Assembly (NCBI GenBank): GCA_030645735.1 | Contig: JAUSNP010000005.1 | Location: forward strand, 8,151-72,150 | Direction of reading: 5' to 3' | Source of the DNA: Candidatus Moraniibacteriota bacterium | GTDB taxonomy: Bacteria; Patescibacteriota; Minisyncoccia; Moranbacterales; UBA2206 | Length of the DNA stretch: 64,000 bases | In this document: positions 1 to 64,000 of the stretch, piece after piece | Position numbering within the stretch: the first letter of the stretch is position 1 | Layout of the letters: each line of letters begins with the position of its first letter | The notes under the pieces: generated by a model | What the model was told of the DNA's origin: nothing | Seen by the model: the letters and a program-made list of their open reading frames with translations, nothing else | Databases searched by the model: none | Translations under genes and position numbers: made by a program

Positions 1-25
1 TAAAATAAATTATAAAATTTATATT

Positions 26-2116
26 ATGGCAAGAACACATGCAATGGACCATCTAAGAAATATCGGAATCATCGCCCACATCGATGCCGGAAAAACAACA
101 ACGACTGAGCGCGTATTGTTTTACACTGGAATCACTCACAAGATTGGTGAGGTGCATGAAGGTGAAGCAACCATGGACTGGATGGAGCAAGAACGAGAAC
201 GAGGAATCACCATCACTTCAGCAGCAACAACTTGTTATTGGAAAGATTATCAAATCAACATCATTGACACCCCAGGTCACGTAGACTTCACTGTAGAGGT
301 GGAGCGTTCTTTGCGTGTCTTGGATGGTGGTGTAGTGGTTTTCGATGGAAAAGAAGGTGTGGAACCGCAATCAGAAACAGTTTGGCGACAAGCTGACAAA
401 TATGAAACACCTCGCATTTGTTTTATCAACAAGATTGACAAAGAAGGTGCTGATTTCTATTATTCTTTCAACACTATTGGTGAAAGATTGACTCCAAATG
501 CCGTGGCAATTCAAATTCCAATTGGAGAGCGTGGAGACTTTGCTGGTGTAGTCAACTTGATGAATATGAAAGCCTACACTTTTGACGGACAAATGGGCGA
601 GATCGTCATTGAAGGCGAAATCCCAGCTGAATATTTGGACAAAGCCAAGGAATGGCGAGAAAAGATGGTGGAAAAGATTGCCGAGAATGATGATGCTTTG
701 ACTGAAAAATATTTGAACGGTGAAGAAATTTCAACAGAAGAATTGAAAGCGGCTTTGCGACGTGAAGTGGTGGCTAACAAGATTTATCCTGTTTTGACTG
801 GAACTGCTCTTCGCAACAAAGGCGTGCAGTTGGTTTTGGATGCAGTGGTTGATTATCTGCCAAGTCCAATCGATGTGCCAGCTATCAAAGCAACTGAAGT
901 GGACAACCTAGAAAAAGAAATGGAAGTTTTACCACAAGACGATGCGCCATTTGCGGCTTTGGCTTTCAAAGTTGCAACTGACCCGTTCGTAGGACAAGTG
1001 ACATTCTTCCGAGTATATTCCGGAGTAGTTAAGGCTGGTTCATATGTTTTGAATTCAACCAAAGGTGAAAAAGAAAGAATCGGACGAATTTTGCGTATGC
1101 ATTCAAATCATCGTGAAGAAATTGAAGAATTACATGCAGGTGGAATCGGAGCATTGGTTGGTATGAAAAACACCACCACCGGAGACACTTTGTGTGATGT
1201 GGATCATCCAGTACTTTTGGAATCAATCACTTTCCCAGAACCCGTGATCTCAATTGCGATTGAACCAAAGACCAAGGCTGACCAAGAGAAGATGGGTTTT
1301 GCTCTTCGCAAATTGGCTGAAGAAGATCCAACTTTCAAAGTTCGAACTGATGAAGAAACCGGACAAACTATTATTGCTGGAATGGGTGAACTTCATTTGG
1401 ATATTATCGTGGATCGTATGAAACGCGAATTCAAAGTTGAAGCCAACATTGGTCAACCACAAGTAGCGTATCGTGAAACTATCAAGGTGGCGGCGCAAGC
1501 GGAAGGAAAATATATCAAGCAATCTGGAGGTCGTGGACAATATGGACATTGTTGGATGAAATTGGAACCACAAGAACCAGGCGTTGGATTTGAATTCGTT
1601 TCTGAAATCAAGGGTGGTGCTATCCCACAAGAATTCATCACTCCAATTGGCAAAGGTGCCAAGGATGCGATGGACAGTGGTGTGTTGGCTGGTTATCCAA
1701 TGGTGGATATCAAGGCGACAGTATACGACGGATCATTCCATGATGTTGACTCCTCTGAAGCAGCTTTCCGTATCGCTGGATCAATGGCGTTCAAAGAAGC
1801 CGCTCGAAGAGCTACTCCAGTTATCTTGGAACCAATCATGAAAGTGATCGCTATCACTCCAGAAAACTTCATGGGTGATGTAGTGGGAGACTTGAACTCA
1901 AAGCGAGGAATCATCCGAGAAATGAGCGATCGTGGAACTGGTGCATCTCGGGTGAAAATCATTGATGCTGAAGCTCCACTTTCATCTATGTTTGGTTATG
2001 CTACTCAGCTTCGCTCTATGACTCAAGGACGAGCCAACTACTCAATGGAATTCTCACACTATGCTGAAGTTCCAAAGAATGTAGCTGAAGAAATCATTAC
2101 TGGAAAAAAGAAATAG
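26..2116 (+). CDS. fusA: elongation factor G
   Basis: 696 aa; GTPase G1-G4 motifs ([18 protein letters not shown]), full-length EF-G domain architecture. Confidence 0.95.
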
Positions 2117-2167
2117 ATTTACTTTAGAATAAAAAACGACTCCGTAAATGGGGTCGTTTTTGTTTCC
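2074..2167 (+). repeat. direct repeat copy 1 (fusA 3' end plus terminator)
   Basis: ~92 bp repeated at 3712-3803 with ~88% identity (gaatgtagcYgaagaaatcattactggaaaaaagaaata ... actccgt ... tggggtcgtttttgtt). Confidence 0.8.
2128..2165 (+). terminator. rho-independent terminator after fusA
   Basis: hairpin aaaaaCGACtCCgtaaatGGgGTCGttttt followed by a T-run. Confidence 0.6.
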
Positions 2168-2249
2168 AAATAAGGGTGTTTGCATACAAAGTGTTTGTTT
2201 GATATGATTTCTGTGTAATTTATTAATAAATTAATTTTTTGTAAAAATT

Positions 2250-2807
2250 ATGAAAAAGGGACTTATAACTATAATAGCTGTTGCGGTCATAGTTACCGGG
2301 TATGTTTGGATGACATACAATAAGCTTATTGCGACTAATGAAGCTATTGATAATCAATGGGCGCAAGTTGAGACACAATATCAAAGACGCATAGATTTAA
2401 TTCCGAACTTAGTAGAATCTGTTAAGGGTGTGATGGTGCAGGAACAAAAAATATTTGGAGATTTGGCAGAGGCAAGAAGTCATTATGCGGGAGCAACTGA
2501 CTCAAATCAAAAAGCTGAGGCAGCCACTCAGATAGATGGGGCGTTATCAAGACTTTTGGCAATCATGGAAAACTATCCACAACTAAAATCAGCTGACAAT
2601 GTGCAAACTTTGATGGCACAATTGGAGGGCACAGAAAATCGAATCAGTGTTGAAAGAAAAAAATATAATGACAATGTGAACAGTTTCAATGTGATGATCA
2701 AACAAATTCCTGCCAAATGGATAGCATCTTCTCTTGGGTTTTCAGAGAAGAATTATTTTGAAGCTGTGAAAGGATCAGAAAATACCCCAGTGGTTAATTT
2801 GAAATAG
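2250..2807 (+). CDS. LemA family protein
   Basis: 185 aa; N-terminal TM helix then LemA-like sequence (YNKLIATNEAIDNQWAQVETQYQRRIDLIPNLVE). Confidence 0.85.
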   Translation: MKKGLITIIAVAVIVTGYVWMTYNKLIATNEAIDNQWAQVETQYQRRIDLIPNLVESVKGVMVQEQKIFGDLAEARSHYAGATDSNQKAEAATQIDGALSRLLAIMENYPQLKSADNVQTLMAQLEGTENRISVERKKYNDNVNSFNVMIKQIPAKWIASSLGFSEKNYFEAVKGSENTPVVNLK

Positions 2808-3704
2808 ATGAATCGGTCAGCAATCAAATATCTTCTTGTTTTTATCTGCCTGCTTTTTGCTTTTTCAGCAAAAGCTTATTACGATCCTGGAAAGCCAGAG
2901 GGATTTGTTAATGATTTCGCAAACATCTTAATAATAGAAGAAAAAAATATCTTAGAGAGTAAACTTTCGCAATTTGAAAAAAATTCGACCAACGAAATTT
3001 CGGTAATTACAATCAATGATTTGCAGGGAGATACAATTGAAAATTTTGCCAATCAACTTCATAACGAGTGGGGAATTGGCAAGAAGGGAAAGGACAATGG
3101 TATTTTAGTCTTTGTGGCAATCCAGGATAGAAAAATGAGGATAGAAGTGGGATATGGTCTAGAAGGTTCAGTAACCGATGCTCAAGCCAGTTGGATAATT
3201 TCAGATGTAATGCGCCCAGCTTTTCAACAGGGTAAATATTTCCAGGGCATAGATGGAGCGACTAATAAAATAATCGCAGCTATTGATGGAGAGATTCTTC
3301 CAGCGCAATCAAATCAATCTTCAAAAAATAATCCATCTGCATATAAAGAGGAGAACATAATTTTAATTTTTTGGATGATAGGTTTGTTTTTTGTGTGGTT
3401 TGCCAGTCTATTAGCCAGGAGTAAATCATGGTGGCTAGGTGGAATTGTCGGTGGTTTTATGGGATTTATATTTGGTTCATTTACAGAATCAATATTGATG
3501 ACAAGTATTATGACTGTATCCATGATAATACTTGGCTTAGTATTTGATTATTTTATTTCCAAAGCTTATACAAATGGAAAAAAAGCAGGGCATATTCCGT
3601 GGTGGGCAGGCGGTGGAAATAGCTCATCAGGTGGTTTCGGTGGTGGCTTTGGTGGTTTTGGAGGCGGAAGTTCTGGCGGCGGAGGTGCGAGTGGCGGATG
3701 GTAG
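2808..3704 (+). CDS. TPM (YgcG-like) domain protein with C-terminal TM helices and Gly-rich tail
   Basis: 298 aa; signal peptide; TPM_phosphatase-like region (GILVFVAIQDRKMRIEVGYGLEG); GGFGGGFGG tail; LemA-TPM pairing is a common operon. Confidence 0.8.
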   Translation: MNRSAIKYLLVFICLLFAFSAKAYYDPGKPEGFVNDFANILIIEEKNILESKLSQFEKNSTNEISVITINDLQGDTIENFANQLHNEWGIGKKGKDNGILVFVAIQDRKMRIEVGYGLEGSVTDAQASWIISDVMRPAFQQGKYFQGIDGATNKIIAAIDGEILPAQSNQSSKNNPSAYKEENIILIFWMIGLFFVWFASLLARSKSWWLGGIVGGFMGFIFGSFTESILMTSIMTVSMIILGLVFDYFISKAYTNGKKAGHIPWWAGGGNSSSGGFGGGFGGFGGGSSGGGGASGGW

Positions 3705-3711
3705 GAATTTG

Positions 3712-3803
3712 AAGAATGTAGCCGAAGAAATCATTACTGGAAAAAAGAAATAATCTACTTTGCGATAAAAAACCACTCCGTGATTGGGGTCGTTTTTGTT
3801 TAT
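3712..3803 (+). repeat. direct repeat copy 2 (duplicated fusA 3' end plus terminator)
   Basis: would encode ...[12 protein letters not shown], identical to the EF-G C-terminus, followed by the same terminator hairpin. Confidence 0.8.
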
Positions 3804-3805
3804 TT

Positions 3806-3870
3806 GAAGTTATCCACAGGGCAGGGTATTGACAGTGATAATGATAGTGATAAAATATCATCAAGGAGGT
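3806..3870 (+). promoter_or_regulatory. promoter element with upstream TTATCCACAG box (copy 1)
   Basis: aGTTATCCACAGg, 9 nt, TTGACA, 17 nt, TAAAAT; similar ~60-bp elements at 8420 and 19903; box alone at 22880. Confidence 0.5.
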
Positions 3871-3903
3871 CTGCAGAACTCCCACGTAATAATTTAATAA
3901 CTG

Positions 3904-4185
3904 ATGCTTGAGGCATCGGTCAAAAACAAAATGGAACAACAACAAAACGCACAGAACACTGTGCAGGTGCAGCAGGACAAAGTTTTCTCGCAGATGGCGA
4001 AAGCCGGAGGCAAAACCTATTTCTTCGATGTGAAGAAAGCCAGCAATGGAACAAACTATTTGACCATTGCGGAGTCCTACAAAAAACAAACCGGTGCAAA
4101 AGTGGTCAACCGTCTGCTGATTTTCAAAGATCATTTGGCTTCGTTCATCGGCGCCTTGGAAGAAACGAAACAATATCTGCAATAG
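3904..4185 (+). CDS. DUF3276 / Pur-alpha-like nucleic-acid-binding protein
   Basis: 93 aa; KTYFFDVKKASNGTNYLTIAESYKK matches the bacterial Pur-alpha-like repeat. Confidence 0.55.
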   Translation: MLEASVKNKMEQQQNAQNTVQVQQDKVFSQMAKAGGKTYFFDVKKASNGTNYLTIAESYKKQTGAKVVNRLLIFKDHLASFIGALEETKQYLQ

Positions 4186-4261
4186 CTGAAATTTTCGCGG
4201 ACTGTTTGCGCAATGTAGACAGTCCGCTTATGATTAGATAATAGATAAATTAGTTAAAAAT

Positions 4262-5086
4262 ATGAACAATGAAAATAAAAATAACTTAATGATTTTTGAA
4301 AATAAAGAAGTTCGGCATATTTGGCATAATGGCGAGTTGTTTTTTTCAGTGGTAGATATTGTGGAAGTGCTATCAGAAAGCCCACACCCAAGGCAATATT
4401 GGGAAAAAGTAAAACAGAGAGAATTTATTGAGATTGAAGTGTCCCCAATTTGGGTACAGTTGAAATTAGAAGCATCTGATAGGAAGCTTAGGCTTACAGA
4501 TTGTGTAAATACGGAAAATGCTCTTCGCCTAATTCAATCAATACCGAGCAAGAAGGCTGAGCCTTTTAAGCTGTGGTTAGCAAAAGTCGGGCATGATCGT
4601 ATCAAGGAAATCGAAAATCCTGAATTGGCAGCCAATCGCGCTCGTGAAATTTATCGTACCAAGGGTTATCCAGAGGGCTGGATTGAAAAGCGAATGCGGG
4701 GAATTGAAGTGCGGGAGACATTGACCAGTGAATGGAAAGGTCGAGGGGCAAAAGAGGGAGTAGAATATGCAATTCTAACTAATGAAATTTTGCATGGAAC
4801 TTTTGACATGACTGCTGAAGATTATAAAAAATTTAAAGGATTGAGGCGTGAAAATTTGCGTGATCATATGGATGATCTGGAGCTTATTTTGACAATGTTA
4901 GGCGAAGCGACAACCACCAGAATCCATAAGGATAGGGACTCAAGAGGTTTTGAAAAGTTGAAGGGCGATGCTAAGGAGGGTGGAGCGGTGGCGGGCAGAA
5001 CAAGAGAAGATATAGAAAAAAGAACCGGTAAAAATATTTCTACAAAAAATAATTTTTTAAGCTTGAAGCAAGAGAATATTGTATGA
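4262..5086 (+). CDS. Bro-N / DinD-like phage antirepressor-family protein
   Basis: 274 aa; N-terminal Bro-N-like block (FENKEVRHIWHNGELFFSVVDIVEVL). Confidence 0.55.
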   Translation: MNNENKNNLMIFENKEVRHIWHNGELFFSVVDIVEVLSESPHPRQYWEKVKQREFIEIEVSPIWVQLKLEASDRKLRLTDCVNTENALRLIQSIPSKKAEPFKLWLAKVGHDRIKEIENPELAANRAREIYRTKGYPEGWIEKRMRGIEVRETLTSEWKGRGAKEGVEYAILTNEILHGTFDMTAEDYKKFKGLRRENLRDHMDDLELILTMLGEATTTRIHKDRDSRGFEKLKGDAKEGGAVAGRTREDIEKRTGKNISTKNNFLSLKQENIV

Positions 5087-5182
5087 TGAATTTTTTTGTA
5101 GCCATTGCCAAATTTGGCAATAGACGAAAGGCTTAAATAATGGGTAGAAAATTTTATAAATAAAAATTATACACAAACAAAA

Positions 5183-6805
5183 ATGCTCGAAAAAAATCTA
5201 GAAAAATATTTCAAATTCTCGCAGTTTCGCGCGGGACAGAAAGAAATCATTGAAAGTATTTTGGCTGGCTCGGATGTGGTGGCCTTGATGCCTACGGGTG
5301 GTGGCAAATCTTTGTGCTATCAATTGCCAGCAATTTTGAGTGAGCGCATCACCATTGTCATTTCACCGCTCATTGCGCTCATGAAAGATCAGGTGGACAG
5401 TTTGTTGGCCCGAGGCATTCCCGCCACTTTCATCAACAGTTCTTTGACGCCAGCTGAATTGGAGCAACGCTTACATGATTTGCGTGCCGGCAAAACCAAG
5501 ATTTTATACGTCGCACCTGAGCGTTTTGCCAGCGCTGAGTTTCGCCAGATTTTTGCTGATCTAGATATTTCTTTGTTTGCGGTGGACGAAGCGCATTGTG
5601 TGTCGCAATGGGGACATGATTTTCGACCAGACTATTTGGAAATTGGCAGATATATCAAAACTTTGAAAAAGCGTCCGACGGTGGCCGCTTTCACCGCCAC
5701 CGCCACGCCCGAAGTGGCACAGGACATTATGGTGCGCTTGGATTTGCAAGCGCCGAAAGTTTTCATCCGCGGTTTTGATCGACCCAACATCAAATTCTTT
5801 TCGCAATGTGATTTGAAACCCACGCAACGCTTGGAAGAAGTTTTGCGCATCGTGAAATCCTTGAAAGGGGCGGGCTCAGGCATTGTCTATGCCATCTCGC
5901 GCAAAGACACGGAAGCCATTGCTAAATATTTGAAAAAAGAAGGGATAACAGCTCGGGCCTATCATGCGGGCATGAACGCTGTTGCGCGTGAGAAAATTCA
6001 AAATGATTTCATGGAAAATCGTTTCAAGGTGATTGTGGCCACCGTGGCTTTTGGCATGGGTGTGGACAAAGCCGACATTCGCTTTGTGATTCATTGCGGC
6101 ATGCCCGGCAGTTTAGAAGGCTACTATCAAGAAGCGGGTCGTGCCGGACGCGATGGTGAGCCAGCTTTTTGCGTGTTGTTGCATGGCAAACGCGACGTGA
6201 CCGCGCACAAATTCTTCATTCGCATCGACAAGCAAAATATGCTCGCGCAAGGCAAGAGTTTACAAGAAGTGAATCAGGTACTCGACATCAAATATGCGCG
6301 CTTAGACGGCATCCTAGACTACGCCACAGCCAAGCGTTGTCGGCGTCGCATCATTTTGGAATATTTCAATGATCCGGATTTGCATAAACAGGAAGCTAAT
6401 TGCAAAGGCTGTGATGTGTGTTTGAATTGGAAAAACACTGAACTCAAAAAAACTGCCCACAGTCCGCGCATAGCCAGAAACAAAGATGAGTTGAGTGACA
6501 CCATCATGGAAACCGTGAATTTGTATCAACAAGACTATCTACCCGAGCAAATTGCCAAGATGCGCAGTTTGGGCGTCAGCACTATTTTCAACCATTTGGT
6601 GTTGTGGTATCTGGCGGGTGGGGAATTGGTCATTGAAAAATTTGTGAGTGCAGAGGAAGAGCAACAAATCTTGCAAGCTTTGCCGCAAGCGGGCAGCGCG
6701 CATTTTTTGAGCGCCATCAAGGCTCAATTGCCAGAAAACATCAGCTATGAGCAGATCCGTTTGATCATCGCCAAACGGCAAAAAATGAAAGCTGATAGAC
6801 ATTAG
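5183..6805 (+). CDS. recQ: ATP-dependent DNA helicase RecQ
   Basis: 540 aa; helicase motifs ([28 protein letters not shown]) and RecQ-C zinc-binding cysteines. Confidence 0.9.
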
Positions 6806-6861
6806 ACGAGAGAGCGGATTTGACCTAAAATAGAGATATAAATATTAATTTTTATAAAACT

Positions 6862-7362
6862 ATGAGTACACAAGAAAATTTGATGGCTGCCTTTGCGGGT
6901 GAGTCGCAAGCCAATCGCAAATATTTAGCTTTTGCCAAACAAGCCAAACAAGAAGGCAAAGACAATTTGGCCAGACTTTTCCGTGCCACAGCCGACGGAG
7001 AAACTGTGCACGCACTCAATCATTTGCATGTGGCAGGAGGAGTCAAAACTTCAGTTGAAAATTTGCAAGCTGCCATTTCGGGCGAGACTTATGAATTTGA
7101 AACAATGTATCCAGAATTTTTGCAAACAGCGGAAGCGGAAGGAAATGGTCCAGCTAAAATCACTTTTGGTGGGGCGATGAAGGTGGAAAGAGAACATCAA
7201 GGATTCTACAGTGCGGCTTTGGAAAAAGTGGCAACTGGCACTGATATCGATGAAACCAAATATTTTGTCTGCCAAGTTTGCGGACACTTGCATGAAATTG
7301 AAGCCCCAGAAAAATGTCCGGTCTGTGGCGCACCGAAAGAGAAGTTCAAAGAAATTGCCTAA
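6862..7362 (+). CDS. rbr: rubrerythrin
   Basis: 166 aa; ferritin-like di-iron motifs plus C-terminal rubredoxin CxxC...CxxC (CQVCGH...CPVCG). Confidence 0.9.
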   Translation: MSTQENLMAAFAGESQANRKYLAFAKQAKQEGKDNLARLFRATADGETVHALNHLHVAGGVKTSVENLQAAISGETYEFETMYPEFLQTAEAEGNGPAKITFGGAMKVEREHQGFYSAALEKVATGTDIDETKYFVCQVCGHLHEIEAPEKCPVCGAPKEKFKEIA

Positions 7363-7368
7363 AAAAAT

Positions 7369-7836
7369 ATGGCGAAAGAAATAGATGTATATCAAATTTC
7401 CTTGAAAGCAATCTTGAGAAATCGAGATGGCAAGGTTTTGATTTTGAAAGTGCCATCAACTTGGGGTGCATTTGTTGGGTTTTATGATTTGCCTGGTGGG
7501 AGAGTTGATGAGGATGAATTCACAGTCCCTTTTTCGGAAGTTCTCATGCGAGAAATTCAGGAAGAGGTTGGCAATATTGAAGTGAAGCTAGGCGATGCTC
7601 CAGTTGCAGCTGGCAGACATAGTCTTCCTGCAGAGCAAATGAAAACAGAAAAAGACATTCACATTCTTTATGTTTTCTATGAGGCCGAAATGGTGAGTGG
7701 AGAAATTGAAGTGGGAGATGAGCATGCCGGTTTTGAGTGGGTTGATCTAACTGAGATAGTTTTGGAAAAATATTTCTTCTCTGGTATTTTGGAGGGTATG
7801 CAAATGTATTTGGAAGCGCAGAATAATAAGAAATAA
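7369..7836 (+). CDS. NUDIX hydrolase
   Basis: 155 aa; Nudix box GGRVDEDEF...REIQEEVG. Confidence 0.8.
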   Translation: MAKEIDVYQISLKAILRNRDGKVLILKVPSTWGAFVGFYDLPGGRVDEDEFTVPFSEVLMREIQEEVGNIEVKLGDAPVAAGRHSLPAEQMKTEKDIHILYVFYEAEMVSGEIEVGDEHAGFEWVDLTEIVLEKYFFSGILEGMQMYLEAQNNKK

Positions 7837-7842
7837 CAAAAA

Positions 7843-8124
7843 ATGAACAATCAAACTTTGGGACTGCTAGCTTTTTTCGCAATCGTGAATGTGTTGGCTT
7901 TTGTGATCATGCTGTGGGACAAGATGCAATCACGGAAAAAAGACGCTGAACGAATTTCTGAGGGCATGTTGTTTTTTATGGCCACCATTTTTGGTAGTGT
8001 CGGCGTGTTGGCCGGCATGTTTGCTTTTCGACACAAAACCCAGAAATGGTATTTTCTGATGGGCATTCCAATGCTTATCGCAGAAAATTGCGCACTGCTC
8101 TATTTGATATACGAAAAAATCTAA
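7843..8124 (+). CDS. DUF1294 membrane protein
   Basis: 93 aa; MLWDKMQSRKKDAERISE...FRHKTQKWYF pattern typical of DUF1294. Confidence 0.55.
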   Translation: MNNQTLGLLAFFAIVNVLAFVIMLWDKMQSRKKDAERISEGMLFFMATIFGSVGVLAGMFAFRHKTQKWYFLMGIPMLIAENCALLYLIYEKI

Positions 8125-8136
8125 AGACAATTTTTT

Positions 8137-8418
8137 ATGTATTTTCTCTACATTTTGCAATGCGCTGACAAAAGCTTCTATACTGGCATCACCACGGATG
8201 TGGCGCGGCGCATCGAAGAGCACAACACTTCCGAACTAGGTGCGCGCTACACGCGTGGGCGCCGGCCGTGCAAAGTTGTTTTCATCAAAGAGTTTGCCAA
8301 TCGTTCCACTGCTTCCATCGAAGAAGCGCATGTGAAAGCCCTGTCACGTGCCAAGAAAACAGAACTCATCAAAAAGCATCATCGTTTCACCAAAGCGCAT
8401 TTGCATGACATGTTTTAG
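8137..8418 (+). CDS. GIY-YIG nuclease-family protein (YhbQ/UPF0213-like)
   Basis: 93 aa; FYLYILQCADKSFYTGITTDVARRIEEHN matches the small GIY-YIG family. Confidence 0.75.
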   Translation: MYFLYILQCADKSFYTGITTDVARRIEEHNTSELGARYTRGRRPCKVVFIKEFANRSTASIEEAHVKALSRAKKTELIKKHHRFTKAHLHDMF

Positions 8419-8419
8419 G

Positions 8420-8480
8420 GTGGTCAAGTTATCCACAGAGCAAAACATGACAATAATTTATTATAGTGTTATAATATCAC
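8420..8480 (+). promoter_or_regulatory. promoter element with TTATCCACAG box (copy 2)
   Basis: aGTTATCCACAGa ... TGACAA ... TATAAT upstream of the DinD-like gene. Confidence 0.5.
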
Positions 8481-8503
8481 TATAATCAAATAAGTCATAA
8501 AAT

Positions 8504-9355
8504 ATGGAAAAACAAATAATAACAAAGCTGCACAAGGATTTCGAAAATTGCGCTCATGAAGAAAACGGCGTTGAATTTTGGTATGCTAGGGAATTGCAAA
8601 ATTTACTTGGATATGAGAAGTGGGGCAACTTCGAGGGGGTTATTGAAAAGGCAAAAATAGCTTGTGAAAAGGCCAAGCAAAAAGTTGCTGACCATTTTGC
8701 CGGCGTCGGCAAAATGGTTGATTTGGGCTCGGGCAGTAAGCGAGAAGTTTCGGATATTATGCTCACTCGCTACGCTTGTTATTTGATTGCGCAAAATGGT
8801 GATCCGCGTAAAGATGAAATTGCTTTTGCGATGACATACTTTGCAGTGCAAACCAGAAAGCAAGAAATCGTCGAAGAAAGATTGGCACAATGGGATCGAT
8901 TGCAAGCACGAGAAAAATTGTCACTTTCAGAAAAAGAGCTTTCTGGAATTTTGTTTGAACGTGGCGTGGACAATCAAGGCTTTGCACGCATTCGTAGCAA
9001 GGGAGACGCGGCCTTGTTTGGTGGCTACACAACTCAGGACATGAAAAATCGTTTAGGCGTGCCAGACAAAAGACCGTTAGCAGATTTTTTGCCATCCGTG
9101 ACAATCAAAGCGAAAGACTTGGCCAATGAAATCACCAATCACAATGTCAAAAAAGATCAGGCGCTTCAAGGTGAAATAGTCATCACACATGAACATGTGA
9201 AAAACAATCGAGATGTGCGCAGTCTGTTGGCAAAGAACGACATCTATCCAGAAAATTTGCCACCCGCAGAAGATACTAAAAAATTAGAACGAAAATTGAA
9301 ATCAGAAAACAAAAAATTGCCTAAAGTGGTGAAGAAATTGAAAAGTAAAAAATAA
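8504..9355 (+). CDS. dinD: DNA-damage-inducible protein D-like (Bro-N family)
   Basis: 283 aa; FWYARELQNLLGYEKW ... RYACYLIAQNGDP closely matches E. coli DinD. Confidence 0.75.
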   Translation: MEKQIITKLHKDFENCAHEENGVEFWYARELQNLLGYEKWGNFEGVIEKAKIACEKAKQKVADHFAGVGKMVDLGSGSKREVSDIMLTRYACYLIAQNGDPRKDEIAFAMTYFAVQTRKQEIVEERLAQWDRLQAREKLSLSEKELSGILFERGVDNQGFARIRSKGDAALFGGYTTQDMKNRLGVPDKRPLADFLPSVTIKAKDLANEITNHNVKKDQALQGEIVITHEHVKNNRDVRSLLAKNDIYPENLPPAEDTKKLERKLKSENKKLPKVVKKLKSKK

Positions 9356-9365
9356 GTTTAAAAAT

Positions 9366-10100
9366 ATGGAAAAAGAATTTAGGATCAAGGCGAAGGATGG
9401 CAAACAGATATATTGCAAGTTGCGCGGGTCATTGGAAAAACCGGTCATTGTTTTTGTGCATGGTTTCACTGGCCACATGGACGAACATCTTTTCTACAAC
9501 GCCGCGCGTTTTTTTGAGAAAAAAGGTTTCGCCAGCTTGCGTTTCAATCTCTATGGTGACCAAGATGACGCGCGCAAATTGCATGAGTGTGATTTGCAAA
9601 CCCACGCAGCTGATTTGGATCGTGTGGTGAGCTATCTCAAAAAGAAAAAAGCCCAAGACATTTTCGCCGTCGGACACAGCTATGGCGGACCGACAATCTT
9701 CTTGTCAGACACCAAAAACTACAGAGCGCTGGTTTTGTGGGACGCCAGTTTTCATTTCAAAGCGCTTTTCAAAAACAAAGAATATTCCAAAGAATTGAAA
9801 GGCTTTTGCAAAGAGTGGGCTTTCAAATTTTTCATCGGCCAAAAGTTTGTGACTGAAGCTGAAAAATTGGAAAAAACATTTTGGCAAACAGTTTCTCAAA
9901 ACAAGGCGCCAACCAAAGTTGTATTGACCGAAAATGGCAATGCGCGCTCACCACTCAAGAAAGATTTTTTCACTGCCTTGAACGAGCCGAAAGAAATGCT
10001 AGAAATGAAAAAAACCGGCCACACTTTCAGCGAAGACACCGCCGCCGAAAAACTTTTCCAAGAGACTTTGAAATGGCTAAGGAAGTTTGGCAAAAAATAA
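9366..10100 (+). CDS. alpha/beta hydrolase
   Basis: 244 aa; VFVHGFTGHMDE and nucleophile elbow GHSYGG. Confidence 0.7.
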   Translation: MEKEFRIKAKDGKQIYCKLRGSLEKPVIVFVHGFTGHMDEHLFYNAARFFEKKGFASLRFNLYGDQDDARKLHECDLQTHAADLDRVVSYLKKKKAQDIFAVGHSYGGPTIFLSDTKNYRALVLWDASFHFKALFKNKEYSKELKGFCKEWAFKFFIGQKFVTEAEKLEKTFWQTVSQNKAPTKVVLTENGNARSPLKKDFFTALNEPKEMLEMKKTGHTFSEDTAAEKLFQETLKWLRKFGKK

Positions 10101-10306
10101 CTCATTGCAAAATATTTTTTCAATGCATCGTTTATTCCAATACTAACTCATGGCATTTGCTTTTCGAGCATTCTTTGCTACAATAAAAAACCTGCTTTAG
10201 GCGGGTGATTTGTACTTTTATATATGCGATCGAGGGCTCTTAGTTTGAGCAAAAGCTGTTGCCAATGGTGGCGAATAAACAGGTGAAAACGAGGAGGAGG
10301 AAAGCG

Positions 10307-11638
10307 ATGGACGAGAATATTGTTGTTGTGGCTAAGGGTAAGACCAAAACACTGTATGAACTTCCGGATCGTCCTGGGGTGGTATTGGTCAGAAGTGGCA
10401 ATGAGATTACCAAAAACGATGATCCGGATGCTACCAAACTCATGGAAAGCAAGGCGCTCCATGCAACCTCAACTACGTGCGCGATTTTCTCTTTGTTGAA
10501 GGCGGCGGGGATTCCGGTGGCCTTCTTGGAACGAACTTCGCCAACCGAATTTCTGGCGCCCAAGTGCAAGATGATCCAACTGGAAGTCATTATGCGTCGT
10601 TATGCTCCTTTGAAAAGTAGCTACATTATGCGTCGTCCTGATTTAGAAAGGGCCGCTGGGGAACTGCCTCATCGTTTCCACCGTCTGATGTTTGAGCTTT
10701 TTCTCAAGACGACCAGTGGTGAGATTCGAAATCGGTATGGCGAAGTCGTTGGCAAGATGCCCAACGATTGCTTGGAAATCGAGCGTAAAAAGCCAGTTGA
10801 TGATCCATTGCTGGTTGACTGCGCTGATGGGATTTGGGAACTTCGTCACCCGAAAATCCCAAGTTGGGATGATCGATCGAAATTCGATATGCACATCAAT
10901 ATGGGCGATGTTTTGCCAAATAGTGTGACAGTCGAGATGATCGAGGAACTGGCTCGCAAAACTTTCCTGGTTCTGGAAGGTGCTTGGTCCCAGCTCGGTT
11001 GTCGGTTGATCGATTTCAAGATCGAATTCGGCCTTGGGCCGAACGGTGAGCTTCTCGTGGCCGATGTTATCGACAATGACAGCTGGCGCCTGCGGGATAG
11101 CAATTGGCAGGAATTGTCCAAACAGCTCTTCCGTGATAATGCGGATATGAGTCAAATCGCTGACAAGTATGCCCTGGTGGCCAATTTGACCAGTCGACTC
11201 ACCATTCCTCAACAGGCCATTGTGCTGTGGCGCGGATCCAAAGACGACGATCTCCCTGAAGTTCCGGTTCTGGCTGGAATTGAAGGGATTAAGATCATTG
11301 ATTCTGGTCACAAATCCCCGGGTATTTGCCTGTCTTCTCTCGAAGATGTGTTGGCGACCTATCCTGAGGGTGGTGTGGTGTTGGCACTTGTCGGTATGAG
11401 TAATGGTCTTGGGCCGACGCTGGCCGCAAGAACGAGTTGGCCTGTGATCGGAGTGGCGATAACGGCAGGAAATCATCCAGAAGATGTCTGGAGCAACCTT
11501 AGAATGCCAAGGCAGGTTCCGATGGTGACGGTGCTTTCACCAACAAACGCTGTGTTGGCCGCGCTCAACATTCTGGCTCAGAAAAATCCGGTGGCCTATA
11601 TGCACAGGCAATATGCCATCGAGAAGCTGGACAAGTAA
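10307..11638 (+). CDS. purCE: bifunctional SAICAR synthetase (PurC) / AIR carboxylase-N5-CAIR mutase (PurE) fusion
   Basis: N-terminal ~310 aa match PurC (AKGKTKTLYEL, LIDFKIEFGL); C-terminal ~140 aa match PurE (WRGSKDD, MPRQVPMVTV, TNAVLAALNILA); strong SD GAGGAGGAGG 6 nt before the ATG at 10307 (the ORF track used TTG at 10259); locally GC-richer than neighbours. Confidence 0.8.
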   Translation: MDENIVVVAKGKTKTLYELPDRPGVVLVRSGNEITKNDDPDATKLMESKALHATSTTCAIFSLLKAAGIPVAFLERTSPTEFLAPKCKMIQLEVIMRRYAPLKSSYIMRRPDLERAAGELPHRFHRLMFELFLKTTSGEIRNRYGEVVGKMPNDCLEIERKKPVDDPLLVDCADGIWELRHPKIPSWDDRSKFDMHINMGDVLPNSVTVEMIEELARKTFLVLEGAWSQLGCRLIDFKIEFGLGPNGELLVADVIDNDSWRLRDSNWQELSKQLFRDNADMSQIADKYALVANLTSRLTIPQQAIVLWRGSKDDDLPEVPVLAGIEGIKIIDSGHKSPGICLSSLEDVLATYPEGGVVLALVGMSNGLGPTLAARTSWPVIGVAITAGNHPEDVWSNLRMPRQVPMVTVLSPTNAVLAALNILAQKNPVAYMHRQYAIEKLDK

Positions 11639-11662
11639 GTTTGCAAGCAGTATTTTTTCTAC

Positions 11663-11705
11663 CAAAGCCGGAGGGGTTCAATTGAACTTCCTCCGGCTTT
11701 TTTCT
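11663..11705 (+). terminator. rho-independent terminator
   Basis: GCCGGAGGggttcaattgaacttCCTCCGGC followed by a T-run. Confidence 0.7.
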
Positions 11706-11774
11706 TTTTGCCCAAAAGGTGGTTTTGGCGTAGAATTAGGCCAGTTAATTGTTTAATAATTAAGCATAAAAACT

Positions 11775-12089
11775 ATGTCAAAACAACTCATCAAACAATC
11801 TTTCCTGCTAGCTTTGGGCGAAGGGATTTATATTTCCTTGGTGGCACTGCTCATGTTTGGCGTTCAGAAATGGTTCGGTTCCAAACCCGATCCGGCCGTC
11901 ATTGCACCAATTGCCTTCCTCTTGCTTCTCGTCATTTCCGCGGCAATTTCAGGCGCCCTGATCTTGGGCAAACCCGCCATGCTCTATCTCGACGGACAAA
12001 AGAAAGACGCGCTCAAACTTTTTGGTCTGACTGTTGGTTGGTTAATTGTTCTGTTAGTCATTGCATTCACAATCGTGGCGATGCAATAG
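11775..12089 (+). CDS. hypothetical small membrane protein (3 TM helices)
   Basis: 104 aa, hydrophobic; no recognisable family. Confidence 0.4.
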   Translation: MSKQLIKQSFLLALGEGIYISLVALLMFGVQKWFGSKPDPAVIAPIAFLLLLVISAAISGALILGKPAMLYLDGQKKDALKLFGLTVGWLIVLLVIAFTIVAMQ

Positions 12090-12215
12090 AATTTGGAAAA
12101 ACTATAGCACCCAGTTGGGGTGGAGGTGAGGGTGAATTGGGGTGGGATATTTATTGGTTTTAGTGTAATATAAATATATAGAAAGAATAAGTTTTCTGAA
12201 TAGTCTTATAATTTT

Positions 12216-13910
12216 ATGGTAGAAATCGAAAGCGAAAAATATAAGGACTTATCAAGAGAGGATCTTTTGAAAGTCATTGAAAAAATGGATTCCCGTAAGA
12301 AATACGGGCTTATTTGGGATGAGGATAAGGTGAAAGAGCAATTTGAGAAAGATGCTGTGAATGCTCTGCCGATTTTGAAGGAAATCAGGGGTAAAGAAAT
12401 TGCTACTAGCCCGGACGAGCCAATAAATATTTTGATTGAGGGCGACAACTATCACGCTCTTTCTGTTCTGAATTTCACTCATCAAGGTAAAATCGATGTG
12501 ATTTATATCGACCCACCATATAATACTGGAAACAAAGATTTTAAATATAATGATAGCTATATAGATAAAGAAGATGCATATCGTCATAGCAAATGGCTGT
12601 CTTTTATGAATAAGAGATTACGTCTTGCAAAGAGTTTATTAAATGAAACGGGGGTTATTTATATTTCTATAGACGACAATGAGATTGCCCAATTAAAATT
12701 ATTATGTGATGAGATTTTTGGTGAAAATAATTTTGTGAATAATATTGCATTAAGAGTCAGTCCTCCTAATGGCGTAAAAATGACCCATGCTGATAAGACA
12801 ATCTTAAAAGAGAAGGAATATGTTTTGGTTTATGCAAAAAATAATAATTTAGTTTCTTTTGTTCCTCAATTTAAAAAAGCAGATAAGTGGGATAAGCATT
12901 TTAACAACTTTATAGTTAAAAACGGAAAAGATTTATCTAAGTGGGAAGTTGTCTCTCTATCATCAAAATTGAAAGAACTAGAGCTTAATCCAGACTTAGA
13001 GGATGTAGATTTTTTGAAATGGGCAAGAGAGAATTCGGATTGCATATTTCAATCAGTTGGTTTGGCTAAAATTAAGAATATAAAAAAATATAATACAGAT
13101 AGAATTGTTTCAATAGATAATATGGATAATTATTTTGCGTATAAAGGAAGACAAGTGCAATTATTATCTAATAGTATAAAGAAAACAGATAGCGGAGAAA
13201 CACTATCAAGATTGCTTTGCGACCTGTGGGTTGATATTAGTTTTAATAATCTTTTTCAGGAGGGTGGGGTAGAATTTAAATTTGGTAAAAAACCGCAATC
13301 CTTAATTAAAAGATTGATAAAACTTAGCACGGGAAAAAAAGATGCAATGGTTTTAGATTTCTTTGCTGGAAGCGGTTCTACCCTGCATGCTATTTTGGAG
13401 TTAAATGGCGAGGATGGGGGAGCCAGAGAATGTATTATTTGTACAAATGATGAAGAAGGTATTTGTACTGAAATTTGTTATCCGAGAATAAAAAATGCAA
13501 TTAAAGGATATGGAAATAAAAAAGGAAATGGTGGAAATCTTAAATATTTCAAAACTGGTTTTGTAAAAAAGACAATCAACAGAGATGATATGAAAATGAA
13601 ACTCACTCGAGAGTGCACGGAAATGCTCTGTATTCGCGAAGGTGTTTTTGACGAAAAGAAAAAGACCGATGATTATCTGATTTTTGAGCAAGGTGGACGA
13701 ATTATGGCAGTCTATTATTCTATCGAACGCAAAGGACTCAAGGAACTCAAAAAAGAACTAGACAAAATGAAAGGCGAAAAAGTCTTGTATTGTTTTACGC
13801 TAGATCCGCTAGGTTTGGATAAAAGTGATTTTACGAATTGGAAAGACATGCAATTGGAGCCAATCCCACAAAAAATATTAGAAGTGTACGAAGAAATTTA
13901 TGAATATTAA
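12216..13910 (+). CDS. mod: Type III restriction-modification methyltransferase (Mod, N6-adenine)
   Basis: 564 aa; DVIYIDPPYNTGN (DPPY motif IV); C-terminal SAM-binding block (MVLDFFAGSGST); overlaps the downstream res by 11 nt. Confidence 0.85.
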   Translation: MVEIESEKYKDLSREDLLKVIEKMDSRKKYGLIWDEDKVKEQFEKDAVNALPILKEIRGKEIATSPDEPINILIEGDNYHALSVLNFTHQGKIDVIYIDPPYNTGNKDFKYNDSYIDKEDAYRHSKWLSFMNKRLRLAKSLLNETGVIYISIDDNEIAQLKLLCDEIFGENNFVNNIALRVSPPNGVKMTHADKTILKEKEYVLVYAKNNNLVSFVPQFKKADKWDKHFNNFIVKNGKDLSKWEVVSLSSKLKELELNPDLEDVDFLKWARENSDCIFQSVGLAKIKNIKKYNTDRIVSIDNMDNYFAYKGRQVQLLSNSIKKTDSGETLSRLLCDLWVDISFNNLFQEGGVEFKFGKKPQSLIKRLIKLSTGKKDAMVLDFFAGSGSTLHAILELNGEDGGARECIICTNDEEGICTEICYPRIKNAIKGYGNKKGNGGNLKYFKTGFVKKTINRDDMKMKLTRECTEMLCIREGVFDEKKKTDDYLIFEQGGRIMAVYYSIERKGLKELKKELDKMKGEKVLYCFTLDPLGLDKSDFTNWKDMQLEPIPQKILEVYEEIYEY

Positions 13911-16212
13911 TCTCAAAGAATATCAAGAAAGAGCCGTTGATCAGCTCACTGATAAAGTGAAGGGTCTTTTGGAATTAGATGGCGTTGGTGAGGTGTGTGT
14001 TTTTCAGGCTCCGACCGGAAGTGGAAAGACGGTGATGACTGCCAAATTTATCGAAGGGCTTATTCGCGAAATGCCAGAAACAGATTTGTGTTTTGTTTGG
14101 GTTAGTATTGGCAAAGGTAATCTGCATTTGCAAAGCAAGCATAGTCTCGAGCGAATTTTTGGTGGCTCGCCAAGAGTTTCTTTGATCGAGGAAGAATTTA
14201 ATGGTGGACGCGAAAGAATTGTGCGAAATGAAGTTGTAGTGGCTAACTGGGAAAAATTGCGAACAAAGGATCGAGAATCTGGAGATTGGAAAAATGTTTT
14301 AATGAAAGACGGCGAGAAAATAAATTTCCGTGAAGTTTTAGCCAAAACCAGGGAGCAAAGACAAATTATTTTAATCATTGATGAAAGTCATATTGGAGCA
14401 ACAGCAGAACGAACTGGCGAACTGCGAAAAGAAATCAATGCGGATGTGATTATTGAAATGAGTGCCACCCCGACCATTACGCAGAATGTTTTTGAAATTG
14501 TGCGTGTCAATCCATCTGAAGTTATTGAAGAAGGAATGATTAAAAAAGAATTGATTATCAACGAGGGCATCAACAAAATTGAAAATGATGAAAAGGATTC
14601 ACAGGAAGTCGTTTTGGAAATGGCCTTTCAAAAAAGATTAGAACTCAAAAAATTATTTGAAAAAGAGGGTGTGAATGTTAATCCACTGGTGCTTATTCAA
14701 ATTCCAACGGCCGAAGCTGGCAAGGATAAAATCGAAGCCGTTCGAGAATTTCTTGGCAAAAGAAATACTATTGAGCGAAAAAATGGCAATGGAAATGGTA
14801 AGTTGGCCATCTGGTTGGCTGATCAAAAATCAGAACAACTTGATTGGATCTCAGAGCCTGACAATGAAATTGAATTTTTAGTTTTCAAACAAGCAATCGA
14901 TACTGGCTGGGATTGTCCGCGCGCTCACATTCTCGTGAAATTTCGAGAATCACACAGTGAAACTTTTGAAATTCAAACTGTCGGACGGATTTTGCGTATG
15001 CCTGAACAAAAGCATTATGAAAGCGAGGATTTGAATCGTGGCTATATTTTCACCAATGTCCAAAGCATTTTGGTGAAAAAAGAAGAATACAATCCAAATA
15101 TCATCAAGCACCTCAAAGGTGAGAGAATCAATGATTATAAATCAATGAAGCTCACTTCGTATTTTAAACAGCGAGTTGATTATGGTGATATAACTTCCAG
15201 CTTCACGCCGACATTCGAAAAAGTCGCCAATGAATATTTTGGCCTCAATGGTGATTATACTCTTTTTGCGGAGTGTGCTGCACTTGTTGAAAAGAAAGGC
15301 ATTTCTGTCGACGTGAAACATTATGAGCAAGAAATTATTGCAGACACGAAATTAGATATGAAATCGTTTGATGAATTGCAAGGGAAAATTACACCCGAAA
15401 CAATCAAGCGACTGACTATTGCCGGCAACGATTTGGACAATATGTTCAAGCAGGTCATCAAGAGCAATCTGGGATCATTCCGAGGCGTGAAGCGTTCTGT
15501 TTCCCCGATAAAAACAGCTATCTATTGTTGGTTTAAAAAATATTTGGGTTCTGATAGTTGGAATGAGCCAAGCTTTTTGACTCAAAAAATATTTTTACAC
15601 AATGGTAACAAAGCGGTTTTCGAAAGAATACTGGTGCAAGCTATTGAAGCATATCGAGAAGTGAAAGAAGAAGAAGTTCGCGAGAAGGTCAAGGAAAGCG
15701 AAAAATATTATGATTTTGAATTGCCGAAAGAATTATTTTTCAATGATCACACGGATGAACTAGTTGAAGTGAAAAATTACGCCTATGATAAATGTTATCT
15801 TGGTAAAGATCGTTCCGAGCCAGAAAAGCATTTTGAAAAATTCTTGGATGGTAATTCGGAAAAAATTGCATGGTGGTGGAAAAATGGAGAGAATAGGCAA
15901 GATTATTTCGGCGTGCGCTATGAATACAAGGGCGAAATTTTCACTTTCTATCCTGATTATCTCGTTCAGTTTAAAGCTGGCAATCTTGGAATTTTAGAAG
16001 TCAAAGACTCAGGCGATCGTGACGGAGGTGGAAAAACCAAAGCCAAAGCAGAAGCCTTGCAAAAACATCTTGCAAGTCAAAAAAATGATAAACTTTTTGG
16101 CGGTGTTGTAATTGAAAAAAATGGTGATTGGTTGATAAATTCTGAAGATGTTTATAATTGGGAAAAATGCGAGAATGGAGACTGGGGTGAGTGGAAAATT
16201 TTAGAACTATAA
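13900..16212 (+). CDS. res: Type III restriction enzyme Res subunit (helicase-nuclease)
   Basis: 770 aa; Walker A FQAPTGSGKT, DEAH-like IIDESH, helicase C motifs (QTVGRILR); translationally coupled to mod. Confidence 0.8.
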   Translation: MNINLKEYQERAVDQLTDKVKGLLELDGVGEVCVFQAPTGSGKTVMTAKFIEGLIREMPETDLCFVWVSIGKGNLHLQSKHSLERIFGGSPRVSLIEEEFNGGRERIVRNEVVVANWEKLRTKDRESGDWKNVLMKDGEKINFREVLAKTREQRQIILIIDESHIGATAERTGELRKEINADVIIEMSATPTITQNVFEIVRVNPSEVIEEGMIKKELIINEGINKIENDEKDSQEVVLEMAFQKRLELKKLFEKEGVNVNPLVLIQIPTAEAGKDKIEAVREFLGKRNTIERKNGNGNGKLAIWLADQKSEQLDWISEPDNEIEFLVFKQAIDTGWDCPRAHILVKFRESHSETFEIQTVGRILRMPEQKHYESEDLNRGYIFTNVQSILVKKEEYNPNIIKHLKGERINDYKSMKLTSYFKQRVDYGDITSSFTPTFEKVANEYFGLNGDYTLFAECAALVEKKGISVDVKHYEQEIIADTKLDMKSFDELQGKITPETIKRLTIAGNDLDNMFKQVIKSNLGSFRGVKRSVSPIKTAIYCWFKKYLGSDSWNEPSFLTQKIFLHNGNKAVFERILVQAIEAYREVKEEEVREKVKESEKYYDFELPKELFFNDHTDELVEVKNYAYDKCYLGKDRSEPEKHFEKFLDGNSEKIAWWWKNGENRQDYFGVRYEYKGEIFTFYPDYLVQFKAGNLGILEVKDSGDRDGGGKTKAKAEALQKHLASQKNDKLFGGVVIEKNGDWLINSEDVYNWEKCENGDWGEWKILEL

Positions 16213-16240
16213 TTAAGTGTTGTGAAAATAAGAAATATTT

Positions 16241-16621
16241 ATGAAACAAGTTAGGTGGATAAAAAATACTCAAAATAATGAATGGTTCGATTTTTTGCGA
16301 TTAAATCTCGAATCTCCTTATTTTAATGGTAAAGTAGGTATTTACGCTATTTGGTATGCCACGCCCTCATCTGCAAAAGTTATAAAAGTGGGAAGTGGAA
16401 ACATCGCAGAGCGCCTAAAGGACCATAGAGCTAATCAAGAAATAACCAAATATTCATCCCTGGGCAGCCTGAAAGTATCTTGGGTTGTTGCAGATTCTAA
16501 TCCGTTATCTCCAGATGAAATCCAAGGAGCAGAAATCTACCTTGCCAATAAATACCGTCCGCTAGTTGGCGATAGATTTCCAAATGTACAAGAAATTCCT
16601 ATTAGTCCAATAAAGAAATAA
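16241..16621 (+). CDS. hypothetical protein with GIY-YIG / T5orf172-like signature
   Basis: 126 aa; GIYAIWY-(10)-VIKVGSG...ERLKDH...E spacing resembles a GIY-YIG core; directly downstream of res in an AT-rich island. Confidence 0.35.
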   Translation: MKQVRWIKNTQNNEWFDFLRLNLESPYFNGKVGIYAIWYATPSSAKVIKVGSGNIAERLKDHRANQEITKYSSLGSLKVSWVVADSNPLSPDEIQGAEIYLANKYRPLVGDRFPNVQEIPISPIKK

Positions 16622-16626
16622 ACCCT

Positions 16627-17025
16627 ATGGATATTCTATTGAAAACCTTAATTGAGTTAGCCCCAGCGTTAATTGTTGGTATTGTTATTTGGGCACTTGG
16701 AGAAAAAGCAATAAAGGATCGAATGAAATCAGATGCTATAAGAGACTTAATGGCCTATCGTGGAGATTATGCGTCATCTGATTTTAGGCGATCTTTGAAC
16801 AAAATTTCAGTGACCTTTCATAATGATCCAGAAATTCGCTCAAAAGTTAGAAATCTTTATGAGGTTATTAATAATCCGACATTGCCGTCTAAAAGCACGG
16901 AAAGAACGATTGTCGGATTAATTTATAGATTGTGTCAAAAAAATGGATTTAAAGGCTTAACGGAATATGATATAGATCAGGCATTTCCAGAGAATAAACA
17001 AAATCCTCAAGAGTCTATTGAATAA
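16627..17025 (+). CDS. hypothetical protein with N-terminal TM helix
   Basis: 132 aa; no family recognised; 6 nt after the previous gene, likely co-transcribed. Confidence 0.35.
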   Translation: MDILLKTLIELAPALIVGIVIWALGEKAIKDRMKSDAIRDLMAYRGDYASSDFRRSLNKISVTFHNDPEIRSKVRNLYEVINNPTLPSKSTERTIVGLIYRLCQKNGFKGLTEYDIDQAFPENKQNPQESIE

Positions 17026-17400
17026 AATATTCAAAAATAAAGAGCACTAGTAATTGGTCGATACTAGAGGAATTAGAATTTAAATAAACACTAAAAATAA
17101 TAAAATGACTAAGATAAAATGTGCGGCAAGGCGTGTGGATAAAAAGCCAGGCGTAAAAACTGTTAAAGTTGAATCGCACAAGAGAAGTGTGCCAAAAAAG
17201 ATTGGTAAAAAATGTAGTTGCTAGTTAGGTCGCCTTGAAAAATGTGACTAAGTAGGTAGAGTTTGATTGGCATGAGGAATGATTTAAAATCAAGAATTTG
17301 GATTGACTTACTTTGCTGAAAAATAACGCCCAAAAAGCGCAACCTTTCACAAAGACAACTGCATATGCGGTTGTTTTTGTTTTAGTGGTATAATTACAAC

Positions 17401-17529
17401 ATGAAAAAGAAAGTATTTATAATCCATGGTTGGGAAGGAAAACCTGATTCAAATTGGTTTCCGTGGATGAAAACTGAATTGGAAAAAGAAAATGTGCAAG
17501 TGCATGTTTCGAGCATGCTAAATTCATAA
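17401..17529 (+). pseudogene. truncated N-terminal fragment of an alpha/beta serine hydrolase (YdeN/RBBP9-like)
   Basis: 42-codon ORF MKKKVFIIHGWEGKPDSNWFPWMKTELEKENVQV then stop; typical start of ~190-aa esterases. Confidence 0.4.
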
Positions 17530-17558
17530 ATTAATTCAAATAATTACTTATATGAAAT

Positions 17559-18170
17559 ATGTCAGAAGAATTTGTTAGAATCAATATTGCTTTTATGCCG
17601 CCGGTTGAAATTGCGGAAAAAGTTGCGCAGATTAGTTATGAGATAGGCGCGAAAGAAGAATCCTATTTTGTCATTGATAGAAAAAATTTTCATCCACATA
17701 TTACAATTTATGGATTTGAATTTCCGGCTCGCAATTTGGAAAATGTTTTGGCTGAGATTGAAATATTGTCCAAAAAATTATCTAGTGCGAAATTTGTTTT
17801 TAAGAAAGTTACTACCGAAGAAGGATATATCGGTATAGAATGTGACAATACTGAGGAAATAAAACATATTCATGAAACAACCATTAAGGCACTCAACCCT
17901 TGGCGTGAGGGGCATATTCGAGATAAAGATAAGAATATGAAATCTTCCGAAAAGAACTTGAATGTTCAAGAATATGGACATCCTCGCGTTATGGACTCAT
18001 ATTGTCCTCACATGACTATAATTAGATTGAAAGATGATGAAGTCGCGGAAAAAATAGCAACAGAAATCCAATGGACTGATAATGCATTTGTCTTGGATAG
18101 AATAGGTGCATTTAGAATGGGGCCAAACGGAACATGCGTGGAGTTAATAAGAGAATTTAAGCTTGGATAA
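17559..18170 (+). CDS. 2H phosphoesterase superfamily protein (LigT / 2'-5' RNA ligase-like)
   Basis: 203 aa; two H-x-T/S-x motifs (HPHITIY and CPHMTII). Confidence 0.7.
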   Translation: MSEEFVRINIAFMPPVEIAEKVAQISYEIGAKEESYFVIDRKNFHPHITIYGFEFPARNLENVLAEIEILSKKLSSAKFVFKKVTTEEGYIGIECDNTEEIKHIHETTIKALNPWREGHIRDKDKNMKSSEKNLNVQEYGHPRVMDSYCPHMTIIRLKDDEVAEKIATEIQWTDNAFVLDRIGAFRMGPNGTCVELIREFKLG

Positions 18171-18202
18171 TCAAAGGTGATGAATTAATTCAATAATTAA
18201 AT

Positions 18203-18403
18203 TTGTTCATGGAAGATAGGGAGGCGATTGAAATTTTGATGCGGATGGGGGACAAGTATGCTCTTTCTGACGAAGAAAAAGAGGCGGTTTCGGCGGCCAT
18301 CGGAATACTCAGCTGGTCAGCGCTCGGCCAGACTCGCATAAAAAACATCGCCAAGGCGCAAAAGGCGAAAAAAGAGTTCAAGGAGAATAAATTTTTAAAA
18401 TAA
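18203..18403 (+). CDS. hypothetical small protein
   Basis: 66 aa, charged, no family. Confidence 0.3.
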   Translation: MFMEDREAIEILMRMGDKYALSDEEKEAVSAAIGILSWSALGQTRIKNIAKAQKAKKEFKENKFLK

Positions 18404-18444
18404 CAATCTAGAATCGAAATAACTTCAAAGCCCGAGCCCTTAAA

Positions 18445-18490
18445 AACAAAAAAAATAACATTCTGACATTCTCAAGAATGTCAGCATGTC
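18445..18490. promoter_or_regulatory. palindromic operator (copy 1)
   Basis: aACATTCTgACATTCTCAAGAATGTCAgcatgt; 9-bp inverted arms TGACATTCT/AGAATGTCA overlap the first in-frame ATG of the ArsR ORF. Confidence 0.6.
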
Positions 18491-18513
18491 GGCGTGGTAT
18501 AATAAAAACAAAA

Positions 18514-18822
18514 ATGTTAGCCAAAAGAAAAAAAGTTGTGCAGAAGGAAAAGACGCCCAAGCAGATGGAGCGACACTTGAAAGGTGTCGCCAATCATCGG
18601 CGGATCGCGATTCTTTTTCTGATTGCGAAGCGCAGAGGAATCACGGTAGATGGCATTGCGGAAAATTTGGATTGCAATGTAAAAACGATCTCGTCCCATC
18701 TTTGGCGTTTGGCTCAATCCGGGCTCGTAGTGAAGGTCTATCGAGGGCGGACAGTCGCACACGAACTTTCTCCCTACGGAAAGATTCTCCATAAATTCCT
18801 AACCACATTCTCCCAACAATAG
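18514..18822 (+). CDS. ArsR/SmtB-family winged-helix transcriptional regulator
   Basis: wHTH (RRIAILFLIAKRRGITVDGIAENLDCNVKTISSHLWRLAQSGLV); start chosen downstream of the operator palindrome (ORF track 18478). Confidence 0.65.
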   Translation: MLAKRKKVVQKEKTPKQMERHLKGVANHRRIAILFLIAKRRGITVDGIAENLDCNVKTISSHLWRLAQSGLVVKVYRGRTVAHELSPYGKILHKFLTTFSQQ

Positions 18823-18828
18823 AACATT

Positions 18829-18866
18829 CTCACATTCTCAAGAATGTCAGCATGTTATTGGGTAGG
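18829..18866. promoter_or_regulatory. palindromic operator (copy 2)
   Basis: gaACATTCTcACATTCTCAAGAATGTCAgcatgt; ~37-nt direct repeat of copy 1, located between ArsR and the HAD gene. Confidence 0.6.
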
Positions 18867-18885
18867 AATAATTTGAATAAAAAAT

Positions 18886-19491
18886 ATGAACAAAGAACAA
18901 TTCGAAAATTATCTTCAAGAGAAAAACAAGAATCATATTATTTTTGATTTTGACGCAACATTATGCACGTTGTTAGTTGATTGGAATCCATGGCGTAAGG
19001 AAATGGATGATATTTTTTCTGAGTTAGGATTGAATGTAGATAGGAGTTCTAATTTCAACTATTCTGAAATGCTAAATCGTTGCGTTGAAAAAGGTGGAGA
19101 TGCGATGAGGGATCGGATAATGGAAATGAATTATAATGTCGAAAAGAATTTTTCTTCCGGTTATGATTTGTCGCCTTTGGCAATGCCACTCTTGGAATTG
19201 TCCAAAACAAATGCTGATTTGTATCTTTGGACATCCAATGACAAAAGAACAATCATGCCAATTTTGGAAGAACTAAATTGGGTGAAATTCTTCAAAAAAA
19301 TTGTTACGCGCAATGATGTTAGATATATCAAGCCGAGCGCAGATGGCTTTGCTTTGATTTATGATGAGAATGTTCCAAAATCCCAATATTTGCTCATCGG
19401 CGACAGTCGCTCCGACAGTGGCGCGGCACAAGCGGCGGGCATAGATTTTTTGAATATTGATGAGTTTGAAGAAGATAAATTTATAAAATAA
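18886..19491 (+). CDS. HAD-superfamily hydrolase
   Basis: 201 aa; motif I FDFDATL, C-terminal GDSRSD. Confidence 0.75.
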   Translation: MNKEQFENYLQEKNKNHIIFDFDATLCTLLVDWNPWRKEMDDIFSELGLNVDRSSNFNYSEMLNRCVEKGGDAMRDRIMEMNYNVEKNFSSGYDLSPLAMPLLELSKTNADLYLWTSNDKRTIMPILEELNWVKFFKKIVTRNDVRYIKPSADGFALIYDENVPKSQYLLIGDSRSDSGAAQAAGIDFLNIDEFEEDKFIK

Positions 19492-19496
19492 AAAAT

Positions 19497-19898
19497 ATGA
19501 ACAAGGCCTATGATTGGTATCAACAATTGGCAAAACCAACTTGGTCACCACCGAGCTGGGTGTTTGGTCCGGTGTGGACATTTTTGTATGTTTTGATCGC
19601 GATTTCTTTTGGTAGAGTTTTTTGGCTGTTGCTCAAGAAACAAATTCCATTCTTGGTGGCTTTGCCTTTCATTTTGAATTTGATTTTCAATTTTTCTTTC
19701 ACTCCGATTCAATTCGGACTCAAAAACAATTATCTGGCGGCTATTGATATTCTCTTGGTGCTGGTCACACTCATCTGGAGCATGGTTGCAATTTTTCCCT
19801 ATGCGCGCTGGATCACCTACATTCAAATCCCATATCTCGTGTGGGTCTCTTTTGCCACAATTTTGCAGCTGACAATAACATATTTGAATTGGAAATAA
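19497..19898 (+). CDS. tspO: TspO/MBR family tryptophan-rich sensory protein (copy 1, short form)
   Basis: 133 aa; WYQQLAKPTWSPPSWVFGPVWTFLY is the TspO signature. Confidence 0.8.
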   Translation: MNKAYDWYQQLAKPTWSPPSWVFGPVWTFLYVLIAISFGRVFWLLLKKQIPFLVALPFILNLIFNFSFTPIQFGLKNNYLAAIDILLVLVTLIWSMVAIFPYARWITYIQIPYLVWVSFATILQLTITYLNWK

Positions 19899-19902
19899 GC
19901 TG

Positions 19903-19965
19903 TGGTTTCCGAGTTATCCACAGGATGAAGAATAGACAGAAGTTTGTTATGATGATATAATATCA
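19903..19965 (+). promoter_or_regulatory. promoter element with TTATCCACAG box (copy 3)
   Basis: gAGTTATCCACAGg ... TAGACA ... TATAAT. Confidence 0.5.
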
Positions 19966-19989
19966 CCATAACAAATTAAAATAAAAAAT

Positions 19990-21006
19990 ATGGTGAAAAA
20001 ACAAAAAGAAGCTCCAAAACAAGGGGAGATTATAATCTACAAGGACAAGCGCGGGGAAATCGAGCTTGAGGTTAATGTTGGCGACGAGACTATATGGCTT
20101 ACACAAAAACAAATTGCAGATCTATTTGATAAGGGAGTTCCTGCAATAAATGAGCATATAAACAATATATACAAAGAGAAAGAGTTGAGTAGAAGGGCAA
20201 CTATTCGGAAATTCCGAATAGTTCGTTTAGAAGGCAAAAGAATGGTTGAACGTGAAGTGGACTCTTATAGCTTAGATATGGTTCTATCTGTTGGTTATAG
20301 AGTTAGTTCAAAACGTGCCACTCAATTCCGTATTTGGGCAACCAATGTTTTGAAAGAACATCTTTTGAAAGGTTACACGGTGAATCAAAAAAGATTGTTG
20401 CAAGAACGAGAAAATTTTGAAAAATTGCAAAAAACCATTGCGTTTTTGCGCGAGAAGGCGCACGCTAAAACTTTGCAAGGGCAGGAGAGTGAGATTTTAG
20501 ATCTTTTGGGTGACTATGCCAGAACACTGACCTTTTTGGAGCAATATGACAAAAGCAAATTGAAAGTGGCGCGCGCGGGGAAGGCGAAGTTTGTTTTGAA
20601 ATATGAGGTTTGCCAGAATATTGTAACGGAGATCAAGCGTGAGTTGATGGCCAAGAAAGAAGCGAGCGATATTTTTGGCACCCAGCGTAGCGGAGCTTTT
20701 GAATCTGTTATCAAAAATTTATACCAAACTTTTGGTGGCAAAGAATTGTATGCCAATCTAGAAACGAAAGCGGCTCATCTTTTGTATCTAGTCATCAAAG
20801 ATCATCCATTTTCTGATGGCAACAAGCGCATCGGCGCATTCTTGTTTGTATACTTCTTAGACAAAAACAGATATCTTTATGACACCAAGGGTGAAAAGAA
20901 AATCAATGACAACGCTTTGACGGCTTTGGCTTTGTTGGTGGCAGAAAGCAATCCAAAAGAAAAAGATGTTATAATTGCCTTGATAACTAATTTGTTGAAT
21001 AAATAG
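19990..21006 (+). CDS. RhuM-family protein with C-terminal Doc/Fic domain
   Basis: 338 aa; N-terminal Bro-N/ORF6N-like block (GEIELEVNVGDETIWLTQKQIADLF); C-terminal HPFSDGNKRIGAF fits the Doc-type HxFx(D/N)GNKR motif. Confidence 0.7.
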   Translation: MVKKQKEAPKQGEIIIYKDKRGEIELEVNVGDETIWLTQKQIADLFDKGVPAINEHINNIYKEKELSRRATIRKFRIVRLEGKRMVEREVDSYSLDMVLSVGYRVSSKRATQFRIWATNVLKEHLLKGYTVNQKRLLQERENFEKLQKTIAFLREKAHAKTLQGQESEILDLLGDYARTLTFLEQYDKSKLKVARAGKAKFVLKYEVCQNIVTEIKRELMAKKEASDIFGTQRSGAFESVIKNLYQTFGGKELYANLETKAAHLLYLVIKDHPFSDGNKRIGAFLFVYFLDKNRYLYDTKGEKKINDNALTALALLVAESNPKEKDVIIALITNLLNK

Positions 21007-21012
21007 AAAGAT

Positions 21013-21705
21013 ATGATTCTAGGATTTTCATCAGGATGTCTGCACAAAACGCATGATCGAATGGCCAAGGGAACTTTTGATGTATTTCGAAAACTTGGGT
21101 GCAATGCAATTGAAATCATGTGCTATGACGTCGAAAGTGTTTCGAGATTGGCTGAAATTTCGCTAGATGATTTGCAAGGTTTTGAGCACATCTCTCTGCA
21201 TGCACCATTGTTGCAAGAAGTTTCTGCCGAAGATTTGGAGGGAGTTTTGCGTCAAATTGAAGTGGCGCAGAAAAGAATTGGCTTTGCCTATGTGGTCGTG
21301 CATCCAGACAAAAGCATTGATTGGAAAACTTTGTCAAAATTTGCCATTCCGTTTGCAGTTGAGAATATGGATAATCGAAAGGATTTTTATCGCAATGTTG
21401 CAGATCTGCAAGAATTGTTTGCACAGTTTGATGCGAAAATGGTGTTGGATTTGAATCATTGTTTTGTGAATGATTCGACTATGCAATTGGCAAAAGAGTT
21501 TGTGAAAGCTTTCCCCGACAGAATTGCTGGAATTCACTTGAGCGGATTTGAAACCTTTCATGATCCACTGCACAAAACGCAACAACAAGAAATTCTCGAT
21601 GCGGTTTTCAACAAAAACATCCCAATCATAATCGAAAGTGGTTGCGAGACAGAGCTGGACGTGGAAAAAGAATATTTGTATGTAAAAAATAAATTAAGCA
21701 ATTAA
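21013..21705 (+). CDS. sugar phosphate isomerase/epimerase (xylose isomerase-like TIM barrel)
   Basis: 230 aa; ISLHAP, VVVHPD, AVENM, LDLNHC motifs. Confidence 0.65.
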   Translation: MILGFSSGCLHKTHDRMAKGTFDVFRKLGCNAIEIMCYDVESVSRLAEISLDDLQGFEHISLHAPLLQEVSAEDLEGVLRQIEVAQKRIGFAYVVVHPDKSIDWKTLSKFAIPFAVENMDNRKDFYRNVADLQELFAQFDAKMVLDLNHCFVNDSTMQLAKEFVKAFPDRIAGIHLSGFETFHDPLHKTQQQEILDAVFNKNIPIIIESGCETELDVEKEYLYVKNKLSN

Positions 21706-21716
21706 AATAAAAAAAT

Positions 21717-22118
21717 ATGAACAAGGCATATGATTGGTACCAACAACTTGCAAAACCGACTTGGTCGCCACCGAGCTGGGTGTTTGGTCCAGTGTGGACA
21801 TTTTTGTATGTTTTGATCGCGATTTCTTTTGGTAGAGTTTTTTGGCTGTTGCTCAAGAAACAAATTCCATTCTTGGTGGCTTTGCCTTTCATTTTGAACT
21901 TGATTTTCAATTTTTCTTTCACGCCAATCCAGTTTGGTCTCAAGAATAATTATCTGGCGGCCATCGATATTCTCTTGGTTCTGGTCACGCTCATCTGGAG
22001 CATGGTTGGAATCTTTCCCTACGCACGCTGGATCACCTACATTCAAATTCCATATCTTGTGTGGGTCTCTTTCGCCACAATTTTGCAACTGACAATAACA
22101 TATTTGAATTGGAAATAA
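21717..22118 (+). CDS. tspO: TspO/MBR family protein (copy 2)
   Basis: 133 aa; one substitution versus copy 1 (A-to-G at MV[A/G]IFPY); DNA ~95% identical. Confidence 0.8.
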   Translation: MNKAYDWYQQLAKPTWSPPSWVFGPVWTFLYVLIAISFGRVFWLLLKKQIPFLVALPFILNLIFNFSFTPIQFGLKNNYLAAIDILLVLVTLIWSMVGIFPYARWITYIQIPYLVWVSFATILQLTITYLNWK

Positions 22119-22147
22119 TAACTAATTTGTTGAATAAATAAAATTTT

Positions 22148-22516
22148 ATGATCACACCTGGACTAAAAAAATTCATCGAAGCAAATGCCATGGCTTTGGC
22201 GACTGTGGGCAAGAATGGCAAACCACATAGTATTGCAGTGGCGTATGTGAAAGTGGTTGAGGATAATTTGGTCATAACTAATGCGCATATCAAAGAATCA
22301 ATCAAAAACATTGCGCTCAATGCTAATGTTTCTATCGCCATCTGGAACAAAGACTGGGAAAAAGCTTGCGTGGGCTATGAAATCACCGGCAAAGCTAAGA
22401 ATTATACTAGCGGTAAATGGTTTGATTTTGTTTGTAATATGCCGGATAATGAAGGTGAAAAAGTGCACAGCGCCATTGTGGTCAAAATTTCGAAAATTAA
22501 AAAATTGGAGTCATAA
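22148..22516 (+). CDS. pyridoxamine 5'-phosphate oxidase-family FMN-binding protein
   Basis: 122 aa; split-barrel pattern (ALATVGKNGKPHSIAVAYVKVVEDNLVIT). Confidence 0.6.
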   Translation: MITPGLKKFIEANAMALATVGKNGKPHSIAVAYVKVVEDNLVITNAHIKESIKNIALNANVSIAIWNKDWEKACVGYEITGKAKNYTSGKWFDFVCNMPDNEGEKVHSAIVVKISKIKKLES

Positions 22517-22540
22517 AAATAAATATTTAACACAAAAATT

Positions 22541-22816
22541 ATGTTAGACAAAAAACTCAAAGAAGCCATGGAATTGTTGGGCGGAAAAGCGGTAGTGAAG
22601 GACGGCGAACAGGTTTATGTGGTTATGACTCTGCGGGAATTCAAAAAGGTGAAGCAAGAGGGCATTGAGGGCTTGACAAAGCAGGAATTGGTTGATAAGA
22701 TTAACAACGATATAGCCAGCTGGAAGTTTGTCCAAGAGGAGAAACAGGCTGAGCTGATTGAGCTGGAAGAAATCAGCGAAATCGACAATTCTGAGGTGAC
22801 CTACGAGAAGGCCTAA
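22541..22816 (+). CDS. hypothetical protein (possible Phd/YefM-like fold)
   Basis: 91 aa; KAVVKDGEQVYVVMTLREFKKV resembles the antitoxin N-terminal fold; no partner toxin nearby. Confidence 0.3.
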   Translation: MLDKKLKEAMELLGGKAVVKDGEQVYVVMTLREFKKVKQEGIEGLTKQELVDKINNDIASWKFVQEEKQAELIELEEISEIDNSEVTYEKA

Positions 22817-22871
22817 ATTATGGAAATAGTTTGTGAGATCCCTCGATAAACTCGGGATGATTCCGCAAAAC

Positions 22872-22935
22872 GGAATCACTTATCCACAGGTCAAAAAGCG
22901 GGGAAGCTTGCCAAGAATTGAAAGGTGGTATAAAA
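22872..22935 (+). promoter_or_regulatory. tuf promoter with TTATCCACAG box (copy 4)
   Basis: cacTTATCCACAGg ... TTGCCA ... TATAAA, followed by three short hairpins in the leader (22960-23030). Confidence 0.45.
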
Positions 22936-23039
22936 TAAGTAAACTAAGTAAAATAATAATTTAATTCGTATTTATTTGCGAATCCGGTTTATATTCCGGA
23001 TTTAATTCGTGAAATAAAACGAATATATAAACTAATAAT

Positions 23040-24233
23040 ATGGCAACAGCACAATTCGAAAGAACCAAGCCCCATGTTAACGTTGGTACAATCGGCCACG
23101 TTGATCACGGCAAAACTACTCTAACTGCAGCTATCCTGCACGTTTTGGCGTTCAAAGGCCAAGCTAAAGAAAGAGGAATCGACGAAATCGACAAGGCTCC
23201 AGAAGAGAAGGAACGAGGTATTACCATTGCAACAGCTCATTGTGAATATGAATCAGAAAAAAGACATTACGCTCATGTTGACTGTCCGGGACATGCTGAC
23301 TACATCAAGAACATGATCACTGGTGCAGCTCAAATGGACGGTGCTATCTTGGTTGTTGCTGCGACTGACGGTCCTATGCCACAAACTCGAGAACACATTC
23401 TTTTGGCAAAGCAAGTTGGTGTGCCAGAAATCGTAGTATTCTTGAACAAGGTTGATATGGTTGACGACGAAGAGCTAGTTGAACTAGTTGAGGCTGAAGT
23501 TCGTGAATTGTTGACAAAATATGAATTTGATGGTGATAACGCTAAAATCATCCGTGGTTCAGCTTTGAAAGCTCTTGAATCAAAATCTGGTGATGATGAA
23601 GCGGCTAAACCAATTTGGGATTTGATTGCTGCAGTTGATGAAAAAATTCCAGATCCAGTTCGTGAAACAGAAAAACCATTCTTGCTACCAATCGAAGATA
23701 TCTTCTCAATTGAAGGTCGTGGAACAGTAGTAACAGGCCGAATCGAACGAGGAGTTATCAATATCAATGAAGAAGTTGAAATCGTAGGTATCCGACCAAC
23801 AGCTAAAACTGTAGTCACTGGTATCGAAATGTTCAACAAATCTCTTGCAAGAGGTGAAGCTGGAGACAACGCTGGACTTCTACTTCGTGGAATCAAGAAA
23901 GAAGATGTAGAGCGAGGTCAAGTATTGGCTAAAACTGGTTCAATCACTCCTCATACTGAATTTGAAGGTGAAGTATACATTTTGACAAAGGAAGAAGGCG
24001 GACGACACACTCCATTCTTCAAGGGTTACAAACCACAATTCTACATCCGAACAACTGATGTGACTGGTGAAGTATTCCTTCCAGAAGGAACTGAAATGGT
24101 TATGCCGGGAGACACAATTAACTTCAATGTTAAATTGGGAGCCCCAGTAGCTATGGAAGACGGAATGCGCTTCGCTATCCGTGAAGGAGGCCGCACAGTA
24201 GGTGCTGGAGTAGTTACAAAGATCATTAAATAA
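23040..24233 (+). CDS. tuf: elongation factor Tu
   Basis: 397 aa; [18 protein letters not shown] motifs. Confidence 0.95.
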
Positions 24234-24333
24234 ATTTGACTTTTGGGATCGCTTATGAAAACATTTGACATAAGCGATCTTATAAAGTAAGATTTATAAA
24301 TACAATAATAAAGAAAAACTTTCATTAAAAAAG

Positions 24334-24660
24334 ATGATAAAAAAGGAAGAAGAGGCAAAATCTAGAATCCGAATCAAGATTAAGGCGTATGATCATAAAA
24401 TCATTGATCAGACTGCCAAGCAAATCGTTGAGACAGCTGAGAGATCAGGAGCAACCATTACCGGTCCAGTTCCACTACCAACTGAAATCAGAAAATTCAC
24501 CGTCAACAAATCAACATTTGTTCACAAGGATGCTAGAGACCAATATGAAATGCGCATGCATAAGAGAATTATTGATATCTGGAACCCAACCCCAAAAACC
24601 ATTGATAGTCTGACTAATTTGGACCTACCAGCGGGAGTGGATATCGAGATAAAAATGTAA
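24334..24660 (+). CDS. rpsJ: 30S ribosomal protein S10
   Basis: 108 aa; [15 protein letters not shown]. Confidence 0.9.
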
Positions 24661-24797
24661 TTTAAGAGAAGTTATTATAGAATACTAGTTAAAGTCCTGA
24701 GCAATTGGGATACTCAACCAGAATAAATCGGGAATAATCCCCATGACTGGAGTAACTGGACTGTGGATACCCGATTTTTTATTTGTAAAAAAAGACT

Positions 24798-25358
24798 ATG
24801 GCAAAATTCATATTAGGAAGAAAACTTGGAATGACAACCATCTTCAATGATGCGCGAGAAGCACTAAATGTGACTCTTGTTGAATGTGATACAAAAGTTT
24901 CTTTGATCAGAACAGAAGAAAAAGACGGATTTGTGGCAGTGCAGTTGGCAATGCCAAAAACCAAAAACAAGACTTTCAAAAAAGAATTCAGAATTGCAGC
25001 AACTGACATGAAGATTGGTGATGAAGTTGGTGTGGAATCTTTCGAAATTGGAGACAAGGTGAATATCAGCGGACTTGGCAAAGCAAAGGGCTTCCAAGGT
25101 GTTGTGAAGCGCTATGGTTTCAAGGGAGGAAATGCTTCCCACGGAGGCAAGCACAATTTGCGACAACCTGGTTCAATTGGAGCCGGTTATCCAGAACATG
25201 TTATCAAGGGCAAGAGAATGGCTGGACGCATGGGTGGCAAGAGAGTTACTAGCAAGGCAGTTAAAGTAGTTTTCATAGATAAAGCAAAGAATTTGATGGC
25301 CCTCAAAGGTGCAGTACCAGGCGTGCCTGGAGCAATGGTGGAAATCTATCAAGCATAA
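24798..25358 (+). CDS. rplC: 50S ribosomal protein L3
   Basis: 186 aa; GRKLGMTTIF. Confidence 0.9.
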   Translation: MAKFILGRKLGMTTIFNDAREALNVTLVECDTKVSLIRTEEKDGFVAVQLAMPKTKNKTFKKEFRIAATDMKIGDEVGVESFEIGDKVNISGLGKAKGFQGVVKRYGFKGGNASHGGKHNLRQPGSIGAGYPEHVIKGKRMAGRMGGKRVTSKAVKVVFIDKAKNLMALKGAVPGVPGAMVEIYQA

Positions 25359-25400
25359 TTTAGACAAAAGACATTTGATTAAATAATTAGCGAAATCGGC

Positions 25401-26033
25401 ATGTTAGTTAAGTTATACAATACAGAAGGAAAAGAAGTAAAAGAAATCGAAGTTTCTGATGCAGTTTTCGGATTGCCTGCAAATGATGATTTGGTTCATC
25501 AGATTTTCGTTTCATTAGGAGCTAATCAAAGACAAGTTTTGGCTCACACCAAGACTCGAGGAGAAAGATCTGGTTCTGGTATCAAACCATGGAAACAAAA
25601 AGGAACAGGACGCGCTCGAGTAGGTTCAAGCCGAACTCCAACCTGGAGAGGTGGAGGTGTAGCTTTTGGACCAACTAAAGAACGCAATTTCAAAGTGAAA
25701 ATCAACAAGAAAATGAACGCCAAAGCTATTTTGACCGTTCTTAGCGCCAAATTGCGCGAAGGTGAAATGGTTGTACTAGACAAGTTGGCTTTGAAAGAAA
25801 AGAAAACCAAGGAAATGGCACAAGTTTTGAAAAATCTAGGTGTGAAAGGCCGAATGTTGATCGGATTTGCTCCAGAAGAGCGCGATATGCGCATCTACAG
25901 CCGCAACTTGGTGAAAGTTAACAATATTTTAGTAGAAAAATTGAACGTTTTGGATATGTTGAATAACAAGAATTTGATTTTGACTCAAGATTCAATCAAA
26001 TATTTGGAAGAGAAGTACCAAGCTAAGGCATAA
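25401..26033 (+). CDS. rplD: 50S ribosomal protein L4
   Basis: 210 aa; KPWKQKGTGRAR. Confidence 0.9.
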   Translation: MLVKLYNTEGKEVKEIEVSDAVFGLPANDDLVHQIFVSLGANQRQVLAHTKTRGERSGSGIKPWKQKGTGRARVGSSRTPTWRGGGVAFGPTKERNFKVKINKKMNAKAILTVLSAKLREGEMVVLDKLALKEKKTKEMAQVLKNLGVKGRMLIGFAPEERDMRIYSRNLVKVNNILVEKLNVLDMLNNKNLILTQDSIKYLEEKYQAKA

Positions 26034-26052
26034 TAAAAAGAATCGAAACGAA

Positions 26053-26397
26053 ATGAAACAGACAAGTAAAAAAGTTAATAAGGCGAATAGAATTAAAAAG
26101 GCAACTGGCGCAAGCATTGCGTATAGAGTTTTGATTGAGCCAATTATCACTGAGGCTGCTACTATGGCAATCGAATTGAACAAGTACACTTTCAAAGTCT
26201 CAACTGATTCTACCAAGGATCAAATCAAGACTGCGATTGAGGAATTGTACAAGGTGAAAGTTATCTCAGTTAACACCCTAAATACTCATAGAAAACCAGT
26301 CAGTCATGGCCGAACTCCAGGATTCAAAGCTGCTAGCAAGAAAGCAATTGTAACATTGAAAGCAGGAGATTCAATCGAATTATTTAAAGGAGTATAA
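26053..26397 (+). CDS. rplW: 50S ribosomal protein L23
   Basis: 114 aa; conserved operon position and L23-like core. Confidence 0.8.
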   Translation: MKQTSKKVNKANRIKKATGASIAYRVLIEPIITEAATMAIELNKYTFKVSTDSTKDQIKTAIEELYKVKVISVNTLNTHRKPVSHGRTPGFKAASKKAIVTLKAGDSIELFKGV

Positions 26398-26421
26398 GGA
26401 CTAAACTGAAAGATTAAAAAT

Positions 26422-27255
26422 ATGGCAATTAAAGTATACAAAAAGAATACCGCTGGACGAAGAAACATGTCGATTGTAAAATCGGAGGATGTTTCTAGTA
26501 AAAAACCAGAAAAGTCCCTGATGGCTCCAATGAAGAGCAAGGCTGGACGTTCACACGGAAAGATTTCTGTGCGTCATCAAGGTGGTGGAGCCAAAAGACG
26601 ATACCGAATTGTTGATTTCAGACAAGATAAGTTTGGTATTCCTGGCAAGATTGCAGCGATTGAACGAGATCCAAATCGATCATCTTTCATTGCTTTGATC
26701 AATTATGTTGATGGAGAGAAAAGATATATCTTGGCTTCTGAAGGAATGAAAGCTGGAATGGAAATTTTGACAGCTGAGAATGCGCCAATCAAATTGGGCA
26801 ACCGAACAAAAGTGAAGAACATTCCAACTGGAACAACTATCTGTAATTTGGAACTATTCCCAGGCAAAGGTGGACAAATTGTTCGTGGAGCTGGTTCAAG
26901 CGCAATTTTGACAGCCGTGGAAGACAAGACTGCTCAAGTGAAAATGCCATCTGGAGAAATTCGATTGGTGAGCAGTGATTGCTATGCTACAATTGGACAA
27001 GTTAGTAATTTTGAACATAATGCAGTTAATATCGGAAAAGCTGGACGTAAACGTCATATGGGCGTTCGACCGGGTGTTCGAGGAACCGTTATGAATCCAG
27101 TGGACCATCCACATGGAGGAGGCGAAGGCAAGCAAGGAATTGGCTTGAAACATCCGAAGACTCCATGGGGCAAGCCGGCTCTTGGAAAGAAAACCAGAAA
27201 GAAAAAGAGATATAGTAATAAGTTTATAATCAAGCGAAGACAAAAGAGAAAATAA
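26422..27255 (+). CDS. rplB: 50S ribosomal protein L2
   Basis: 277 aa; HPHGGGEGK motif. Confidence 0.95.
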   Translation: MAIKVYKKNTAGRRNMSIVKSEDVSSKKPEKSLMAPMKSKAGRSHGKISVRHQGGGAKRRYRIVDFRQDKFGIPGKIAAIERDPNRSSFIALINYVDGEKRYILASEGMKAGMEILTAENAPIKLGNRTKVKNIPTGTTICNLELFPGKGGQIVRGAGSSAILTAVEDKTAQVKMPSGEIRLVSSDCYATIGQVSNFEHNAVNIGKAGRKRHMGVRPGVRGTVMNPVDHPHGGGEGKQGIGLKHPKTPWGKPALGKKTRKKKRYSNKFIIKRRQKRK

Positions 27256-27273
27256 TTCAGATACATAACAACT

Positions 27274-27618
27274 ATGACAAGAAGTCTAAAAAAAGGTCTG
27301 TATATAGACGAAAGATTAATAAAGAAGATTCAAAATAGACCAGCTGGTGATAAATCCACCATGAATATCTGGGCTAGAGCGAGTGTTATTTCTCCTGAAA
27401 TGATCGGAATCACTTTCGGTGTGCATAATGGAAGAAAACACATCCCTGTATTTGTGACTGAAGAAATGGTTGGACACAAATTTGGAGAATTCTCACTGAC
27501 ACGGACTTTCAATAGACACGGAGGAAAGATGCAGAAAGAAATTGAACAAGCGGCTAAACAAAAAGAACTGGATGCCTCTAAAGCTGCCAAGGCAGGTGGA
27601 GACGCAAAAAAGAAATAA
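27274..27618 (+). CDS. rpsS: 30S ribosomal protein S19 (Lys-rich C-terminal extension)
   Basis: 114 aa; [21 protein letters not shown]. Confidence 0.9.
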
Positions 27619-27723
27619 TGATATAAATCGCGAATCAACACAAATCTGACTCGAATAATCGCGAATAAAAAATTAGAGAATATTAGTGAATAGATTAGAG
27701 ATTAATTAGAGATTTATAACATC

Positions 27724-28275
27724 ATGAAAGTATCAGCAAAACTAAACAATTTCAGAATGCCAAACCGAAAGGTTAAATTGGTAGCCGACCTAATGATAGG
27801 TATGGATGTTGCCGATGCTTTGAATCAGCTCAATGCAACTGCCAAAAAGACTGCGCCGTTTTTGATTACTCTTTTGGACAGTGCCATTGCAAATGGTGAA
27901 AACAATTTCGGAATCAACAAGGATAACATGTATATTTTCGACGTAGTAGTGAAAGAAGGAATTACTTTGAAAAGATGGATGCCGAAAGCTTATGGCCGAG
28001 CCACTCCAATCCGACGTCGCTCATCTCACATCGAGATCGTGCTAGAAGAAAGATTTGAAGGTAAAGACCGCAAGACCAAAGAGCAATTGGAAAAAGAAAA
28101 GAAAGCTCGTTTGGACGCAAGAAAGAAACTGGAAAAAGATTCAATAGATAAGCAAGAAAAAGAAACCAAGGCTGTTGAGAAGAATGAAGTGAAATCAAAA
28201 GACGCCCGCACAGAAACGAAAGCTTCTGACAAGGGCTGGGCTAAGAAGATGTTTAATAGAAAAGCTGGAATGTAA
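27724..28275 (+). CDS. rplV: 50S ribosomal protein L22 (KE-rich C-terminal extension)
   Basis: 183 aa; L22 core plus ~70-aa charged tail. Confidence 0.9.
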   Translation: MKVSAKLNNFRMPNRKVKLVADLMIGMDVADALNQLNATAKKTAPFLITLLDSAIANGENNFGINKDNMYIFDVVVKEGITLKRWMPKAYGRATPIRRRSSHIEIVLEERFEGKDRKTKEQLEKEKKARLDARKKLEKDSIDKQEKETKAVEKNEVKSKDARTETKASDKGWAKKMFNRKAGM

Positions 28276-28309
28276 TTTAAATAGTTTATTGTAAGAACTA
28301 AAAAAGGCT

Positions 28310-28969
28310 ATGGGAAAAAAAGTAAACCCAGTTGGACTCCGAATAGGTATCACGAATACATGGAAATCAAAGTGGTTCGGAGGGAAAAAAGAATATACAA
28401 GCAATCTTAGACAAGATATAGAAATCCGCGAGGCTGTGTCTAAAAAATGGAAAGCAGCTGCGATTGCTGAAGTTGAGATTGAAAGATCTGCAGCGATGGT
28501 GAAAATCATTGTAAAAACTGCTCGACCAGGTGTTTTGATTGGACGAGGTGGAAGCGGAGTGGAAGATATTCAGAGCTATGTGAAAACCAATTTTTTCAAA
28601 ATGAAAAAGATTGCGTTGAAGATTGAAATTCAGGAAGTGAAAAATTTTGAAGAAAATGCATCCCTCATTGCGCAAAACATTGCTGAGCAATTGGAGAAAA
28701 GAATCGCTTTCCGACGCGCAATGAAATCAATGCTAGATCAAGTTACGAAAAATACGTCAATTAAGGGAGTTAAGATAGAAATGTCAGGCCGACTAGGTGG
28801 AGCAGAAATGGCGAGACGAGAATGGTCAAGCAAAGGCACATTGCCATTGCACACCCTTCGCGCAAACATTGATTTTGCCAGAGCGACAGCCTATACAACT
28901 TATGGAACATTGGGTGTGAAGGTTTGGTTGTACAAGGGAGAAGTATTTAATAATGAAAACAAGAAATAA
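28310..28969 (+). CDS. rpsC: 30S ribosomal protein S3
   Basis: 219 aa; KH-domain S3. Confidence 0.9.
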   Translation: MGKKVNPVGLRIGITNTWKSKWFGGKKEYTSNLRQDIEIREAVSKKWKAAAIAEVEIERSAAMVKIIVKTARPGVLIGRGGSGVEDIQSYVKTNFFKMKKIALKIEIQEVKNFEENASLIAQNIAEQLEKRIAFRRAMKSMLDQVTKNTSIKGVKIEMSGRLGGAEMARREWSSKGTLPLHTLRANIDFARATAYTTYGTLGVKVWLYKGEVFNNENKK

Positions 28970-29000
28970 TTAAACATAGACATTAGATCGAAATACGCAT

Positions 29001-29417
29001 ATGTTGATGCCAAAAAAAGTAAAACATAGAAAGGTTCAAAGAGGCGGAAGAATCCGTGGCAACTCTAATCGTGGAAATGATGTGAGTTTCGGAAGCTTTG
29101 GACTGAAAGCAATGGAGACAGGACTCATTTCTGCTCGTCAGATTGAATCAGCTCGAAGAGCGATGACCAGATATGTACAACGTGGTGGCAAGATTTGGAT
29201 CAGGATTTTCCCGGACAAATCAATCACTAAGAAAGGTTCTGAAGTTCCCATGGGTAAAGGAAAGGGAACAGTGGATCATTTCGTAGCTGTTGTGCGACCA
29301 GGGCGAATTTTGTTTGAAATGGACGGTGTGAAAGAAGATATTGCCAAGAAAGCTATGGAATTGGCAGCTTACAAGTTGTGTGTAAAATCAAAGTTTGTAT
29401 CTAAAGAAAACGAATAA
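29001..29417 (+). CDS. rplP: 50S ribosomal protein L16
   Basis: 138 aa. Confidence 0.9.
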
Positions 29418-29454
29418 TTAAATCGCGAATTCGCGAAAGAGATAAACTGCATAT

Positions 29455-29640
29455 ATGAAAATAAAGGAAATTAGAGAAAAGAATATTGAAGAATTAAAGA
29501 AGCTTTTAGCTGAGAAAAGAGAGCTCGTGCGAAAGCTCAGATTTGATATTGCAGCCAAACAAGTTAAGAATATCCGAGATATCCGAAATAGCAAACGAGA
29601 CATTTCAAGAATTTTAACTATTCTTAAAGAAACTAAATAA
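29455..29640 (+). CDS. rpmC: 50S ribosomal protein L29
   Basis: 61 aa. Confidence 0.85.
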   Translation: MKIKEIREKNIEELKKLLAEKRELVRKLRFDIAAKQVKNIRDIRNSKRDISRILTILKETK

Positions 29641-29644
29641 TACA

Positions 29645-29893
29645 ATGGAAAAGAATTTAGAAAAAGCTAAAATAATTATCAAGAAAAAAGGCATTGTCAT
29701 CAGCGACAAAATGGCCAAGACTGTTGTAGTGGCTGTGGAAAGCTTGAAGACTCATTCAAAATATAAGAAGAAATACAAGTCAACCAAGAAATATAAGGCG
29801 CATGACGAAGAAGGGAAATACAAGGTTGGCGACGCAGTTGAGATCATCCCATGTAAACCAATGAGTAAGGATAAACGATATAAAGTAGTCTAA
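29645..29893 (+). CDS. rpsQ: 30S ribosomal protein S17
   Basis: 82 aa. Confidence 0.85.
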
Positions 29894-29897
29894 ATAT

Positions 29898-30263
29898 ATG
29901 ATACAAGCAGAATCAAAAGTAAAATCAGCTGACAACTCTGGAGCAAAGGTTATTGAATGCTTCAAGGTTCTTGGTGGATCAAAAAAACGATATGCTCAGA
30001 TTGGTGACATCTTTGTGGCGTCTATCAAATCAGCTGAACCTCGTGGAATGGTGAAAAAAGGAGACAAGGTTCGCGCAGTTTTGGTGAGACAAGTCAAGGC
30101 GCTTCGCCGAAAAGATGGAACTTACATCCGATTTGATGAAAATGCCGCTGTGATTTTGGATGGCAAAGAGCCAAAAGGAACTCGTATCTTTGGACCAATT
30201 GCCAGAGAAATTCGAGAAAAAGGATTCAGCAAAATTGTTTCTTTAGCCCCGGAAGTATTATAG
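29898..30263 (+). CDS. rplN: 50S ribosomal protein L14
   Basis: 121 aa. Confidence 0.9.
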
Positions 30264-30294
30264 TATTTAAAAAAAGGACACCTAAAACATTTTT

Positions 30295-30600
30295 ATGAAG
30301 ATAAAGAAAAACGATCAAGTTAAAATATTAGCTGGCAAAGACCGAGGAAAAACGGGCAAGGTTTTGCGAGTGCTTGCGACTGAAGATAAGATTATTGTAG
30401 AAGGTTTGAATATCGTGAAAAAGCATGTTAAGGCGAGAAAAGAAGGCGAGAGCGGACAACGCATCGAACTTCCAGGCAAGATCAATGTTTCCAACACGAT
30501 GTTAGTTTGTCCTAAATGTGGAAAAGCAACTCGAATTGGATATAAAATAACTGGCAAAGACAAGATGCGAATTTGTAAACAATGTAAAGCTGAATTATAA
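30295..30600 (+). CDS. rplX: 50S ribosomal protein L24 (KOW, C-terminal zinc ribbon)
   Basis: 101 aa; CPKCG...CKQCK. Confidence 0.85.
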   Translation: MKIKKNDQVKILAGKDRGKTGKVLRVLATEDKIIVEGLNIVKKHVKARKEGESGQRIELPGKINVSNTMLVCPKCGKATRIGYKITGKDKMRICKQCKAEL

Positions 30601-30607
30601 GAAAAAT

Positions 30608-31156
30608 ATGTATAAATCAATCAAGGAAAAATATAATACTGAAGTTGTAGCTGAGATGAAAAAACAATTCGGTTTCAAAAGTACTTTGCAAGTGCCAAGA
30701 ATCGAAAAGGTTGTCATTAATGTTGGAATTGGAAAGTTTATCAAGGATTCAGCCCTGGTTGAAGATGTGAAAAAAACTATGATTGTGATTGCTGGCCAAA
30801 AACCAGTTATGACTCAAGCTAAGAAGTCTGTCGCTGGATTCAAGATTCGAGAAGGTCAAGAAGTTGGAATCAAGGTTACATTGCGAGGCAAACGAAAGTG
30901 GGCTTTCATTGAAAAATTGGTAAATTCTGCCATTCCTCGAGTGCGCGATTTCCAAGGAATCAAAGAATCAGCCGTGGATGCAAGTGGTAATTTCAATTTA
31001 GGAATCAAAGAGCATACAATTTTTCCAGAAATTTTGGCAGAAAATGTAAAAAACATTGTTGGATTCCAAATCAATATCACCACGACTGCTAAGAATCATA
31101 AAGAAGGATTGGAATTGTTCAGAACGTTGGGTTTCCCATTGGTAAAGAAAAATTAA
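30608..31156 (+). CDS. rplE: 50S ribosomal protein L5
   Basis: 182 aa. Confidence 0.9.
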   Translation: MYKSIKEKYNTEVVAEMKKQFGFKSTLQVPRIEKVVINVGIGKFIKDSALVEDVKKTMIVIAGQKPVMTQAKKSVAGFKIREGQEVGIKVTLRGKRKWAFIEKLVNSAIPRVRDFQGIKESAVDASGNFNLGIKEHTIFPEILAENVKNIVGFQINITTTAKNHKEGLELFRTLGFPLVKKN

Positions 31157-31198
31157 ATTTGATAATAGAGAAAAATTAGAATTAAGTTTTAAAATAAT

Positions 31199-31384
31199 AT
31201 GGCAAAAAAATCTGTTGAAGCTAGAGCTCGAAAAACACCAAAATTTTCAACTCGGAAAGTCCTTCGCTGTTGGAGATGCGGTCGAAAGCATGGATATATG
31301 CGAGCATTTGATATTTGCAGAATCTGCTTTCGAGAATTAGCAAGTACAGGTCAAATTCCAGGAGTAAAGAAATCTAGTTGGTAA
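31199..31384 (+). CDS. rpsZ: 30S ribosomal protein S14 type Z (zinc-binding)
   Basis: 61 aa; CWRCGRKHG...CRICFRE. Confidence 0.85.
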
Positions 31385-31504
31385 ATTATAAATGTTAATC
31401 GTTATCAGCCAATAATATTAGTTGAATAGTTGGCAGCCCGCTTCGACTCGATTAGACAATCAAGTCGAATCGAGGCGAGTGAACCAATAACTAATCGAAA
31501 AATT

Positions 31505-31909
31505 ATGTTAGATCCTATAGCAGAAATGTTAACTCGAATACGAAACGCTCAAATGGCAGGGCATAAGGATGTTGTTATTTCAGCGTCTAAATTGAAATTG
31601 GCTATCGCTGATATTCTTAAGAAAGAAGGTTTTGTAGCGTCTGTTTCGAAAGAAAAACTCGAAGTTCTTGAGAACATCAAGATTGAATTGAAATATCACC
31701 GAACATCAAATACTCAGAAACTTCCAGCCATCAAGGAAATTAAAAGAGTTAGTAAGGAAGGTCAAAGAATTTATGTAAAGAATAAGGAAATCCGATCAGT
31801 TAAGAACAATTTTGGAATCTCAATCATCTCAACTCCAAAGGGTGTGATGACTGGTTTTGAAGCCAAGAAAGCTGGTTTGGGTGGAGAAGTCATTTGTGAA
31901 ATTTGTTAA
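31505..31909 (+). CDS. rpsH: 30S ribosomal protein S8
   Basis: S8 begins MLDPIAEMLTRIRNAQ; the ORF-track start at 31430 is upstream and non-homologous. Confidence 0.85.
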   Translation: MLDPIAEMLTRIRNAQMAGHKDVVISASKLKLAIADILKKEGFVASVSKEKLEVLENIKIELKYHRTSNTQKLPAIKEIKRVSKEGQRIYVKNKEIRSVKNNFGISIISTPKGVMTGFEAKKAGLGGEVICEIC

Positions 31910-31954
31910 TTAATAGAGTAGAATACTTAAGACTAATAAGACGCATCAAAATAT

Positions 31955-32494
31955 ATGAGTAGAATTGGTAAAAAAATTATAACCATCCCAGAAGGAGTTA
32001 CCGTAACTCTTAATCAAGATATGCTTGAGGTTAAAGGACCAAAAGGTACTCTTAGTTTTGTGCATCACAAAGAAGTTTCTTTGGAAATTGGTGAAAAGGA
32101 AATCTCAGTTAAGAATGTAGGTAAAACAAAGAAAGCTCCAGCTATTTGGGGTTTGACTCGCGCACTGATTAGCAATATGATTGATGGCGTGAAAGAATCT
32201 TATGTTAAGAAATTGGAATTGCAAGGCGTTGGATATCGTATGGCAGTAGCTGGCAAAAAAATTAATATGGCCTTGGGTTTTTCCCATCCAGTGAATGTTG
32301 ATGTTCCAGAAGGCTTGGAAGCTAAGATTGAAGAAGGTGTTCTGGTGATTTCCGGTATTGACAAGCAATCTGTTGGACAATTTGCTGCTGAAATCAAAAG
32401 ATTGAAACCAGTCGAGCCATATAAGGGCAAGGGATTTAGATATGTTGGTGAACAAGTGCGAAGAAAAGCTGGTAAGAAAGCTGCTTCAAAATAA
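31955..32494 (+). CDS. rplF: 50S ribosomal protein L6
   Basis: 179 aa. Confidence 0.9.
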   Translation: MSRIGKKIITIPEGVTVTLNQDMLEVKGPKGTLSFVHHKEVSLEIGEKEISVKNVGKTKKAPAIWGLTRALISNMIDGVKESYVKKLELQGVGYRMAVAGKKINMALGFSHPVNVDVPEGLEAKIEEGVLVISGIDKQSVGQFAAEIKRLKPVEPYKGKGFRYVGEQVRRKAGKKAASK

Positions 32495-32550
32495 AACTTG
32501 AATAAGACACATAAGACTTAATAAGACACATTTTAAAGAGCATAAGCTAT

Positions 32551-32898
32551 ATGAAAAAACTAAGTAGAAATCAAACAAGATTACATAGAAAGAAAAGAAT
32601 CCGAGCTAAGATCTCTGGAAGCTCTGAAATGCCAAGATTGGCTATTTTTAGAAGTCTTCGCAATGTTTCTATTCAAGTGATTGATGATATTTCAGGCAAG
32701 ACTCTTGTGTCGGCTAATCTTCTGGATTCGAAAGCTAAAAACACCGTAGATGGCGCTAAGGAATTGGGTAAATCTGTAGCGGAAAAATGTAAAGCTTTGA
32801 AAATTGAAAGTATTGTTTTCGATAGATCTGGCTACAAGTATCACGGAAAGATTAAGGCGGTAGCTGATGGGGCACGCGAGGCTGGACTTAAATTCTAA
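32551..32898 (+). CDS. rplR: 50S ribosomal protein L18
   Basis: 115 aa. Confidence 0.85.
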   Translation: MKKLSRNQTRLHRKKRIRAKISGSSEMPRLAIFRSLRNVSIQVIDDISGKTLVSANLLDSKAKNTVDGAKELGKSVAEKCKALKIESIVFDRSGYKYHGKIKAVADGAREAGLKF

Positions 32899-32955
32899 TC
32901 TCATTTTAATTAGACGAATAGTACTAATAAGACGAATTTATAAAATATAAGGCAT

Positions 32956-33468
32956 ATGGGACGAGACAACAAAAATTTTAGAGGAAAAAAGGAAAAGCCT
33001 GAATTCGATCAGAAGCTTCTTGATTTGGCTCGCGTAACTCGCGTAGTTAAAGGTGGACGACGATTTAGATTCAGAGCAACTTTAGTTATTGGCAACAGAA
33101 AAGGCAAGGTTGGCGTGGGCGTTGGCAAAGGAGCAGATGTTTCTGATGCTATCAAAAAGGCTTTTGAAGATGCTAAGAAGAGCATGATTGTGGTCAAGAT
33201 CACTAAAGGAACAATCGCGCATGATATCAATTTTAAATCTAGAAGTGCTAAGATTATTTTGAAACCAGCGGTGGAAGGACGTGGAATTATTGCTGGTGGT
33301 GCCGTTCGATCAGTTGTTGAATTTGCTGGAATCAAAGATATTGTTTCTAAATCACTTGGAACAGCTAATAAATTGAGTGTGGCTCGCGCTACAGTTGAAG
33401 CGTTAGCAACCCTAAACCAAGCTCGAACTAGAAAAGAAAGAATCAATCCGGAAGTGAGCGCTAAGTAA
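32956..33468 (+). CDS. rpsE: 30S ribosomal protein S5
   Basis: 170 aa. Confidence 0.9.
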   Translation: MGRDNKNFRGKKEKPEFDQKLLDLARVTRVVKGGRRFRFRATLVIGNRKGKVGVGVGKGADVSDAIKKAFEDAKKSMIVVKITKGTIAHDINFKSRSAKIILKPAVEGRGIIAGGAVRSVVEFAGIKDIVSKSLGTANKLSVARATVEALATLNQARTRKERINPEVSAK

Positions 33469-33500
33469 TCAACAGCTTTTAAAAAAGTTTATTCAAATAT

Positions 33501-33938
33501 ATGCAGATAAATACGCTAAAAATTAAGACCCCCAAGCAAAAAAGAAAGACTATTGGTCGTGGTGGAAGAAAGGGGACTTATTGTGGAAAAGGAAATAAGG
33601 GTCAAAAAGCGCGAAGTGGTTGCAAAATCAATCCGTTGTTTGAAGGCGGTCGCTCAACTTTGGTTGATCACATGAAGAAAAAGCGTGGATTTACTTCACT
33701 AGCTAAAACTGTTAAAACTATTGATATTGCTGAATTGGAAAAGAACTTCAAAAGCGGCGAAATGGTGAGTATTGAGACCTTGGCCAACAAGAATTTGATC
33801 AGAAAAATCCAGACCTCTGCTAAAGTAAAACTCCTTGGAAACTCAGAATTGACAGTCAAATTGACCATTGCAGCTGGAATCTTGCTCAGCGCGTCTGCAA
33901 AGAGCGCCGTTGAGGCAGCTGGTGGAAAAGTAGAATAA
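33501..33938 (+). CDS. rplO: 50S ribosomal protein L15
   Basis: 145 aa; no L30 gene between S5 and L15. Confidence 0.9.
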   Translation: MQINTLKIKTPKQKRKTIGRGGRKGTYCGKGNKGQKARSGCKINPLFEGGRSTLVDHMKKKRGFTSLAKTVKTIDIAELEKNFKSGEMVSIETLANKNLIRKIQTSAKVKLLGNSELTVKLTIAAGILLSASAKSAVEAAGGKVE

Positions 33939-34019
33939 TCTTCGATAATAGTGTATTATAAAAGGGTGGCGCAAGCCCCCTTTTATTGTTAAAATCTTAA
34001 TAATTAGTCTATTAAAAAT

Positions 34020-35291
34020 ATGCTGGAAAAAATAACACAGATTTTTAGGGTTAAAGAATTACGCAATAAGATCTTATTCATCATTGGAATTTTAATTATT
34101 TTTCGTTTAATTGCAACCATTCCTGTACCAGGAGTTGATCAAGAACAATTAAAAAACTTTTTTAGTAGCAATCAGTTCTTCGGGCTATTGAATCTTTTCT
34201 CGGGTGGCGGACTCAGTAGTATTTCAATTGTTATGTTGGGTGTCGGTCCATACATCACCGCTTCAATCATCATGCAACTTTTGACGATGATTGTTCCATC
34301 ACTAGAACAAATTTACAAAGAAGAGGGTGAGGCTGGTCGACAAAAATTCAATCAATGGACTCGTTGGGCAACTGTGCCTTTGGCAGCTTTGCAAACTTTT
34401 GGAATGATTTCACTTTTGCGCTCACAAAATATTTTGGGTGCAGTTTCAAGTTTTGAAATGTTTTCTATTATCACCGTGGCAATCGCTGGAACAATTTTGC
34501 TGATGTGGTTGGGGGAGCTTATCACAGAAAAGAAAATTGGTAACGGTGTTTCTCTGATCATCTTTGCGGGAATCGTAGCTGGTTTGCCAGCGAGCCTTTC
34601 TCAAATTTCAGCGACTTTTGATTCATCCCAACTCTTCACTTATATTATTTTAGGTGCAGTTATTATTGCAGCTATTTTTGGGGTGGTTATTATGACCGAA
34701 GGCCAAAGAAATATTCCAGTTTCCTATGCTAAAAGAATTCGGGGTAACAAAATGTTTGGTGGGTCTTCGACTCATTTGCCATTGCGTGTCAATCAAGCGG
34801 GGGTGATTCCAATCATCTTTGCTATGTCAATTATGTTGTTTCCCGGTATGATTGCCAATTTTTTGGCGACTGCTTCCAATCCGACGGTGGCGAGTATTGC
34901 TAAGAGTGTCGGCAACATTTTTCAAAATCAACTTTTCTATGGTTCAGCCTACTTTGTGTTGGTAGTGGCTTTCACTTATTTCTACACCGCGGTAGTTTTT
35001 GATCCACACAAAATTTCTGAAAGTTTGCAAAAACAAGGTGGTTACATTCCAGGCATTCGACCAGGAAAAACCACCGCGGAATATCTATACAAAATTATCA
35101 ATCGCACAACTTTGTCAGGTGCCATCTTTTTGGGCACCATCGCAGTTTTGCCATTTGTCATTCAAGGCTTCACAAATATGAAATCAATCTCCATTGGCGG
35201 AACTGGTCTTTTGATTGTTGTTTCAGTAGTCATTGAAACAGTGAAACAAATTGAAGGACAGTTGGTGATGAGGGACTATGAAGGATTTTAA
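34020..35291 (+). CDS. secY: preprotein translocase SecY
   Basis: 423 aa, 10 TM helices, SecY signature. Confidence 0.95.
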   Translation: MLEKITQIFRVKELRNKILFIIGILIIFRLIATIPVPGVDQEQLKNFFSSNQFFGLLNLFSGGGLSSISIVMLGVGPYITASIIMQLLTMIVPSLEQIYKEEGEAGRQKFNQWTRWATVPLAALQTFGMISLLRSQNILGAVSSFEMFSIITVAIAGTILLMWLGELITEKKIGNGVSLIIFAGIVAGLPASLSQISATFDSSQLFTYIILGAVIIAAIFGVVIMTEGQRNIPVSYAKRIRGNKMFGGSSTHLPLRVNQAGVIPIIFAMSIMLFPGMIANFLATASNPTVASIAKSVGNIFQNQLFYGSAYFVLVVAFTYFYTAVVFDPHKISESLQKQGGYIPGIRPGKTTAEYLYKIINRTTLSGAIFLGTIAVLPFVIQGFTNMKSISIGGTGLLIVVSVVIETVKQIEGQLVMRDYEGF

Positions 35292-35356
35292 TCGCGAAAC
35301 GTAAAACGCATAACGCATAACGCGATTTGCGTTCCACGTTCCATGTTCAACGTTAA
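35289..35356 (+). repeat. intergenic heptamer tandem-repeat array (family member A)
   Basis: aatcgcgaaacgtaaaacgcATAACGCATAACGCgatttgcgTTCCACGTTCCATGTTCAACG, then 7 nt, then the adk ATG. Confidence 0.7.
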
Positions 35357-36007
35357 ATGAATATTATCATCTTAGGACAACAAGGCAGTGGCAAAGGAAC
35401 TCAGGCTGAGTTTTTAGCTAAAGAAATGAGTTTGATCCATATCGACATGGGCAAGACTTTGCGTGAGGTTGCAAAACTGGACACACCGTTAGGACGAGAG
35501 ATATATGATATCCAAAATGTCACCAAAACTCTTGTGCCAAGCCGAATTTTGCGTGAGGTTTTGCATTTTAAGCTTGGGTCAATCCCTAGCGAGCAGGGTA
35601 TTGTTTTCGATGGTGTTCCAAGAACAATGGATCAATCTGAATATATGGAAGAAGCTTTGCAAGAGTTTGGCAGAAAAATTAACGCGGTCTTTTTTATAAA
35701 TATTTCTGAGGCAGAATCAATTAAGCGAATTTCTAAGCGTTGGATATGTAAGGATTGCAAAAGCGTTTTTATTATGGGAAAAGATGTTAAGGATGAAAAA
35801 GAGAAATGTCCAAAATGTGGAGCAGAAATAACACAACGAAATGACGACACAGTTTCTGGCATCAAAAAAAGACTGCAAGTTTTTGCAGAGGAAACAATGC
35901 CAGTGATAAACTATTATAAAGAACAGGGTGTCTTGGTGGAAATCAATGGTGAGCAGGAGATTGAAAAAGTTGCAGGAGAGATTATTAAAAATATAGAGCA
36001 AATATGA
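35357..36007 (+). CDS. adk: adenylate kinase (zinc-finger lid)
   Basis: 216 aa; GQQGSGKGTQ; CKDC...CPKCG. Confidence 0.95.
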   Translation: MNIIILGQQGSGKGTQAEFLAKEMSLIHIDMGKTLREVAKLDTPLGREIYDIQNVTKTLVPSRILREVLHFKLGSIPSEQGIVFDGVPRTMDQSEYMEEALQEFGRKINAVFFINISEAESIKRISKRWICKDCKSVFIMGKDVKDEKEKCPKCGAEITQRNDDTVSGIKKRLQVFAEETMPVINYYKEQGVLVEINGEQEIEKVAGEIIKNIEQI

Positions 36008-36768
36008 TTATAATTAAGACTCAGAAAGAAATAGACGCCATGCGGACGGGTGGGAAAATCCTAGCTTCGGTCATGGAAGAGCTTGGGCGTGTTGTGGCGC
36101 CAGGAAAGAATACTTTTGAAATAGATGCACTAGCGGAAAAATTGATTTTGGAGGCTGGTGGCACTCCAGTTTTCAAAGGTTATGGCAAAGAATCTGGCAA
36201 TCCATTTCCCGCTACAATTTGCGCTTCAATCAATGAGGAAATTGTGCATGGTATTCCTAGCAAAAAACGAGTTTTGCGCGAAGGTGATATTTTCAAAATC
36301 GACATTGGGATGCGCTTTGAGGGGATGATTACAGATATGGCGCGCACATATCCTGTGGGAAAAATTTCGGTGGAAGCGCAAAAAATTCTGGATGTGACGC
36401 GTGAATGTTTGAATGTAGGTATTGAAAAAATACAAGCTGGTAGAAAATTGAGTGACTATTCCGTGGCCGTGCAAAAATATGTGGAAGCGCAGGGTTTTTC
36501 CGTAGTGCGTGATTTAGTGGGACATGGTGTGGGCAAAGATTTGCATGAAGATCCGCATATTCCAAATTATAAATCTCAAGAAAAAGAAATAGTTTTGCAA
36601 TCTGGCATGACCTTGGCGTTGGAGCCGATGATTAATGTTGGAACATATAAAATAAAATTAGCTTCAGATAAATGGACCTATGTAACCGTGGACGGCAAGC
36701 TAAGTGCTCATTTCGAGGACACAGTCTTGGTAACTGAAGTCGGAGTAGAAATTTTAACGCGAAAATAA
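36004..36768 (+). CDS. map: methionine aminopeptidase type I
   Basis: 254 aa. Confidence 0.9.
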   Translation: MIIIKTQKEIDAMRTGGKILASVMEELGRVVAPGKNTFEIDALAEKLILEAGGTPVFKGYGKESGNPFPATICASINEEIVHGIPSKKRVLREGDIFKIDIGMRFEGMITDMARTYPVGKISVEAQKILDVTRECLNVGIEKIQAGRKLSDYSVAVQKYVEAQGFSVVRDLVGHGVGKDLHEDPHIPNYKSQEKEIVLQSGMTLALEPMINVGTYKIKLASDKWTYVTVDGKLSAHFEDTVLVTEVGVEILTRK

Positions 36769-36770
36769 TC

Positions 36771-37181
36771 ATGGAAGAAACATTGGAAACTGAGCATTTT
36801 TTGGGTCTGGATTATGGTAAAGCCAAGATTGGCTTAGCGGTGGCTGATTCAGAGGTGAAAATTGCCTTTGCGCACAGCACTCTGGACAATGACCGAAACG
36901 CTTTAGACAAAATCGGGGATATTATTGTGGCAGAAGCAGTTGGGGTTGTGGTCATTGGCAAGCCCAAAGAAACTGAGCAGTATAATTCTGTGAGTGTTTC
37001 CCGTTTCGCCTCGGAAATTTCGGAATCATTTCCATTGGTCAGGATAGAATTTGAAGATGAAATGTTCACGACTAAAATGGCTGAAGACAGATTGAAGGAA
37101 AAAGGCGCCAAAAAGATTAAAAATCTGGACAATCAAGAAGCAGCCAGGATAATTCTACAGAGCTGGTTGGATCGACAATAA
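36771..37181 (+). CDS. ruvX: Holliday-junction resolvase-like RuvX/YqgF
   Basis: 136 aa; LGLDYGKAKIGLAVAD. Confidence 0.8.
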   Translation: MEETLETEHFLGLDYGKAKIGLAVADSEVKIAFAHSTLDNDRNALDKIGDIIVAEAVGVVVIGKPKETEQYNSVSVSRFASEISESFPLVRIEFEDEMFTTKMAEDRLKEKGAKKIKNLDNQEAARIILQSWLDRQ

Positions 37182-37194
37182 AATGAATATTCCT

Positions 37195-37223
37195 GTAGAG
37201 ACGCCCCGACGGGGCGTCTCTAC
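37195..37223. terminator. perfect palindromic hairpin (terminator-like), element family P
   Basis: GTAGAGACGCCCCgacGGGGCGTCTCTAC followed by ttttg; a near-identical copy lies inside the hypE coding sequence at 47690-47718. Confidence 0.7.
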
Positions 37224-37296
37224 ATTTTGAATCTTGCTTTTTTGTGCTATAATTTACACAAATGCAGCAAGGCATAATCTATTAAGATACAGAAAA

Positions 37297-38055
37297 ATGG
37301 AAGAACAAAATAAACCATATTTGTCAGTTATAATCCCCGCCTATAACGAAGGCTCTCGTAAGGGTGAAGATTTGAAGAAGAATCTAGAAGAGATTGGTTT
37401 GCATTTGCGTGAAAAGGGTGTTAGTTATGAAGTAATTGTGGTGAATGATGGTTCAAAGGATGATACAACGGAGTTCGTTAGGGGCTTATCAGGCTTAGTT
37501 ACTAAACTTGAGGTAATTGATCGTAAAGAAAATCGCGGTAAATGGTATTCCGTGCGCGAAGGTTTGTTGAAAGCTAATGGTAAATTTAGACTTATGACAG
37601 ACGCAGATGGAGCAACCTCAATTATTAACTTGGAAAACTTTTGGCGCGAAATGGAAGCTGGTGAGCAAGTGATAATCGGCTCTCGGGATTTGAAAGAATC
37701 CAACATTCAAAAACATCAACCAAGGTGGAAAGAATTGATGGGCGATGCTGGTAATCTTCTCATTCAGTTTATGATGGGATTGCGTGGACTTGAGGATACG
37801 CAGTGTGGTTTCAAAATGCTTTCAGAAAAAGTTGTGCTGGATGTGGTGCCGCAAATGCAAGTTGATCGTTGGGGTGGAGATTTTGAAATGTTGATGCTGG
37901 CCAGAAAAATGGGCTATCATATCGTAGAAATTCCCGTAGTTTGGGAAGATGCCGGCCTGAGTCTAGTAGGTGCTAGTGGTTACGCAAATACCTTGAAAGA
38001 ACTTTTTCAAGTTAAATGGCGGATGATTATGGGAAAATATAAATATAAGAAGTAA
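37297..38055 (+). CDS. family 2 glycosyltransferase (dolichyl-phosphate mannosyltransferase-like)
   Basis: LSVIIPAYNEG; DGSKDDT; start moved to MEEQNKPYLS. Confidence 0.75.
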   Translation: MEEQNKPYLSVIIPAYNEGSRKGEDLKKNLEEIGLHLREKGVSYEVIVVNDGSKDDTTEFVRGLSGLVTKLEVIDRKENRGKWYSVREGLLKANGKFRLMTDADGATSIINLENFWREMEAGEQVIIGSRDLKESNIQKHQPRWKELMGDAGNLLIQFMMGLRGLEDTQCGFKMLSEKVVLDVVPQMQVDRWGGDFEMLMLARKMGYHIVEIPVVWEDAGLSLVGASGYANTLKELFQVKWRMIMGKYKYKK

Positions 38056-38088
38056 ATTTAGTTTATCGGCAGGATTTAAAATAAAAAA

Positions 38089-39108
38089 GTGGAGCAAAAT
38101 AAAAACAAGAAAAAAATACAATTGACGGAACTGCGCCAAGATTTGGTGACGGGCGACTGGGTGGTGATTGCCACTGGGCGCGCCAAGAGACCAGAGGAGT
38201 TTGCCTCAAGTCGCAGGACGCTCATAGAGGAGGATCAAAGTCATCCATGTTTTTTTTGTCATCCAGAAGAAACAGATCAGGAAAAAGATGTTTTGATTTA
38301 TGAAAAATCCAATGGTGATTGGAGCTTGCGAGTTTTTCCCAATAAATATCCATCTTTCGTGAGCGGACGAGCCCCGAAACATCTGGAAGAGGGTCCCTAT
38401 TTTGCGATGGATGGCACGGGCTATCATGAATTGATTGTGACACGCGATCACCATCGACAAATTGCGCAAATGAATTTTCTGGAAGTGGCTGAAATGATTG
38501 ATGCCTATCAAGAGCGCTATATCGATTTGATGAACAAAAAAAGCGTCAATTACATTGAAGTTTTTCACAATCATGGCAAGGAAGCCGGCGCATCAATTGC
38601 GCATCCACATTCACAGTTGATGGCTATTCCAGTGGTTTCACCATATGTAAAATCGGAACTGGATGGCGCAGAGATGTATCATAGAGCCAACAAGAGTTGC
38701 GTCTATTGCGCGATGATTGCTTGGGAAACTGAACATAAAAAAAGAATTGTTTTTGAAAATGATGATTTCGTGGCCTTCTGTCCTTTTTCATCTCGTGCAG
38801 CTTTTGAAGTTTGGGTTCTGCCGAAAAAACATAAGCCATATTTTGAAAGAACGGCCGACAAAGACAAGATGGCGCTGGCAGAAGTGTTACAAATTTCAAT
38901 TAACAAAGTCTACAAGGCGTTAGAAGATCCAGCCTACAATTTCTACATTCACACCTCGCCGTGTGATGGCAAGGATTATCCGCACTATCATTGGCACATT
39001 GAAATTATTCCGCGCACGGCTGTTTGGGCTGGCTTTGAACTTTCAACTGGCATTGAAGTTTCTTCAATACAACCAGAAATGGCCGCTGAGTATTTAAGAA
39101 AGACTTAA
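38089..39108 (+). CDS. galT: galactose-1-phosphate uridylyltransferase (HIT family)
   Basis: 339 aa; CFFCHPEE and HPHSQL motifs. Confidence 0.8.
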   Translation: MEQNKNKKKIQLTELRQDLVTGDWVVIATGRAKRPEEFASSRRTLIEEDQSHPCFFCHPEETDQEKDVLIYEKSNGDWSLRVFPNKYPSFVSGRAPKHLEEGPYFAMDGTGYHELIVTRDHHRQIAQMNFLEVAEMIDAYQERYIDLMNKKSVNYIEVFHNHGKEAGASIAHPHSQLMAIPVVSPYVKSELDGAEMYHRANKSCVYCAMIAWETEHKKRIVFENDDFVAFCPFSSRAAFEVWVLPKKHKPYFERTADKDKMALAEVLQISINKVYKALEDPAYNFYIHTSPCDGKDYPHYHWHIEIIPRTAVWAGFELSTGIEVSSIQPEMAAEYLRKT

Positions 39109-39119
39109 TTTCTTTAAGA

Positions 39120-39749
39120 TTGTATTTCATGGGAATTTTTGATTTTATTTTGCACATTGATGTGCATTTGGGTGAGCTGATTGTGACTTATGGAAAGTTA
39201 ACCTATGCTATTTTGTTTTTGATAATCTTTGCTGAAACTGGTTTTGTTTTCACTCCATTTTTGCCTGGTGATTCATTGCTCTTTGCTGGCGGTATGTTTG
39301 CGGCCACTGGATCGTTCAATGTGATTGTTTTGGCACTTCTGCTTTGGTCTGCAGCTTTTTTGGGCGACAATATAAATTATTGGATAGGTCATTATTTTGG
39401 ACAAAAGATAATCAATAATAAATATATCCCAATTAACCAGAAACATATTGATAAGACGCAAGAATTTTATGAGAAGCATGGTGGCAAGACAGTTTTTTTG
39501 GCTCGTTTTATGCCGATTGTTAGAACCTTTGCGCCATTTGTCGCGGGCATTGGCAAGATGCAATATCGAAAGTTTGTTTCTTATAGTTTTCTAGGTGGTT
39601 TCACTTGGATAGTTGGTTTTGTTTTCGTTGGATATTTTTTCGGTAACATTCCAGTTATCAAGAATAATTTTTCCGTGGTGATTATGGGTATAATAATAAT
39701 TTCAGTTTTCCCAGCCATATTTAAATTGGTGAAGAGTAAACTTAAATAA
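39120..39749 (+). CDS. DedA-family membrane protein
   Basis: 209 aa; FAETGFVFTPFLPGDSLLFAGG. Confidence 0.8.
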   Translation: MYFMGIFDFILHIDVHLGELIVTYGKLTYAILFLIIFAETGFVFTPFLPGDSLLFAGGMFAATGSFNVIVLALLLWSAAFLGDNINYWIGHYFGQKIINNKYIPINQKHIDKTQEFYEKHGGKTVFLARFMPIVRTFAPFVAGIGKMQYRKFVSYSFLGGFTWIVGFVFVGYFFGNIPVIKNNFSVVIMGIIIISVFPAIFKLVKSKLK

Positions 39750-39754
39750 AAAAT

Positions 39755-40522
39755 ATGAAAAAATTTGTCATTGGAAATTTGAAGATGAATATCTTGTCGA
39801 TGTCTGAGCGCGAAATCTATTTGAAAGGCATGGATCGCGTGACTACGGGCAAGAAATTCACGGGTACAGAAATTATTTTGTGTCCGCCATTTGTACATTT
39901 GGAGGGTTTCAAGAAATGGAAAAACAAGAAGGTGAAACGCGGAGCGCAAGATATATTTTTTGAAAATAAAGGTTCTTTTACGGGTGAAATTTCTCCAGTC
40001 ATGCTCAAGAATTTCGGTTGTGAATATGTGATCATTGGACATAGTGAAAGAAGAAAATATTTTGGTGAAAGTGGAGAATTTATTAATCACAAAATCATCG
40101 CAGCGCTGGGAAATGATTTGCATCCAATTTTGTGTGTTGGTGAAACGAAAGACGAAAAGGATTCTGACTACACCTTGGAAGTTATCACGCGCCAAGTCAA
40201 GGAAGCTTTGGCGGGCGTGAGTCGCGCCAAGGCTGGCCAAATTATCATTGCCTATGAACCAGTTTGGTCAGTTGGGACAGATGCCCTGCCAACCTCTAAT
40301 GAAGTGATGGGTGCTAAGCTCCTCATTCGCAAGATTTTGCATGAACTTTTTGGCAAGAAATATGCTGAAGAGGTGGCGATTTTGTATGGTGGCAGTGTTA
40401 GTGCCAAAACTGTCCAGCAAGTTTGCATTGATTCAGAAATGGATGGAGCACTGATTGGCCGAGAGAGTTTGACCCCAGGAGATTTTATAAAAATTGCAGA
40501 AATAATAAATAATAACCAATAA
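39755..40522 (+). CDS. tpiA: triosephosphate isomerase
   Basis: 255 aa; VIGNLKMN, IIGHSERR. Confidence 0.9.
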   Translation: MKKFVIGNLKMNILSMSEREIYLKGMDRVTTGKKFTGTEIILCPPFVHLEGFKKWKNKKVKRGAQDIFFENKGSFTGEISPVMLKNFGCEYVIIGHSERRKYFGESGEFINHKIIAALGNDLHPILCVGETKDEKDSDYTLEVITRQVKEALAGVSRAKAGQIIIAYEPVWSVGTDALPTSNEVMGAKLLIRKILHELFGKKYAEEVAILYGGSVSAKTVQQVCIDSEMDGALIGRESLTPGDFIKIAEIINNNQ

Positions 40523-40672
40523 CCAAGAAACAAAAACACAAACACAAACACCTGCCTGCCGGCAGGCAGGAATAACAAATTCAAATATCCAAAATACAAA
40601 CTTTTGATTTTTGAATTTTGAGCATTGGATATTGTTTGGCTATTGTATCTTGCGATTTGGTATTTTAAATCC

Positions 40673-41545
40673 ATGATCGTCAGCGTCAAAGAAATTTTAG
40701 AAAAAGCCAAGGCTGGTGGCTATGCCGTGGGAGCTTTCAATACCACCAATTTGGAAACTACTCGCGCTATCGTAGAAGCTGCCAAGGAAACTAAGTCACC
40801 AGTCATCATTCAGGTGACGGAAAAGACTATGGAATATGCTGGTGGACGCATGATTTTCAACATTATCAAAAATGATGTGGAATTTTATGCGCCAGAAATT
40901 CCAGTGGGGATTCATCTGGATCATGGTTCAAGTTTTGAAATTGTGGAGCGAGCAGTGGAAATTGGTTGGTCATCGGTGATGTATGATGGTTCACGCAAAG
41001 AATATGCGGATAATGTTTCAATGACGAAAAAAGTGGTGGATTTTTGCCACAAAAAAGGCGGTGATAATATAACTGTGCAAGGCGAATTGGGTAGTGTGCC
41101 ATATCTAAGCGAGCACAAAATGGGGGCGGTGGACTGGGATGCATATATGACTGATCCAGAACAAGCTAGGGATTTTGTAGAAAAAACTGGCATTGATACA
41201 TTGGCGGTAGCGATTGGTAATGCCCATGGATTTTTCACCGAGCGGGAAGTTCCAGATTGGGCGAGATTGGAAAAAATTCGCAGCATGATCGAGATTCCAA
41301 TTATTTTGCATGGCGCTTCTGATTGGGAAGATGGCAAGGCGACCAAAGCTATTGAATTGGGCGTGAATTGTTTCAATGTGGACACCAACACTCGTTTGGC
41401 TTTCGTGAACACGCTGAGTACGATTTTCAAGGGTGATAAGGATCCTGGTCTTGATTTGCGCAGTATTCTTGGCGAAGCGCGTGACGCGGTCAAAGAAAGT
41501 GTGAAAAGAAAAATGGAGCTTTTTGGTTGCGTGGGCAAAGCGTAG
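40673..41545 (+). CDS. fba: class II fructose-bisphosphate aldolase
   Basis: AVGAFNTTNLE, IHLDHGSS; start moved to MIVSVKEIL (the ORF-track N-terminus is hydrophobic and non-homologous). Confidence 0.85.
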   Translation: MIVSVKEILEKAKAGGYAVGAFNTTNLETTRAIVEAAKETKSPVIIQVTEKTMEYAGGRMIFNIIKNDVEFYAPEIPVGIHLDHGSSFEIVERAVEIGWSSVMYDGSRKEYADNVSMTKKVVDFCHKKGGDNITVQGELGSVPYLSEHKMGAVDWDAYMTDPEQARDFVEKTGIDTLAVAIGNAHGFFTEREVPDWARLEKIRSMIEIPIILHGASDWEDGKATKAIELGVNCFNVDTNTRLAFVNTLSTIFKGDKDPGLDLRSILGEARDAVKESVKRKMELFGCVGKA

Positions 41546-41651
41546 AACGTAAATTGTGAAACGCATAACGCGCAACAAAATTATTTGCAAGATATAATTT
41601 TTTTAAAAATATTTCGCGTTTCAGGTTTTGCGATACGCGTTATACGATAAA
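41546..41651 (+). repeat. intergenic heptamer-motif region (family member B)
   Basis: agaacgtaaattgtgaaacgcATAACGCgcaac ... tatttcgcg ... ttgcgatacgcgttatacg upstream of the ATG at 41652. Confidence 0.5.
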
Positions 41652-42092
41652 ATGACTGTTGAAAAAATTCTTTTGGAATTTGATGTGGAATTGAAAAATC
41701 TTTTGCCAGCGTTGAAAAAAATCAATGCTAGTTTTGGCTATGTTTCAGAAATGGATGCACAAAAAGTAGCTGACTACTTTTCTATGTCACTCAGCAAGGT
41801 TTATGAAACTGCCAGTTTCTATGATTTGATCAAAACCAAGCCACAGCCACCTTTAGTGATTCAAGTTTGTTCCGGAGCTAATTGCGCGGTGAAAAATGCC
41901 TACAAAGTCATTGTAGAAATTGAAAACCAATTGCACATCAAAGCTGGGGATGATTTCAATCCGAATGTGAAACTGGAAATCATCAGTTGTCTCGGACAAT
42001 GCGGTCGCGGACCAATTATGATCATCAACAAAAAAATCTTCACCCAAGTTACACCCAGCAGCGCGCGGGAAATTTTGCAGAATTATATGTAA
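41652..42092 (+). CDS. NuoE/HoxE/HydC-like thioredoxin-fold [2Fe-2S] subunit
   Basis: CSGANCAVKN...ISCLGQCGRGP (Cx4C...Cx3C); start moved to the ATG at 41652 (the track used TTG at 41628). Confidence 0.75.
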   Translation: MTVEKILLEFDVELKNLLPALKKINASFGYVSEMDAQKVADYFSMSLSKVYETASFYDLIKTKPQPPLVIQVCSGANCAVKNAYKVIVEIENQLHIKAGDDFNPNVKLEIISCLGQCGRGPIMIINKKIFTQVTPSSAREILQNYM

Positions 42093-42433
42093 AATATTTT
42101 GCTGTTCTTATGTAAAAAATCGAGGTCTTACCTCGATTTTTTTGTTGTGCCATAAAAACTTAAAAGCCCTCAATGCAGGAGACAGAGTCTGCTCACAATA
42201 TTTATTTCTGCTACGAAAGAAATATTATGAGCAGACCCTAGGCGTCTGAGTCCCTTGAAAAATTTAACGGAAAAAATAATTTTTTCCCTGAAAAACCAGG
42301 TGGGTCTCAATTTTTCGCCTCTCCATTCTGAAGGCTTTCGGCTATATTATAGTCCTGTTTTCAAATTCTGGCAAGGGTAGATTTTTGTTTGAACAATTTT
42401 TGGCTTAAAATAGGCAATAATCTTGGTAAATAT

Positions 42434-42465
42434 TGACTTTATTTCAATTTTGCTGTATAATGACA
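42434..42465 (+). promoter_or_regulatory. sigma70-like promoter
   Basis: TTGACT, 17 nt, TATAAT, ~45 nt upstream of the SD AAGGAGG and the ATG at 42513. Confidence 0.6.
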
Positions 42466-42512
42466 AATTACGGTAAGTAATTCAGAAACTCAAAACCTCA
42501 AGGAGGATTGTC

Positions 42513-42908
42513 ATGAAGAAATTACTTGTTCTTTTTGCAGTATTTTTGGTGTTGGTGCCGTCTATGTCATTTGCTAGACTTAACGCGAATCAAGGCGGAT
42601 GGCGTGGTGATGGACGGAGACATGAACATCGCGGCGGTGAAAATCGTCGCCAGAATAATAAAAAACATAGCTATGAGCATCATCGTAGCAGTCGCGGTGG
42701 AGGCATAGTCGGCGGGTTCATTCGCGATGTATTAACTGCAACAACAGTAATCGTTGTAGGCGGCGTAGTAATTGGGGTGGCCAGCGCAATAGAACGGTCA
42801 GCACAGAATGGTCAGTGCTACAGAGATGTGACACCTGGATACACTGATGGGTATGGGCGGTTCATATCAACTGGCCCGACTCAAAGAACTCAAGTTTCTT
42901 GTCGGTAG
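42513..42908 (+). CDS. exported His/Arg/Gly-rich protein with a glycine-zipper TM segment
   Basis: 131 aa; signal peptide MKKLLVLFAVFLVLVPSMSFA; His-rich stretch RRHEHRGGENRRQNNKKHSYEHHRSSRGGG; GxxxG-rich helix. Confidence 0.5.
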   Translation: MKKLLVLFAVFLVLVPSMSFARLNANQGGWRGDGRRHEHRGGENRRQNNKKHSYEHHRSSRGGGIVGGFIRDVLTATTVIVVGGVVIGVASAIERSAQNGQCYRDVTPGYTDGYGRFISTGPTQRTQVSCR

Positions 42909-43023
42909 TATCAAATGGGGGGTAGCTTAGAAAAATGGCGGACTTGTGAAACGCAAGGATGCCATTTTTATTTTGAAAAAAATATGCAAAAAGTGATTGT
43001 CGGGATATAATAGAAGTACTTGT

Positions 43024-43141
43024 CCCGCACTAACTTTTCAAGTCGCTTGTGTCACTTTTGAAGTATACGCGGGAGAGTTAATTATTTACGACTTTTAAAT
43101 ATAATTTCACAAGAATTATTATGTTGAAAAGTTAGTGCGGG
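43024..43141. promoter_or_regulatory. 18-bp perfect inverted repeat bracketing the 5' leader and start codon of the NuoF-like gene
   Basis: CCCGCACTAACTTTTCAA (43024-43041) and TTGAAAAGTTAGTGCGGG (43124-43141); the ATG follows at 43142. Confidence 0.6.
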
Positions 43142-44386
43142 ATGAAGAAGGAAACAAAAATAATAACCAAAAATTGGGGTCAGATAGATCCAAATGAGAT
43201 TGATGACTCGATTGAAGTGGGTGGCTATCAAGCGTTGGAAAAATTCATTCACAAAATGACGCCAGTTTTGGCTTTGGAGGAAATCAAGCTTTCTGGCTTG
43301 TGTGGGCGCGGTGGTGCTGGTTTTCCAACGGGAATGAAATTGGAGTCTGTGCAGAAAGAGAAAAGCAAAGAAAAATATTTTATTTGCAATCTGGATGAAT
43401 CAGAGCCAGGGACATACAAAGATCGTTCGATTGTAGACAATGATCCACATATGCTTTTAGAAGGCGTCATTATCGAATCTTTGATTGTGGGTGCACGAAA
43501 AGCGTTCGTCTATGTCAATGGTAACTATCAAAGACAAATTGAAATTTTGCAACGGGCGGTGGAGCAAGCACAAGAAAAAAGGATTCTTGGTGAGAAAATT
43601 TTAGGTTCCAGATATTCATTGGAGGTTGAAATTTTTGCAGGTGCAGGCGCGTATATTTGCGGTGAAGAAACTGCCCTTATTAATTCGATTGAAGGCAATC
43701 GCGGTGAGCCGAAATCACGTCCACCTTTTCCAACGCAAGTCGGACTTTTTGGCAAACCAACGGCCGTGAATAACGCTGAGACCGTGGCCAACATTCCCTG
43801 GATAATTTCCAATGGTGGAAAAAAATATGCAGCCATTGGTTCAAAAAAATCAGCTGGTACCAAACTTTTCATCGTGAATGGATCCGTCAAAAATCCAGAT
43901 GTTTTTGAGGCGCCATTGGGCACAAAACTTTCTGATTTGATTGAAAAGTATGCTGGTGGGATGCAGAAAGGTAAAAATTTTTGGTTTGCGCAGGTGGGCG
44001 GCTCATCTGGGCGTTTGGTTCTGGAAAAAGATTTGGTTAGGAAATTGGAATATGATCGTGAAGCCAAAGTTCCTTTGGGATCTGGCGCAATTTTGGTGGT
44101 GGACAAAACAGTGGATATTCATGAATTGTTGTTGTCGTGGATGAGTTTTTTCCATCGCGAATCCTGTGGCAAATGCGTGCCATGTCGCGAAGGCACATTT
44201 CGCCTCTGGGAAATCGCCAAGCGTCTGCAAGATGGACAAGTTTCTGAGCGGGATGTGGCGGCTATCAAAGACATTCTGTGGACGCTCAGCAACACCACAT
44301 TTTGTCCATTGGGCAAATTTGCAGCCACGGCTTTTGGTGATGCGATAAGCAATTTTCAAAAAGAGATTTATAAGCTATCTAGGTGA
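43142..44386 (+). CDS. NuoF/HoxF/HydB-like NAD(P)H-binding FMN/[4Fe-4S] subunit
   Basis: 414 aa; GRGGAGFPTGMK, YICGEETALINSIEG, CGKCVPCREGT. Confidence 0.85.
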   Translation: MKKETKIITKNWGQIDPNEIDDSIEVGGYQALEKFIHKMTPVLALEEIKLSGLCGRGGAGFPTGMKLESVQKEKSKEKYFICNLDESEPGTYKDRSIVDNDPHMLLEGVIIESLIVGARKAFVYVNGNYQRQIEILQRAVEQAQEKRILGEKILGSRYSLEVEIFAGAGAYICGEETALINSIEGNRGEPKSRPPFPTQVGLFGKPTAVNNAETVANIPWIISNGGKKYAAIGSKKSAGTKLFIVNGSVKNPDVFEAPLGTKLSDLIEKYAGGMQKGKNFWFAQVGGSSGRLVLEKDLVRKLEYDREAKVPLGSGAILVVDKTVDIHELLLSWMSFFHRESCGKCVPCREGTFRLWEIAKRLQDGQVSERDVAAIKDILWTLSNTTFCPLGKFAATAFGDAISNFQKEIYKLSR

Positions 44387-44394
44387 TATAAGTT

Positions 44395-45801
44395 ATGAGG
44401 ATAAAAATCAATACAAAAGAATATGAAGCCAAAGACGGAGAAATGATTCTGGATGTTTGTCGTAGAAATGGAATTCAAGTTCCAACTTTGTGTTCAATTC
44501 CAAAATTTCATGAGGGTGTGTGTCGGATTTGCATGGTGGAAAATGGTGGGCGATTGACGACTTCTTGCAATGTGAAAGCTTCTGAAGGTATGGAGGTTGT
44601 GACAGAAAGTGAAGATGTGTCCAAGGCGCGCCGAATCAATTTGGAATTGTTGTGGGCGGACCACGCCGGCAAATGTTCAACTTGCAAGAAAAATCAGCGT
44701 TGTGAATTGCAAAATCTGGCCATTAGTCAAAAGATTGAAAATTTTCATTTTGTGCCACGCAAAGAAGAAATGACAGATAGTGAGAATCTCGATCTTTTGA
44801 AAGACAATCGTTCTCGGGTGGTGGTGGACGATGGCAACGCGTGTCTAACACGCACTACAGAATTGTGTGTGGAATGTCGTCGTTGCATCAATGTGTGTCC
44901 AACCAAAGAATTGTCATTCAACCATCGCGCGGGAGACACGGTGGTTGGCACAGCCTATGAAAAGTCGCTGGATTGCATCTTCTGTGGTCAGTGTGTGAAG
45001 AATTGTCCGACAGGAGCAATTACGGACAAAAATGATTTGACCAAGATTATGATAGATCTTGCTGACTTGAAAAAAATGGCCATAGCGTTGATTGATCCGG
45101 CAGTTTTGGAAAGCGTGGCCTTTGAACATCCTGAAATTGATTCACGTGGAAAATTGATTAGCGCCCTGAAAGGAATTGGTTTTGAAAAAGTTTTTGACTT
45201 GGGCTTTGGTATGGAATTGGCTTTGGAAAATATGACGCAGGAGATTAAAAAAAGTAGTAAAAACAATCTACTGCTCAACCATTGTCCATCATTCAATTTG
45301 TTTGTAAAAAAATATTATCCGCAGTTTGCCAAGAACATTCTGACTGTGGCACATCCTGATGAGTTGACGGCCGATTTTCTGAAAACTGAATTTGCCAAGA
45401 AGGAAAAAATAAACTCAGAGGATTTAGTAGTGATCTCATTGTCATCTTGTGTGGCAAAGAAAAAAGAGAAGGGGAAGAATTTGGATTATGTCATCACGGT
45501 TAGAGAATTGGGACGCATAATTCGTCAGAAAAATTTGAAATTGAAAGATATCAAAGAAAGTGATTTCAGTTCTGGACTGGCCGTGAAAGATGAAAAAATA
45601 AAGAGCATCACAAGAACTGGTGGGATGGCGGAGATGTTGGCCAAGAAATTGAAAGTCAAATATATAGTGGCTGATGGCGTGTCACAAATAAAAAACATTC
45701 TGCGGGATTTGGAAAAAGGACGAGTGGAAACTAAAATCATTGAAGCGATGGTGTGTGAAGGAGGATGTGTGAATGGTGGCGGACAGGCTAGGAAATTATA
45801 A
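44395..45801 (+). CDS. [FeFe]-hydrogenase HydA-like protein (NuoG-like N-terminus plus H-cluster domain with a variant L1 motif)
   Basis: 468 aa; N-terminal 2Fe-2S, H-x3-C-x2-C-x5-C, two CxxCxxCxxxCP; H-domain aligns to C. pasteurianum CpI (FDLGFG; L1 NHCPSF in place of TSCCPxW; L2 SSCVAKKKE; L3 EAMVCEGGCVNGGGQ). Confidence 0.7.
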   Translation: MRIKINTKEYEAKDGEMILDVCRRNGIQVPTLCSIPKFHEGVCRICMVENGGRLTTSCNVKASEGMEVVTESEDVSKARRINLELLWADHAGKCSTCKKNQRCELQNLAISQKIENFHFVPRKEEMTDSENLDLLKDNRSRVVVDDGNACLTRTTELCVECRRCINVCPTKELSFNHRAGDTVVGTAYEKSLDCIFCGQCVKNCPTGAITDKNDLTKIMIDLADLKKMAIALIDPAVLESVAFEHPEIDSRGKLISALKGIGFEKVFDLGFGMELALENMTQEIKKSSKNNLLLNHCPSFNLFVKKYYPQFAKNILTVAHPDELTADFLKTEFAKKEKINSEDLVVISLSSCVAKKKEKGKNLDYVITVRELGRIIRQKNLKLKDIKESDFSSGLAVKDEKIKSITRTGGMAEMLAKKLKVKYIVADGVSQIKNILRDLEKGRVETKIIEAMVCEGGCVNGGGQARKL

Positions 45802-45811
45802 GAGTACTCCT

Positions 45812-45910
45812 GTCATTCCGGCTTTGAGCCGGAATCTTCTCACTGTAATTGCGAATCTAAATTTATTTCCATGAAACATGGAGGAGATCCCGGGTCAAGC
45901 CCGGGATGAC
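45812..45910. repeat. compound palindromic repeat element (copy 1)
   Basis: GTCATTCCGGCtttgAGCCGGAATC ... GATCCCGGGtcaagCCCGGGATGAC. Confidence 0.7.
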
Positions 45911-45935
45911 ATACTAAATATTAAATTTTAAAATT

Positions 45936-46139
45936 ATGTGTCTTGCAATCCCTGGAAAAATTCTAAAAATCAAAGGTGAAACAGCCGAAATTGATTTCAA
46001 TGGCATCCGCAAAGAAGTGAATATTGCCATGGTTGATGTTGCAATCGGCGATTTTGTCATGGTGCACGCTGGTTTTGCGATTGAAAAGATGGACATGGAT
46101 TTGGCTTCAGAAATTCAAGGATATTTAGATAAAAAATGA
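45936..46139 (+). CDS. hypC: hydrogenase maturation factor HypC
   Basis: 67 aa; MCLAIPGKILKI. Confidence 0.85.
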   Translation: MCLAIPGKILKIKGETAEIDFNGIRKEVNIAMVDVAIGDFVMVHAGFAIEKMDMDLASEIQGYLDKK

Positions 46140-47176
46140 AATTAGACAAACAAAAACTTTTGCAAAGTATTAAAGATAATGCCAATCAAATTGGTCGGCC
46201 TTTGCGATTGATGGAATTGTGCGGGACGCATTCGCAGTCGATTGCGCAACATGGCATCAAGAGTTTGATGCCCAAAAATGTAAAGTTGGTTTCCGGCCCA
46301 GGCTGTCCGGTGTGTGTGACTGATCAGACGGACATTGATGTGATGGTGGGCTTGGCTTTGGCTGGCATTCCCGTGGCGGTCTATGGTGACACGATGCAGG
46401 TGCCGGGGAATTTGATGAGCTTGGAGGAGGCGAAAAGGCAGGGTGCAGACGTGAGCATTGTCTATGATATCACTGAGGCGGTGGCGATGAGCCAAGAGAA
46501 AAGAGGCTTGGTATTTTTTGGTTTGGGATTTGAGACGACCACTGGCATGACCGCTTGGGCAATTCAGCAAGGTCTAATTGTTTATTGCGCACACAAAATT
46601 TTTCCACCGGCGATGAGCGCGCTTTTGGCTAACAAAAAAATCAAAGTCGGTGGCTTTTTGAATCCCGGTCACGTCAGCTCCATCATTGGTACGAAAGTTT
46701 ATGAACAATTCAAAATTCCACAAGTGGTGGCTGGCTTTGATGGAGAAGGAATACTCTTGGCAATTGAAATGTTGTTGACACAGATTTTGGAAAACAAAAC
46801 AATTGTGCAAAACGCATATACCAGCTTGGTCAAAAAGGACGGCAATCCCAAAGCGCGCAAATTGATTTCTGAAGTTTTCGAAATCTCGGATGCGCGTTGG
46901 CGTGGGTTGGGAGAAATCAAAAAATCAGGCTTGAAAATTCGCAAGAAATATAAAAAGCAAGATGCGGAATTTGTGTATGCCAATCTGATCAAAAAAATCA
47001 GAAAAGAAATCAAACCCAAGTTGAGTGCTTGCAAATGTGGCTTGGTGTTGCAAGGACTCATTGAATCCAAGGAATGTCCATTGTTTGGCAAGGTCTGCAC
47101 GCTAGATAATCCACAAGGTGCTTGCATGGTTTCGGTAGAAGGGAGTTGTAATGTAGAATATAGATATGGAAAATAA
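46136..47176 (+). CDS. hypD: hydrogenase maturation factor HypD
   Basis: 346 aa; CGTHSQSI, GPGCPVCV, C-terminal CxxC-rich region. Confidence 0.85.
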   Translation: MKLDKQKLLQSIKDNANQIGRPLRLMELCGTHSQSIAQHGIKSLMPKNVKLVSGPGCPVCVTDQTDIDVMVGLALAGIPVAVYGDTMQVPGNLMSLEEAKRQGADVSIVYDITEAVAMSQEKRGLVFFGLGFETTTGMTAWAIQQGLIVYCAHKIFPPAMSALLANKKIKVGGFLNPGHVSSIIGTKVYEQFKIPQVVAGFDGEGILLAIEMLLTQILENKTIVQNAYTSLVKKDGNPKARKLISEVFEISDARWRGLGEIKKSGLKIRKKYKKQDAEFVYANLIKKIRKEIKPKLSACKCGLVLQGLIESKECPLFGKVCTLDNPQGACMVSVEGSCNVEYRYGK

Positions 47177-47564
47177 CAAGATTAAAACTATAGTAAGCTG
47201 GCTTCTTGTTTTGGTGTGGGCAATTATTATTTTTGGTCTTTCGGCTATGCCAGGCACTGGAGATCACCCATATAGCTTGTTCTATTTTGTGGAAAGAAAA
47301 ACTTTTCATGTGCTTGAATATTTTGTCTTAAGTATTTTGTTGTGGCGAGCTTGGGCGCAAAATTTTTCCCAGAAAAAATCATTTTGGTTTGCAGGAATAA
47401 CAACCTTGTTATATGCAGCATCAGATGAGTGGCACCAGACTTTTGTTTTCGGCCGAGAAGGTGTGTTGAGAGATGTAGTTATTGATTCAATTGGAATATT
47501 TCTAGCTGTAATTTTTATTTTGAAATTTAAACAATGGAAAGAGAAAAGAAAACAATTGAATTAG
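47166..47564 (+). CDS. VanZ-family membrane protein
   Basis: 132 aa; overlaps the hypD 3' end and the hypE 5' end. Confidence 0.6.
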   Translation: MENNKIKTIVSWLLVLVWAIIIFGLSAMPGTGDHPYSLFYFVERKTFHVLEYFVLSILLWRAWAQNFSQKKSFWFAGITTLLYAASDEWHQTFVFGREGVLRDVVIDSIGIFLAVIFILKFKQWKEKRKQLN

Positions 47565-48562
47565 AATCGGGCGCGGGTGGAGAAAAATCTAATAGTTTGA
47601 TTTCACAAATCCGAAAAAATTTTGCGGTGAGTCGCAAGTGGAAAAATATGCAGGATGATGGTGCGGTTTTTGACCTAGGTATGAACAATGTAGAGACGCC
47701 CCGGCAGGGCGTCTCTACTGCGTCGAATAAATTAGTCTTTACCACCGACGCATTTATTGTGGATCCAATTTTTTTTCCAGGTGGCGACATTGGCAAGATT
47801 GCGATGTGTGGGACAATCAATGATTTGTCAGTGATGGGTGCCAAGCCGATTGGCATTGGTTTGAGTTTGGTGATTGAAGAGGGTTTTCCCGAAGAAGATT
47901 TGCAAAAAATTGTGGCATCAATTGGAAAAGTTTCAGCTGAGTCGGGTGTACCGATTGTGACAGGTGACACCAAAGTCACTGAGCGTGGCAAAATCGACAA
48001 AATTGAAATCACCACCTCTGGTGTTGGATTGGCGAAAAAAATAATTGGAAATAGCGGGGCAAAAGTGGGGGATGTGGTCATTGCTTCTGGCAATTTGGGT
48101 GAACATGCGGTGGCATTGTTGGCCAAGCGTTTCAACTATCAAACGAAAATAAAAAGTGATTGTCAGACACTGACTCGCGAAATTCAAAGCGTTGCTAAAT
48201 ATCTGACTGCTTGCAAGGATCCAACTCGCGGTGGCATGGCAGCGGTACTCAATGAAATTGCGGAAAAATCCAAAGTCAAAATCGTGCTGGCTGAAAACAC
48301 CTTGCCATTTTCCAAAGAAACCGTGGCACTCTCTGAGCTTCTAGGAATTGATAAATTCTCTTTTCCATCGGAAGGGCGCTTTGTGGCCACAGTTCAGCCA
48401 AAGCAAGCCAAAAAAGCCTTGCAGATTTTGCAAAAATTCAATGCTCAGGCCAAAATTATTGGCTCAGTTGAGCCAGGAAAAGGCGTATTCTTGAATACCA
48501 GCCTAGGTGGCACCAAAAAAATCGATGTGCCACGCGGAAAACTAATTCCGAGGATTTGCTAG
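47534..48562 (+). CDS. hypE: hydrogenase maturation factor HypE
   Basis: 342 aa; FTTDAFIVDPIFFPGGDIGKIAMCGTINDL; C-terminal PRIC. Confidence 0.85.
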   Translation: MEREKKTIELESGAGGEKSNSLISQIRKNFAVSRKWKNMQDDGAVFDLGMNNVETPRQGVSTASNKLVFTTDAFIVDPIFFPGGDIGKIAMCGTINDLSVMGAKPIGIGLSLVIEEGFPEEDLQKIVASIGKVSAESGVPIVTGDTKVTERGKIDKIEITTSGVGLAKKIIGNSGAKVGDVVIASGNLGEHAVALLAKRFNYQTKIKSDCQTLTREIQSVAKYLTACKDPTRGGMAAVLNEIAEKSKVKIVLAENTLPFSKETVALSELLGIDKFSFPSEGRFVATVQPKQAKKALQILQKFNAQAKIIGSVEPGKGVFLNTSLGGTKKIDVPRGKLIPRIC

Positions 48563-49753
48563 ATAAAAGATTATTTGTCCAAAAGAAAGTCCTGCATCGC
48601 CACGCGGGATCTTTTTATTTACATAAGCACCTTTCGAGATTAGATATTCAGAGATTATTTTGTTGTTGGCAATGCCACCAGCCAGAAAGATCGGAAGCTG
48701 TAGGGGTTTCACCCCTACAGCTAGGCCTTCCGCGATATAGAGTTGCGCAGTGGCGGCTAGGCGTTTTTTGTCTTTGTGTAAATTTTTTATCAAGTACTCG
48801 AAAAGACAAGTCGTATTTAGGATGACCGATGACCGATGACTGATGACTCTTTCTGGCATCTCAATCTTTGGTTTTATATCCAAATACGGTTTAGTTGAAT
48901 TAGCTTCCAGTTTCAGGATTGGTTCGTGTTTGTGCTTTCTTTCGTTTTTACAAAAACCCAACAAAATAGAGACGGCATCCAAAACTCGGCCACAGCTTGA
49001 AGTTTCGATGCAATTGAAATTTTGTTGCAGCTGATTATATAAAACCTCAAATTCTTGCACTGAATAATATTTTTTTACAAAAGAATAAATAAAATCTTTT
49101 TGAGATTTGAGATTTGAGATTTGAGATTTTCTTGTATCTTGTATTTTGTATCTTGTGATTTTGTCCAGTATGCTAATCAACATTCGCGCTGGTTCCTGAA
49201 TAGCCAATTCTCCACCAATCATCACTTGATTTTCAAGACTCCCAATCCTTTCAATTTTTATTTTTTGTTTTGAAATTTTGTCATTGGAAATTGGAAATTG
49301 TAAATTGGAAATTGCGAAGCATTCACCTCCCCAAATTTTGCCATCGGTGCCATAGCCCGTACCATCCAAAGCGATGCCACAGAATTTAGGTGGTAGTTTG
49401 TAGTTGGTAGTTTGTAGAGCTTTTTCGCCAACTGCAGAAAAGATGTGGGCGATATGGTGTTGGATTTGAATATGTTTGGCCTTATACTTTTTGGCCAAAT
49501 CTTTGCCTAGTATAGTAGTCTTATATAGCGGATGTAAATCAGTCAGAATAATATCCGGTTTGATTTTATTTTTTCTTAAGAATTTGTTCAATTCGTGTTG
49601 GTATTCGTTAAAATTCGTGTCTTTCAAGAGGTCTCCAAAATCTTCAGAAAAGTAAATTTTATTATAGCTAAAAACCGAAAAATTGCCATTGGATTCTGGT
49701 CCAAGAGCTAAGATTTGCTGTTTGTTTTTTTGTGGATAATTGAATACTCGCAT
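48542..49753 (-). CDS. hypF: HypF C-terminal (Kae1/YgjD-like) domain only
   Basis: 403 aa aligning to E. coli HypF residues ~375-750 (ILALGPESNGNF, HHIAHIFSAVGE, FLAGGIANN); no acylphosphatase, Zn-finger or YrdC domains at this locus. Confidence 0.7.
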   Translation of the reverse strand: MRVFNYPQKNKQQILALGPESNGNFSVFSYNKIYFSEDFGDLLKDTNFNEYQHELNKFLRKNKIKPDIILTDLHPLYKTTILGKDLAKKYKAKHIQIQHHIAHIFSAVGEKALQTTNYKLPPKFCGIALDGTGYGTDGKIWGGECFAISNLQFPISNDKISKQKIKIERIGSLENQVMIGGELAIQEPARMLISILDKITRYKIQDTRKSQISNLKSQKDFIYSFVKKYYSVQEFEVLYNQLQQNFNCIETSSCGRVLDAVSILLGFCKNERKHKHEPILKLEANSTKPYLDIKPKIEMPERVISHRSSVILNTTCLFEYLIKNLHKDKKRLAATAQLYIAEGLAVGVKPLQLPIFLAGGIANNKIISEYLISKGAYVNKKIPRGDAGLSFGQIIFYLANPRN

Positions 49754-49772
49754 AATAACTTAAATTAAATTT

Positions 49773-49843
49773 TGTCATTCCCGTGAAAACGGGAATCTAG
49801 TATCGAGGCTTTGTGACTAGATTCCGGCTCAAGGCCGGAATGA
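49773..49843. repeat. compound palindromic repeat element (copy 2)
   Basis: GTCATTCCCGtgaaaACGGGAATC ... GATTCCGGCtcaagGCCGGAATGAC. Confidence 0.7.
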
Positions 49844-49938
49844 CAATGCGTATTTAGTATATCAAGTTATGTGGCTTTGTTGAATTGGCAAAAATCTGGT
49901 AAAATATGAGTATAAGGAAAATAAAAATTACTGAAAAT

Positions 49939-50697
49939 ATGTCAAAACCAAAAGTAGCGATTGTGAGTTTGACTTCCTGTGAGGGTTGTCAGTTTGCTTT
50001 GTTGGATCTGGGAGAAAAATTCTTGGATTTTGTAGGCAAAATTGAAATGATTGATTTTCGTTTGATCGAGGATGAAGAAGATGATGGCGGAGAGCTTGAC
50101 CTAGTTCTCGTAGAGGGCAATCCAGTGACTGAGGAAAATGTGAAAACATTGGAATCATTGCGAAAGCGTGCCAAAATTTTGGTGGCCTTGGGTAATTGTG
50201 CGGCGATGGGTGGAATTCCAGAAATCAAGAATTATCACGAGGGCGTGAATACCATCAAGCATGTGTATAAATATATTCAAGGTATTAGCAATCCAGAAAT
50301 TAAGGAGATTGATAATTTTGTGAAAGTTGATTTTGTGTTTCCTGGGTGCCCAATCAATGGTGAGGAATTTTTGAAATATATCCCTGAGCTTTTGGAAGGC
50401 AAGATTCCGGTTATTCCAGATCAACCAGTGTGTGTGGAATGCAAAGCAGCTGGTAATCGATGTTTGCTTTTGGATAAGAAGCCATGCTTTGGACCAATGA
50501 TCCAAGGTGGTTGCAATGCCGTGTGTCCAACTTCCAGAATGACTTGCCAGGGTTGTCGGGGTTTGCGCCCAACTGGCAATGTGAAGGCTATGCGTGCAGC
50601 TTTGAAAAATATGATCACAGACCATCAGTTTGAAAATATAACCGAAATCTTCGGACTCAGAGATGATATTGAGGCCAAGGAAAAATTATCAAAATAA
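49939..50697 (+). CDS. [NiFe]-hydrogenase small subunit, group-3 type
   Basis: MSKPKVAIVSLTSCEGCQFALLD; distal Cys-rich region CVECKAAGNRC...CFGP...GCNAVCP. Confidence 0.8.
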   Translation: MSKPKVAIVSLTSCEGCQFALLDLGEKFLDFVGKIEMIDFRLIEDEEDDGGELDLVLVEGNPVTEENVKTLESLRKRAKILVALGNCAAMGGIPEIKNYHEGVNTIKHVYKYIQGISNPEIKEIDNFVKVDFVFPGCPINGEEFLKYIPELLEGKIPVIPDQPVCVECKAAGNRCLLLDKKPCFGPMIQGGCNAVCPTSRMTCQGCRGLRPTGNVKAMRAALKNMITDHQFENITEIFGLRDDIEAKEKLSK

Positions 50698-50703
50698 AAT
50701 ATT

Positions 50704-51963
50704 ATGCAAATAAAAATCAATCATATCGCAAAAATGGAAGGACACGCGGGCTTTATGGCCAGTGTTCTCAATGGCGATGTTAAAAGTGCCAAGCTCGAAG
50801 TGCAAGAGGGAATTCGCCTAATTGAAGGAGTTTTGATTGGTCGGCACTATGCTGATATGCCGACAATTGCTCAGCGCATCTGTGGAATTTGTCCAGTGGT
50901 GCACAATTTGACAGCTATCAAGGCTTTGGAGAGTGCTATGGGTGTTTCCGTGTCGCCTGAGGCTGAAAAATTGCGCGTGGTGATGGAATTGGGTCAAATC
51001 ATACATTCGCACTCCCTGCATCTATTCTTCTTGTCTCTAGCTGATTTCTTGGATATGGATAACGATATTCAACTCATCAGCACCTATCCAGAAGAGGCCA
51101 AAATTGCCATGCGCTTGCGAGATTATGGGATGGATATTGTGCGAGTGATTGGCGGGCGTGTAGTGCATCCTTTGACCAACGAAGTGGGCGGTTTCAAAAA
51201 GGCACCAGACGCAGATGCTCTACGAAAAATCGTGACTGACAGTAGTCAGGCGCTGAAAGATGCAGTGGCGTTAGGAGAATTTTTCAAGAAAATAAAAATC
51301 CCAGATTTTCAACGCGAGACCGAATATATATGTCTAGGAAAAAATGGGGAGTATGCAATTTATGACGGTGATGTAATCTCTTCACAGGGTTTGCACATTC
51401 CAGTGGAAAAATTTGAAAGCAATTTTCAAGAATTGCAAAAACAAACTGAATTGATCAAAAAAGTTGTGCATGAAGGCAAGAGCTATATGATTGGCGCGAT
51501 TGCTAGAATCAACAATAGTCGTGATAAGCTTAGTCCACAGGCTAGCAGTTATCTTGATAGTTTGAATTTCACTTTTCCAGATTACAATCCATTTCATAAC
51601 ATTTTGTGTCAGATGGTGGAGGTTATTCATTGTATTGAACAATCAAGTAAATTGATCAAGGAATTATTGCATTCTGATTTGAACAATGTGGTGACTGGAA
51701 AATATGAAATCAAAGAAGGGGTTGGGGTGGCCGCAGTGGAAGCTCCGCGCGGAACGCTCTATTATCATGTAGAAGTTGATCACAACGGCTATCTGAAAAA
51801 TGTAAATATCATCACGCCAACTGCACAATTCTTGTCGAATTTGGAAGATGATGTGGCAGACTATATCAAAGAAATTATTGACCTGAAAGACGCTGATAAA
51901 CAAAAAAAACTCCGCGGTTTCATTCGTGCCTATGATCCTTGCATTTCTTGCGCAGTACACTAA
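50704..51963 (+). CDS. [NiFe]-hydrogenase large subunit, group-3 type, without a C-terminal extension
   Basis: 419 aa; N-terminal RICGICPVVH; C-terminal DPCISCAVH immediately followed by the stop. Confidence 0.85.
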   Translation: MQIKINHIAKMEGHAGFMASVLNGDVKSAKLEVQEGIRLIEGVLIGRHYADMPTIAQRICGICPVVHNLTAIKALESAMGVSVSPEAEKLRVVMELGQIIHSHSLHLFFLSLADFLDMDNDIQLISTYPEEAKIAMRLRDYGMDIVRVIGGRVVHPLTNEVGGFKKAPDADALRKIVTDSSQALKDAVALGEFFKKIKIPDFQRETEYICLGKNGEYAIYDGDVISSQGLHIPVEKFESNFQELQKQTELIKKVVHEGKSYMIGAIARINNSRDKLSPQASSYLDSLNFTFPDYNPFHNILCQMVEVIHCIEQSSKLIKELLHSDLNNVVTGKYEIKEGVGVAAVEAPRGTLYYHVEVDHNGYLKNVNIITPTAQFLSNLEDDVADYIKEIIDLKDADKQKKLRGFIRAYDPCISCAVH

Positions 51964-52053
51964 GGATATAAATCACTAATCTACACGAATTTTTCACTAA
52001 TAATTCGCGAATATTTGAGAATAATTAGGGATTGATTTGTGACTTAAATCATC

Positions 52054-52431
52054 ATGACTGAATTAAACCAAGTTTATAAATGTAATGTGTGTGGCAATAT
52101 TGTGGAAGTTTTGCACACGGGAGTTGGGGAATTGGTATGTTGCGGACAACCGATGGGATTGCAAATAGAAAAGACTGAAGAAGAAAAATTTGAAAAACAT
52201 CGACCGGTGGTGGAAAAAACGGATGCAGGTGTGATTGTGCGTGTAGGATCTGTGGCGCATCCGATGGAAAGTGAGCATTATATTGAATGGATTGAGGTAA
52301 TCACTGAACACAGAGCATATCGCAAAAATTTGGAACCAGGTGGAGCGCCAGCAGCAGAATTTTTCTTTGATGCTGAGCATTTCGAAGTGCGCGCTTATTG
52401 CAATGTGCATGGGCTGTGGAAGAACGTATAA
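52054..52431 (+). CDS. dfx: desulfoferrodoxin (2Fe superoxide reductase)
   Basis: 125 aa; N-terminal CNVCGN...CCG; centre II H...H...CNVHGLW. Confidence 0.85.
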   Translation: MTELNQVYKCNVCGNIVEVLHTGVGELVCCGQPMGLQIEKTEEEKFEKHRPVVEKTDAGVIVRVGSVAHPMESEHYIEWIEVITEHRAYRKNLEPGGAPAAEFFFDAEHFEVRAYCNVHGLWKNV

Positions 52432-52546
52432 CGTAAATCGCAAAACGTGTAACGCACAACACGCATAATATAAATCGCAAATTGTATAATTTATAACGCA
52501 AATCATGTAACGATTCACGTTCCACGATTCACGTTCCACGAAATTC
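52425..52546 (+). repeat. intergenic heptamer tandem-repeat array (family member C)
   Basis: gaacgTATAACGtaaatcgcaaaacgtgtaacgc ... ATTCACGTTCCACGATTCACGTTCCACGaaattc, then the ATG. Confidence 0.7.
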
Positions 52547-52819
52547 ATGCATGATTTTCTACTAGCCAAAGAAATTGTTGATGAAGTTCTAGCGATTGCT
52601 GCAGAAAAAAAACTGACAGCGATCAAAAGTGTTGATGTTGAAATTGGCACAATCGCTTTGGCGCATGATGGTTTTGATGAGCACACCGAAGATATTGATG
52701 TGGAAAATCTTCAATTTGGACTAGAAAACATTGCTAAAAACACAATATTGAAAAATACCGAGTTTAAGTTTAAAAAAGTATCAGGGGATAATTGGAAAAT
52801 CACCAACATCGAAATCTAA
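52547..52819 (+). CDS. HypA-like hydrogenase nickel-insertion protein lacking the zinc-finger cysteines
   Basis: 90 aa; MHDFLLAKEIVDEVL...VDVEIGTIA matches the HypA N-terminus (MHE motif); no Cys anywhere in the protein. Confidence 0.45.
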   Translation: MHDFLLAKEIVDEVLAIAAEKKLTAIKSVDVEIGTIALAHDGFDEHTEDIDVENLQFGLENIAKNTILKNTEFKFKKVSGDNWKITNIEI

Positions 52820-52840
52820 TAATTTTTTAATTTTTATATT

Positions 52841-53845
52841 ATGACAAGAATAGCAATCAATGGCTTCGGCCGAATCGGACGCATGTCGCTCAAAATCGCC
52901 CTAACCAAAAATGATGTAGAGGTGGTAGCTATCAATGACTTGGTGGACATCAAGACTGTAGCGCATCTTTTTGAGTATGATTCATCTTATGGTAAGAGTG
53001 GTCACGATGTTTCCGTAGATGAGGCTAGTGCAGAAATTATTGTAGATGGGAAAAGAATAAAATATTTCAGTGAAAAGGAACCAGAAAAATTGCCATGGGG
53101 AGATTTGGGAGTGGATATTGTTTTGGAGTGCACTGGAATTTTTGTGGACAGAGAAGGCGCACAAAAACATCTTTTAGCTGGAGCGAAAAAAGTTCTTTTG
53201 TCTGCGCCGCCTAAGGGTGATATCCCAGTTTATGTTCTAGGTATCAATGAGCATGATTACAATCCAACAGAAAATATTATTTCTAACGCTTCTTGCACAA
53301 CCAATTGTTTAGCACCGATGATTAAGGTGTTGGATGAGACTTTTGGATTGGAGAAAGGTTTTATGACCACTACACATGCCTACACTAACGATCAACGTTT
53401 GCAAGATTTGCCACACAAAGATTTGCGCCGAGCGCGTGCCGCAGCTCTCAATATTATCCCAACATCTACGGGCGCTGCCAAAACCGTTGGTTTGGTGATG
53501 AAGCATTTGGCTGGCAAGTTGGATGGAATTTCTTTGCGCGTACCAACTCCAGTGGTTTCAGTAGTGGATTTTATCTGTGTTTTGAAAAAAGATACTACGG
53601 TAGATGAAATAAATAATGCTTTTCGAAAAGCGTCACAAGGTGAGTTGAAAAATATCATGGAAGCGGAAGAGGGTCAGTTGGTTTCTATGGATTTCAAGGG
53701 CAATCCACATTCTGTGATTGTTGATTTACCACTGACTATGGCCAATGGAAATTTAGTCAAAGTTGTGGGTTGGTATGATAATGAATGGGGATATTCTAAT
53801 AGACTTGTGGAAATGGCGGAATTTGTGGGCAGTAAAATGGAATAA
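52841..53845 (+). CDS. gap: glyceraldehyde-3-phosphate dehydrogenase
   Basis: 334 aa; INGFGRIGR, ASCTTNCLAP. Confidence 0.95.
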   Translation: MTRIAINGFGRIGRMSLKIALTKNDVEVVAINDLVDIKTVAHLFEYDSSYGKSGHDVSVDEASAEIIVDGKRIKYFSEKEPEKLPWGDLGVDIVLECTGIFVDREGAQKHLLAGAKKVLLSAPPKGDIPVYVLGINEHDYNPTENIISNASCTTNCLAPMIKVLDETFGLEKGFMTTTHAYTNDQRLQDLPHKDLRRARAAALNIIPTSTGAAKTVGLVMKHLAGKLDGISLRVPTPVVSVVDFICVLKKDTTVDEINNAFRKASQGELKNIMEAEEGQLVSMDFKGNPHSVIVDLPLTMANGNLVKVVGWYDNEWGYSNRLVEMAEFVGSKME

Positions 53846-54015
53846 TTTTTTTGTAGGTATTTATTAAAAATTTTAAAATCCAAAATTCAAAGCATCAAAT
53901 TCCAAATAAATTACAATGACCAAAATATAAAATTCAAAAAAAACTTTTGGATTTTGAAAATTGCAATTTTAAATTTATTTGTTATTTATGATTTTGGGTT
54001 TTGAAATTAACTTTT

Positions 54016-55587
54016 ATGTTCGACATCATAATAAAAAACGGGACACTAATTGACGGTAGTGGCAAACCAATGTATCGGGCGGATATTGGCATTAAGGATG
54101 ATCGGATTGCTAAAATTGGTGATTTGCACAATGAAAAAAGTGATTTGGAGATTGATGCTTCAGAGCGCTTGGTTTGTCCTGGGTTTGTGGATGTCAATAA
54201 TCATAGCGACACCTATTGGCAAATTTTTGCTAATCCGAACTTGGAAAGTTTAGTACATCAAGGCATCACCACAATTGTGGGTGGAAATTGTGGCGCATCG
54301 CTGGCGCCACTTCTTGGCGCTAATGCAATATCTTCGGTGCAAAAATGGGCCAACATCAGTCAGACCAGTTTGGATTGGTTGACAATGGAAGAATTTCTGG
54401 ATGTAGTTGAGCGAAAAAAAATGTCTGTAAACTTTGCCACTCTAGTGGGTCATGCAACTTTGCGACGAAGTATTTTGGGTGACGATATGCGAAATTTGAA
54501 TGTTAAAGAAGTTGATTTTTTGGCCAATAAATTAGCCACTGCTATGAAAGATGGCGCGCTAGGAATGTCTTCTGGCTTGATTTATTCGCATGCTAGAAGC
54601 ACTACAACAGATGAATTGGTGAATCTTTCCCAAACAATAGAAAAATATAATGGCGTGTATGTGACGCATATGCGCAATGAAAATTCCGATATTATTGCGG
54701 CAACAGAAGAGGCAATAGAGATTGCCAGAAAATCAAAAGTGAAATTACACATCTCTCATTTAAAAGTGATGGGTGAAAAAAATTGGGGCATGATGGATGG
54801 CGCACTTGATGCGATTTCTCGAGCAAATGAAGTTGGGCTGGATGTTTCCTTTGATGTTTTCCCCTACACCAATACAGGTTCAGTTTTGTATACGCTTTTG
54901 CCAGACTGGGTAACGGATGGTGGAAAAAAGATGCTGTTGAGTCGCTTAAAAAATCTAGAGACGCGAGCCAAGCTAGTGGCTGAAATGAAAGAATCGGGAA
55001 TTGATTATGCTAAAATTGAAATTGCTATTTCTCCGCTGAACAAAACTTTGGCGCGCCGAAAAATTTCTGAAATTGCGACTTCACAGGAAAAAACTATTGA
55101 AGACACGGTCATTGATATCTTGCTTGCGTCAGAAGGCCGTGTGATTATTTCCCTGGATGTTTTGAGTGAAGAAAATATTGCTAAGGCAATCGTGCATCCA
55201 GCCTCGATGATTTCTACTAATGGCTCGGGTTATGCTGACACTCACAGTAAGACTGGTGAGATGGTGCATCCGCGAAGCTTTGGCACCTTTCCAAGAATTT
55301 TGTCAAAATATGTTCTAGGCAAAAGAATCATTAGTTGGGAAGAGGCCGTGAAAAAAATGACTTCGATGCCGGCGCAAAAGTTTGGCATCGAAAGACGCGG
55401 GGAATTGAAAGAGAAATATTTTGCGGATATTGTGGTTATCAATCGTGATGAAATTCGTGACATGGCTACACCAGAAAATCCTTATCAGTATAACAAGGGA
55501 ATTGACTTTGTTTTGGTGAATGGACAGATTGTGCTACAAGATGGTATATATAATAATGGTCGCAATGGCCGGGTAATTAGACGCTAG
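54016..55587 (+). CDS. D-aminoacylase / N-acyl-D-amino-acid deacylase-family amidohydrolase
   Basis: IKNGTLIDGSG...PGFVDVNNHSD; start moved to MFDIIIKNG. Confidence 0.7.
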   Translation: MFDIIIKNGTLIDGSGKPMYRADIGIKDDRIAKIGDLHNEKSDLEIDASERLVCPGFVDVNNHSDTYWQIFANPNLESLVHQGITTIVGGNCGASLAPLLGANAISSVQKWANISQTSLDWLTMEEFLDVVERKKMSVNFATLVGHATLRRSILGDDMRNLNVKEVDFLANKLATAMKDGALGMSSGLIYSHARSTTTDELVNLSQTIEKYNGVYVTHMRNENSDIIAATEEAIEIARKSKVKLHISHLKVMGEKNWGMMDGALDAISRANEVGLDVSFDVFPYTNTGSVLYTLLPDWVTDGGKKMLLSRLKNLETRAKLVAEMKESGIDYAKIEIAISPLNKTLARRKISEIATSQEKTIEDTVIDILLASEGRVIISLDVLSEENIAKAIVHPASMISTNGSGYADTHSKTGEMVHPRSFGTFPRILSKYVLGKRIISWEEAVKKMTSMPAQKFGIERRGELKEKYFADIVVINRDEIRDMATPENPYQYNKGIDFVLVNGQIVLQDGIYNNGRNGRVIRR

Positions 55588-55598
55588 AGCCTATTTAG

Positions 55599-56996
55599 GT
55601 GAAATTGATGAATATATCTGAGTTGCAAGGTAAAAAAATAACAGTTATGGGTCTTGGCCTACATGGCGGTGGAGTTGGCACTGTGCGTTTTTTGCATGCC
55701 GCAGGCGCCATTTTGACCGTGACTGACATGAAATCAGAGGTCGAGTTGCAACCATCACTAGAAAAATTGAAAGAATTGGACGGAATCAAGTATGTCTTAG
55801 GCAGGCATGAGGTTGAAGATTTTTCTCAGGCAGATATGATTGTGAAAACTCCGCCAATTCCATGGACTAATGAGTTCATAAAGATAGCTCTAGAAAAAAA
55901 TATTCCAGTGGAAATTGACTCTAGCTTGTTTTTTAAATTGTGTCCAAATCTAATCATTGGCGTGACTGGCACACGTGGCAAGACCACAACTTCCAGTTTG
56001 ATTTATGGAATTTTGAAAATGGCTGGCAAAAATCCAGTGAAGGTTGGAATTGGCCAAGTTTCAGTTTTGGACAAGCTGAATGAATTGCAAGAAGATTCAA
56101 TTGTGGTTTTTGAACTTTCCAGTTGGCGCTTGAGTGCTTTGGGTCGTCACAAATTGAGTCCAAAAATTGCCGTGGTGACCAATATCTATCCAGATCATTT
56201 GAACTATTATGGTTCAATGGATGAATATGTAGCAGACAAGAAAAATATTTTCTTAGATCAAGCCGAGGATGGTATTTGTGTTTTGAATTGGGATAATGAA
56301 GTGGTGCGTGGATTTGAAAAAGAAATTAGAGCCAAGATAATAAAAATTTCTACCAAAGAAAAGCCAACTGGATTAGCAGTTTTTGTTCGAGAGGGTCAAA
56401 TTGTGATTGGGGATGAGACTGGCGAGAAAAATATTTTGACTGTGTCAGATATAAAAATGAAAGGCGAGCATAATTTAGCCAATATTCTAGAAGCCGTGGC
56501 GGTTGCGCATTGGATGAAGATTGATGATGAAAATATTGCTAAGGCTGTTGTAGACTTTTCTGGCTTACCACATCGCTTGGAATTTGTGAAAGAAATTGAC
56601 GGCGTGAAATATTACAACGATACAGCAGCTACTTCACCAGAAGGCGCGATTGCTGGTATCAATTCTTTTTCAGAAAAAATTGTTTTGATTGCAGGTGGGT
56701 CAGATAAAAATTTAGATATGACAGTATTGGCCAAGGAGATTTCGGAAAAAGTGAAAACGGTTATTTTTTTGAAAGGTGTGGCGACAGATAAGATAATTGC
56801 TGCTATGCAGGCACAGGGCAGTGAGCAAGATTTCATTGTTGTGAGCTCAATGCTGGATGCAGTGGAAGAAGCGCGCAAACAAGCTTCCTCTGGTGATGTG
56901 GTTTTGCTTTCACCTGGATCAGCTAGTTTTGGTTTATTTTTGAACGAATTTGATCGCGGAGACAAGTTTAAGGCGGTTGTTGATGGCCTAAAATAA
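55599..56996 (+). CDS. murD: UDP-N-acetylmuramoylalanine--D-glutamate ligase
   Basis: 465 aa; Mur ligase P-loop GVTGTRGKTTT, MurD-type N-terminal Rossmann. Confidence 0.8.
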   Translation: MKLMNISELQGKKITVMGLGLHGGGVGTVRFLHAAGAILTVTDMKSEVELQPSLEKLKELDGIKYVLGRHEVEDFSQADMIVKTPPIPWTNEFIKIALEKNIPVEIDSSLFFKLCPNLIIGVTGTRGKTTTSSLIYGILKMAGKNPVKVGIGQVSVLDKLNELQEDSIVVFELSSWRLSALGRHKLSPKIAVVTNIYPDHLNYYGSMDEYVADKKNIFLDQAEDGICVLNWDNEVVRGFEKEIRAKIIKISTKEKPTGLAVFVREGQIVIGDETGEKNILTVSDIKMKGEHNLANILEAVAVAHWMKIDDENIAKAVVDFSGLPHRLEFVKEIDGVKYYNDTAATSPEGAIAGINSFSEKIVLIAGGSDKNLDMTVLAKEISEKVKTVIFLKGVATDKIIAAMQAQGSEQDFIVVSSMLDAVEEARKQASSGDVVLLSPGSASFGLFLNEFDRGDKFKAVVDGLK

Positions 56997-57067
56997 GCTG
57001 AGGCTAGCGACTATGGACAAAGATTTTATATCTGTTATAATAAATTACAGTTTTTGAGTTTGAATAT

Positions 57068-57141
57068 GGGCCCTTAGCTCAGCTGGCTAGAGCGCCTCGT
57101 TTGCACCGAGGAGGTCAGGAGTTCGAATCCCCTAGGGTCCA
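57068..57141 (+). tRNA. tRNA-Ala(TGC)
   Basis: cloverleaf with G3:U70, anticodon loop tTTGCAc; CCA not encoded. Confidence 0.85.
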
Positions 57142-57173
57142 CCCATATTACAAATATAGAAAAGAAAAACAAT

Positions 57174-57223
57174 GGGCGTGTAGCTCAGTTGGTTAGAGCA
57201 AGCCCGCCACGGCGGGTAATGAC
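57174..57223 (+). pseudogene. tRNA-Ile 5' fragment with its anticodon arm replaced by a GC palindrome
   Basis: 26 nt identical to the tRNA-Ile 5' end, then aaGCCCGCCacGGCGGGTAATGAC; no T-arm. Confidence 0.6.
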
Positions 57224-57253
57224 AGTCGATTTGCAGAGTTTAAAATAAAGCAT

Positions 57254-57327
57254 GGGCGTGTAGCTCAGTTGGTTAGAGCGCGTCACTGATAATGACGAGG
57301 TCCCCAGTTCGAATCTAGGCACGCCCA
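57254..57327 (+). tRNA. tRNA-Ile(GAT)
   Basis: GGGCGTGtaGCTCagttggttaGAGCgCGTCActGATaaTGACGaggtc...TTCGAATC...CACGCCCa. Confidence 0.85.
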
Positions 57328-57328
57328 C

Positions 57329-57589
57329 ATGTTTACTACATACATCATCAAAAACTGTAGTGGGAAGAGTTATACAGGAAGTACTGAAAATGTGAAAGAA
57401 AGGATTTTGATGCACAACGATATTTCTGTAGAAAAAGCAAGATTTCATAGAACTACTTATAATAAGGGTCCATGGTCAATCTTTTTTAGTAAGGATTTTG
57501 AAACTAGAAAAGAATCTTTGGATTTTGAGAAATTTCTTAAAACAGGTGCGGGAAGAGAGTGGTTAGAGCGCGCCCGCCGCGGCGGGTAA
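57329..57589 (+). CDS. small GIY-YIG nuclease-family protein
   Basis: 86 aa; YIIKNCSGKSYTGSTENVKERILMHN; the last ~11 codons are read from tRNA-Ile-derived sequence. Confidence 0.65.
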   Translation: MFTTYIIKNCSGKSYTGSTENVKERILMHNDISVEKARFHRTTYNKGPWSIFFSKDFETRKESLDFEKFLKTGAGREWLERARRGG

Positions 57590-57624
57590 TGACGAGGTCC
57601 CCAGTTCGAATCTAGGCACGCCCA
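57558..57624 (+). pseudogene. tRNA-Ile 3' fragment (D-loop to 3' end) with the anticodon arm replaced by a GC palindrome
   Basis: GGTTAGAGCGcgCCCGCCgcGGCGGGTAATGACGAGGTCCCCAGTTCGAATCTAGGCACGCCCA; the last 40 nt are identical to the intact tRNA-Ile. Confidence 0.6.
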
Positions 57625-57635
57625 CATAGTTGAAA

Positions 57636-57662
57636 AATTGATCCGCAGGGATCTTTTTTTGT
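57636..57662 (+). terminator. rho-independent terminator
   Basis: GATCCgcagGGATC plus T7. Confidence 0.7.
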
Positions 57663-57667
57663 TGGTA

Positions 57668-57695
57668 TTGACAGTTGGGGTCTAATAATATAAAC
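57668..57695 (+). promoter_or_regulatory. promoter of the secE-nusG-rplKA operon
   Basis: TTGACAgttggggtctaataaTATAAA. Confidence 0.5.
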
Positions 57696-57798
57696 TTATC
57701 TATAGAAAAGCCTCAGGGGCTTTTTAAAAAAGCTTTAAAAGACAAAATAGTGAATTTTGGCTTAAATAAGGCAAATTTATCCATAAAAATAGAAAAAT

Positions 57799-57987
57799 AT
57801 GGCAAATCAAATCGTGACTTTTTTGCAAGAAGCCAAGACGGAATTAACTAAGGTCAATTGGCCAAGTAAGAAGCAGGCTACTAACTATACAATTCTAGTC
57901 ATTGGAATTAGCATCGCCGGTGCGATTTTTTTGGGAAGTTTAGATTATTTTTTTGGTTATTTATTAAAAACATTTATTATAAAATAA
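57799..57987 (+). CDS. secE: preprotein translocase SecE
   Basis: 62 aa, single C-terminal TM helix. Confidence 0.8.
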   Translation: MANQIVTFLQEAKTELTKVNWPSKKQATNYTILVIGISIAGAIFLGSLDYFFGYLLKTFIIK

Positions 57988-57988
57988 T

Positions 57989-58534
57989 ATGGCAAAACAA
58001 ACCCAACATCACGGGCGCGCCTGGTATGTAATCCACACTTATAGTGGATATGAAGACAATGTGGCTCGTAACTTGAAACAAAGAATCGAATCAATGGATA
58101 TGCAGGATTTGATTTTCGATGTCATGGTGCCGATTGAACGAAAAATCAAGATCAAGGCTGGCAAAAGAACAGTTGTCGAAGAAAAGATCTATCCGGGATA
58201 TGTATTGGTGGAAATGATGGTGACGGATGCTTCATGGTATGTAGTGCGAAACACTCCAAACGTGACTGGATTCATCGGGCTTGGTACAACTCCAACTCCA
58301 GTTGATCCAGCTGAAATTGAAATGTTGAAGAAAAGAATGGGTGTGTCTGAACCAAAATACAAGATTGATGTCCAAGTTGGTGATTCCATCAAAGTTGTGG
58401 ACGGACCATTCAAGGATTTTGATGCGAAAGTTGATGAAGTCGATGAAGCCAAAGGAAGAGTCAAAGTTTTGGTTTCAATCTTCGGACGAGAAACGCCAGT
58501 TGAATTGGATTTTCTACAAATTCATAAATTATAA
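57989..58534 (+). CDS. nusG: transcription antiterminator NusG
   Basis: 181 aa; NGN domain WYVIHTYSGYE, KOW. Confidence 0.9.
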   Translation: MAKQTQHHGRAWYVIHTYSGYEDNVARNLKQRIESMDMQDLIFDVMVPIERKIKIKAGKRTVVEEKIYPGYVLVEMMVTDASWYVVRNTPNVTGFIGLGTTPTPVDPAEIEMLKKRMGVSEPKYKIDVQVGDSIKVVDGPFKDFDAKVDEVDEAKGRVKVLVSIFGRETPVELDFLQIHKL

Positions 58535-58617
58535 ATCATATAACGCAAAACGCATAACGTGAAACGCATAACTCTTTAATGATTTACGTTCCACGTTCCA
58601 CGTTCCACGAAAATATT
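58535..58617 (+). repeat. intergenic heptamer tandem-repeat array (family member D)
   Basis: tcatATAACGCAAAACGCATAACGtGAAACGCATAACtctttaatgatttacgTTCCACGTTCCACGTTCCACGaaaatatt, then the ATG. Confidence 0.7.
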
Positions 58618-59043
58618 ATGGCTAAGAAAATTAAAACCGTTATCAAGTTACAAATCGGAGCTGGCAAAGCTAATCCAGCGCCTCCAGTTGGTCCAGCTTT
58701 GGGTCAACATGGTTTGAACATTCAAGAATTTTGTACAAAATTCAATGAAGCAACCAAGGGACAAATGGGAGACATTATCCCAGCTGAAATCACCGTGTAT
58801 GAAGATCGAACTTTTTCATTTGTTTTGAAAACTTCTCCAGCCTCTGACCTTTTGCGCAAGGCAGCTGGTGTAGAAAAAGGAGCTGGCAATCCATTGAAGG
58901 ACAAGGTTGGAAAAATTACTGAAGCTCAATTGCGAGAAATCGCTGAAAAGAAATTGGTTGATTTGAATGCAAATGACGTTGAAGCTGGCATGAAGATCAT
59001 TGCTGGAACAGCGAGATCAATGGGGATAAAGATTGAAGGATAA
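58618..59043 (+). CDS. rplK: 50S ribosomal protein L11
   Basis: [32 protein letters not shown]; start moved from the ORF-track 58579. Confidence 0.9.
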
Positions 59044-59133
59044 TCCTGAAGTCAAAAGTTCATAAAGTTTTTAAAGTTTAATTTTTAAATTGTGGGAGTT
59101 CATAATATCGAACGTTTGGACCACGACAAAAAT

Positions 59134-59805
59134 ATGTTTAGAGGAAAAAAGTACAAGGCAGTTGCAGAAAAAATCGATAAGAACAAAGTGTATTCTATCG
59201 AAGAGGCTGTGAAAATGATGAAGGAAAATAAGATTGCCAAATTTGACGAATCAGTGGAGGTTCACATCAAAACCAATGTTGATCCAAAGAAAGGTGACCA
59301 ACAAATTCGTGGAACAGTGTCTCTTCCGCACGGAACTGGCAAAACTAAACGAGTGGCAGTTATCACTTCAACTAGCGCTGAAGAGGCCAAAGCAGCTGGA
59401 GCTGACATTGTCGGTGGCGAAGAAATGATTGAAAAATTTGCTAAAAAAATTGACTTCGATATTTTGGTAGCTACTCCAGAAATGATGCCAAAATTGGCCA
59501 AGGCGGCTCGAGTTTTGGGGCCAAAGGGCTTGATGCCAAACCCAAAGACTGAGACCGTTACAACGAAAATTAAAGAGGCTGTAGAAGCTTTGAAGAAAGG
59601 CCGTTCAGCTTTCAAGAATGATGATTCAGCCAATGTTCATCAAGCAGTGGGAAAGCTTTCTTTTGAAGATGCGAAGCTTGTAGAAAACATCAAATTCTTT
59701 GTAGATGCTATCAGCAAAGCTAAGCCAGCTGCTTTCAAGGGCAAACTCATCACCAACATCACCGTTTGCTCGACTATGGGCAATGGAATTAAAATTAGTC
59801 TATAG
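59134..59805 (+). CDS. rplA: 50S ribosomal protein L1
   Basis: MFRGKKYKAV...; the ORF track begins at GTG 59092, the ATG at 59134 fits the L1 N-terminus. Confidence 0.85.
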   Translation: MFRGKKYKAVAEKIDKNKVYSIEEAVKMMKENKIAKFDESVEVHIKTNVDPKKGDQQIRGTVSLPHGTGKTKRVAVITSTSAEEAKAAGADIVGGEEMIEKFAKKIDFDILVATPEMMPKLAKAARVLGPKGLMPNPKTETVTTKIKEAVEALKKGRSAFKNDDSANVHQAVGKLSFEDAKLVENIKFFVDAISKAKPAAFKGKLITNITVCSTMGNGIKISL

Positions 59806-59983
59806 ATTCACGTTAACATTTGAACATGTTAGCATATTAACAAAAAACACTGGCTTTGGTCAGTGTTTTTTTGTGTTTTGTTAAAATGTTAATATGTTAA
59901 AGTGCTAAATTGTTTATAATGTTGACTGTGTGGTATTTTTCTGCTAGAATTATTTGGTGGTTAATAAAGTAAAATTTCTGAAG

Positions 59984-60556
59984 ATGGGACAAAAAAGAAA
60001 GATTATTATTGGCTTGATAGGTGAGAGTGGCTCAGGCAAGGATACGGTCGCTAACTATTTGAAAGACAAATATGGGGTCAAATTGATGCGTTTTGCGGAT
60101 CCGATTAAAGAGGTCTTGCATATTTTTTTCGATCAAATTTCAAGAGAAGATCAGCAATGGTTAGCGCTTGAAATGAGAAAAAGATTTGGGGCTGATATTT
60201 TCCCAAGAGCCATAAAAAGAAGAATCGAAAATGAAGAAGGCGTTGTTGTAATCAACGGCCTGCGATTTTGGGAGGATTATGATTTTATTAAGAATGTAGA
60301 ACACGGATTCACTATATATATAACAGCAGATCAAAAATTGCGCTGGGAGAGGTCAGCCAAGAGAGGTGAAAAATCTGATGACGATGTTTCTTTTGAAGAA
60401 TTTAAAGAAACAGAAGAAAGATATGAAACCGAAAAGCATATCCCAGAAATTGGAGCCAAAGCAGATTTCACAATTCGCAATGAAAAGGACTTGGATTATC
60501 TGTTGTCCGAAACAGATCGGATAATGGGTGAGATAACACAAAAATCGATGCAATAA
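59984..60556 (+). CDS. deoxynucleoside monophosphate kinase, phage T4 gp1-like
   Basis: GLIGESGSGKDTVANYL...RFADPIKEVL parallels T4 gp1 (SGVKRSGKDTTADFI...LAGPIKDAL). Confidence 0.55.
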   Translation: MGQKRKIIIGLIGESGSGKDTVANYLKDKYGVKLMRFADPIKEVLHIFFDQISREDQQWLALEMRKRFGADIFPRAIKRRIENEEGVVVINGLRFWEDYDFIKNVEHGFTIYITADQKLRWERSAKRGEKSDDDVSFEEFKETEERYETEKHIPEIGAKADFTIRNEKDLDYLLSETDRIMGEITQKSMQ

Positions 60557-60644
60557 ATTAAGAGTCCCGTCAAAGCGGGACTTTTTTTGACCAAAAAGGT
60601 GAAAAAGAGTAAAATTAAGAAACTCAGAACCTAAAGTAACTAGC

Positions 60645-61193
60645 ATGAAAAAACAGAAAATCATCGCAGTTTTGGGGCTTCCGGGGTCAGGCAAATCGGT
60701 TGTGATTAACTATCTGATCAAGAAATATAATTGGCCAAAGATTTATTTCGGTGAGGTGACCTTCGATGAAATGCGCCGATTGAATTTGGAAATCAATGAG
60801 AAAAATGAAAGGCGAGTGCGGGAAAGTTTGCGCAAAGAATTTGGTGAATTGGTCTATGCCAAAAGAGTGGCTGAAAAAATTGCAAAATTAAATCATGAAG
60901 AGGTGATTTTGTTGGAAAGCCTATATTCTTGGCATGAATATCTATTTTTGAAAAAGAAATTTGGCGAAAAATTCAAAACCATCGCTGTCTATGCGTCACC
61001 GGAAAAAAGATATAGCCGACTCGAAAATAGAAAGACCCGCCCATTGAATTTGAAGGAGGCACAAAGTCGCGACTATTCGCAAATTGAGAATCTACAACAA
61101 GCCGGACCGATTGCAATGGCGGATTATTTGCTGGTAAATGAATCAACTAAAAAGGAACTATATCTTAAAATAAACAAAATTAATTTACAATAA
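60645..61193 (+). CDS. P-loop nucleoside/nucleotide kinase (CoaE/dNMP-kinase-like)
   Basis: 182 aa; Walker A VLGLPGSGKS; small kinase fold. Confidence 0.5.
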   Translation: MKKQKIIAVLGLPGSGKSVVINYLIKKYNWPKIYFGEVTFDEMRRLNLEINEKNERRVRESLRKEFGELVYAKRVAEKIAKLNHEEVILLESLYSWHEYLFLKKKFGEKFKTIAVYASPEKRYSRLENRKTRPLNLKEAQSRDYSQIENLQQAGPIAMADYLLVNESTKKELYLKINKINLQ

Positions 61194-61197
61194 AAAT

Positions 61198-62175
61198 ATG
61201 ACAAGTACGGAAGTTAAAAATAAAGTAGTGGGAGGCATTGATTATCTTCCATTTAGCGAGAGAGTTCCTGATTTGCAATATCAAGAATTACTTAAAAAAA
61301 TTAAAAAAATAGGAAAAGATAAAGTGCCTATTCATGCTAGGCTCAATGAGAATGCTAATTCAGGGCATCAAAACTCAAAAGAAATAACAGGTGCTATGTT
61401 GCAATTTGATATGAATAACGGTTTCCCTGTTTTGACTGAACGTGATTTGAGCAAATCATTTTATGGAGCGATAGGTGAGCTTGTTGCATTTTTGAATGGA
61501 CAAAGCACATTAAGTGGCCTGAAAGAGTATGGCTGCCCAGAAGTTTTTTGGAGAGATTGGGTTACAAAGGAAAAATGTGCCATATTTGGTTTACCTGAGG
61601 GTGATTTGGGTGATGGATCTTATGGGGCTTCTCTAGGGCATTTTCAATCCGCAAAGGGGGAATTTGATCAAGTCAGTGCTGTTCAAAGGCAAATGGAAAA
61701 AGCGCCATTCCTGAGAACCCATGTTCTAACTACGTGGAATCCGCCCCTATCAATGGGAGATGAAGAACAGGGATTTAAGCGTAAAGTTGTTGTTGCTCCT
61801 TGTCATGGCAATTTCATTCATTTTGTAATTTTTGATGAACAAAAAGAACTGGAAATGACACACACACAACGATCAGCTGATGTCCCAGTCGGTCTGCAGT
61901 TTAACTTGATTGAATGGTCCGCTCTTGGTTTGATGGTAGCACACTTATTGGGTTATAAATTTACTAAATATACTCACTTCTTATCTAATCCGCATTATTA
62001 TGATGTTCAAGCTGAATCTGTGGATAAAATTTTGGCTATTGAGCCCAAGCCTTTTCCAACTGTAACATTGAAACTGAATAGGGAAGTGACAAGACTTCAA
62101 GACTTCCGCAAAGAGGATTTTGTGCTTGAAGATTATGACCCAAGTCCTTGGTTCAAAATTCCAACACCGGTATAG
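61198..62175 (+). CDS. thyA: thymidylate synthase-family protein (ThyA or pyrimidine hydroxymethylase homolog)
   Basis: 325 aa; VAPCHGNFIHFV (catalytic Cys), TQRSADVPVGLQFN, WNPP; diverged from canonical ThyA with a longer N-terminus. Confidence 0.65.
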   Translation: MTSTEVKNKVVGGIDYLPFSERVPDLQYQELLKKIKKIGKDKVPIHARLNENANSGHQNSKEITGAMLQFDMNNGFPVLTERDLSKSFYGAIGELVAFLNGQSTLSGLKEYGCPEVFWRDWVTKEKCAIFGLPEGDLGDGSYGASLGHFQSAKGEFDQVSAVQRQMEKAPFLRTHVLTTWNPPLSMGDEEQGFKRKVVVAPCHGNFIHFVIFDEQKELEMTHTQRSADVPVGLQFNLIEWSALGLMVAHLLGYKFTKYTHFLSNPHYYDVQAESVDKILAIEPKPFPTVTLKLNREVTRLQDFRKEDFVLEDYDPSPWFKIPTPV

Positions 62176-62201
62176 ATCAAATAATTTACAATATTAGTGA
62201 T

Positions 62202-62642
62202 ATGAATAAAAGCGGATTAGATTTAAAAAATGCTCGTAAAGAGGAACAAATTGCAGTTATGAAAAAAATTATTTCTGATGGGGTGTGTCCTTTTTGTCAT
62301 GATTTTGTTGATAAGGAAAAACCAGCATATCATTCAAATCCTGTTTTGATAGAAACTGATTTTTGGATAGTGACGAGAAACGCTTGGCCGTATGAACACA
62401 CCAGAGAACATTTGGTTATTGTGATTAAGCGCCATATCTTGACGCCTGAAGAAATGAGAGATGAGGAGATTTTGGATTTGTGGAATATTATTAAAAAAGT
62501 TAAGCAAGAACTTGAAATAACGCACAGTACTTTTTTGATGCGTTCGGACAGTACTGGTAAAACAGGTGCAACCGTGCAACATTTGCACGCTCAGCTGGTT
62601 GTTGCTAGTGGCGATGAGCCAGTTATCACAAGGATTGGCTAA
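62202..62642 (+). CDS. HIT-family hydrolase
   Basis: histidine triad VQHLHAQLV; CPFC zinc-like motif; start moved to MNKSGLD. Confidence 0.6.
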   Translation: MNKSGLDLKNARKEEQIAVMKKIISDGVCPFCHDFVDKEKPAYHSNPVLIETDFWIVTRNAWPYEHTREHLVIVIKRHILTPEEMRDEEILDLWNIIKKVKQELEITHSTFLMRSDSTGKTGATVQHLHAQLVVASGDEPVITRIG

Positions 62643-62690
62643 GAGTGCAATAAAAAAGACCATTGAATAAATCGATGGTCTTTTTTTGTA
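62640..62690. terminator. bidirectional terminator between convergent genes
   Basis: AAAAAGACCATtgaataaatcgATGGTCTTTTTTT. Confidence 0.6.
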
Positions 62691-62696
62691 GAATTG

Positions 62697-63542
62697 CTAT
62701 TGCACTAAAATAATTTCAATTCCAGCATTCTTGAGGATATTTTCAGCATCAGAAAGTGAATAACCATTTTCATAGTAAACCTTTTTAATACCTGCTTCTG
62801 CCACTAGCTTGGCGCAAGTTGGACAGGGGAAGGTTGTGACGTATAAATTGGTATCGTTCAAACTAATTCCGTTCTTGGCAGCTTTTCCAATCAAAGACGC
62901 TTCTGCATGAATAGAGTTTGAAAGATGATGATGTTCGCCAGCATCAAAACACATTCGCAAGTCACCATAAACAGCCATATTTTCTTGAGTGGGAACATGG
63001 CGATTGAATGCTGAAAGTATTATCGAACCATTTGTGTCTGTGACTAGGGCCCCAATTTGTCTCCACCAATTGGCGCTTTTTTCTTTCAATTCGTTGGCTT
63101 TTTTCATAAGTTCCTCATGCGCTTTTTCATACGTAATTATTCTATCACTAGGAACTTCCAGCTCTTGAGTTGACACAGGCTTATTCCATCTCAAAAAGAC
63201 ATTTTCAAATTCAACTTTTGTATTGGGCAGGAATTCTTCTGCGAACCAGCGAGATACGTCTTCATCAGGCATAACAATGGAAAGATGTTCCTCTTCCAAG
63301 TTTTTCAAATTTGCCAACGTTAACAAATCAACATTTTTTACAATGCCTGATTTTTTGATAAAATCATAAACAGTTTTTTGATCAATTGATCGCAGGTCTC
63401 TCCTTAAATTTTCAAATCTATCCCATTTTTCCAGGATTGTATTGTCTAGAATATAAAGATGATCCGGATATTTTTTGAATAATTCTAAGTATTTGATATG
63501 GATGACTGGGACTAGGGCAATCAGAGTTTTTCTCTCAGACAT
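62697..63542 (-). CDS. dCMP/cytidine deaminase-family protein with ~150-aa N-terminal extension
   Basis: 281 aa; C-terminal HAEASLI...PCPTCAKLV zinc motif; N-terminal half without recognised family. Confidence 0.7.
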   Translation of the reverse strand: MSERKTLIALVPVIHIKYLELFKKYPDHLYILDNTILEKWDRFENLRRDLRSIDQKTVYDFIKKSGIVKNVDLLTLANLKNLEEEHLSIVMPDEDVSRWFAEEFLPNTKVEFENVFLRWNKPVSTQELEVPSDRIITYEKAHEELMKKANELKEKSANWWRQIGALVTDTNGSIILSAFNRHVPTQENMAVYGDLRMCFDAGEHHHLSNSIHAEASLIGKAAKNGISLNDTNLYVTTFPCPTCAKLVAEAGIKKVYYENGYSLSDAENILKNAGIEIILVQ

Positions 63543-63543
63543 A

Positions 63544-64000
63544 TTATTTTTTAGTATATAAAAATTTTTCTATGACTTTTTGCAATTCTTGTGCAAGATC
63601 CTCAGCCCCCTTGATAGTTAGGAGTCTTATGCGCGCAGAAGTTGAAGTTGTTGATTGTGGTTCTAGGTTGATGATTTCTTTGCAGAACTCATTATGTTCT
63701 TCTCGTATCATATCAATAAACTTTTTCCCCTGAGCATTTGATTCGGTGGTTTCTGACACAACTAGAACGTCTGGTCGAATATCCCTAATCAGTTTTCCAT
63801 GATCTGTTTTTGATTCTTTCATAACAATCAGATCAACATGTCGCAGATGAGAAATCATCTTCACTCTTTCATCTTCTGGAACAATCGGGCGGGTCGGGCC
63901 TTTGCGATGCTTCACTACTTCATCAGTATCGACAGCTACAATCAAAACATCGCCAAGTTCTTTGGCTTTCTGAAGGTATTTAGCGTGTCCCTCATGAATC
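63544..64000 (-). CDS. cytidylyltransferase-like (HxGH) nucleotidyltransferase, 5' end beyond the window edge
   Basis: reading frame continues upstream of the track's TTG start: IHEGHAKYLQKAKELGDVLIVAVDTDEVV...RPIVPEDER (HxGH nucleotidyltransferase fold). Confidence 0.55.
   Translation of the reverse strand, partial: IHEGHAKYLQKAKELGDVLIVAVDTDEVVKHRKGPTRPIVPEDERVKMISHLRHVDLIVMKESKTDHGKLIRDIRPDVLVVSETTESNAQGKKFIDMIREEHNEFCKEIINLEPQSTTSTSARIRLLTIKGAEDLAQELQKVIEKFLYTKK

Follow-up and report, generated by a model that had tools for sequence, protein, structure and literature searches.

The interval between fusA and tuf in the analysed window, a stretch of 64,000 nucleotides from an uncultured Candidatus Moraniibacteriota (Patescibacteria/CPR), is a real gene-exchange hotspot that lacks a recombinase of its own; as a type of region it is instructive rather than unprecedented. 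Its content is different in nearly all close relatives, around a shared backbone, and several of its inserted blocks carry footprints of their arrival. On balance we favor the view that this strain-variable accessory and defence hotspot was built by additive recombination on conserved sequence, probably via DNA uptake, together with deletions.

Gene content and composition of the fusA-tuf interval

The fusA (26-2116) and tuf (23040-24233) genes, both confirmed by Pfam, lie 20.9 kb apart, and the genes for S10 and L3 are next after tuf. This agrees with the separation of about 21 kb given in a preliminary description of this DNA, of which every gene call in the interval also holds (Pfam, NCBIfam, PADLOC). 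About 27 genes are found within 2117-23039, all on the plus strand. The features are as follows; L numbers label the genomes and contigs used for comparison.

26-2116, plus: fusA (EF-G; Pfam), left conserved flank
2075-2165, plus: repeat copy 1, last 41 nt of fusA (TAG stop) and terminator hairpin
2166-3711, plus: LemA-TPM block, inserted between fusA and DUF3276 and carrying a promoter of its own
2250-2807, plus: LemA (Pfam)
2808-3704, plus: TPM (Pfam)
3712-3801, plus: repeat copy 2, orphan 41-nt fusA 3' fragment (TAA stop) and terminator
3808-4185, plus: promoter module (GTTATCCACAG at 3809, -35/-10 pair 3829-3856) and DUF3276, backbone
3904-4185, plus: DUF3276 (Pfam), backbone, the gene previously called Pur-alpha-like
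4262-5086, plus: Bro-N protein (PADLOC PDC-S13), strain-variable insert between DUF3276 and RecQ
5183-6805, plus: RecQ-family helicase, backbone
6862-7836, plus: rubrerythrin and NUDIX, insert relative to L171
7843-8418, plus: DUF1294 (backbone; 68% identity in L171) and small GIY-YIG protein
8428-9355, plus: second GTTATCCACAG promoter module (motif 8428, promoter 8447-8475) and DinD/Bro-N
8504-9355, plus: DinD/Bro-N (NCBIfam equivalog, 349 bits against a cut-off of 242)
9366-12192, plus: alpha/beta hydrolase, PurC-PurE, terminator and 104-aa membrane protein
10265-11638, plus: GC-rich PurC-PurE fusion (purCE)
11775-12089, plus: 104-aa membrane protein
12193-18205, plus: swappable defence block (Mod, Res, gene of unknown function, DUF6680, stub, LigT)
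12216-13910, plus: Type III Mod (PADLOC MTase_III, 1.8e-81)
13900-16212, plus: Type III Res (PADLOC REase_III, 2.7e-20)
16241-16621, plus: gene of unknown function
16627-17025, plus: DUF6680
17401-17529, plus: 42-aa N-terminal stub, truncated alpha/beta hydrolase-like (by eye only)
17559-18170, plus: LigT
18209-18855, plus: conserved 64-aa ORF, ArsR-type regulator and operator-like repeats
18449-18489 and 18815-18855: two copies of the palindromic operator-like GACATTCTCAAGAATGTC
18478-18822, plus: ArsR-type HTH regulator
18886-19491, plus: HAD hydrolase
19497-21006, plus: TspO copy 1, third GTTATCCACAG promoter module (motif 19913, promoter 19933-19961) and RhuM-Fic/Doc (PADLOC PDC-S23)
21013-22152, plus: TIM-barrel protein (PDC-M70B), TspO copy 2 and orphan RhuM-Doc end
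22148-22816, plus: PNPOx-like protein and 91-aa gene
22879-24233, plus: tuf promoter region (CTTATCCACAG at 22879) and tuf (23040-24233), right conserved flank

A long TTG ORF at 11708-12163 was rejected as a gene; the real gene there is that of the 104-aa membrane protein, which occupies much of a stretch (11600-12250) that looks non-coding. In Rfam searches this stretch and a similar one in L087 (11600-12470) gave chance-level matches only, and the whole window gave only two tRNAs at 57 kb besides chance-level matches.

Misassembly does not explain the arrangement. The DNA comes from a metagenome-assembled genome, and a GWA2_39_41-like relative has fusA and tuf on separate contigs, so that a joining of unrelated contigs between the two genes, or a binning error, had to be considered. 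However, an independent Logan assembly of this strain, made from another run (L164), reproduces fusA-LemA-TPM-DUF3276-BroN-RecQ through PurCE in identical order and with 100% amino-acid identity, a check that covers the first 9.4 kb past fusA since the L164 contig stops inside purCE. The part from PurCE to tuf is partly reproduced in L161, and the single contigs of L084 and L171 show fusA-DUF3276, RecQ and the 91-aa gene followed by tuf. An artefact is accordingly scarcely credible.

Base composition is uneven, as had been claimed. GC3 spreads twice as widely in the island (26 genes, standard deviation 0.106) as in the background (52 genes, 0.053; Levene p = 1.2e-6), and GC3 of the LemA-TPM block is 0.29-0.32. 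The description of purCE as GC-rich is borne out by a GC content of 0.503 (z = +3.8). That of the restriction-modification (R-M) segment as AT-rich applies to Mod (0.326, z = -2.5) but not to Res, which at 0.380 is within background.

Variation among relatives

In loci outside Moraniibacteriota-level relatives the median fusA-tuf gap is 105 bp, and within such relatives it is 963 bp. The more distant Moraniibacteriota have gaps of 0.2-2 kb, typically with the order fusA, 91-aa gene, tuf, and outgroups show either this order or fusA and tuf directly adjacent. Where EF-G is at least 91% identical (nine distinct genomes), the intervals range from 2.6 to 20.9 kb and the gene sets are mostly different. 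The lengths are 2.6 kb in L165, 5.2 kb in L171, 6.0 kb in L084, at least 5.7 kb in L083, more than 10 kb in L168, L172 and L081/L170, and 20.9 kb in the window, whose EF-G has 98% amino-acid identity to that of L081/L170 and 85% to that of L001. The same two genes, fusA and tuf, delimit the interval in L084, L165, L171, L087-L089, L094 and L097.

A backbone consisting of DUF3276, RecQ, DUF1294 and the 91-aa gene by tuf is common to L084, L165, L171 and L172, in all of which DUF3276 directly follows fusA; the 91-aa gene precedes tuf throughout the clade. The RecQ-family helicase is 77%, 87% and 73% identical to its counterparts in L084, L171 and L162, respectively. Strain-specific blocks break this backbone at several points. 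The Bro-N gene at 4262-5086 is not at that position in L171 and has a homologue upstream of the str operon in L086, and DinD/Bro-N directly follows DUF3276 in L083 and is found as relic fragments in L165 and L168. The right half of the interval can be compared with L161, of which EF-Tu is about 100% identical. The two share PurCE (80%), the 104-aa membrane protein (98%) and the segment from TspO copy 1 through RhuM-Fic/Doc (86.6% nucleotide identity). The HAD hydrolase between ArsR and TspO and the block with the TIM-barrel protein and TspO copy 2 are missing in L161, and only the last third of the PNPOx-like protein is left there. Between shared flanks, the slot of the Type III R-M genes is occupied in L161 by other defence genes (D12 MTase (Dam), GmrSD_N/C and N6_N4 MTase; 4.7 kb).

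The defence set of the island comprises the Type III MTase and REase, PDC-S23, PDC-S13 (twice) and PDC-M70B (PADLOC); relatives carry AbiE (AbiEii), GmrSD, DpnI-type R-M, Fic and MazE at the locus. With several recognised defence systems clustered, the interval is a defence island, and with the same bounding core genes and a high turnover of accessory genes it also resembles a core-gene-flanked hotspot. The proposal of a repeatedly used integration hotspot is supported by the differing gene content of close relatives and by the uneven composition; content common to close relatives together with a uniform composition, which would speak against it, was not seen. Three qualifications apply, the third of which concerns recombinases and is taken up below. 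Part of the 21 kb is not recent cargo, since next to the strain-specific blocks there are older backbone genes. Entry was repeated but had no single site, the blocks having come in at several points.

Insertion footprints

Behind several of the inserted blocks, the 3' end of the gene upstream is present again as a leftover copy. One case is the LemA-TPM block, around which the fusA 3' end and terminator (2075-2165) are repeated (3712-3801), with 98% identity in the coding part and 80% in the terminator part. The second copy runs collinear with the true fusA end/DUF3276 junction of L084 (3712-4136 versus L084 4645-5080). A like duplication surrounds four unrelated genes in L083, which has a third terminator copy as well. 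Among 11 relatives checked, a duplicated fusA end is found in L083 alone, as is a block separating fusA from DUF3276. The repeats measure about 90-110 nt. On the left they begin at different points in the window and in L083, and their identity is graded (98%, then 80%). Similar remnants occur at other genes: the final 24 nt of RhuM-Doc are found again behind the TIM-TspO2 pair (22118-22152), where TspO2 and the RhuM-Doc fragment join at the microhomology ATAA (22115-22118), and in L168 a 3' fragment of the 104-aa membrane gene follows a Bro-N block. The two TspO copies have 93% nucleotide identity and one amino-acid change. A recent tandem duplication was rejected as their origin because the two copies have diverged from each other as much as either has from the L161 orthologue.

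LemA-TPM follows fusA in none of the sampled genomes (all relatives), and a search for the donor failed. The best TPM homologue outside the strain is 58% identical and lies on a 5.6-kb contig (L169), near the contig start and behind a short ORF fragment, with the sequence before LemA out of view. In spite of this distance of the best outside TPM homologue, the 41-nt fusA fragment matches the resident copy at 98% identity. A sliding-window comparison of fusA with 10 relatives gave no clear mosaic breakpoint, and identity to L081 is 85-98% along the whole gene.

Possible modes of gene capture

No integrase, transposase or serine recombinase domain was detected by Pfam in the island ORFs scanned, nor was any detected in the L083 cargo. 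Pfam likewise found no phage structural or packaging, replication or conjugation genes in the island, and megablast against phage (50,697 records) and plasmid collections gave no match. A repeat search found no recurrent inverted repeat at the block ends. The island does not qualify as a prophage, since structural and packaging genes, an integrase and phage similarity are absent, nor does it look like an integron, as an integrase is lacking and the blocks carry their own promoters. It encodes no tyrosine or serine recombinase, so integration by an element-encoded enzyme, one sense of the term used in the preliminary description, is not supported. A recombinase could conceivably act in trans; in relatives, the L081 island contains an IS200-like Y1 transposase and the L086 island a reverse transcriptase.

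In the favored scenario an older backbone would receive blocks of one to six genes at several points, while genes would also be deleted. Incoming DNA from related lineages, most likely entering by natural uptake, would pair with a conserved stretch, the anchor, which may be the fusA 3' end and terminator or the 3' end of a resident island gene. The recombination machinery of the host would then join this DNA additively, through the single homologous anchor together with a join that is illegitimate or based on microhomology; equivalently, a circularised fragment could integrate in the Campbell manner. By either route an orphan duplicate of the anchor gene's 3' end would come to lie behind the new block. 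Whole defence blocks would be swapped between conserved flanks by double crossover. The variability, the backbone, the footprints and the lack of recombinases are observed, and we infer both the recombination route and the uptake step. Competence genes are seen in relatives, not within this window: in L165 and L168 the str operon is preceded by ComEC. Saccharibacteria, a cultivated CPR group, were shown to be naturally competent, with homologous integration (PMC10633639). Weighing against the scenario are the failed search for a LemA-TPM donor, the lack of a visible mosaic breakpoint in fusA against L081, the absence of competence genes from the window, and the tendency of classical homology-facilitated illegitimate recombination to delete recipient DNA.

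The presence of phage-associated domains (Bro-N twice and RhuM-Doc here, AntA in L085) could suggest that the whole 21 kb is a single decayed prophage, ICE or integrative plasmid. Yet integrase, structural, replication and conjugation genes as well as phage or plasmid matches are lacking, and parts of the region are common to different relatives in different combinations. This explanation is highly improbable and may be regarded as weakly refuted already. Another option is that a large ancestral fusA-tuf region existed and that present differences reflect deletions only, not repeated gains. Deletions clearly occur, as indicated by the truncated PNPOx of L161, the relic DinD fragments in L165 and L168 and the hydrolase-like stub at 17401-17529. 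However, loss alone would require an implausibly large ancestor because the island gene sets are largely non-overlapping, and duplicated anchor ends around blocks indicate insertion. The short outgroup gaps (0.2-2 kb, around the 91-aa gene), the heterogeneous composition and the two different R-M sets in one slot also argue against it, and we consider it very unlikely.

Site-specific integration could also be considered, with a recombinase, encoded elsewhere in the genome or on a helper element, inserting cassettes where the fusA 3' end or terminator offers an att-like site. On this view attL and attR would correspond to the repeats of about 90 nt. Integrative elements are classically recognised by direct repeats containing the 3' end of the target gene; at fusA such repeats are present in two genomes whose cargo differs, and in either genome the repeat extends to the end of the terminator T-run. 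On the other hand, neither the island nor the L083 cargo has a recombinase domain, the left repeat edge lies 41 nt before the stop in the window and approximately at the stop codon in L083, the similarity covers the whole homologous terminator instead of a short identical core, and the same footprint is found at the unrelated anchors RhuM-Doc and the 104-aa membrane gene. Site-specific integration thus appears unlikely, though not negligibly so. A further possibility starts from the DnaA-box-like motif GTTATCCACAG, present at the tuf promoter and at several island promoters. The island modules consist of this motif followed by a -35/-10 pair, and blocks carry their own promoters. We did not adopt the view that these modules are left-behind copies of the tuf promoter, because the spacing from the box to the -35 element and the -35 hexamer itself differ between the tuf type and the cassette type, leaving similarity at the motif level only. 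It is decidedly doubtful that the str-operon junction is a recombinase-free cassette platform on which accessory genes travel as small expression units bounded by a copy of a fusA-type terminator and a promoter module with a perfect DnaA box (GTTATCCACAG). If it were, the shared signals would be homology patches for capture and would couple cassette expression to DnaA or growth state.

Significance and relation to known systems

CPR/Patescibacteria have tiny genomes with few recognisable mobile elements, and little is understood of how defence and accessory genes reach them. A concrete entry point can be named at the fusA-tuf locus: it has been used repeatedly, it lies within a gene neighbourhood that is among the most conserved in bacteria, and its footprints point to additive DNA capture driven by host recombination. 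The fusA, tuf and rpsL genes serve as phylogenetic markers. They were reported among 'transferred' genes in Patescibacteria (PMC12455944), and the hotspot could explain some of these signals as well as contig breaks at this place in metagenome assemblies.

Hotspots without mobile elements that are diversified by recombination at flanking core genes were described by Oliveira, Touchon, Cury and Rocha in 2017 (PMC5635113). The present locus resembles these in its fixed position between two core genes, its fast turnover among close relatives, the absence of an integrase and the proposed role of flank homologous recombination and natural transformation. It differs in that the flanks are two normally adjacent and co-transcribed genes of the str operon, the host is a small-genome CPR bacterium, and the footprints indicate single-anchor additive events with anchor duplication, not only double crossovers. 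Like defence islands with variable R-M slots, it has a complete Type III R-M system with PADLOC candidates (PDC-S23, PDC-S13, PDC-M70B) and replacement of one defence block by another between conserved flanks. Here, however, the defence genes are interspersed with genes of metabolism and stress (purCE, rubrerythrin, NUDIX, HAD, TspO, PNPOx), and all genes are co-oriented with the ribosomal operons. The direct repeat of the fusA 3' end and terminator on both sides of a block is reminiscent of integrative islands that replace gene 3' ends, but an integrase is lacking here, no fixed crossover core is apparent, the cargo amounts to just 1.5 kb, and other anchor genes show this footprint too.

Homology-facilitated illegitimate recombination in natural transformation is known from Acinetobacter, Pseudomonas stutzeri and Streptococcus pneumoniae, and in its classical form it usually deletes recipient DNA instead of duplicating it. 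The term occurs in PMC8116780 and PMC6382021. The fusA-tuf events would share with it the use of one homologous anchor, the joining of the other end at a short microhomology (ATAA) and the need for only host recombination and DNA uptake. The difference is that the anchor end of the recipient is kept here as a duplicate, and in Moraniibacteriota the process is a candidate one.

Organization of the fusA–tuf interval

As claimed in the preliminary description, fusA (EF-G) and tuf (EF-Tu) are split, with 20.9 kb between them, and Pfam assignments place S10 and L3 after tuf. The window has a GC content of about 40% and co-oriented genes, and from 1 to 27 kb all long ORFs are on the plus strand.

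Genes from fusA to tuf, in order
26-2116, +, fusA (Pfam)
+, LemA, TPM, DUF3276, Bro-N
+, RecQ-family helicase, rubrerythrin, NUDIX, DUF1294, small GIY-YIG protein
+, second Bro-N protein (the DinD equivalog), alpha/beta hydrolase
+, PurC-PurE fusion (purCE), 104-aa membrane protein
+, Type III Mod, Res, unknown gene, DUF6680, LigT-like protein
+, conserved 64-aa ORF, ArsR-type regulator, HAD, TspO
+, RhuM-Fic/Doc, TIM-barrel protein, second TspO, PNPOx-like protein
+, 91-aa protein without known family, last before tuf
23040-24233, +, tuf (Pfam)

The earlier gene calls in this island were correct, the sole correction being at 11708-12163, where the ORF is spurious and the true gene is 11775-12089. 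A 42-aa ORF in the R-M block (17401-17529, MKKKVFIIHGWEGKPDSNWFPWMK...) looks by eye like the N-terminus of an alpha/beta serine hydrolase and is probably a truncated pseudogene, perhaps a further deletion relic. The ArsR-type regulator gene is bracketed by two 41-nt copies (18449-18489 and 18815-18855, 90% identical), both containing the palindrome GACATTCTCAAGAATGTC; these are probably the regulator's operator, lying before its own gene and before the HAD-TspO genes. The 91-aa protein (22541-22816) has no match in Pfam or NCBIfam. Its gene, with the highest GC3 of the region (0.61), is found directly upstream of tuf clade-wide (L001, L084, L087-L089, L094, L097, L165 and L171; L-numbers denote loci or contigs of related genomes), with protein identities of 59-98% across the clade and 36-42% in more distant CPR bacteria. 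Elsewhere in the window, tRNA-Ala(TGC) and tRNA-Ile(GAT) adjoin (57067-57145 and 57254-57328) as a free-standing pair, and Rfam detected no rRNA anywhere in the window. The usual seat of this pair is the 16S-23S spacer.

GC3 is 0.421 ± 0.106 in the island (26 genes) vs 0.365 ± 0.053 in the rest of the window (52 genes), and the difference in spread (Levene p = 1.2e-6) bears out the heterogeneous composition proposed earlier, as does the GC-rich purCE (GC 0.503, z = +3.8). High GC3 is also found in RecQ, DUF3276, GIY-YIG and the 91-aa gene, and low GC3 in LemA-TPM and the 12.2-18.2 kb block. The R-M segment had been called markedly AT-rich, which holds for Mod (z = -2.5) but not for Res (z = -0.6), the block being moderately AT-rich. 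Since DUF3276, RecQ and the 91-aa gene are among the most deviant genes yet conserved in relatives, GC3 alone is no marker of recent arrival.

The junction in related genomes

An EF-G scan using one genome per species placed the window in Candidatus Moraniibacteriota (L001 85%, L002 73%). The median fusA-tuf gap is 105 bp in loci with EF-G identity below 72%. For Moraniibacteriota-level relatives the 21 complete gaps range from 213 to 5961 bp (median 963 bp); 14 more loci extend at least 2 kb past fusA without reaching tuf. At 78-84% identity, several relatives have the 91-aa gene as the sole gene separating fusA from tuf, or have fusA and tuf about 230 bp apart (L089, L094, L095, L098, L099 and L118), so that expansion of the interval is a derived state within the window's sub-clade. 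In L087 the stretch from fusA to the 91-aa gene includes about 850 nt (11615-12458) with no credible ORF and no Rfam match.

For a closer comparison, metagenome contigs and context look-ups yielded nine different genomes whose EF-G is at least 91% identical. L164 is an independent assembly of the same strain, with identical gene order and 100% amino-acid identity from fusA to purCE, which rules out misassembly over that part.

Genes following fusA in close relatives (identity in brackets)
L165 (94%): DUF3276, 179-aa gene, TIM-barrel protein, 91-aa gene, tuf; interval 2.6 kb
L171 (93%): DUF3276, RecQ, DUF1294, Peptidase_S51, SpoU, 91-aa gene, tuf; interval 5.2 kb
L084 (91%): DUF3276, five small genes, RecQ, MGMT-like gene, 91-aa gene, tuf; interval 6.0 kb
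L083 (93%): four unrelated genes, then DUF3276 and DinD
L168 (93%): DUF2238, membrane protein, Bro-N, Fic, MazE-like, two methylases, DpnI; interval > 10 kb
L172 (93%): DUF3276, 1056-aa lipase-like protein, MFS, PEMT, Cdd1; interval > 10 kb
L081/L170 (98%): 704-aa protein, 206-aa gene, AbiEii, IS200-like Y1 transposase, small membrane proteins, two NUDIX, SecDF

No island gene of the window is present in 10 kb at the L081/L170 locus. The 206-aa gene upstream of AbiEii belongs to no Pfam family and presumably encodes its antitoxin. Copies of the palindrome TCCTAAAGGGAACCTTTAGGA are present upstream of, inside and just downstream of the L081 Y1 transposase gene (L081 11307-12064, equivalent to L170 11370-12050), and the locus resembles a REP/RAYT-type or IS200/IS605-type element. 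Upstream of rpsL-rpsG-fusA, L170 (1-7147) has Dus, DnaB, RecR and L21, where L164 (1-7416) and L165 (1-12091) have Peptidase_M50 and M10 instead. Because the L170 fusA contig runs into secDF and has a different upstream neighbourhood, fusA and tuf may be unlinked in that genome.

L161, from the same sample as L170, encodes an EF-Tu about 100% identical to that of the window and has purCE, the membrane protein, the 64-aa ORF, ArsR, TspO, RhuM-Doc and the 91-aa gene in common with it. The slot of the window's Type III block (12193-18205) holds a D12 methylase, GmrSD_N/C and an N6_N4 methylase; neither HAD nor the TIM-TspO2 block is present. In L086 a 336-aa reverse transcriptase (RVT_1) lies inside the interval (7290-8930), followed by about 600 nt with spurious ORFs only; a retron is one candidate for this region, a DGR-type element together with its non-coding RNA or template another.

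Gene content thus differs among close relatives: the nine genomes carry mostly different genes, in keeping with the accessory character first proposed. The interval consists of a backbone (DUF3276, RecQ, DUF1294 and the 91-aa gene), strain-specific blocks at several points, and deletions, the latter traced by a PNPOx reduced to its last third in L161 and by DinD relics in L165 and L168.

Insertion footprints

The last 41 nt of fusA and its terminator (2075-2165) are repeated directly after TPM, at 3712-3801, the coding part being 98% and the terminator part 80% identical. Beyond this copy the sequence leads collinearly to DUF3276 and its promoter, exactly the arrangement found at the true fusA end of L084. 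The copy has a TAA stop and 'CTTTGCGA' as in L081, whereas the functional fusA copy of the window has TAG. This makes LemA-TPM an insertion between fusA and DUF3276, and one that brought, or regenerated, a fusA 3' end. In L083 the stop codon-hairpin-terminator stretch (1796-1907) is repeated at 6159-6271 around entirely different cargo, with a third terminator copy at 5111-5146. Among 11 relatives examined as a control, extra fusA-end copies occur in L083 alone, and no other has a block separating fusA from DUF3276; the four relatives with DUF3276 directly after fusA have no extra copies.

Other genes show similar repeats. Directly behind TspO2 comes a second copy of the last 24 nt of RhuM-Doc, joined at ATAA, and in L168 the Bro-N block is followed by a 3' piece of the membrane gene covering 40 residues. 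The two TspO copies differ by 7% in nucleotides and by one residue, and are as distant from each other as each is from the L161 orthologue, save for a 110-nt identical tract. Such a pattern is consistent with copies that are xenologous or old and have undergone some gene conversion.

A DnaA-box-like promoter motif

The motif GTTATCCACAG contains the 9-mer TTATCCACA, which is the canonical E. coli DnaA box. The window has four plus-strand copies, all within the fusA-tuf interval and 9-18 nt upstream of a -35/-10 pair.

Motif copies in the window
3809, +, before DUF3276; predicted promoter 3829-3856
8428, +, before DinD; predicted promoter 8447-8475
19913, +, before RhuM-Doc; predicted promoter 19933-19961
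22879, +, before tuf; form CTTATCCACAG

At no more than one mismatch, 7 matches were observed vs 0.67 expected. In close relatives, plus-strand occurrences of the exact 9-mer number 23 in the fusA-tuf intervals (109 kb), 2 upstream of fusA (152 kb) and 0 downstream of tuf (161 kb), a density at least 16-fold above the flanks. All loci whose EF-Tu is at least 95% identical have a copy 145-205 nt ahead of the tuf start; among the 16 loci at 85-95% identity, 8 have one. Further copies, likewise just ahead of the -35 of tuf or island promoters, are found in L161 (1989, 8122, 9841), L084 (4752, 10473) and L165 (12149, 14554). The promoter modules are alike at the level of the motif, not of the segment. 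GTTATCCACAG may serve as a DnaA site, as a promoter element specific to the lineage or as a patch for recombination.

Possible routes of block arrival

Pfam revealed no integrase, transposase or serine recombinase domains in the window's island, and nothing in phage and plasmid records matches it. The footprints share one form, in which a complete gene is followed by new genes and then by an orphan 3' end of that gene. Both the anchor gene and the left edge vary between them, as expected from additive recombination with a single homologous anchor. By this route the incoming block would join additively via one homologous anchor, with an illegitimate or microhomology join possible at its other end; Campbell-style integration of a circularised fragment would be equivalent. 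Exchange of the R-M block between shared flanks fits an ordinary double crossover. In L165 and L168, ComEC is encoded a few kb ahead of the str operon. Another CPR group has been shown to be naturally competent and to integrate DNA homologously (PMC10633639), and hotspots without mobile elements are known to diversify by recombination at flanking core genes, notably in transformable species (PMC5635113).

Several points count against this account: our searches found no LemA-TPM donor, the best TPM homologue being 58% identical; no mosaic break is visible in fusA; and a recombinase acting in trans might instead lie behind the arrival of the blocks. We nevertheless lean towards additive single-anchor recombination. 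That the interval is an HGT hotspot is very probable.

Comparison with known systems

We found no description of the fusA-tuf junction as an HGT hotspot in the literature. One Patescibacteria study names tuf and rpsL as being often 'transferred' (PMC12455944), a signal that may be connected with this hotspot. When tested against known classes, the window's region does not pass as an integrase-borne island, a prophage or an integron, but qualifies as, and behaves like, a core-gene-flanked HGT hotspot and is also a defence island. Core-gene-flanked hotspots are an already known kind, of which the fusA-tuf region is a further case; its interest lies in the site within the str operon of a CPR bacterium, in how clean the insertion footprints are and in the promoter motif with its DnaA box.

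Follow-up and report, generated by a model that had tools for sequence, protein, structure and literature searches.

What raises a question at this locus is a set of tandem heptamers that fill short spacers inside operons and run up to start codons. In a window of 64,000 nucleotides from a Candidatus Moraniibacteriota bacterium, a first-pass annotation had described four such arrays. All four were found where it had placed them, each between same-strand genes identified by Pfam (Table 1). They are copies of one family in a class of 65-125 nt quasi-palindromic intercistronic cassettes, and this class is found throughout Candidatus Moranbacteria, an uncultured phylum of the CPR.

We observed that the heptamers were strongly enriched. 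The pattern AACG-N3-AACG gave 13 matches in the window, 12 of them in the four spacers, as compared to 1.36 ± 1.1 expected (from 100 dinucleotide shuffles, the highest giving 4). TTCCACGNTYCAYG matched 4 times, with 0.25 expected. When tandem runs with 3 or more units were counted, the window had 9 runs of period 7 (0 in the shuffle), 3 of period 6 and none of period 8 or more. Across 1.33 Mb of DNA from 80 species of Moranbacteria, 138 period-7 arrays were found (1 in the shuffle), with 38 for period 6 and 25 for period 8. The arrays were intergenic in 125 of 147 cases (85%), though ORFs make up about 80% of the DNA. The period-7 arrays of the 80 relatives mostly consisted of two inverted arms starting from the upstream stop codon; this two-arm architecture was present in most of the species, and it was a restricted set of unit families that recurred. 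The median fold z was -2.6 for array spacers and -1.8 for control spacers.

Table 1. Heptamer cassettes and arrays in the window. Genes flanking cassettes 1-4 were identified by Pfam; folds are in kcal/mol.
Feature	Position	Strand	Location	Left arm and centre	Right arm	Fold
Cassette 1	35292..35356	+	secY-adk spacer	35296-35323, AAACGT AAAACGC ATAACGC ATAACGC; then loop GATTT	35329-35356, GCGTTCC ACGTTCC ATGTTCA ACGTTAA; adk ATG at 35357	sense -16.3, z -1.5; antisense -25.8, z -3.0
Cassette 2	41546..41651	+	class-II FBP aldolase-NuoE-like 2Fe-2S protein spacer	41546-41576, AACGTAA ATTGTGA AACGCAT AACGCGC AAC; AT-rich centre 41577-41614	41615-41651, CGCGTTT CAGGTTT TGCGATA CGCGTTA TACGATA AA	sense -22.8; antisense -25.1
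Cassette 3	52423..52546	+	desulfoferrodoxin (dfx)-HypA spacer, 52432-52546	52423-52464, AACGTAT AACGTAA ATCGCAA AACGTGT AACGCAC AACACGC; centre 52465-52509	52510-52541, ACGATTC ACGTTCC ACGATTC ACGTTCC ACG; ATG at 52547	sense -18.9, z -0.9; antisense -41.4, z -3.8
Cassette 4	58535..58617	+	NusG-L11 (nusG-rplK) spacer	58540-58572, ATAACGC AAAACGC ATAACGT GAAACGC ATAAC; centre 58573-58585	58586-58609, (ACGTTCC)x3 ACG; then AAAATATT; ATG at 58618	sense -13.8, z -2.0; antisense -30.5, z -5.6
Different family, same class	40523..40624	+	up to aldolase gene start	AAACAC repeats, palindrome	TTTTGA(A/T) heptamers	
Different family, same class (read directly from sequence)	53846..54000	+	downstream of gap	AAAATCC/AAAATTC-type units	TTTTGGA/TTTTGAA-type units	
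Second dispersed stop-to-start family	27619..27723	+		GATATAAATCGCGAATC ... TTAGAGA-type repeats	... ATAACATC ATG	
Paralogue of 27619..27723	51964..52062	+	hydrogenase large subunit-dfx spacer	GATATAAATC	...CATCATG	
Five heptamer arrays	48821..49417	-	HypF C-terminal-domain ORF (48542-49753)			

Inspection of the arrays showed that a cassette is two opposed tandem-heptamer runs. In the AACGC/CGTTCC family, to which the four belong, units of the left run read (A/G)(A/T)AACG(C/T); those facing them on the right are either the reverse complement, GCGTTAT, or derivatives of it, ACGTTCC/ACGATTC. In all four window cassettes the right arm repeats the left one imperfectly in inverted orientation (core AACG...CGTT), a feature that the first-pass annotation had not noted. 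A right arm of TTCCACG or ATTCACG, originally ascribed to every array, was seen in cassettes 1, 3 and 4, but cassette 2 is a symmetric variant without such units. As its right arm is the true reverse complement of the left unit ATAACGC, all four arrays are quasi-palindromes.

Each cassette starts at the upstream stop codon or overlaps it. In cassette 3 the dfx stop codon (52429-52431) lies inside the left arm, and the repeat register begins at 52423, within the last dfx codons. In short spacers, the arrays end 0-10 nt from the next start because the cassette is the entire spacer. The distance of 5-10 nt originally given does not apply to cassette 1, where the repeat TTCCACG TTCCATG TTCAACG TTAAATG continues into the ATG itself. 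In long spacers, the arrays lay a median of 17 nt from the stop codon and 118 nt from the start. They track the upstream stop more closely than the downstream start, which does not support a conserved regulatory site for these genes.

Other cassettes were also present. Between the two repeat runs at 40523..40624 lies a perfect palindrome, CCTGCCTGCCGGCAGGCAGG (40551-40570). The AATCGCGAA motifs in the S19-L22 (27626, 27657) and L16-L29 (29421, 29429) spacers, earlier taken as partial relatives of the four arrays, are indeed there, but belong to a different cassette family. The two window copies of the second dispersed family have 81% column identity, and this family also occurs at nusG-rplK in L115 and at secE-nusG in L113. 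The five arrays of the HypF ORF (on the + strand, GATGACC x3.9, TTTGAGA x4.4, TCTTGTA x3.9, ATTGGAA x4.6 and GTAGTTT x3.6) are in frame, and coincide with insertions relative to the solved HypF structure, PDB 4g9i.

The AACGC/CGTTCC family was not confined to the four spots. Copies occur elsewhere among Moranbacteria genomes and in CPR-like contigs from metagenomes, at S3-L16 (L024), L6-L18 and L18-S5 (L060), L5-S14 (L045), S8-L6 (L104) and L32-nusB (L096) and before atpG (L088); in addition, one array lies inside lgt in L085. The first-pass description of a lineage-specific cis element is borne out to this extent, and the family is non-random. The copies have common termini (TAA-ATCGCA... and ...CACGATAAA-ATG), and the two-arm unit pair with these termini recurs, beyond the four junctions of the window, at no fewer than 8 non-orthologous ones in other genomes. 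Sharing by descent of the termini and of non-repeat internal sequence, which would speak against purely local slippage, was seen in large part.

We then compared orthologous junctions. The nusG-rplK spacers of the window, L116 and L115 could not be aligned, while identity in the flanks was 88-95% as far as the stop and start codons themselves (nusG DNA 91-92%). In the same genome pair, the spacer downstream of rplA was about 95% conserved over the first ~110 aligned columns (84% overall). L046 and L049 likewise had flanks 97-100% identical and unrelated spacers, as did L032 and L033. The secY-adk spacer was bimodal in length, with 1-32 nt in 15 of 71 species and 55-302 nt in 56, so the element is dispensable in the former. 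These findings do not support a conserved regulatory site at these genes. Other spacers were more conserved than the surrounding coding DNA: L039 and L066 share a 78-nt spacer at 100% identity between flanks of 78-84%, and the values for spacer and coding DNA were 0.96 and 0.81 in L055/L058, and 0.94 and 0.77 in L001/L008. Purifying selection, as opposed to a recent transfer, could account for such spacers.

The asymmetric copies of the AACGC/CGTTCC family had one polarity relative to the flanking genes in 11 of 11 scorable cases, which hints at strand-specific selection. In every one the antisense strand was more stable than the sense strand by 6-24 kcal/mol, with long helices containing only Watson-Crick and G.U pairs (e.g. 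a 23-bp run in L045). DNA parameters gave the same preference (-14.9 versus -8.9 for cassette 4). The sense-strand substitutions CGTTCCA to CGCTCCA to CGCCCCA are accommodated by G.U pairs in the antisense strand but disrupt pairing in the sense strand. Since the arrays have C>G on a + strand whose skew is G>C, mutation bias does not explain the asymmetry. Symmetric copies folded into hairpins of -41 to -57 kcal/mol directly at the start codon. When all heptamer families were pooled, there was no consistent preference (antisense favoured in 42 spacers, sense in 32).

Searches of the arrays showed no sigma-70 promoter or intrinsic terminator consensus on the + strand, no notable minus-strand promoter and no Rfam match. 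The lack of an obvious SD at the arrays, remarked on earlier, is real yet genome-wide and so not distinctive, as an SD-like motif was seen in just 3-4 of the 69 + strand genes of the window. Part of the Parcubacteria lacks SD or anti-SD sequences (PMC9297842).

We tentatively favour, at somewhat less than an even chance, mobile or copy-pasted extragenic palindromic cassettes that grew by 7-nt slippage and are tolerated in operon junctions. In its favour are the period-7 excess, the inverted arms, the presence/absence and family swaps at single sites, one family apparently spread over non-orthologous sites with a second seeming to move likewise, near-identical copies in diverged genomes, the in-frame arrays in the HypF-C ORF and lgt, and the lack of promoter or terminator consensus or Rfam family in the arrays. 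Against it stand the spacers that outconserve their flanks, boundaries exactly at stop and start codons (odd for a transposon), and the absence of transposase, target-site duplication or other mobility machinery among the features identified. The 11/11 polarity and the antisense-favouring helices also count against it, and have the look of strand-specific selection, not predicted for a DNA palindrome that is purely selfish. A functional mRNA element, the idea of the first-pass annotation, would allow the downstream cistron to be expressed independently of an SD, with the G-poor heptamers as an unstructured landing pad or binding array (S1, Csp-type or other OB-fold RNA-binding protein) or acting in termination-reinitiation. 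It would account for the constant polarity, the right arms close to the ATG in a genome nearly free of SD motifs, the weakly structured (z -0.9 to -2.0), C>G sense strand and those spacers that are well conserved; start-adjacent TAACTGA heptamers in another SD-poor lineage, the Beggiatoaceae, have been read in this way (PMC4679880). We nevertheless consider it unlikely, and none of the results calls for such a role. Orthologous junctions do not keep their arrays even where the flanks are 91-92% identical; the arrays are missing from secY-adk in 15 of 71 species and lie far from the start in long spacers; 10 or more unit sequences unrelated to one another would demand numerous distinct binders, symmetric copies place strong hairpins at the start codon, and copies also occur inside ORFs.

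The active form could instead be the hairpin of the bottom (antisense) strand, as ssDNA recognised by a recombinase or HUH enzyme (also a mechanism of mobility) or as antisense RNA. The stability of this strand under both parameter sets and the G.U-preserving substitutions point that way, and the layout xxxxAAC...GTTxxxx may resemble the attC inverse-core and core, RYYYAAC/GTTRRRY, a likeness to be taken as a lead only. This is rather less probable still: the preference is not kept across heptamer families, there was no sign of an integrase, RAYT or IS200-type gene, the arrays have no notable minus-strand promoter, and the asymmetry may have a single origin inherited by all copies. GC skew, moreover, identifies the folding strand as the template for leading-strand synthesis, a strand not usually exposed as ssDNA, given the geometry of replication. 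Purely local by-products of polymerase slippage, without inter-site copying or function, are improbable. According to Mrazek 2007, as cited in PMC4679880 and PMC4692102, bacteria in general prefer 7-nt slippage units, the heptamer being favoured in many of them. The stop or start codon of the junction does form part of the terminal units (TTAAATG in array 1, TATAACG TAA in array 3), the arrays decay toward their edges, and a flanking hexamer varies in copy number between the otherwise identical L096 and L099. However, slippage cannot yield one unit pair with its termini at so many junctions, identical 78-nt spacers amid ~80% identical flanks, or paralogous non-repeat cassettes. The omega protein of pSM19035, a ribbon-helix-helix repressor, binds contiguous 7-bp heptads, direct and inverted. 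Operators for a comparable heptad-binding protein on dsDNA would suit the contiguous 7-bp units, direct then inverted, with their constant 4-bp core AACG/CGTT, but are the least probable reading: the arrays lie inside operons from stop to start without promoter consensus, the unit families are many and unrelated, turnover is fast and the arrays dispensable, and no WATCACW tandem was found anywhere in the data.

Integron attC sites are imperfect palindromes of 57-141 nt directly downstream of an ORF, variable in sequence and conserved in architecture; 7-nt inverse-core/core sites (RYYYAAC...GTTRRRY) bound them, and the active form is the folded bottom strand only. Whereas attC sites have single core sites and lie in cassette arrays beside an integrase, here the cores form arrays, the elements lie between essential syntenic genes and no integrase was observed. 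Correia elements of Neisseria, ERIC of enterobacteria and Rickettsia palindromic elements (RPEs) are 100-150 nt long with inverted ends, vary in presence between strains, insert in genes or beside them and are transcribed along with them; in-frame entry into ORFs is known for RPEs too, as for the arrays in hypF and lgt. Here, neither a target-site duplication nor, apart from the heptamer arms, a conserved terminal inverted repeat was found, and those elements lack the internal tandem periodicity. REP/BIME/REPIN sequences (Bertels and Rainey 2011, PMC3116915; Di Nocera 2013, PMC3733652) are, as here, short imperfect palindromes in many dispersed copies, extragenic and typically just past stop codons, either inside operons or where operons end; they are likewise co-transcribed, copied within genomes and specific to a lineage in their sequence. 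REPs, however, are single 20-40-nt hairpins with a GTAG/CGTC tag and a RAYT gene, and here the arms are heptamer arrays with no tag or RAYT seen.

Heptanucleotide long simple-sequence repeats (Mrazek 2007; Mazel 1990; Rehm 2015, PMC4692102), such as cyanobacterial STRR and Xanthomonas GGGAATC/Nostoc GGGGAYT, share the 7-nt excess, the mostly intergenic location, the differences in copy number and sequence among close relatives at one junction, and, in some cases, inverted sets able to form stem-loops. Their units are not those of the Moranbacteria arrays (STRR and GGGAATC tandems were absent from these data), the two-arm stop-to-start layout is the rule here, several unit families occur per genome, and the host is a streamlined CPR genome. 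As the Moranbacteria units are not G-rich, G-quadruplexes are not an option. TAACTGA repeats of marine Beggiatoaceae, cyanobacteria and Bacteroidetes also lie a few nt upstream of SD-less starts, including at internal ribosomal-protein operon junctions, in a fixed 'forward' orientation, and their patchy phylogenetic distribution suggested transfer (MacGregor 2015, PMC4679880). They are essentially one-armed (169 direct sets and 1 indirect), whereas the Moranbacteria elements are bipartite, inverted and stop-anchored; TAACTGA tandems numbered 0 in these data.

Returning to the mobile palindromic cassettes, we propose that arms lengthen and shorten by replication slippage, and that entire cassettes would be copied among gene junctions and among genomes and then lost, as their distribution suggests. 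Such copying and loss would be the behaviour of a selfish or mobile extragenic palindromic repeat and not of a fixed regulatory site. The cassettes would be co-transcribed as untranslated spacers of operon mRNAs. As the AACGC/CGTTCC arms mismatch A.C on the mRNA strand, the sense RNA would be weakly structured, leaving the SD-less start codon accessible; this is probably why copies are tolerated within essential operons. Together, the comparisons of junctions lead us to conclude that the cassettes are probably exchanged too fast to be fixed regulators of adk, the nuoE-like gene, the hypA-like gene and rplK.

We observed that the four heptamer arrays lie where the first-pass annotation had placed them, as could be read directly from the spacer sequences. 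By Pfam, the flanking genes encode SecY and Adk, a class-II FBP aldolase and a NuoE-type 2Fe-2S protein, desulfoferrodoxin and HypA, and NusG and L11. The motif AACG-N3-AACG occurred 13 times in the window as against 1.36±1.1 times (maximum 4) in 100 dinucleotide-preserving shuffles, and the four spacers held 12 of these 13 matches. TTCCACGNTYCAYG was likewise found 4 times, with 0.25 expected. Tandem Repeats Finder together with our own period scan gave, for arrays of at least three units, nine with period 7, three with period 6 and none with period 8 or more (the shuffled window had none with period 7).

In all four spacers (4/4) the right arm repeats the left arm in inverted orientation, with the core AACG ... 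CGTT. Units of the type TTCCACG or ATTCACG had been claimed for all the arrays; however, the spacer before the nuoE-like gene has neither, and its right arm (CGCGTTT CAGGTTT TGCGATA CGCGTTA TACGATA) simply shows the left-arm unit ATAACGC in reverse complement. ACGTTCC and ACGATTC are variants derived from GCGTTAT. The copies of this AACGC/CGTTCC family begin with TAA(A)ATCGCA... on the left and end with ...CACGATAAA on the right, followed by 2-5 nt and the ATG; the cassette length is 65-125 nt. The arms may also enter the genes: the left arm can begin within the upstream gene (the dfx stop codon, 52429-52431, is in the second unit), and the adk right arm (TTCCACG TTCCATG TTCAACG TTAAATG) runs into the ATG. 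The start of rplK was miscalled by extension through the array to 58579.

We further compared related genomes, collected by a SecY search with one genome per species (80 loci of about 20 kb each, 1.33 Mb in total; handles such as L024 denote these loci and the metagenome contigs compared with the window). All 80 loci were from Candidatus Moranbacteria/Parcubacteria-group MAGs, with SecY identities of 65-91%. In most of them the orthologous secY|adk spacer consists of a heptamer run, a short centre and a reverse-complement heptamer run, and the unit sequences vary by species despite this common build. In the 1.33 Mb there were 138 arrays of period 7, 38 of period 6, 25 of period 8 and 12 of period 9, with a single period-7 array in the shuffle. 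Intergenic arrays made up 125 of 147, though ORFs account for about 80% of the DNA. The arrays are non-random and not confined to four spots, and period-7 arrays are abundant in the related loci. The same limited set of unit families is met again from species to species, and one genome can contain several of them. By spacer type, arrays were seen in 5.4% of co-directional, 4.2% of convergent and 4.4% of divergent spacers, figures obtained with a crude ORF caller that misses small ribosomal-protein genes, so that several 'convergent' cases are artefacts and no weight is put on this comparison. Among 32 metagenome matches, about half were single chance matches in GC-rich contigs, and we used only the low-GC contigs with extended arrays and three GC-rich arrays (L093, L101, L111). 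Two scans of viral contigs gave 1 and 12 matches and no evidence for phage carriage; the 12 matches to a 17-mer are close to chance level by a rough estimate, and a few of them are real arrays in unrelated phage contigs.

Repeat features of the window and of related loci (window coordinates unless a locus is named)
Feature	Location	Strand	Remarks
Heptamer cassette, secY|adk	35292-35356	+	
Heptamer cassette, FBP aldolase|nuoE-like	41546-41651	+	
Heptamer cassette, dfx|hypA	52423-52546	+	
Heptamer cassette, nusG|rplK	58535-58617	+	
AACGC/CGTTCC copies at other junctions	S3|L16 (L024); L6|L18 and L18|S5 (L060); L5|S14 (L045); S8|L6 (L104); L32|nusB (L096); before atpG (L088)		
secY|adk unit pairs in relatives			(CATAGAG)3...(GTTCCAT)4; (CATGAAA)n...(GTTTCAT)n; (AGCTTNT)n...(AAAAGCT)n; (AATTTTC)n...(GAAAATT)n; TACGAAT...ATTCGTA
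Second, non-heptamer cassette family (GATATAAATC...ATAACATCATG)	27616-27726; 51961-52065		two copies 81% identical
Second cassette family in relatives	L115 2849-2962 (nusG|rplK); L113 9900-10003 (secE|nusG)		
In-frame arrays in HypF C-domain ORF (48542-49753)	48821-48848; 49099-49156; 49283-49314; 49391-49417	minus	five different heptamer arrays
DnaA-box-like 9-mer TTATCCACA (usually GTTATCCACAG)	3810-3818; 8429-8437; 19914-19922; 22880-22888	+	four separate intergenic regions
Further copies of the 9-mer	17134; 49731; 62019	minus	
GC-rich REP-like palindromes, (GTC)ATTCCSG-N4-10-CSGGAAT(GAC)	45815-45835; 49777-49796; 49821-49841		two long spacers
Perfect 20-nt palindrome CCTGCCTGCCGGCAGGCAGG	40551-40570		enclosed by the left and right arms of a repeat spacer
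rplK|rplA spacer, UUGUGGGAG...GGACCAC	59044-59138		conserved in L113, L114, L115, L117, L119
rplA-downstream spacer	59806-59953; L115 4220-4393		intrinsic-terminator-like hairpin (CACTGGCTTTGGTCAGTG then T-run)
ACATTCT(C/G) inverted sets (about 18.4-18.9 kb)	18404-18477; 18823-18885		
ATAAGAC(AC)-type repeats	31910-32955		three consecutive ribosomal-protein spacers

The first-pass annotation had described the arrays as abutting start codons. This is true of the four window arrays, and abutting the start is seen where the cassette makes up the whole spacer; taken over all spacers, the arrays are anchored at the stop codon, and in long spacers they lie far from the start. In 47 two-arm spacers the median distance from the stop codon to the left arm is 2 nt (within 15 nt in 43 of the 47, and overlapping the stop codon in a quarter), and that from the end of the right arm to the start codon is 10 nt (within 15 nt in 34 of the 47). 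In the 27 long spacers (160 nt or more), the arrays were a median of 17 nt from the stop and 118 nt from the start, and several of these spacers have a promoter-like TGnTATAAT box downstream of the array. The constant relation of the arrays is to the upstream stop codon.

The lack of an SD, also pointed out for the four genes, is real but not distinctive. SD-like motifs precede just 3-4 of the 69 window genes, and loss of the anti-SD has been reported in about half of Parcubacteria (PMC9297842); the absence of an SD is therefore no property of these four genes. The start contexts of the + strand genes of the window are A/T-rich in place of an SD.

The lengths of the secY|adk spacer were bimodal (1-32 nt in 15 species, 55-302 nt in 56), and the cassette is dispensable at this junction. 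Replacement was observed in close relatives. L046 and L049 have flanks that are 97-100% identical and spacers of unrelated families, while L032 and L033 have unrelated secY|adk spacers and the adk gene replaced as well. In both pairs, adk (all of it or its 5' part) and the upstream spacer are swapped for a diverged allele near locus position 11270, with the identity falling from about 97% to 51-72% and recovering past adk. Such replacement of adk in near-identical genomes indicates a recombination hot spot.

A comparison of orthologous spacers in relatives, as the first-pass annotation had proposed, did not bear out conservation of the arrays at nusG|rplK. The relatives retrieved have NusG proteins 96-99% identical to that of the window, and their nusG and rplK DNA is 88-95% identical in every 60-nt bin, up to the stop and start codons. 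Despite this, the spacers between these genes could not be aligned. The spacer downstream of rplA, taken as a control, was about 95% identical between the window and L115 over the first ~110 columns (84% overall). There were also spacers more conserved than their flanks: the 78-nt spacer of L039 and L066 is identical with flanks at 78-84%, and the spacer and flank identities were 0.96 vs 0.81 for L055/L058 and 0.94 vs 0.77 for L001/L008.

Dispersal to non-orthologous junctions was directly observed, with AACGC/CGTTCC copies at ribosomal-protein and other junctions of relatives (Table) and in several other CPR-like metagenome contigs. L039 has near-identical paralogous copies. The second cassette family has the build TAA-GATATAAATCRC-AATC ... 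TTAGAGA/TTAGTGA repeats ... ATAACATCATG. At secE|nusG the junction is empty (TAATATG) in the window and in L114; L115 has an insertion of about 70 nt at this junction (76-nt spacer) and L113 one of about 97 nt (104-nt spacer). In the one pair compared, the filled and empty sites fit a simple insertion that separated TAA from TATG with no duplication. Insertions were also seen within ORFs. The in-frame arrays of HypF coincide with 8-11-residue insertions (alignment gaps) relative to the solved HypF 4g9i, and one AACGC-family copy is within the lgt ORF of L085. The window HypF, one of five minus-strand genes called, has only the C-terminal Kae1-like domains (Pfam HypF_C, HypF_C_2).

When folded as mRNA, the four window spacers gave -13.8 to -22.8 kcal/mol (z -0.9 to -2.0), whereas the complementary strand gave -25.1 to -41.4 kcal/mol (z -2.5 to -5.6). 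This weak sense fold and strong antisense fold arise because the mismatches between the arms are C.A/A.C on the sense strand and so U.G/G.U on the other. In all asymmetric AACGC-family copies the antisense strand was more stable by 6-24 kcal/mol, and the polarity relative to the genes was constant in 11 of the 11 that have identifiable neighbours. Right-arm variants of other genomes (CGCTCCA, CGCCCCA) keep the antisense pairing through G.U, and the antisense strand of L045 forms an uninterrupted 23-bp helix. Three symmetric copies (L085, L088, L090) have both CATAACG/TGGAACG and CGTTATG/CGTTCCA units, and both their strands fold equally well and very stably.

Mutation bias was rejected as the cause of this asymmetry. 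The + strand is skewed to G>C (+0.18; GC3 +0.14) and T3>A3, so that G.U would be expected on the sense strand; the observation is the opposite, and the AACGC-family arrays are C>G. The idea that ATG changed to CCA/ACG in right arms in order to avoid upstream ATGs was also rejected, since L033, L035, L039, L065, L066 and L088 keep 3-4 upstream ATGs. Across all heptamer families no strand was favoured (42 spacers antisense, 32 sense), and the median fold z was -2.6 sense and -2.4 antisense for array-bearing spacers compared with -1.8 and -1.6 for other spacers, which makes the former the more self-complementary. A sense mRNA hairpin coupling stop to start was rejected as a general rule, on account of the weak sense fold of the window spacers and the absence of a strand preference across families. 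The strand asymmetry is specific to the AACGC family and may have a single origin.

The window has other repeats and signals. The DnaA-box-like 9-mer lies 8-15 nt upstream of -35/-10-like hexamer pairs at its + strand sites, and resembles an operator shared by these regions and close to the promoter, or a UP-type element. One of the GC-rich REP-like palindromes fits the pattern ATTCCC-N8-GGGAAT, and a related sequence is translated within the lgt ORF of L085 (PRRRESRE...). An 18-mer of the 20-nt palindrome is also present in L023 and L032, with close variants in repeat spacers of L003, L066 and L113; this palindrome may be a mini-insertion targeting repeat arrays. The rplK|rplA spacer resembles a putative L1-binding autoregulatory leader and had no Rfam match. 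The mechanical start of rplA, GTG 59092, falls within the leader-like sequence; the true start is probably ATG 59139 (MFRGKKY). The hairpin downstream of rplA is flanked by inverted 8-nt-unit arrays (GTTAACAT-type facing TGTTAAAA-type), and this spacer is a vertically inherited, period-8 relative of the heptamer cassettes.

We also evaluated known classes of elements. A promoter scan found no + strand sigma-70 site within the four arrays, and a terminator scan no + strand GC-rich stem-loop with T-run in the four spacers; an internal promoter and a terminator were both rejected on these grounds. Rfam cmscan of the whole window (E<=1) gave no match in the arrays and, elsewhere, two tRNAs and four sub-threshold chance matches. 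MITEs of the Correia/ERIC/RPE type share with the cassettes the presence or absence at a fixed site and multiple similar copies per genome; MITEs have a target-site duplication and defined terminal inverted repeats. An integron attC consists of one R''-L''/L'-R' palindrome that follows a cassette ORF, in an array next to an integrase. Unlike attC, the Moranbacteria arrays lie between syntenic housekeeping genes and have multiple tandem units, and no integrase was found in the window. Omega/RHH operators consist of contiguous WATCACW heptads in a promoter region; no WATCACW tandems were present in the window or the loci.

Three known kinds come closest. The heptanucleotide LSSRs/STRRs of cyanobacteria and Xanthomonas (PMC4692102) have in common with the arrays head-to-tail 7-nt units beyond chance length, an excess of period 7 over neighbouring periods and a mostly intergenic location. 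The STRR units CCCCAGT, TTGGTCA, CAACAGT or GGGAATC had no tandem copies in the window or any locus; the arrays are of this kind of repeat but belong to other families. TAACTGA direct repeats of Beggiatoaceae, cyanobacteria and Bacteroidetes precede, by a few nt, the start codons of genes that lack an RBS (PMC4679880; MacGregor 2015); no TAACTGA tandems were found in the window or loci. LSSRs/STRRs and TAACTGA repeats share with the Moranbacteria elements the period of 7, intergenic location, variability and unassigned function. As summarised in PMC4679880 and PMC4692102, bacterial slippage prefers heptamers (Mrazek et al. 2007). REP/REPIN palindromes (PMC3116915, PMC3733652) have in common dispersal, palindromy, hairpin potential and an extragenic location; however, they have a GTAG/CGTC tag at one end of a 20-40-nt unit, while the Moranbacteria elements are 65-125 nt and have no tag. 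No RAYT (Y1 HUH transposase) was noticed among the genes annotated in the 64-kb window and the ~20-kb loci. The Moranbacteria elements differ from these known kinds in their obligatory two-arm inverted stop-to-start layout, multiple coexisting unit families, cassette-like replacement at fixed junctions and streamlined CPR host. In the library searched, we found no paper mentioning both Patescibacteria and heptanucleotide repeats.

Together, these observations make it quite possible, at a little under even probability, that the arrays belong to a group of extragenic palindromic cassettes that are selfish or mobile. The arms would lengthen and shorten by 7-nt slippage, and the cassettes would be copied, rather than arise by convergence, between operon junctions and between genomes. 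They would be tolerated at junctions as near-neutral, and in copies whose mRNA strand does not fold, those of the window included, the SD-less start codon would stay accessible. We found no transposase or target duplication in the 64-kb window, the relatives' loci and the one filled/empty pair, and the cassettes have their limits at stop and start codons. Slippage acting purely locally at each junction is very improbable and is contradicted by the same families and termini at unrelated junctions.

A function of the arrays in the mRNA, either in SD-independent initiation or as a site for an RNA-binding protein, would agree with the constant polarity, the unstructured, G-poor sense strand, the local conservation of some spacers and the precedent proposed for TAACTGA repeats. 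We nevertheless consider it rather unlikely, as the arrays are dispensable, show no conservation at orthologous junctions, are anchored at the stop codon and come in many unit families, and the symmetric copies bury the start codon. A double-stranded heptad operator for an RHH-type protein is very improbable, with no promoter context and too many unit families. It is also unlikely that the bottom-strand hairpin is the active form, either as an ssDNA recombination substrate like attC/REP or as an antisense RNA; this is, however, compatible with mobile cassettes and would supply their mechanism. A fuller, speculative proposal, of which we are doubtful, is that Moranbacteria, and probably other CPR, have a pool of portable stop-to-start cassettes. 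These would form a new miniature mobile element class of inverted heptamer arrays, moving by hops or by precise exchange between operon junctions and between species. The active form would be a bottom-strand hairpin (G.U/G.T-tolerant, as are attC/REP substrates) processed by a putative recombinase, and the polarity and sequence conservation would reflect transposition chemistry along with selection for an unfolded mRNA strand in SD-less translation.

The practical consequence of these cassettes is that they cause miscalled start codons and that metagenome assemblies are likely to break at them. The genomes of CPR/Patescibacteria are regarded as extremely streamlined; even so, the ribosomal-protein, ATP-synthase and hydrogenase operons studied here bear cassettes of 65-125 nt at many junctions, and the exchange of these outpaces the divergence of synonymous sites. 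If functional, the cassettes would bear on the translation of internal cistrons in bacteria without Shine-Dalgarno pairing. If mobile, they would represent an element type not described before, one that offers a marker of recombination and a means of following strains within an uncultured phylum.

What the first reader, a model, noticed from the sequence alone, without database searches (positions are those of the whole stretch)
41628..52819. Mosaic hydrogenase locus combining an [FeFe]-HydABC-like module with a group-3 [NiFe] hydrogenase and a reduced Hyp maturation set
In order: a NuoE-like [2Fe-2S] subunit; an exported His-rich protein; a NuoF-like FMN/NAD(H) subunit; a HydA homolog; hypC, hypD, a vanZ-like gene and hypE; a C-terminal-only hypF (reverse strand); [NiFe] small and large subunits; dfx; and a zinc-finger-less hypA-like gene. 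The E/F/HydA trio looks like a trimeric electron-bifurcating [FeFe] hydrogenase (HydABC). E/F followed by a NuoG-like subunit and then a small and large subunit is also the layout of the NAD-linked group-3d [NiFe] enzyme (HoxEFUYH). The locus reads as either, with the full-length HydA-like protein taking the place of HoxU. No hydE, hydF, hydG, hypB or endopeptidase gene is in the window.
Basis: partly seen in the sequence, partly recalled or inferred. Interest (0 to 1): 0.8.

Follow-up and report, generated by a model that had tools for sequence, protein, structure and literature searches.

The report
NiFe hydrogenase with fossil FeFe subunit
A Moranbacteria (candidate-phyla) bacterium most likely makes hydrogen with a nickel-iron enzyme bolted onto the NADH-handling module of an older iron-iron hydrogenase, whose former catalytic subunit survives only as a shrunken, probably non-catalytic electron-wire protein; this is a new variant of an enzyme type first described in 2022, not a new kind.

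Summary
The window comes from a Candidatus Moranbacteria MAG. The same order, TIM-FBA-NuoE-NuoF-HydA-like-hypCD(E)-hypF(reverse)-NiFe small-large-(dfx)-hypA-like-GAPDH, recurs in 23 other species-level genomes.

The HydA-like protein is not full length. At 468 aa it fails NCBI's [FeFe]-hydrogenase cut-offs and lacks the C-terminal 61 residues of CpI. It keeps the four cysteines of the [4Fe-4S] part of the H-cluster. It has lost the proton-relay Cys and most residues that line the di-iron site. Sister lineages carry either a canonical 584-aa HydA with no NiFe or hyp genes, or a 342-aa stump with the NiFe genes kept.

The NuoF-like subunit is core-only and carries non-bifurcating signatures. The NiFe subunits are closest to group 3b. 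The large subunit ends at the mature C-terminal His, so no endopeptidase is needed.

Best reading: a non-bifurcating, NAD(H)-linked five-subunit [NiFe] hydrogenase. It is an independent, younger analogue of Acetomicrobium NiFe-HydABCSL and a functional analogue of Hox. The classification is new variant of a known kind. A true two-site hybrid is not excluded (about 0.15).

The parts
41628..42092 (+). HydC/NuoE-like thioredoxin-fold [2Fe-2S] subunit (154 aa as listed from TTG)
   Evidence: PF01257 at 9.4e-33. The Cys motifs CSGANC...CLGQC are present. Conserved directly after FBA and before NuoF in the related loci. Followed by a hairpin-plus-T-run at 42118-42145.
42513..42908 (+). Lineage-specific insertion: small ORF (131 aa) with a signal peptide, a His/Arg/Gly-rich stretch and a hydrophobic segment. 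Not a conserved component of the system.
   Evidence: No Pfam family. Its own 11/12 promoter-like site lies at 42433-42461, with an AAGGAGG just upstream of the ATG and a hairpin-plus-T-run downstream. No tblastn match in any of 80 related loci. The NuoE-to-NuoF gap is 2-200 nt in most loci.
43142..44386 (+). HydB/NuoF-like FMN/NAD(H) subunit, core only (414 aa)
   Evidence: PF01512, PF10531 and PF10589. It aligns to residues 114-519 of A. mobile NiFe-HydB and 113-521 of A. woodii HydB, so the N-terminal and C-terminal cluster domains are absent. GRGGAGFPTG, CGKCVPC...FCPLG, T91/K93 and GGSSG are present.
44395..45039 (+). HydA-like protein, N-terminal F-cluster domain (residues 1-215): [2Fe-2S], His-ligated [4Fe-4S] and two [4Fe-4S] clusters
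   Evidence: PF13510, PF10588 and Fer4 families. All cluster ligands scored (CpI H94, C98, C101, C107, C147-C200) are conserved in 81-82 of 82 family members. This part also matches A. mobile NiFe-HydA (7t2r_A, residues 8-210) and HoxU.
45040..45801 (+). HydA-like protein, shrunken H-domain (residues 216-468). It keeps the four [4Fe-4S]H cysteines but has lost the di-iron-site and proton-relay residues.
   Evidence: PF02906 over residues 229-462. It fails NF040763 (316 vs 765 bits) and TIGR02512 (190 vs 406 bits). C297, C352, C454 and C458 are kept. The motifs read NHCPS in place of TSCCP and SSC in place of MPC. CpI 433-465 and 514-574 are absent. The AF2 model has pLDDT 89-97 here and Foldseek TM 0.75 to CpI and T. 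kivui HydA.
45936..46139 (+). hypC (67 aa, MCLAIPG N-terminus)
   Evidence: PF01455 at 2.6e-25 and TIGR00074 at 70 vs 48 bits. It follows the HydA-like gene in 19/19 class A loci.
46136..47176 (+). hypD
   Evidence: PF01924 at 8.4e-120.
47166..47564 (+). VanZ-like membrane protein inserted between hypD and hypE. Present only in a subset of related loci.
   Evidence: PF04892 at 1.3e-10. Found in L004, L005, L006, L009 and L018 only.
47534..48562 (+). hypE (ends ...PRIC)
   Evidence: TIGR02124 at 333 vs 251.6 bits. C-terminal PRIC motif.
48542..49753 (-). hypF reduced to the Kae1-like carbamoyltransferase domain (403 aa). No acylphosphatase, zinc-finger or YrdC domains.
   Evidence: PF17788 and PF22521 only. 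It matches TIGR00143 positions 385-739 of 741, at 212 vs 466 bits. The 120 closest database relatives are 359-517 aa with the same two domains (one also carries a PF02543 hit), all labelled Patescibacteria or unnamed.
49906..50697 (+). [NiFe] hydrogenase small subunit, group 3b-like, 12 Cys (enough for three [4Fe-4S] clusters), no Tat signal
   Evidence: PF01058. Best PDB match is P. furiosus SHI delta at 2.1e-37, ahead of A. mobile HydS at 3e-18. Best NCBIfam match is ShyD/HydD.
50704..51963 (+). [NiFe] hydrogenase large subunit, group 3b-like, 419 aa. Motifs RICGICPVVH ... DPCISCAVH followed directly by stop.
   Evidence: PF00374. Best PDB match is P. furiosus SHI alpha at 7.8e-68 over the full length. 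All 20 related loci end at the same His. More than 120 database clusters are at least 72% identical, nearly all 419 aa.
52054..52431 (+). Desulfoferrodoxin (superoxide reductase). A conserved neighbour, probably oxygen protection.
   Evidence: PF06397 and PF01880. It follows the large subunit in most related loci.
52547..52819 (+). HypA-like nickel chaperone reduced to the N-terminal domain (90 aa). It has MHD... and an LAHDG.DEHTED loop but no CxxC zinc finger.
   Evidence: PF01155 over profile positions 1-69 of 112. NCBIfam HypA models match over positions 1-67 only and below cut-off. Conserved in 19 related loci.
39755..41545 (+). Context: triosephosphate isomerase (39755-40522) and class II fructose-bisphosphate aldolase (40625-41545) immediately upstream
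   Evidence: PF00121 and PF01116. This synteny is conserved in classes A and B and in part of class C.
52841..53845 (+). Context: NAD-dependent glyceraldehyde-3-phosphate dehydrogenase immediately downstream
   Evidence: PF00044 and PF02800. Conserved after the hypA-like gene in related loci.

Best explanation
The locus encodes one soluble, cytoplasmic, NAD(H)-linked [NiFe] hydrogenase built from five proteins:
- a NuoE-like [2Fe-2S] subunit;
- a core-only NuoF-like FMN/NAD(H) subunit;
- a HydA-derived iron-sulfur connector;
- a group-3b-like small subunit with three clusters;
- a group-3b-like large subunit.

Inferred electron path: NADH -> FMN -> NuoF [4Fe-4S] -> HydA-like [2Fe-2S] -> [4Fe-4S] -> His-ligated [4Fe-4S] -> small-subunit distal, medial and proximal clusters -> Ni-Fe site -> H2, or the reverse. 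The path is drawn by analogy with the A. mobile NiFe-HydABCSL structure.

The H-domain of the HydA-like protein is a fossil. It probably still binds a [4Fe-4S] cluster on a dead-end side branch, but no longer a working di-iron subcluster.

The enzyme does not bifurcate electrons. It simply couples NADH and H2. The inferred role is to re-oxidise the NADH made by the adjacent glycolytic GAPDH when a partner organism keeps H2 low.

The enzyme arose in Moranbacteria. An NADH-dependent NuoE-NuoF-HydA [FeFe] hydrogenase, still intact at the same site in sister lineages, acquired a NiFe small/large module plus hyp genes. The old catalytic domain then decayed from about 584 to about 468 to about 342 aa.

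Maturation uses a pared-down set: HypC, HypD, HypE, a Kae1-domain-only HypF and a zinc-finger-less HypA. No protease is needed because the large subunit is made without a C-terminal extension.
For: Shown:
- Gene content and order.
- The same order in 23 other species-level genomes.
- HypC follows the HydA-like gene in 19/19 class A and 20/24 class B loci, and in 0/25 loci with canonical HydA. NiFe small subunit lies within 10 kb in 9/11 (A), 11/19 (B) and 0/20 (C) loci.
- The five structural genes are nearly contiguous in L011, L020, L041, L050, L053 and L058.
- No HyhB/HyhG-type diaphorase in the window or the related loci.
- The HydA-like protein fails NF040763 (316 vs 765 bits) and TIGR02512 (190 vs 406 bits). 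A sister-lineage HydA (L022) passes both.
- In 82 family members the F-cluster ligands are essentially invariant (81-82 of 82) and the four [4Fe-4S]H Cys are kept in 79-81.
- In the same 82 members, C299 is H/F/Y/N, E279 is M/L/I, M353 is S, A230 is D (82/82), Q325 is D/E, E361 is deleted, and CpI 433-465 and 514-574 are missing. All of these positions are invariant in 17 canonical relatives.
- The H-domain evolves faster than in canonical relatives at equal N-domain divergence: 48% vs 73% identity.
- The class B stump lacks L1, L3 and C355, yet keeps the NuoEF, hyp and NiFe genes.
- NiFe ligand motifs are invariant and the large subunit is 71-90% identical across the loci.
- The NuoF-like protein ends before the B2 ligands (H525, C531, C536 of A. 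mobile HydB). It lacks the B3/B4/B5 domains and has T91, K93 and GGSSG (criteria from PMC8880783, PMC9304861, PMC7311640).
- In the NuoF tree, classes A and B form one clade, sister to the class C subclade that shares TIM-FBA synteny.

Inferred: physical assembly of the five subunits, the exact path, the direction of catalysis and the link to GAPDH.
Against: - No direct evidence shows that the NiFe dimer binds the NuoEF-HydA-like module. A multimer model could not be run.
- The genes are split into several transcription units by unrelated insertions and a reverse-strand hypF.
- Group 3b small subunits normally dock onto HyhB, and the rest of the genome could not be searched for hyhBG.
- The four H-cluster cysteines, K358 (K/R), P231, P324 and the GGGQ motif are still conserved in the 468-aa class.
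- Known sensory [FeFe] hydrogenases also lack C299 and M353 yet bind an H-cluster (my own knowledge, not tested here). Loss of the di-iron site is therefore likely but not proven.
- One class B subclade has hyp genes but no NiFe genes within 5 kb.
Confidence: 0.6

Rival explanations
1. True two-site hybrid. The 468-aa HydA-like protein still carries an H-cluster, either catalytic or, as in sensory group C/D enzymes, slow and regulatory. The complex would then have both an [FeFe] and a [NiFe] H2 site. It would be a bacterial counterpart of the archaeal group F/G hybrid hydrogenases.
For: - The four H-cluster cysteines are kept in 79-81 of 82 members. K358 is K/R in 81/82, P231 is kept in 75/82, P324 in 79/82, and GGGQ is kept.
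- The H-domain folds confidently as an [FeFe] H-domain and matches only true H-domains in the PDB.
- Archaeal hybrids exist and are active, and some active archaeal enzymes occur in genomes without maturases (PMC11216029).
Against: - The proton relay is gone: C299 to H/F/Y/N, E279 to a hydrophobic residue, R286 and S319 variable, E361 deleted.
- The pocket is re-lined with acidic residues: D230 in 82/82 and D/E325 in 80/82.
- About 100 H-domain residues are missing, and constraint is relaxed.
- The protein fails both NCBIfam hydrogenase cut-offs.
- Sister lineages discard the site altogether while keeping the rest of the locus.
- No hydEFG in about 80 kb.
Confidence: 0.15
2. Two separate enzymes that merely sit side by side. 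One is a NuoE-NuoF-HydA-like oxidoreductase of its own. The other is a NiFe heterodimer that uses a different partner encoded elsewhere (HyhBG, ferredoxin or another).
For: - The two gene sets are 4 kb apart in the window, separated by hyp genes, a VanZ gene and a reverse-strand hypF.
- Terminator-like and promoter-like sites break the locus up.
- Unrelated genes, even a secreted matrixin, are inserted between structural genes in related loci.
- The small subunit has the three-cluster 3b form, which normally docks onto HyhB.
- Jaffe et al. note CPR 3b enzymes whose beta and gamma subunits were not detected (PMC7304191).
Against: - The association is strict: degenerate HydA goes with hyp/NiFe genes, and intact HydA goes with their absence.
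- A NuoEF-HydA trimer whose H-site is dead or deleted would have no catalytic end of its own.
- No hyhBG-like gene lies in the 64-kb window, the roughly 15 kb beyond it, or the 10-kb flanks of 23 loci.
- There is a structural precedent for exactly this docking in NiFe-HydABCSL (PMC8880783).
Confidence: 0.15
3. Electron-bifurcating NiFe-HydABCSL proper. The complex would couple H2 to simultaneous NAD+ and ferredoxin reduction, as in Acetomicrobium mobile.
For: Same five subunit types. The NuoF-like core is most similar to Bfu-family HydB proteins (9bov_B 3.2e-112, A. woodii HydB 4.7e-109, A. mobile HydB 1.5e-107).
Against: - The NuoF-like protein is 414 aa and lacks the B5 N-terminal domain, the B3/B4 C-terminal ferredoxin domain and the B2 ligands H525, C531 and C536. 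These are described as the hallmark of bifurcating members (PMC8880783, PMC9304861).
- It has T91/K93 and GGSSG instead of A/E..M and GGPSG, which are the non-bifurcating signatures of PMC7311640.
Confidence: 0.07

Closest known systems
Electron-bifurcating NiFe-HydABCSL (NiFe-Bfu) of Acetomicrobium mobile, PDB 7T2R/7T30 (PMC8880783)
   Same: Five subunit types: a NuoE-like, a NuoF-like and a HydA-like connector without a working H-cluster, plus NiFe small and large subunits. In the A. mobile structure the former H-cluster position holds a plain Fe-S cluster on a dead-end branch. The same is inferred here, along with the path FMN-B1-A1-A2-A3-S-[NiFe].
   Different: - Here HydB is core-only, so the enzyme is not bifurcating.
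- The small subunit has three clusters, and both NiFe subunits are 3b-like rather than Hox-like.
- The large subunit has no C-terminal extension.
- The HydA-like C-terminal domain is a recognisable, recently degraded H-domain about 40% identical to real HydA in sister lineages. By contrast, A. mobile HydA matches only over the N-terminal 212 residues and not at all over the H-domain. This points to an independent origin.
Archaeal hybrid hydrogenases: group F/G [FeFe] with group 3f/3g [NiFe] (Greening et al. 2024, PMC11216029)
   Same: HydB, HydC, a HydA H-domain and group 3 NiFe small and large subunits are encoded together. Both show an intertwined history of the two hydrogenase classes.
   Different: - In group F, HydA is fused to the small subunit, retains all H-cluster residues and is active after artificial maturation.
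- The archaeal systems have a separate NuoG-like HydD, and their HydB carries extra domains.
- Here HydA is unfused, keeps its own NuoG-like N-terminus, and has lost the proton relay and the pocket residues.
- The host here is a CPR bacterium.
Bidirectional NAD-linked [NiFe] hydrogenase HoxEFUYH (group 3d)
   Same: The predicted chemistry (NAD(H) <-> H2, no bifurcation) and the module logic E-F-U-Y-H. The class B 342-aa protein approaches HoxU in size and role.
   Different: - The NiFe subunits are closer to 3b than to Hox: large subunit 7.8e-68 vs 3.1e-36, small subunit 2.1e-37 vs 3.4e-18.
- The connector scores 112 bits against a 333-bit HoxU cut-off.
- The small subunit has three clusters, not one.
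- There is no HoxW and no C-terminal extension.
Group 3b [NiFe] hydrogenase / sulfhydrogenase (P. furiosus SHI, HyhBGSL) and the CPR 'hyd1' clade (PMC7304191)
   Same: These are the closest relatives of the large and small subunits. Lengths match (419 and 263 aa), the small subunit has three clusters, and the enzyme is cytoplasmic.
   Different: - No HyhB or HyhG genes. A NuoE/NuoF/HydA-derived module is in their place.
- NCBIfam equivalog cut-offs are not reached (254 vs 880 bits).
Non-bifurcating NADH-dependent [FeFe] hydrogenases (S. wolfei Hyd1ABC, S. aciditrophicus HydAB; NCBIfam NF040763 'group A6')
   Same: This is the ancestral scaffold: NuoE-like, then short NuoF-like with non-bifurcating signatures, then M3-type HydA, in that gene order. 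Sister Moranbacteria carry a HydA that passes NF040763 at the same genomic site.
   Different: In the window the HydA member fails NF040763 (316 vs 765 bits) and has a degraded H-domain. Catalysis has been handed to an added NiFe module.

Membership tests
Catalytic [FeFe] hydrogenase, group A (HydA) | Four cysteine ligands of the H-cluster (CpI C300, C355, C499, C503) | tested here: met
   Window residues C297, C352, C454 and C458. Kept in 79-81 of 82 members of the 468-aa class.
Catalytic [FeFe] hydrogenase, group A (HydA) | L1 motif TSCCP with the proton-relay Cys299, and the proton path E279/S319/E282/R286 | tested here: not met
   The window has NHCPS (His at 299), M at 279, L at 319 and S at 286. 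Across the class, 299 is H40/F19/Y14/N7. All 17 canonical relatives are invariant at these positions.
Catalytic [FeFe] hydrogenase, group A (HydA) | L2 motif MPCxxKKxE and pocket residues A230, S232, Q325, F417 | tested here: not met
   The motif reads SSCVAKK followed by a deletion of CpI 360-368. Other changes: A230D (82/82), S232A, Q325D/E (80/82), F417I/M/L.
Catalytic [FeFe] hydrogenase, group A (HydA) | Curated family score (NCBIfam TIGR02512 group A; NF040763 group A6) | tested here: not met
   190 vs 406 bits and 316 vs 765 bits. The sister-lineage protein from L022 scores 495 and 766.5 bits and passes both.
Catalytic [FeFe] hydrogenase, group A (HydA) | C-terminal small-subunit-like segment (PF02256; CpI 514-574) | tested here: not met
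   The protein ends 6 residues after GGGQ. There is no PF02256 hit, whereas the 584-aa relatives have one.
Catalytic [FeFe] hydrogenase, group A (HydA) | HydE/HydF/HydG maturases in the genome | not testable with these tools
   None in the 64-kb window or about 15 kb of flanking assembly. The rest of the genome could not be read.
NiFe-HydABCSL / NiFe-Bfu (type 3 Bfu) | HydA-like, HydB, HydC and NiFe small and large subunits encoded together | tested here: met
   Physical assembly was not tested.
NiFe-HydABCSL / NiFe-Bfu (type 3 Bfu) | HydB with the B2 site (His525, Cys531, Cys536), the C-terminal B3/B4 ferredoxin domain and the N-terminal B5 domain | tested here: not met
   The 414-aa protein aligns to residues 114-519 of 7t2r_B and ends there. 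No extra domains in Pfam.
NiFe-HydABCSL / NiFe-Bfu (type 3 Bfu) | HydA in which the H-cluster is replaced by a plain Fe-S cluster | tested here: inconclusive
   Sequence evidence points that way, but cofactor content cannot be read from sequence.
NiFe-HydABCSL / NiFe-Bfu (type 3 Bfu) | Single-cluster, Hox-type small subunit | tested here: not met
   263 aa with 12 Cys. It aligns to P. furiosus SHI delta through the medial and distal cluster motifs. 7t2r_E (179 aa) covers only residues 12-173.
Non-bifurcating NADH-dependent HydB type (criteria of PMC7311640) | Thr/Ser and Lys/Ser/Ala at T. maritima HydB positions 232/234; no GGPSG at 427-431 | tested here: met
   T91, K93 and GGSSG at 286-290. 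K93 and a non-GGPSG loop occur in all Moranbacteria loci of the three classes.
Group 3b [NiFe] hydrogenase | Large subunit with RxCGxCxxxH and DPCxxCxxH motifs and closest similarity to 3b enzymes | tested here: met
   RICGICPVVH and DPCISCAVH are present. Best PDB hit is P. furiosus SHI alpha at 7.8e-68. Best NCBIfam hit is sulfhyd_HydA, below its equivalog cut-off. No formal HydDB or phylogenetic placement was done.
Group 3b [NiFe] hydrogenase | HyhB (Fe-S) and HyhG (FAD/NAD(P)) partner subunits | tested here: not met
   Absent from the window, its flanks and the 10-kb flanks of related loci. The whole genome was not searched.
Group 3d HoxEFUYH | HoxU, HoxY and HoxH orthology, and HoxW-dependent C-terminal processing | tested here: not met
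   HoxU model: 112 vs 333 bits. Hox subunits are weaker PDB hits than 3b. The large subunit ends at the mature His in all 20 loci, while a Chitinophagaceae Hox-type locus (L080) has an extension.
Archaeal hybrid group F [FeFe] / 3f [NiFe] | HydA H-domain fused to the NiFe small subunit, with intact H-cluster residues | tested here: not met
   HydA-like (44395-45801) and the small subunit (49906-50697) are separate genes 4 kb apart, and the pocket residues are degraded.

The most novel reading that the evidence does not exclude
The 468-aa HydA-like subunit still binds a di-iron (or other) cofactor on its conserved four-cysteine site, inside a re-lined, acid-rich pocket (D230, D/E325, K358). The Moranbacteria complex would then be a bacterial [FeFe]/[NiFe] hybrid with two H2-reactive sites, or a NiFe enzyme gated by an H-cluster-type H2 sensor. 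It would be matured without a recognisable HydEFG set and with a minimal Hyp set.
Probability: 0.13. Interest if true: 0.85.

Novelty: new variant of a known kind. Interest (0 to 1): 0.55.

Why it matters
- It names a likely electron partner for a very abundant group of CPR [NiFe] hydrogenases. More than 120 database clusters are at least 72% identical to this large subunit. Published surveys either left the diaphorase of such enzymes unidentified or assumed it was the P. furiosus type (PMC7304191, PMC10811913).
- Within one bacterial lineage and at one genomic site, it preserves a graded series. The series runs from an intact NADH-dependent [FeFe] hydrogenase, through a NiFe enzyme with a fossil H-domain, to a NiFe enzyme with a HoxU-like stump. 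This is a natural record of one hydrogenase class replacing the other on a shared diaphorase. It arose independently of Acetomicrobium NiFe-HydABCSL and of the archaeal hybrids.
- The stripped-down maturation set may mark the minimum needed to build a Ni-Fe site. It comprises a Kae1-only HypF and a zinc-finger-less HypA, with no HypB found in the window and no protease needed.
- For ecology, it predicts that these fermentative symbionts dispose of glycolytic NADH directly as H2. That works only if a partner keeps H2 low.

Tried and rejected
- Rfam scans found only two tRNAs in the whole window at gathering scores. In 41500-53000 they found two sub-threshold chance-level hits at permissive E-values. 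No riboswitch or known RNA governs the locus.
- I asked whether the roughly 1-kb insertion between nuoE and nuoF is phage-derived. A distant blastn against phages found nothing. Its hairpin arm is unique in the window.
- I looked for a stand-alone YrdC/TsaC next to the truncated hypF, in the window and in the hypE-hypF gaps of related loci. Only unrelated small ORFs were found.
- I considered whether the roughly 1-kb gene between the small and large subunit genes in related loci is a missing hydrogenase subunit or protease. It is a secreted matrixin-type zinc protease and is absent from that position in the window.
- I tested whether A. mobile NiFe-HydA is the direct homologue of the window protein's C-terminal domain. 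It gave no match even at E<=10.
- A homologue search with the large subunit was saturated by near-identical Patescibacteria sequences and gave no outgroup information.
- A multimer structure prediction, inspection of model coordinates for the cofactor pocket, and a whole-genome search for hydEFG, hypB, hyhBG and tsaC were not possible with the tools or caps.
- An assembly or binning artefact is rejected, because the order recurs in 23 other genomes.

Full report
**Source and observation**

The window is from a Candidatus Moranbacteria (Patescibacteria/CPR) metagenome-assembled genome. The HydA-like protein is identical to an NCBI protein of that name on a 142,606-bp contig.

- NuoE-like [2Fe-2S] protein, 41628-42092.
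- Small exported His/Arg-rich ORF, 42513-42908.
- NuoF-like protein, 43142-44386.
- HydA-like protein, 44395-45801.
- hypC, hypD, a VanZ gene and hypE, 45936-48562.
- Reverse-strand hypF that matches only positions 385-739 of the 741-position HypF profile, 48542-49753.
- NiFe small subunit, 49906-50697, and large subunit, 50704-51963.
- Desulfoferrodoxin, 52054-52431.
- 90-aa HypA N-domain protein with no zinc finger, 52547-52819.

The locus sits between TIM/FBA upstream and GAPDH downstream. No hydE/F/G, hypB, endopeptidase, hyhB/G or yrdC gene is in the window. A motif scan of all ORFs of 80 aa or more found no radical-SAM motif, and Pfam annotation covered the larger ORFs outside the ribosomal-protein cluster. 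About 15 kb of flanking sequence from an assembly of the same sample holds none either; the only radical-SAM gene there is MiaB-like.

**The arrangement is conserved, and it comes in three states**

A scan of one genome per species returned 80 loci, nearly all labelled Moranbacteria, Parcubacteria or Patescibacteria. Mapping the window's proteins onto them gives three classes, with upstream TIM-FBA synteny shared by classes A and B and by part of class C.

- Class A (21 loci, as in the window). The HydA-like protein is about 468 aa. It is followed by hypC in 19/19 loci with enough sequence, and by the NiFe small subunit within 10 kb in 9/11.
- Class B (25 loci). The protein is 342-345 aa, with the same hyp genes (hypC in 20/24) and NiFe genes (11/19). 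In L041, L050, L053 and L058 (class B), and in the class A loci L011 and L020, the structural genes NuoE-NuoF-HydA-like-...-small-large are nearly contiguous.
- Class C (29 loci). A canonical 584-595-aa HydA with NuoE and a core-only NuoF. It never has hypC (0/25) or NiFe genes (0/20).

A neighbour-joining tree of NuoF places classes A and B in one clade. That clade is sister to the class C subclade that shares the TIM-FBA synteny, and class B sequences are scattered among class A. This is a rough tree without support values. Together the mapping and the tree give the evolutionary reading. An NADH-dependent NuoE-NuoF-HydA [FeFe] hydrogenase acquired a NiFe module plus hyp genes at the same site. 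Its own catalytic domain then decayed, more than once as far as a stump.

**State of the HydA-like protein**

It scores 316 bits against NCBIfam NF040763 ('NADH-dependent [FeFe] hydrogenase, group A6', cut-off 765) and 190 bits against TIGR02512 (group A, cut-off 406). The class C protein of L022 passes both, at 766.5 and 495 bits.

I aligned 82 class A, 14 class B and 17 class C proteins with C. pasteurianum CpI. It is 574 aa, and all 19 landmark residues fall at their textbook numbers. The alignment shows the following:
- The ligands scored for the N-terminal clusters (the His-ligated and the two Cys-ligated [4Fe-4S]) are essentially invariant in every class.
- The four H-cluster cysteines are kept in 79-81 of 82 class A proteins.
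- In class A, A230 is Asp in 82/82, S232 is mostly Ala, and E279 is Met, Leu or Ile.
- R286 is Ser, Lys or Asn. The proton-relay C299 is His 40, Phe 19, Tyr 14 or Asn 7; the window has His, in the motif NHCPS.
- S319 is variable, Q325 is Asp or Glu in 80/82, and M353 is Ser in 79/82.
- E361 is deleted and F417 is aliphatic.
- CpI 433-465 and 514-574 are missing.
- All of these positions are invariant and canonical in class C.
- Class B additionally lacks CpI 270-314 and 401-574, and has Lys or Arg at C355.

At equal divergence of the N-terminal domain, class A H-domains are much less conserved than class C H-domains: 47.7% vs 73.2% identity in the 70-80% bin, and 64.4% vs 79.7% in the 80-90% bin.

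An AlphaFold2 model (pLDDT 82.6 overall, 89-97 over the H-domain) matches T. kivui HydA and CpI with TM 0.75. The domain is therefore a compact, folded H-domain remnant rather than junk. My inference is that it still holds a [4Fe-4S] cluster. The di-iron cavity has probably been re-lined, with conserved acidic residues possibly pairing with the retained Lys358, and the proton path is gone. This is likely but not proven. Sensory [FeFe] hydrogenases also lack C299 and M353 (my own knowledge).

**The NuoF-like subunit is of the non-bifurcating kind**

It is 414 aa and aligns to residues 114-519 of A. mobile NiFe-HydB and 113-521 of A. woodii HydB. It therefore lacks three things:
- the N-terminal [2Fe-2S] domain (B5);
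- the C-terminal 2x[4Fe-4S] domain (B3/B4);
- the B2 ligands His525, Cys531 and Cys536.

Feng et al. and Schut et al. describe these as the hallmark of bifurcating members (PMC8880783, PMC9304861). It also has Thr91/Lys93 and GGSSG where bifurcating HydB has Ala/Glu..Met and GGPSG. These are the criteria of Losey et al. (PMC7311640). All Moranbacteria loci of the three classes share this signature.

**The NiFe module**

- The large subunit (419 aa) is closest to P. furiosus sulfhydrogenase I alpha, at 7.8e-68 over the full length. Mvh scores 6.6e-50, A. mobile HydL 3.8e-49 and Hox 3.1e-36.
- The small subunit (263 aa, 12 Cys, no Tat signal) is closest to SHI delta, at 2.1e-37, and aligns through the medial and distal cluster motifs. 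The single-cluster A. mobile and Hox subunits cover only its first roughly 170 residues.
- NCBIfam agrees: the sulfhydrogenase models are the best hits, though below their equivalog cut-offs.
- The Ni-Fe ligand motifs RICGICPVVH and DPCISCAVH are invariant in the related loci. In all 20 loci the gene stops directly after the final His, whereas a Chitinophagaceae Hox-type locus has an extension. That explains the missing endopeptidase.
- The large subunit is far more conserved than the HydA-like protein across the same loci: 71-84% vs 45-84% identity to the window. More than 120 database clusters are at least 72% identical.
- No HyhB/HyhG-type partner is nearby in any locus.

**Mechanism proposed**

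By analogy with the A. mobile structure, where the chain is FMN-B1-A1-A2-A3-S1-[NiFe] and A4/A5 is a dead-end branch, I propose one soluble five-subunit enzyme. NADH reduces FMN. Electrons then pass through the NuoF [4Fe-4S], the HydA-like [2Fe-2S] and a [4Fe-4S] to the surface His-ligated [4Fe-4S]. They continue through the three small-subunit clusters to the Ni-Fe site. The process is reversible.

The gene content, conservation and residue states are shown. The assembly, the path and the direction are inferred. The placement between FBA/TIM and GAPDH suggests disposal of glycolytic NADH as H2. For a non-bifurcating enzyme this is feasible only at low H2 (PMC7311640), which fits a symbiotic fermenter. 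Desulfoferrodoxin next to the large subunit, and a rubrerythrin at 6862-7362, suggest oxygen protection.

**Maturation**

- HypC, HypD and HypE (ending in PRIC) look complete.
- HypF is reduced to the Kae1-like domain. This form is a large Patescibacteria family of 359-517 aa in which none of the 120 best hits carries acylphosphatase, zinc-finger or YrdC domains. Who makes carbamoyl-AMP is unexplained.
- HypA is reduced to its N-terminal domain, with a conserved MHD start and an LAHDGHPEHTED-type loop in 19 loci.
- I found no paper in the searchable library that describes either reduction.

**Comparison with what is known**

The closest system is NiFe-HydABCSL. The window differs from it in four ways:
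- a core-only HydB;
- 3b-type small and large subunits;
- no large-subunit extension;
- a connector whose C-terminal domain is a bona fide, recently degraded H-domain. The window's H-domain matches only true [FeFe] H-domains in the PDB and not 7t2r_A even at E<=10.

That last point argues for an independent origin.

The archaeal group F/G hybrids (PMC11216029) differ by the HydA-small-subunit fusion, intact H-cluster residues and a separate HydD. Hox (3d) is the functional analogue, but its subunits are not the closest relatives.

Two published CPR surveys are relevant. One treats Moranbacteria 3b enzymes as P. furiosus-like (PMC10811913). The other notes that the beta and gamma subunits are sometimes undetected (PMC7304191). 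Neither mentions a NuoEF-HydA partner. I therefore rate this a new variant of a known kind.

**Rivals and verdict**

| Reading | Probability |
|---|---|
| Best explanation (non-bifurcating five-subunit NiFe enzyme with a fossil H-domain) | about 0.6 |
| True two-site hybrid or H-cluster sensor | about 0.15 |
| Two unrelated neighbouring enzymes | about 0.15 |
| Genuinely bifurcating enzyme | about 0.07 |

The evidence for and against each is set out in the rival entries.

Its Hox-like reading is supported. Its bifurcating-[FeFe] reading and the 'full-length HydA' description are not.

Interest is moderate, at 0.55. A specialist would value three things: the natural decay series, the partner assignment for an abundant CPR hydrogenase, and the minimal maturation set. 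The enzyme architecture itself has had precedents since 2022-2024.

Noticed in passing
window 42105-42340 (both strands): A strongly structured element lies between the nuoE-like stop and the small exported ORF. It has a minus-strand 11/12 promoter-like site at 42374-42346, a long near-perfect hairpin around 42187-42250, and a bidirectional hairpin-plus-T-run at 42118-42145. The minus-strand RNA fold has z = -9.3. It matches no Rfam family, and the arm is unique in the window. It could be an unknown small RNA or a remnant of a mobile insertion.
   Followed up: partly
window 42513-42908: A small ORF with a signal peptide, a His/Arg/Gly-rich stretch, a hydrophobic segment and two C-terminal Cys. 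It has its own strong promoter-like site, an AAGGAGG and a downstream terminator-like hairpin. It is not found in any of 80 related loci. The nuoE-nuoF gap is about 1-1.6 kb only in the window and in L004, L005, L009 and L059, and those loci hold different ORFs there.
   Followed up: partly
L010, L011, L013, L016, L017, L034, L037, L041, L044, L050, L053, L054, L057, L058, L059, L079 (between the NiFe small and large subunit genes); L083 39-1052: In most related loci a roughly 315-aa exported matrixin-type zinc protease gene (HELGHxxGxxH, PF00413) sits between the small and large subunit genes. In the window the two genes are 6 nt apart. A matrixin gene lies instead about 5 kb upstream of the window start in an assembly of the same sample.
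   Followed up: partly
window 48542-49753 (minus strand) and P0241-P0360: Kae1-domain-only HypF (359-517 aa, with no acylphosphatase, zinc-finger or YrdC domains) is a large family. The named hits are all Patescibacteria (Moranbacteria, Kuenenbacteria, Terrybacteria), and NCBI mostly labels them 'hypothetical protein'. The source of carbamoyl-AMP is unexplained.
   Followed up: partly
window 52547-52819 and 19 related loci: The HypA-like protein keeps only the N-terminal domain. It has an invariant MHD start (VHD in one locus) and a His/Asp/Glu-rich loop (LAHDGHPEHTED; HHHDH-extended in L004 and L005), and no CxxC zinc finger. No hypB is nearby.
   Followed up: partly
L009 and L027 (both from MAG C12_metabat.bin.56): One MAG carries both a class A locus (468-aa HydA-like with hyp and NiFe genes) and a class C locus (canonical HydA with NuoF) on different contigs. 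Either both enzymes coexist in one organism or the bin is mixed.
   Followed up: no
L025, L026, L035, L038, L039, L043, L046, L052: One class B subclade has NuoE-NuoF-342-aa stump-hypCDE-hypF but no NiFe subunit genes in the sequence held downstream. In L025 the next genes are an AAA ATPase, a phosphoglucomutase and a class I tRNA synthetase. The NiFe genes may be elsewhere in those genomes or lost.
   Followed up: partly
L011 11687-12364, L020 11618-12337, L050 11256-11912, L058 11381-12046, L044 14739-15425: A roughly 220-240-aa protein with no Pfam hit (tested for L011) recurs just upstream of the NiFe small subunit gene in five loci. In four of them it follows a divergent HypC-like gene and hypD/hypE are not adjacent. 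In L044 it lies between hypF and the small subunit gene.
   Followed up: no
L080 (Chitinophagaceae MAG): A Hox-like locus picked up as an outgroup. It has a NuoF with the bifurcating-type signature (A..M, F, GGPSG), NiFe small and large subunits, and a large subunit with a C-terminal extension.
   Followed up: no
window 4262-21705: Accessory genes lie between the EF-G gene and the ribosomal-protein cluster:
- two Bro-N proteins (4262-5086, 8504-9355);
- a RecQ-like helicase (5183-6805);
- a rubrerythrin (6862-7362);
- a low-GC (0.33) restriction-modification-like pair, an N6/N4 methylase plus ResIII (12216-16212);
- a RhuM/Fic protein (19990-21006);
- a weak MbnB/TglH-like hit (21013-21705).

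   Followed up: no
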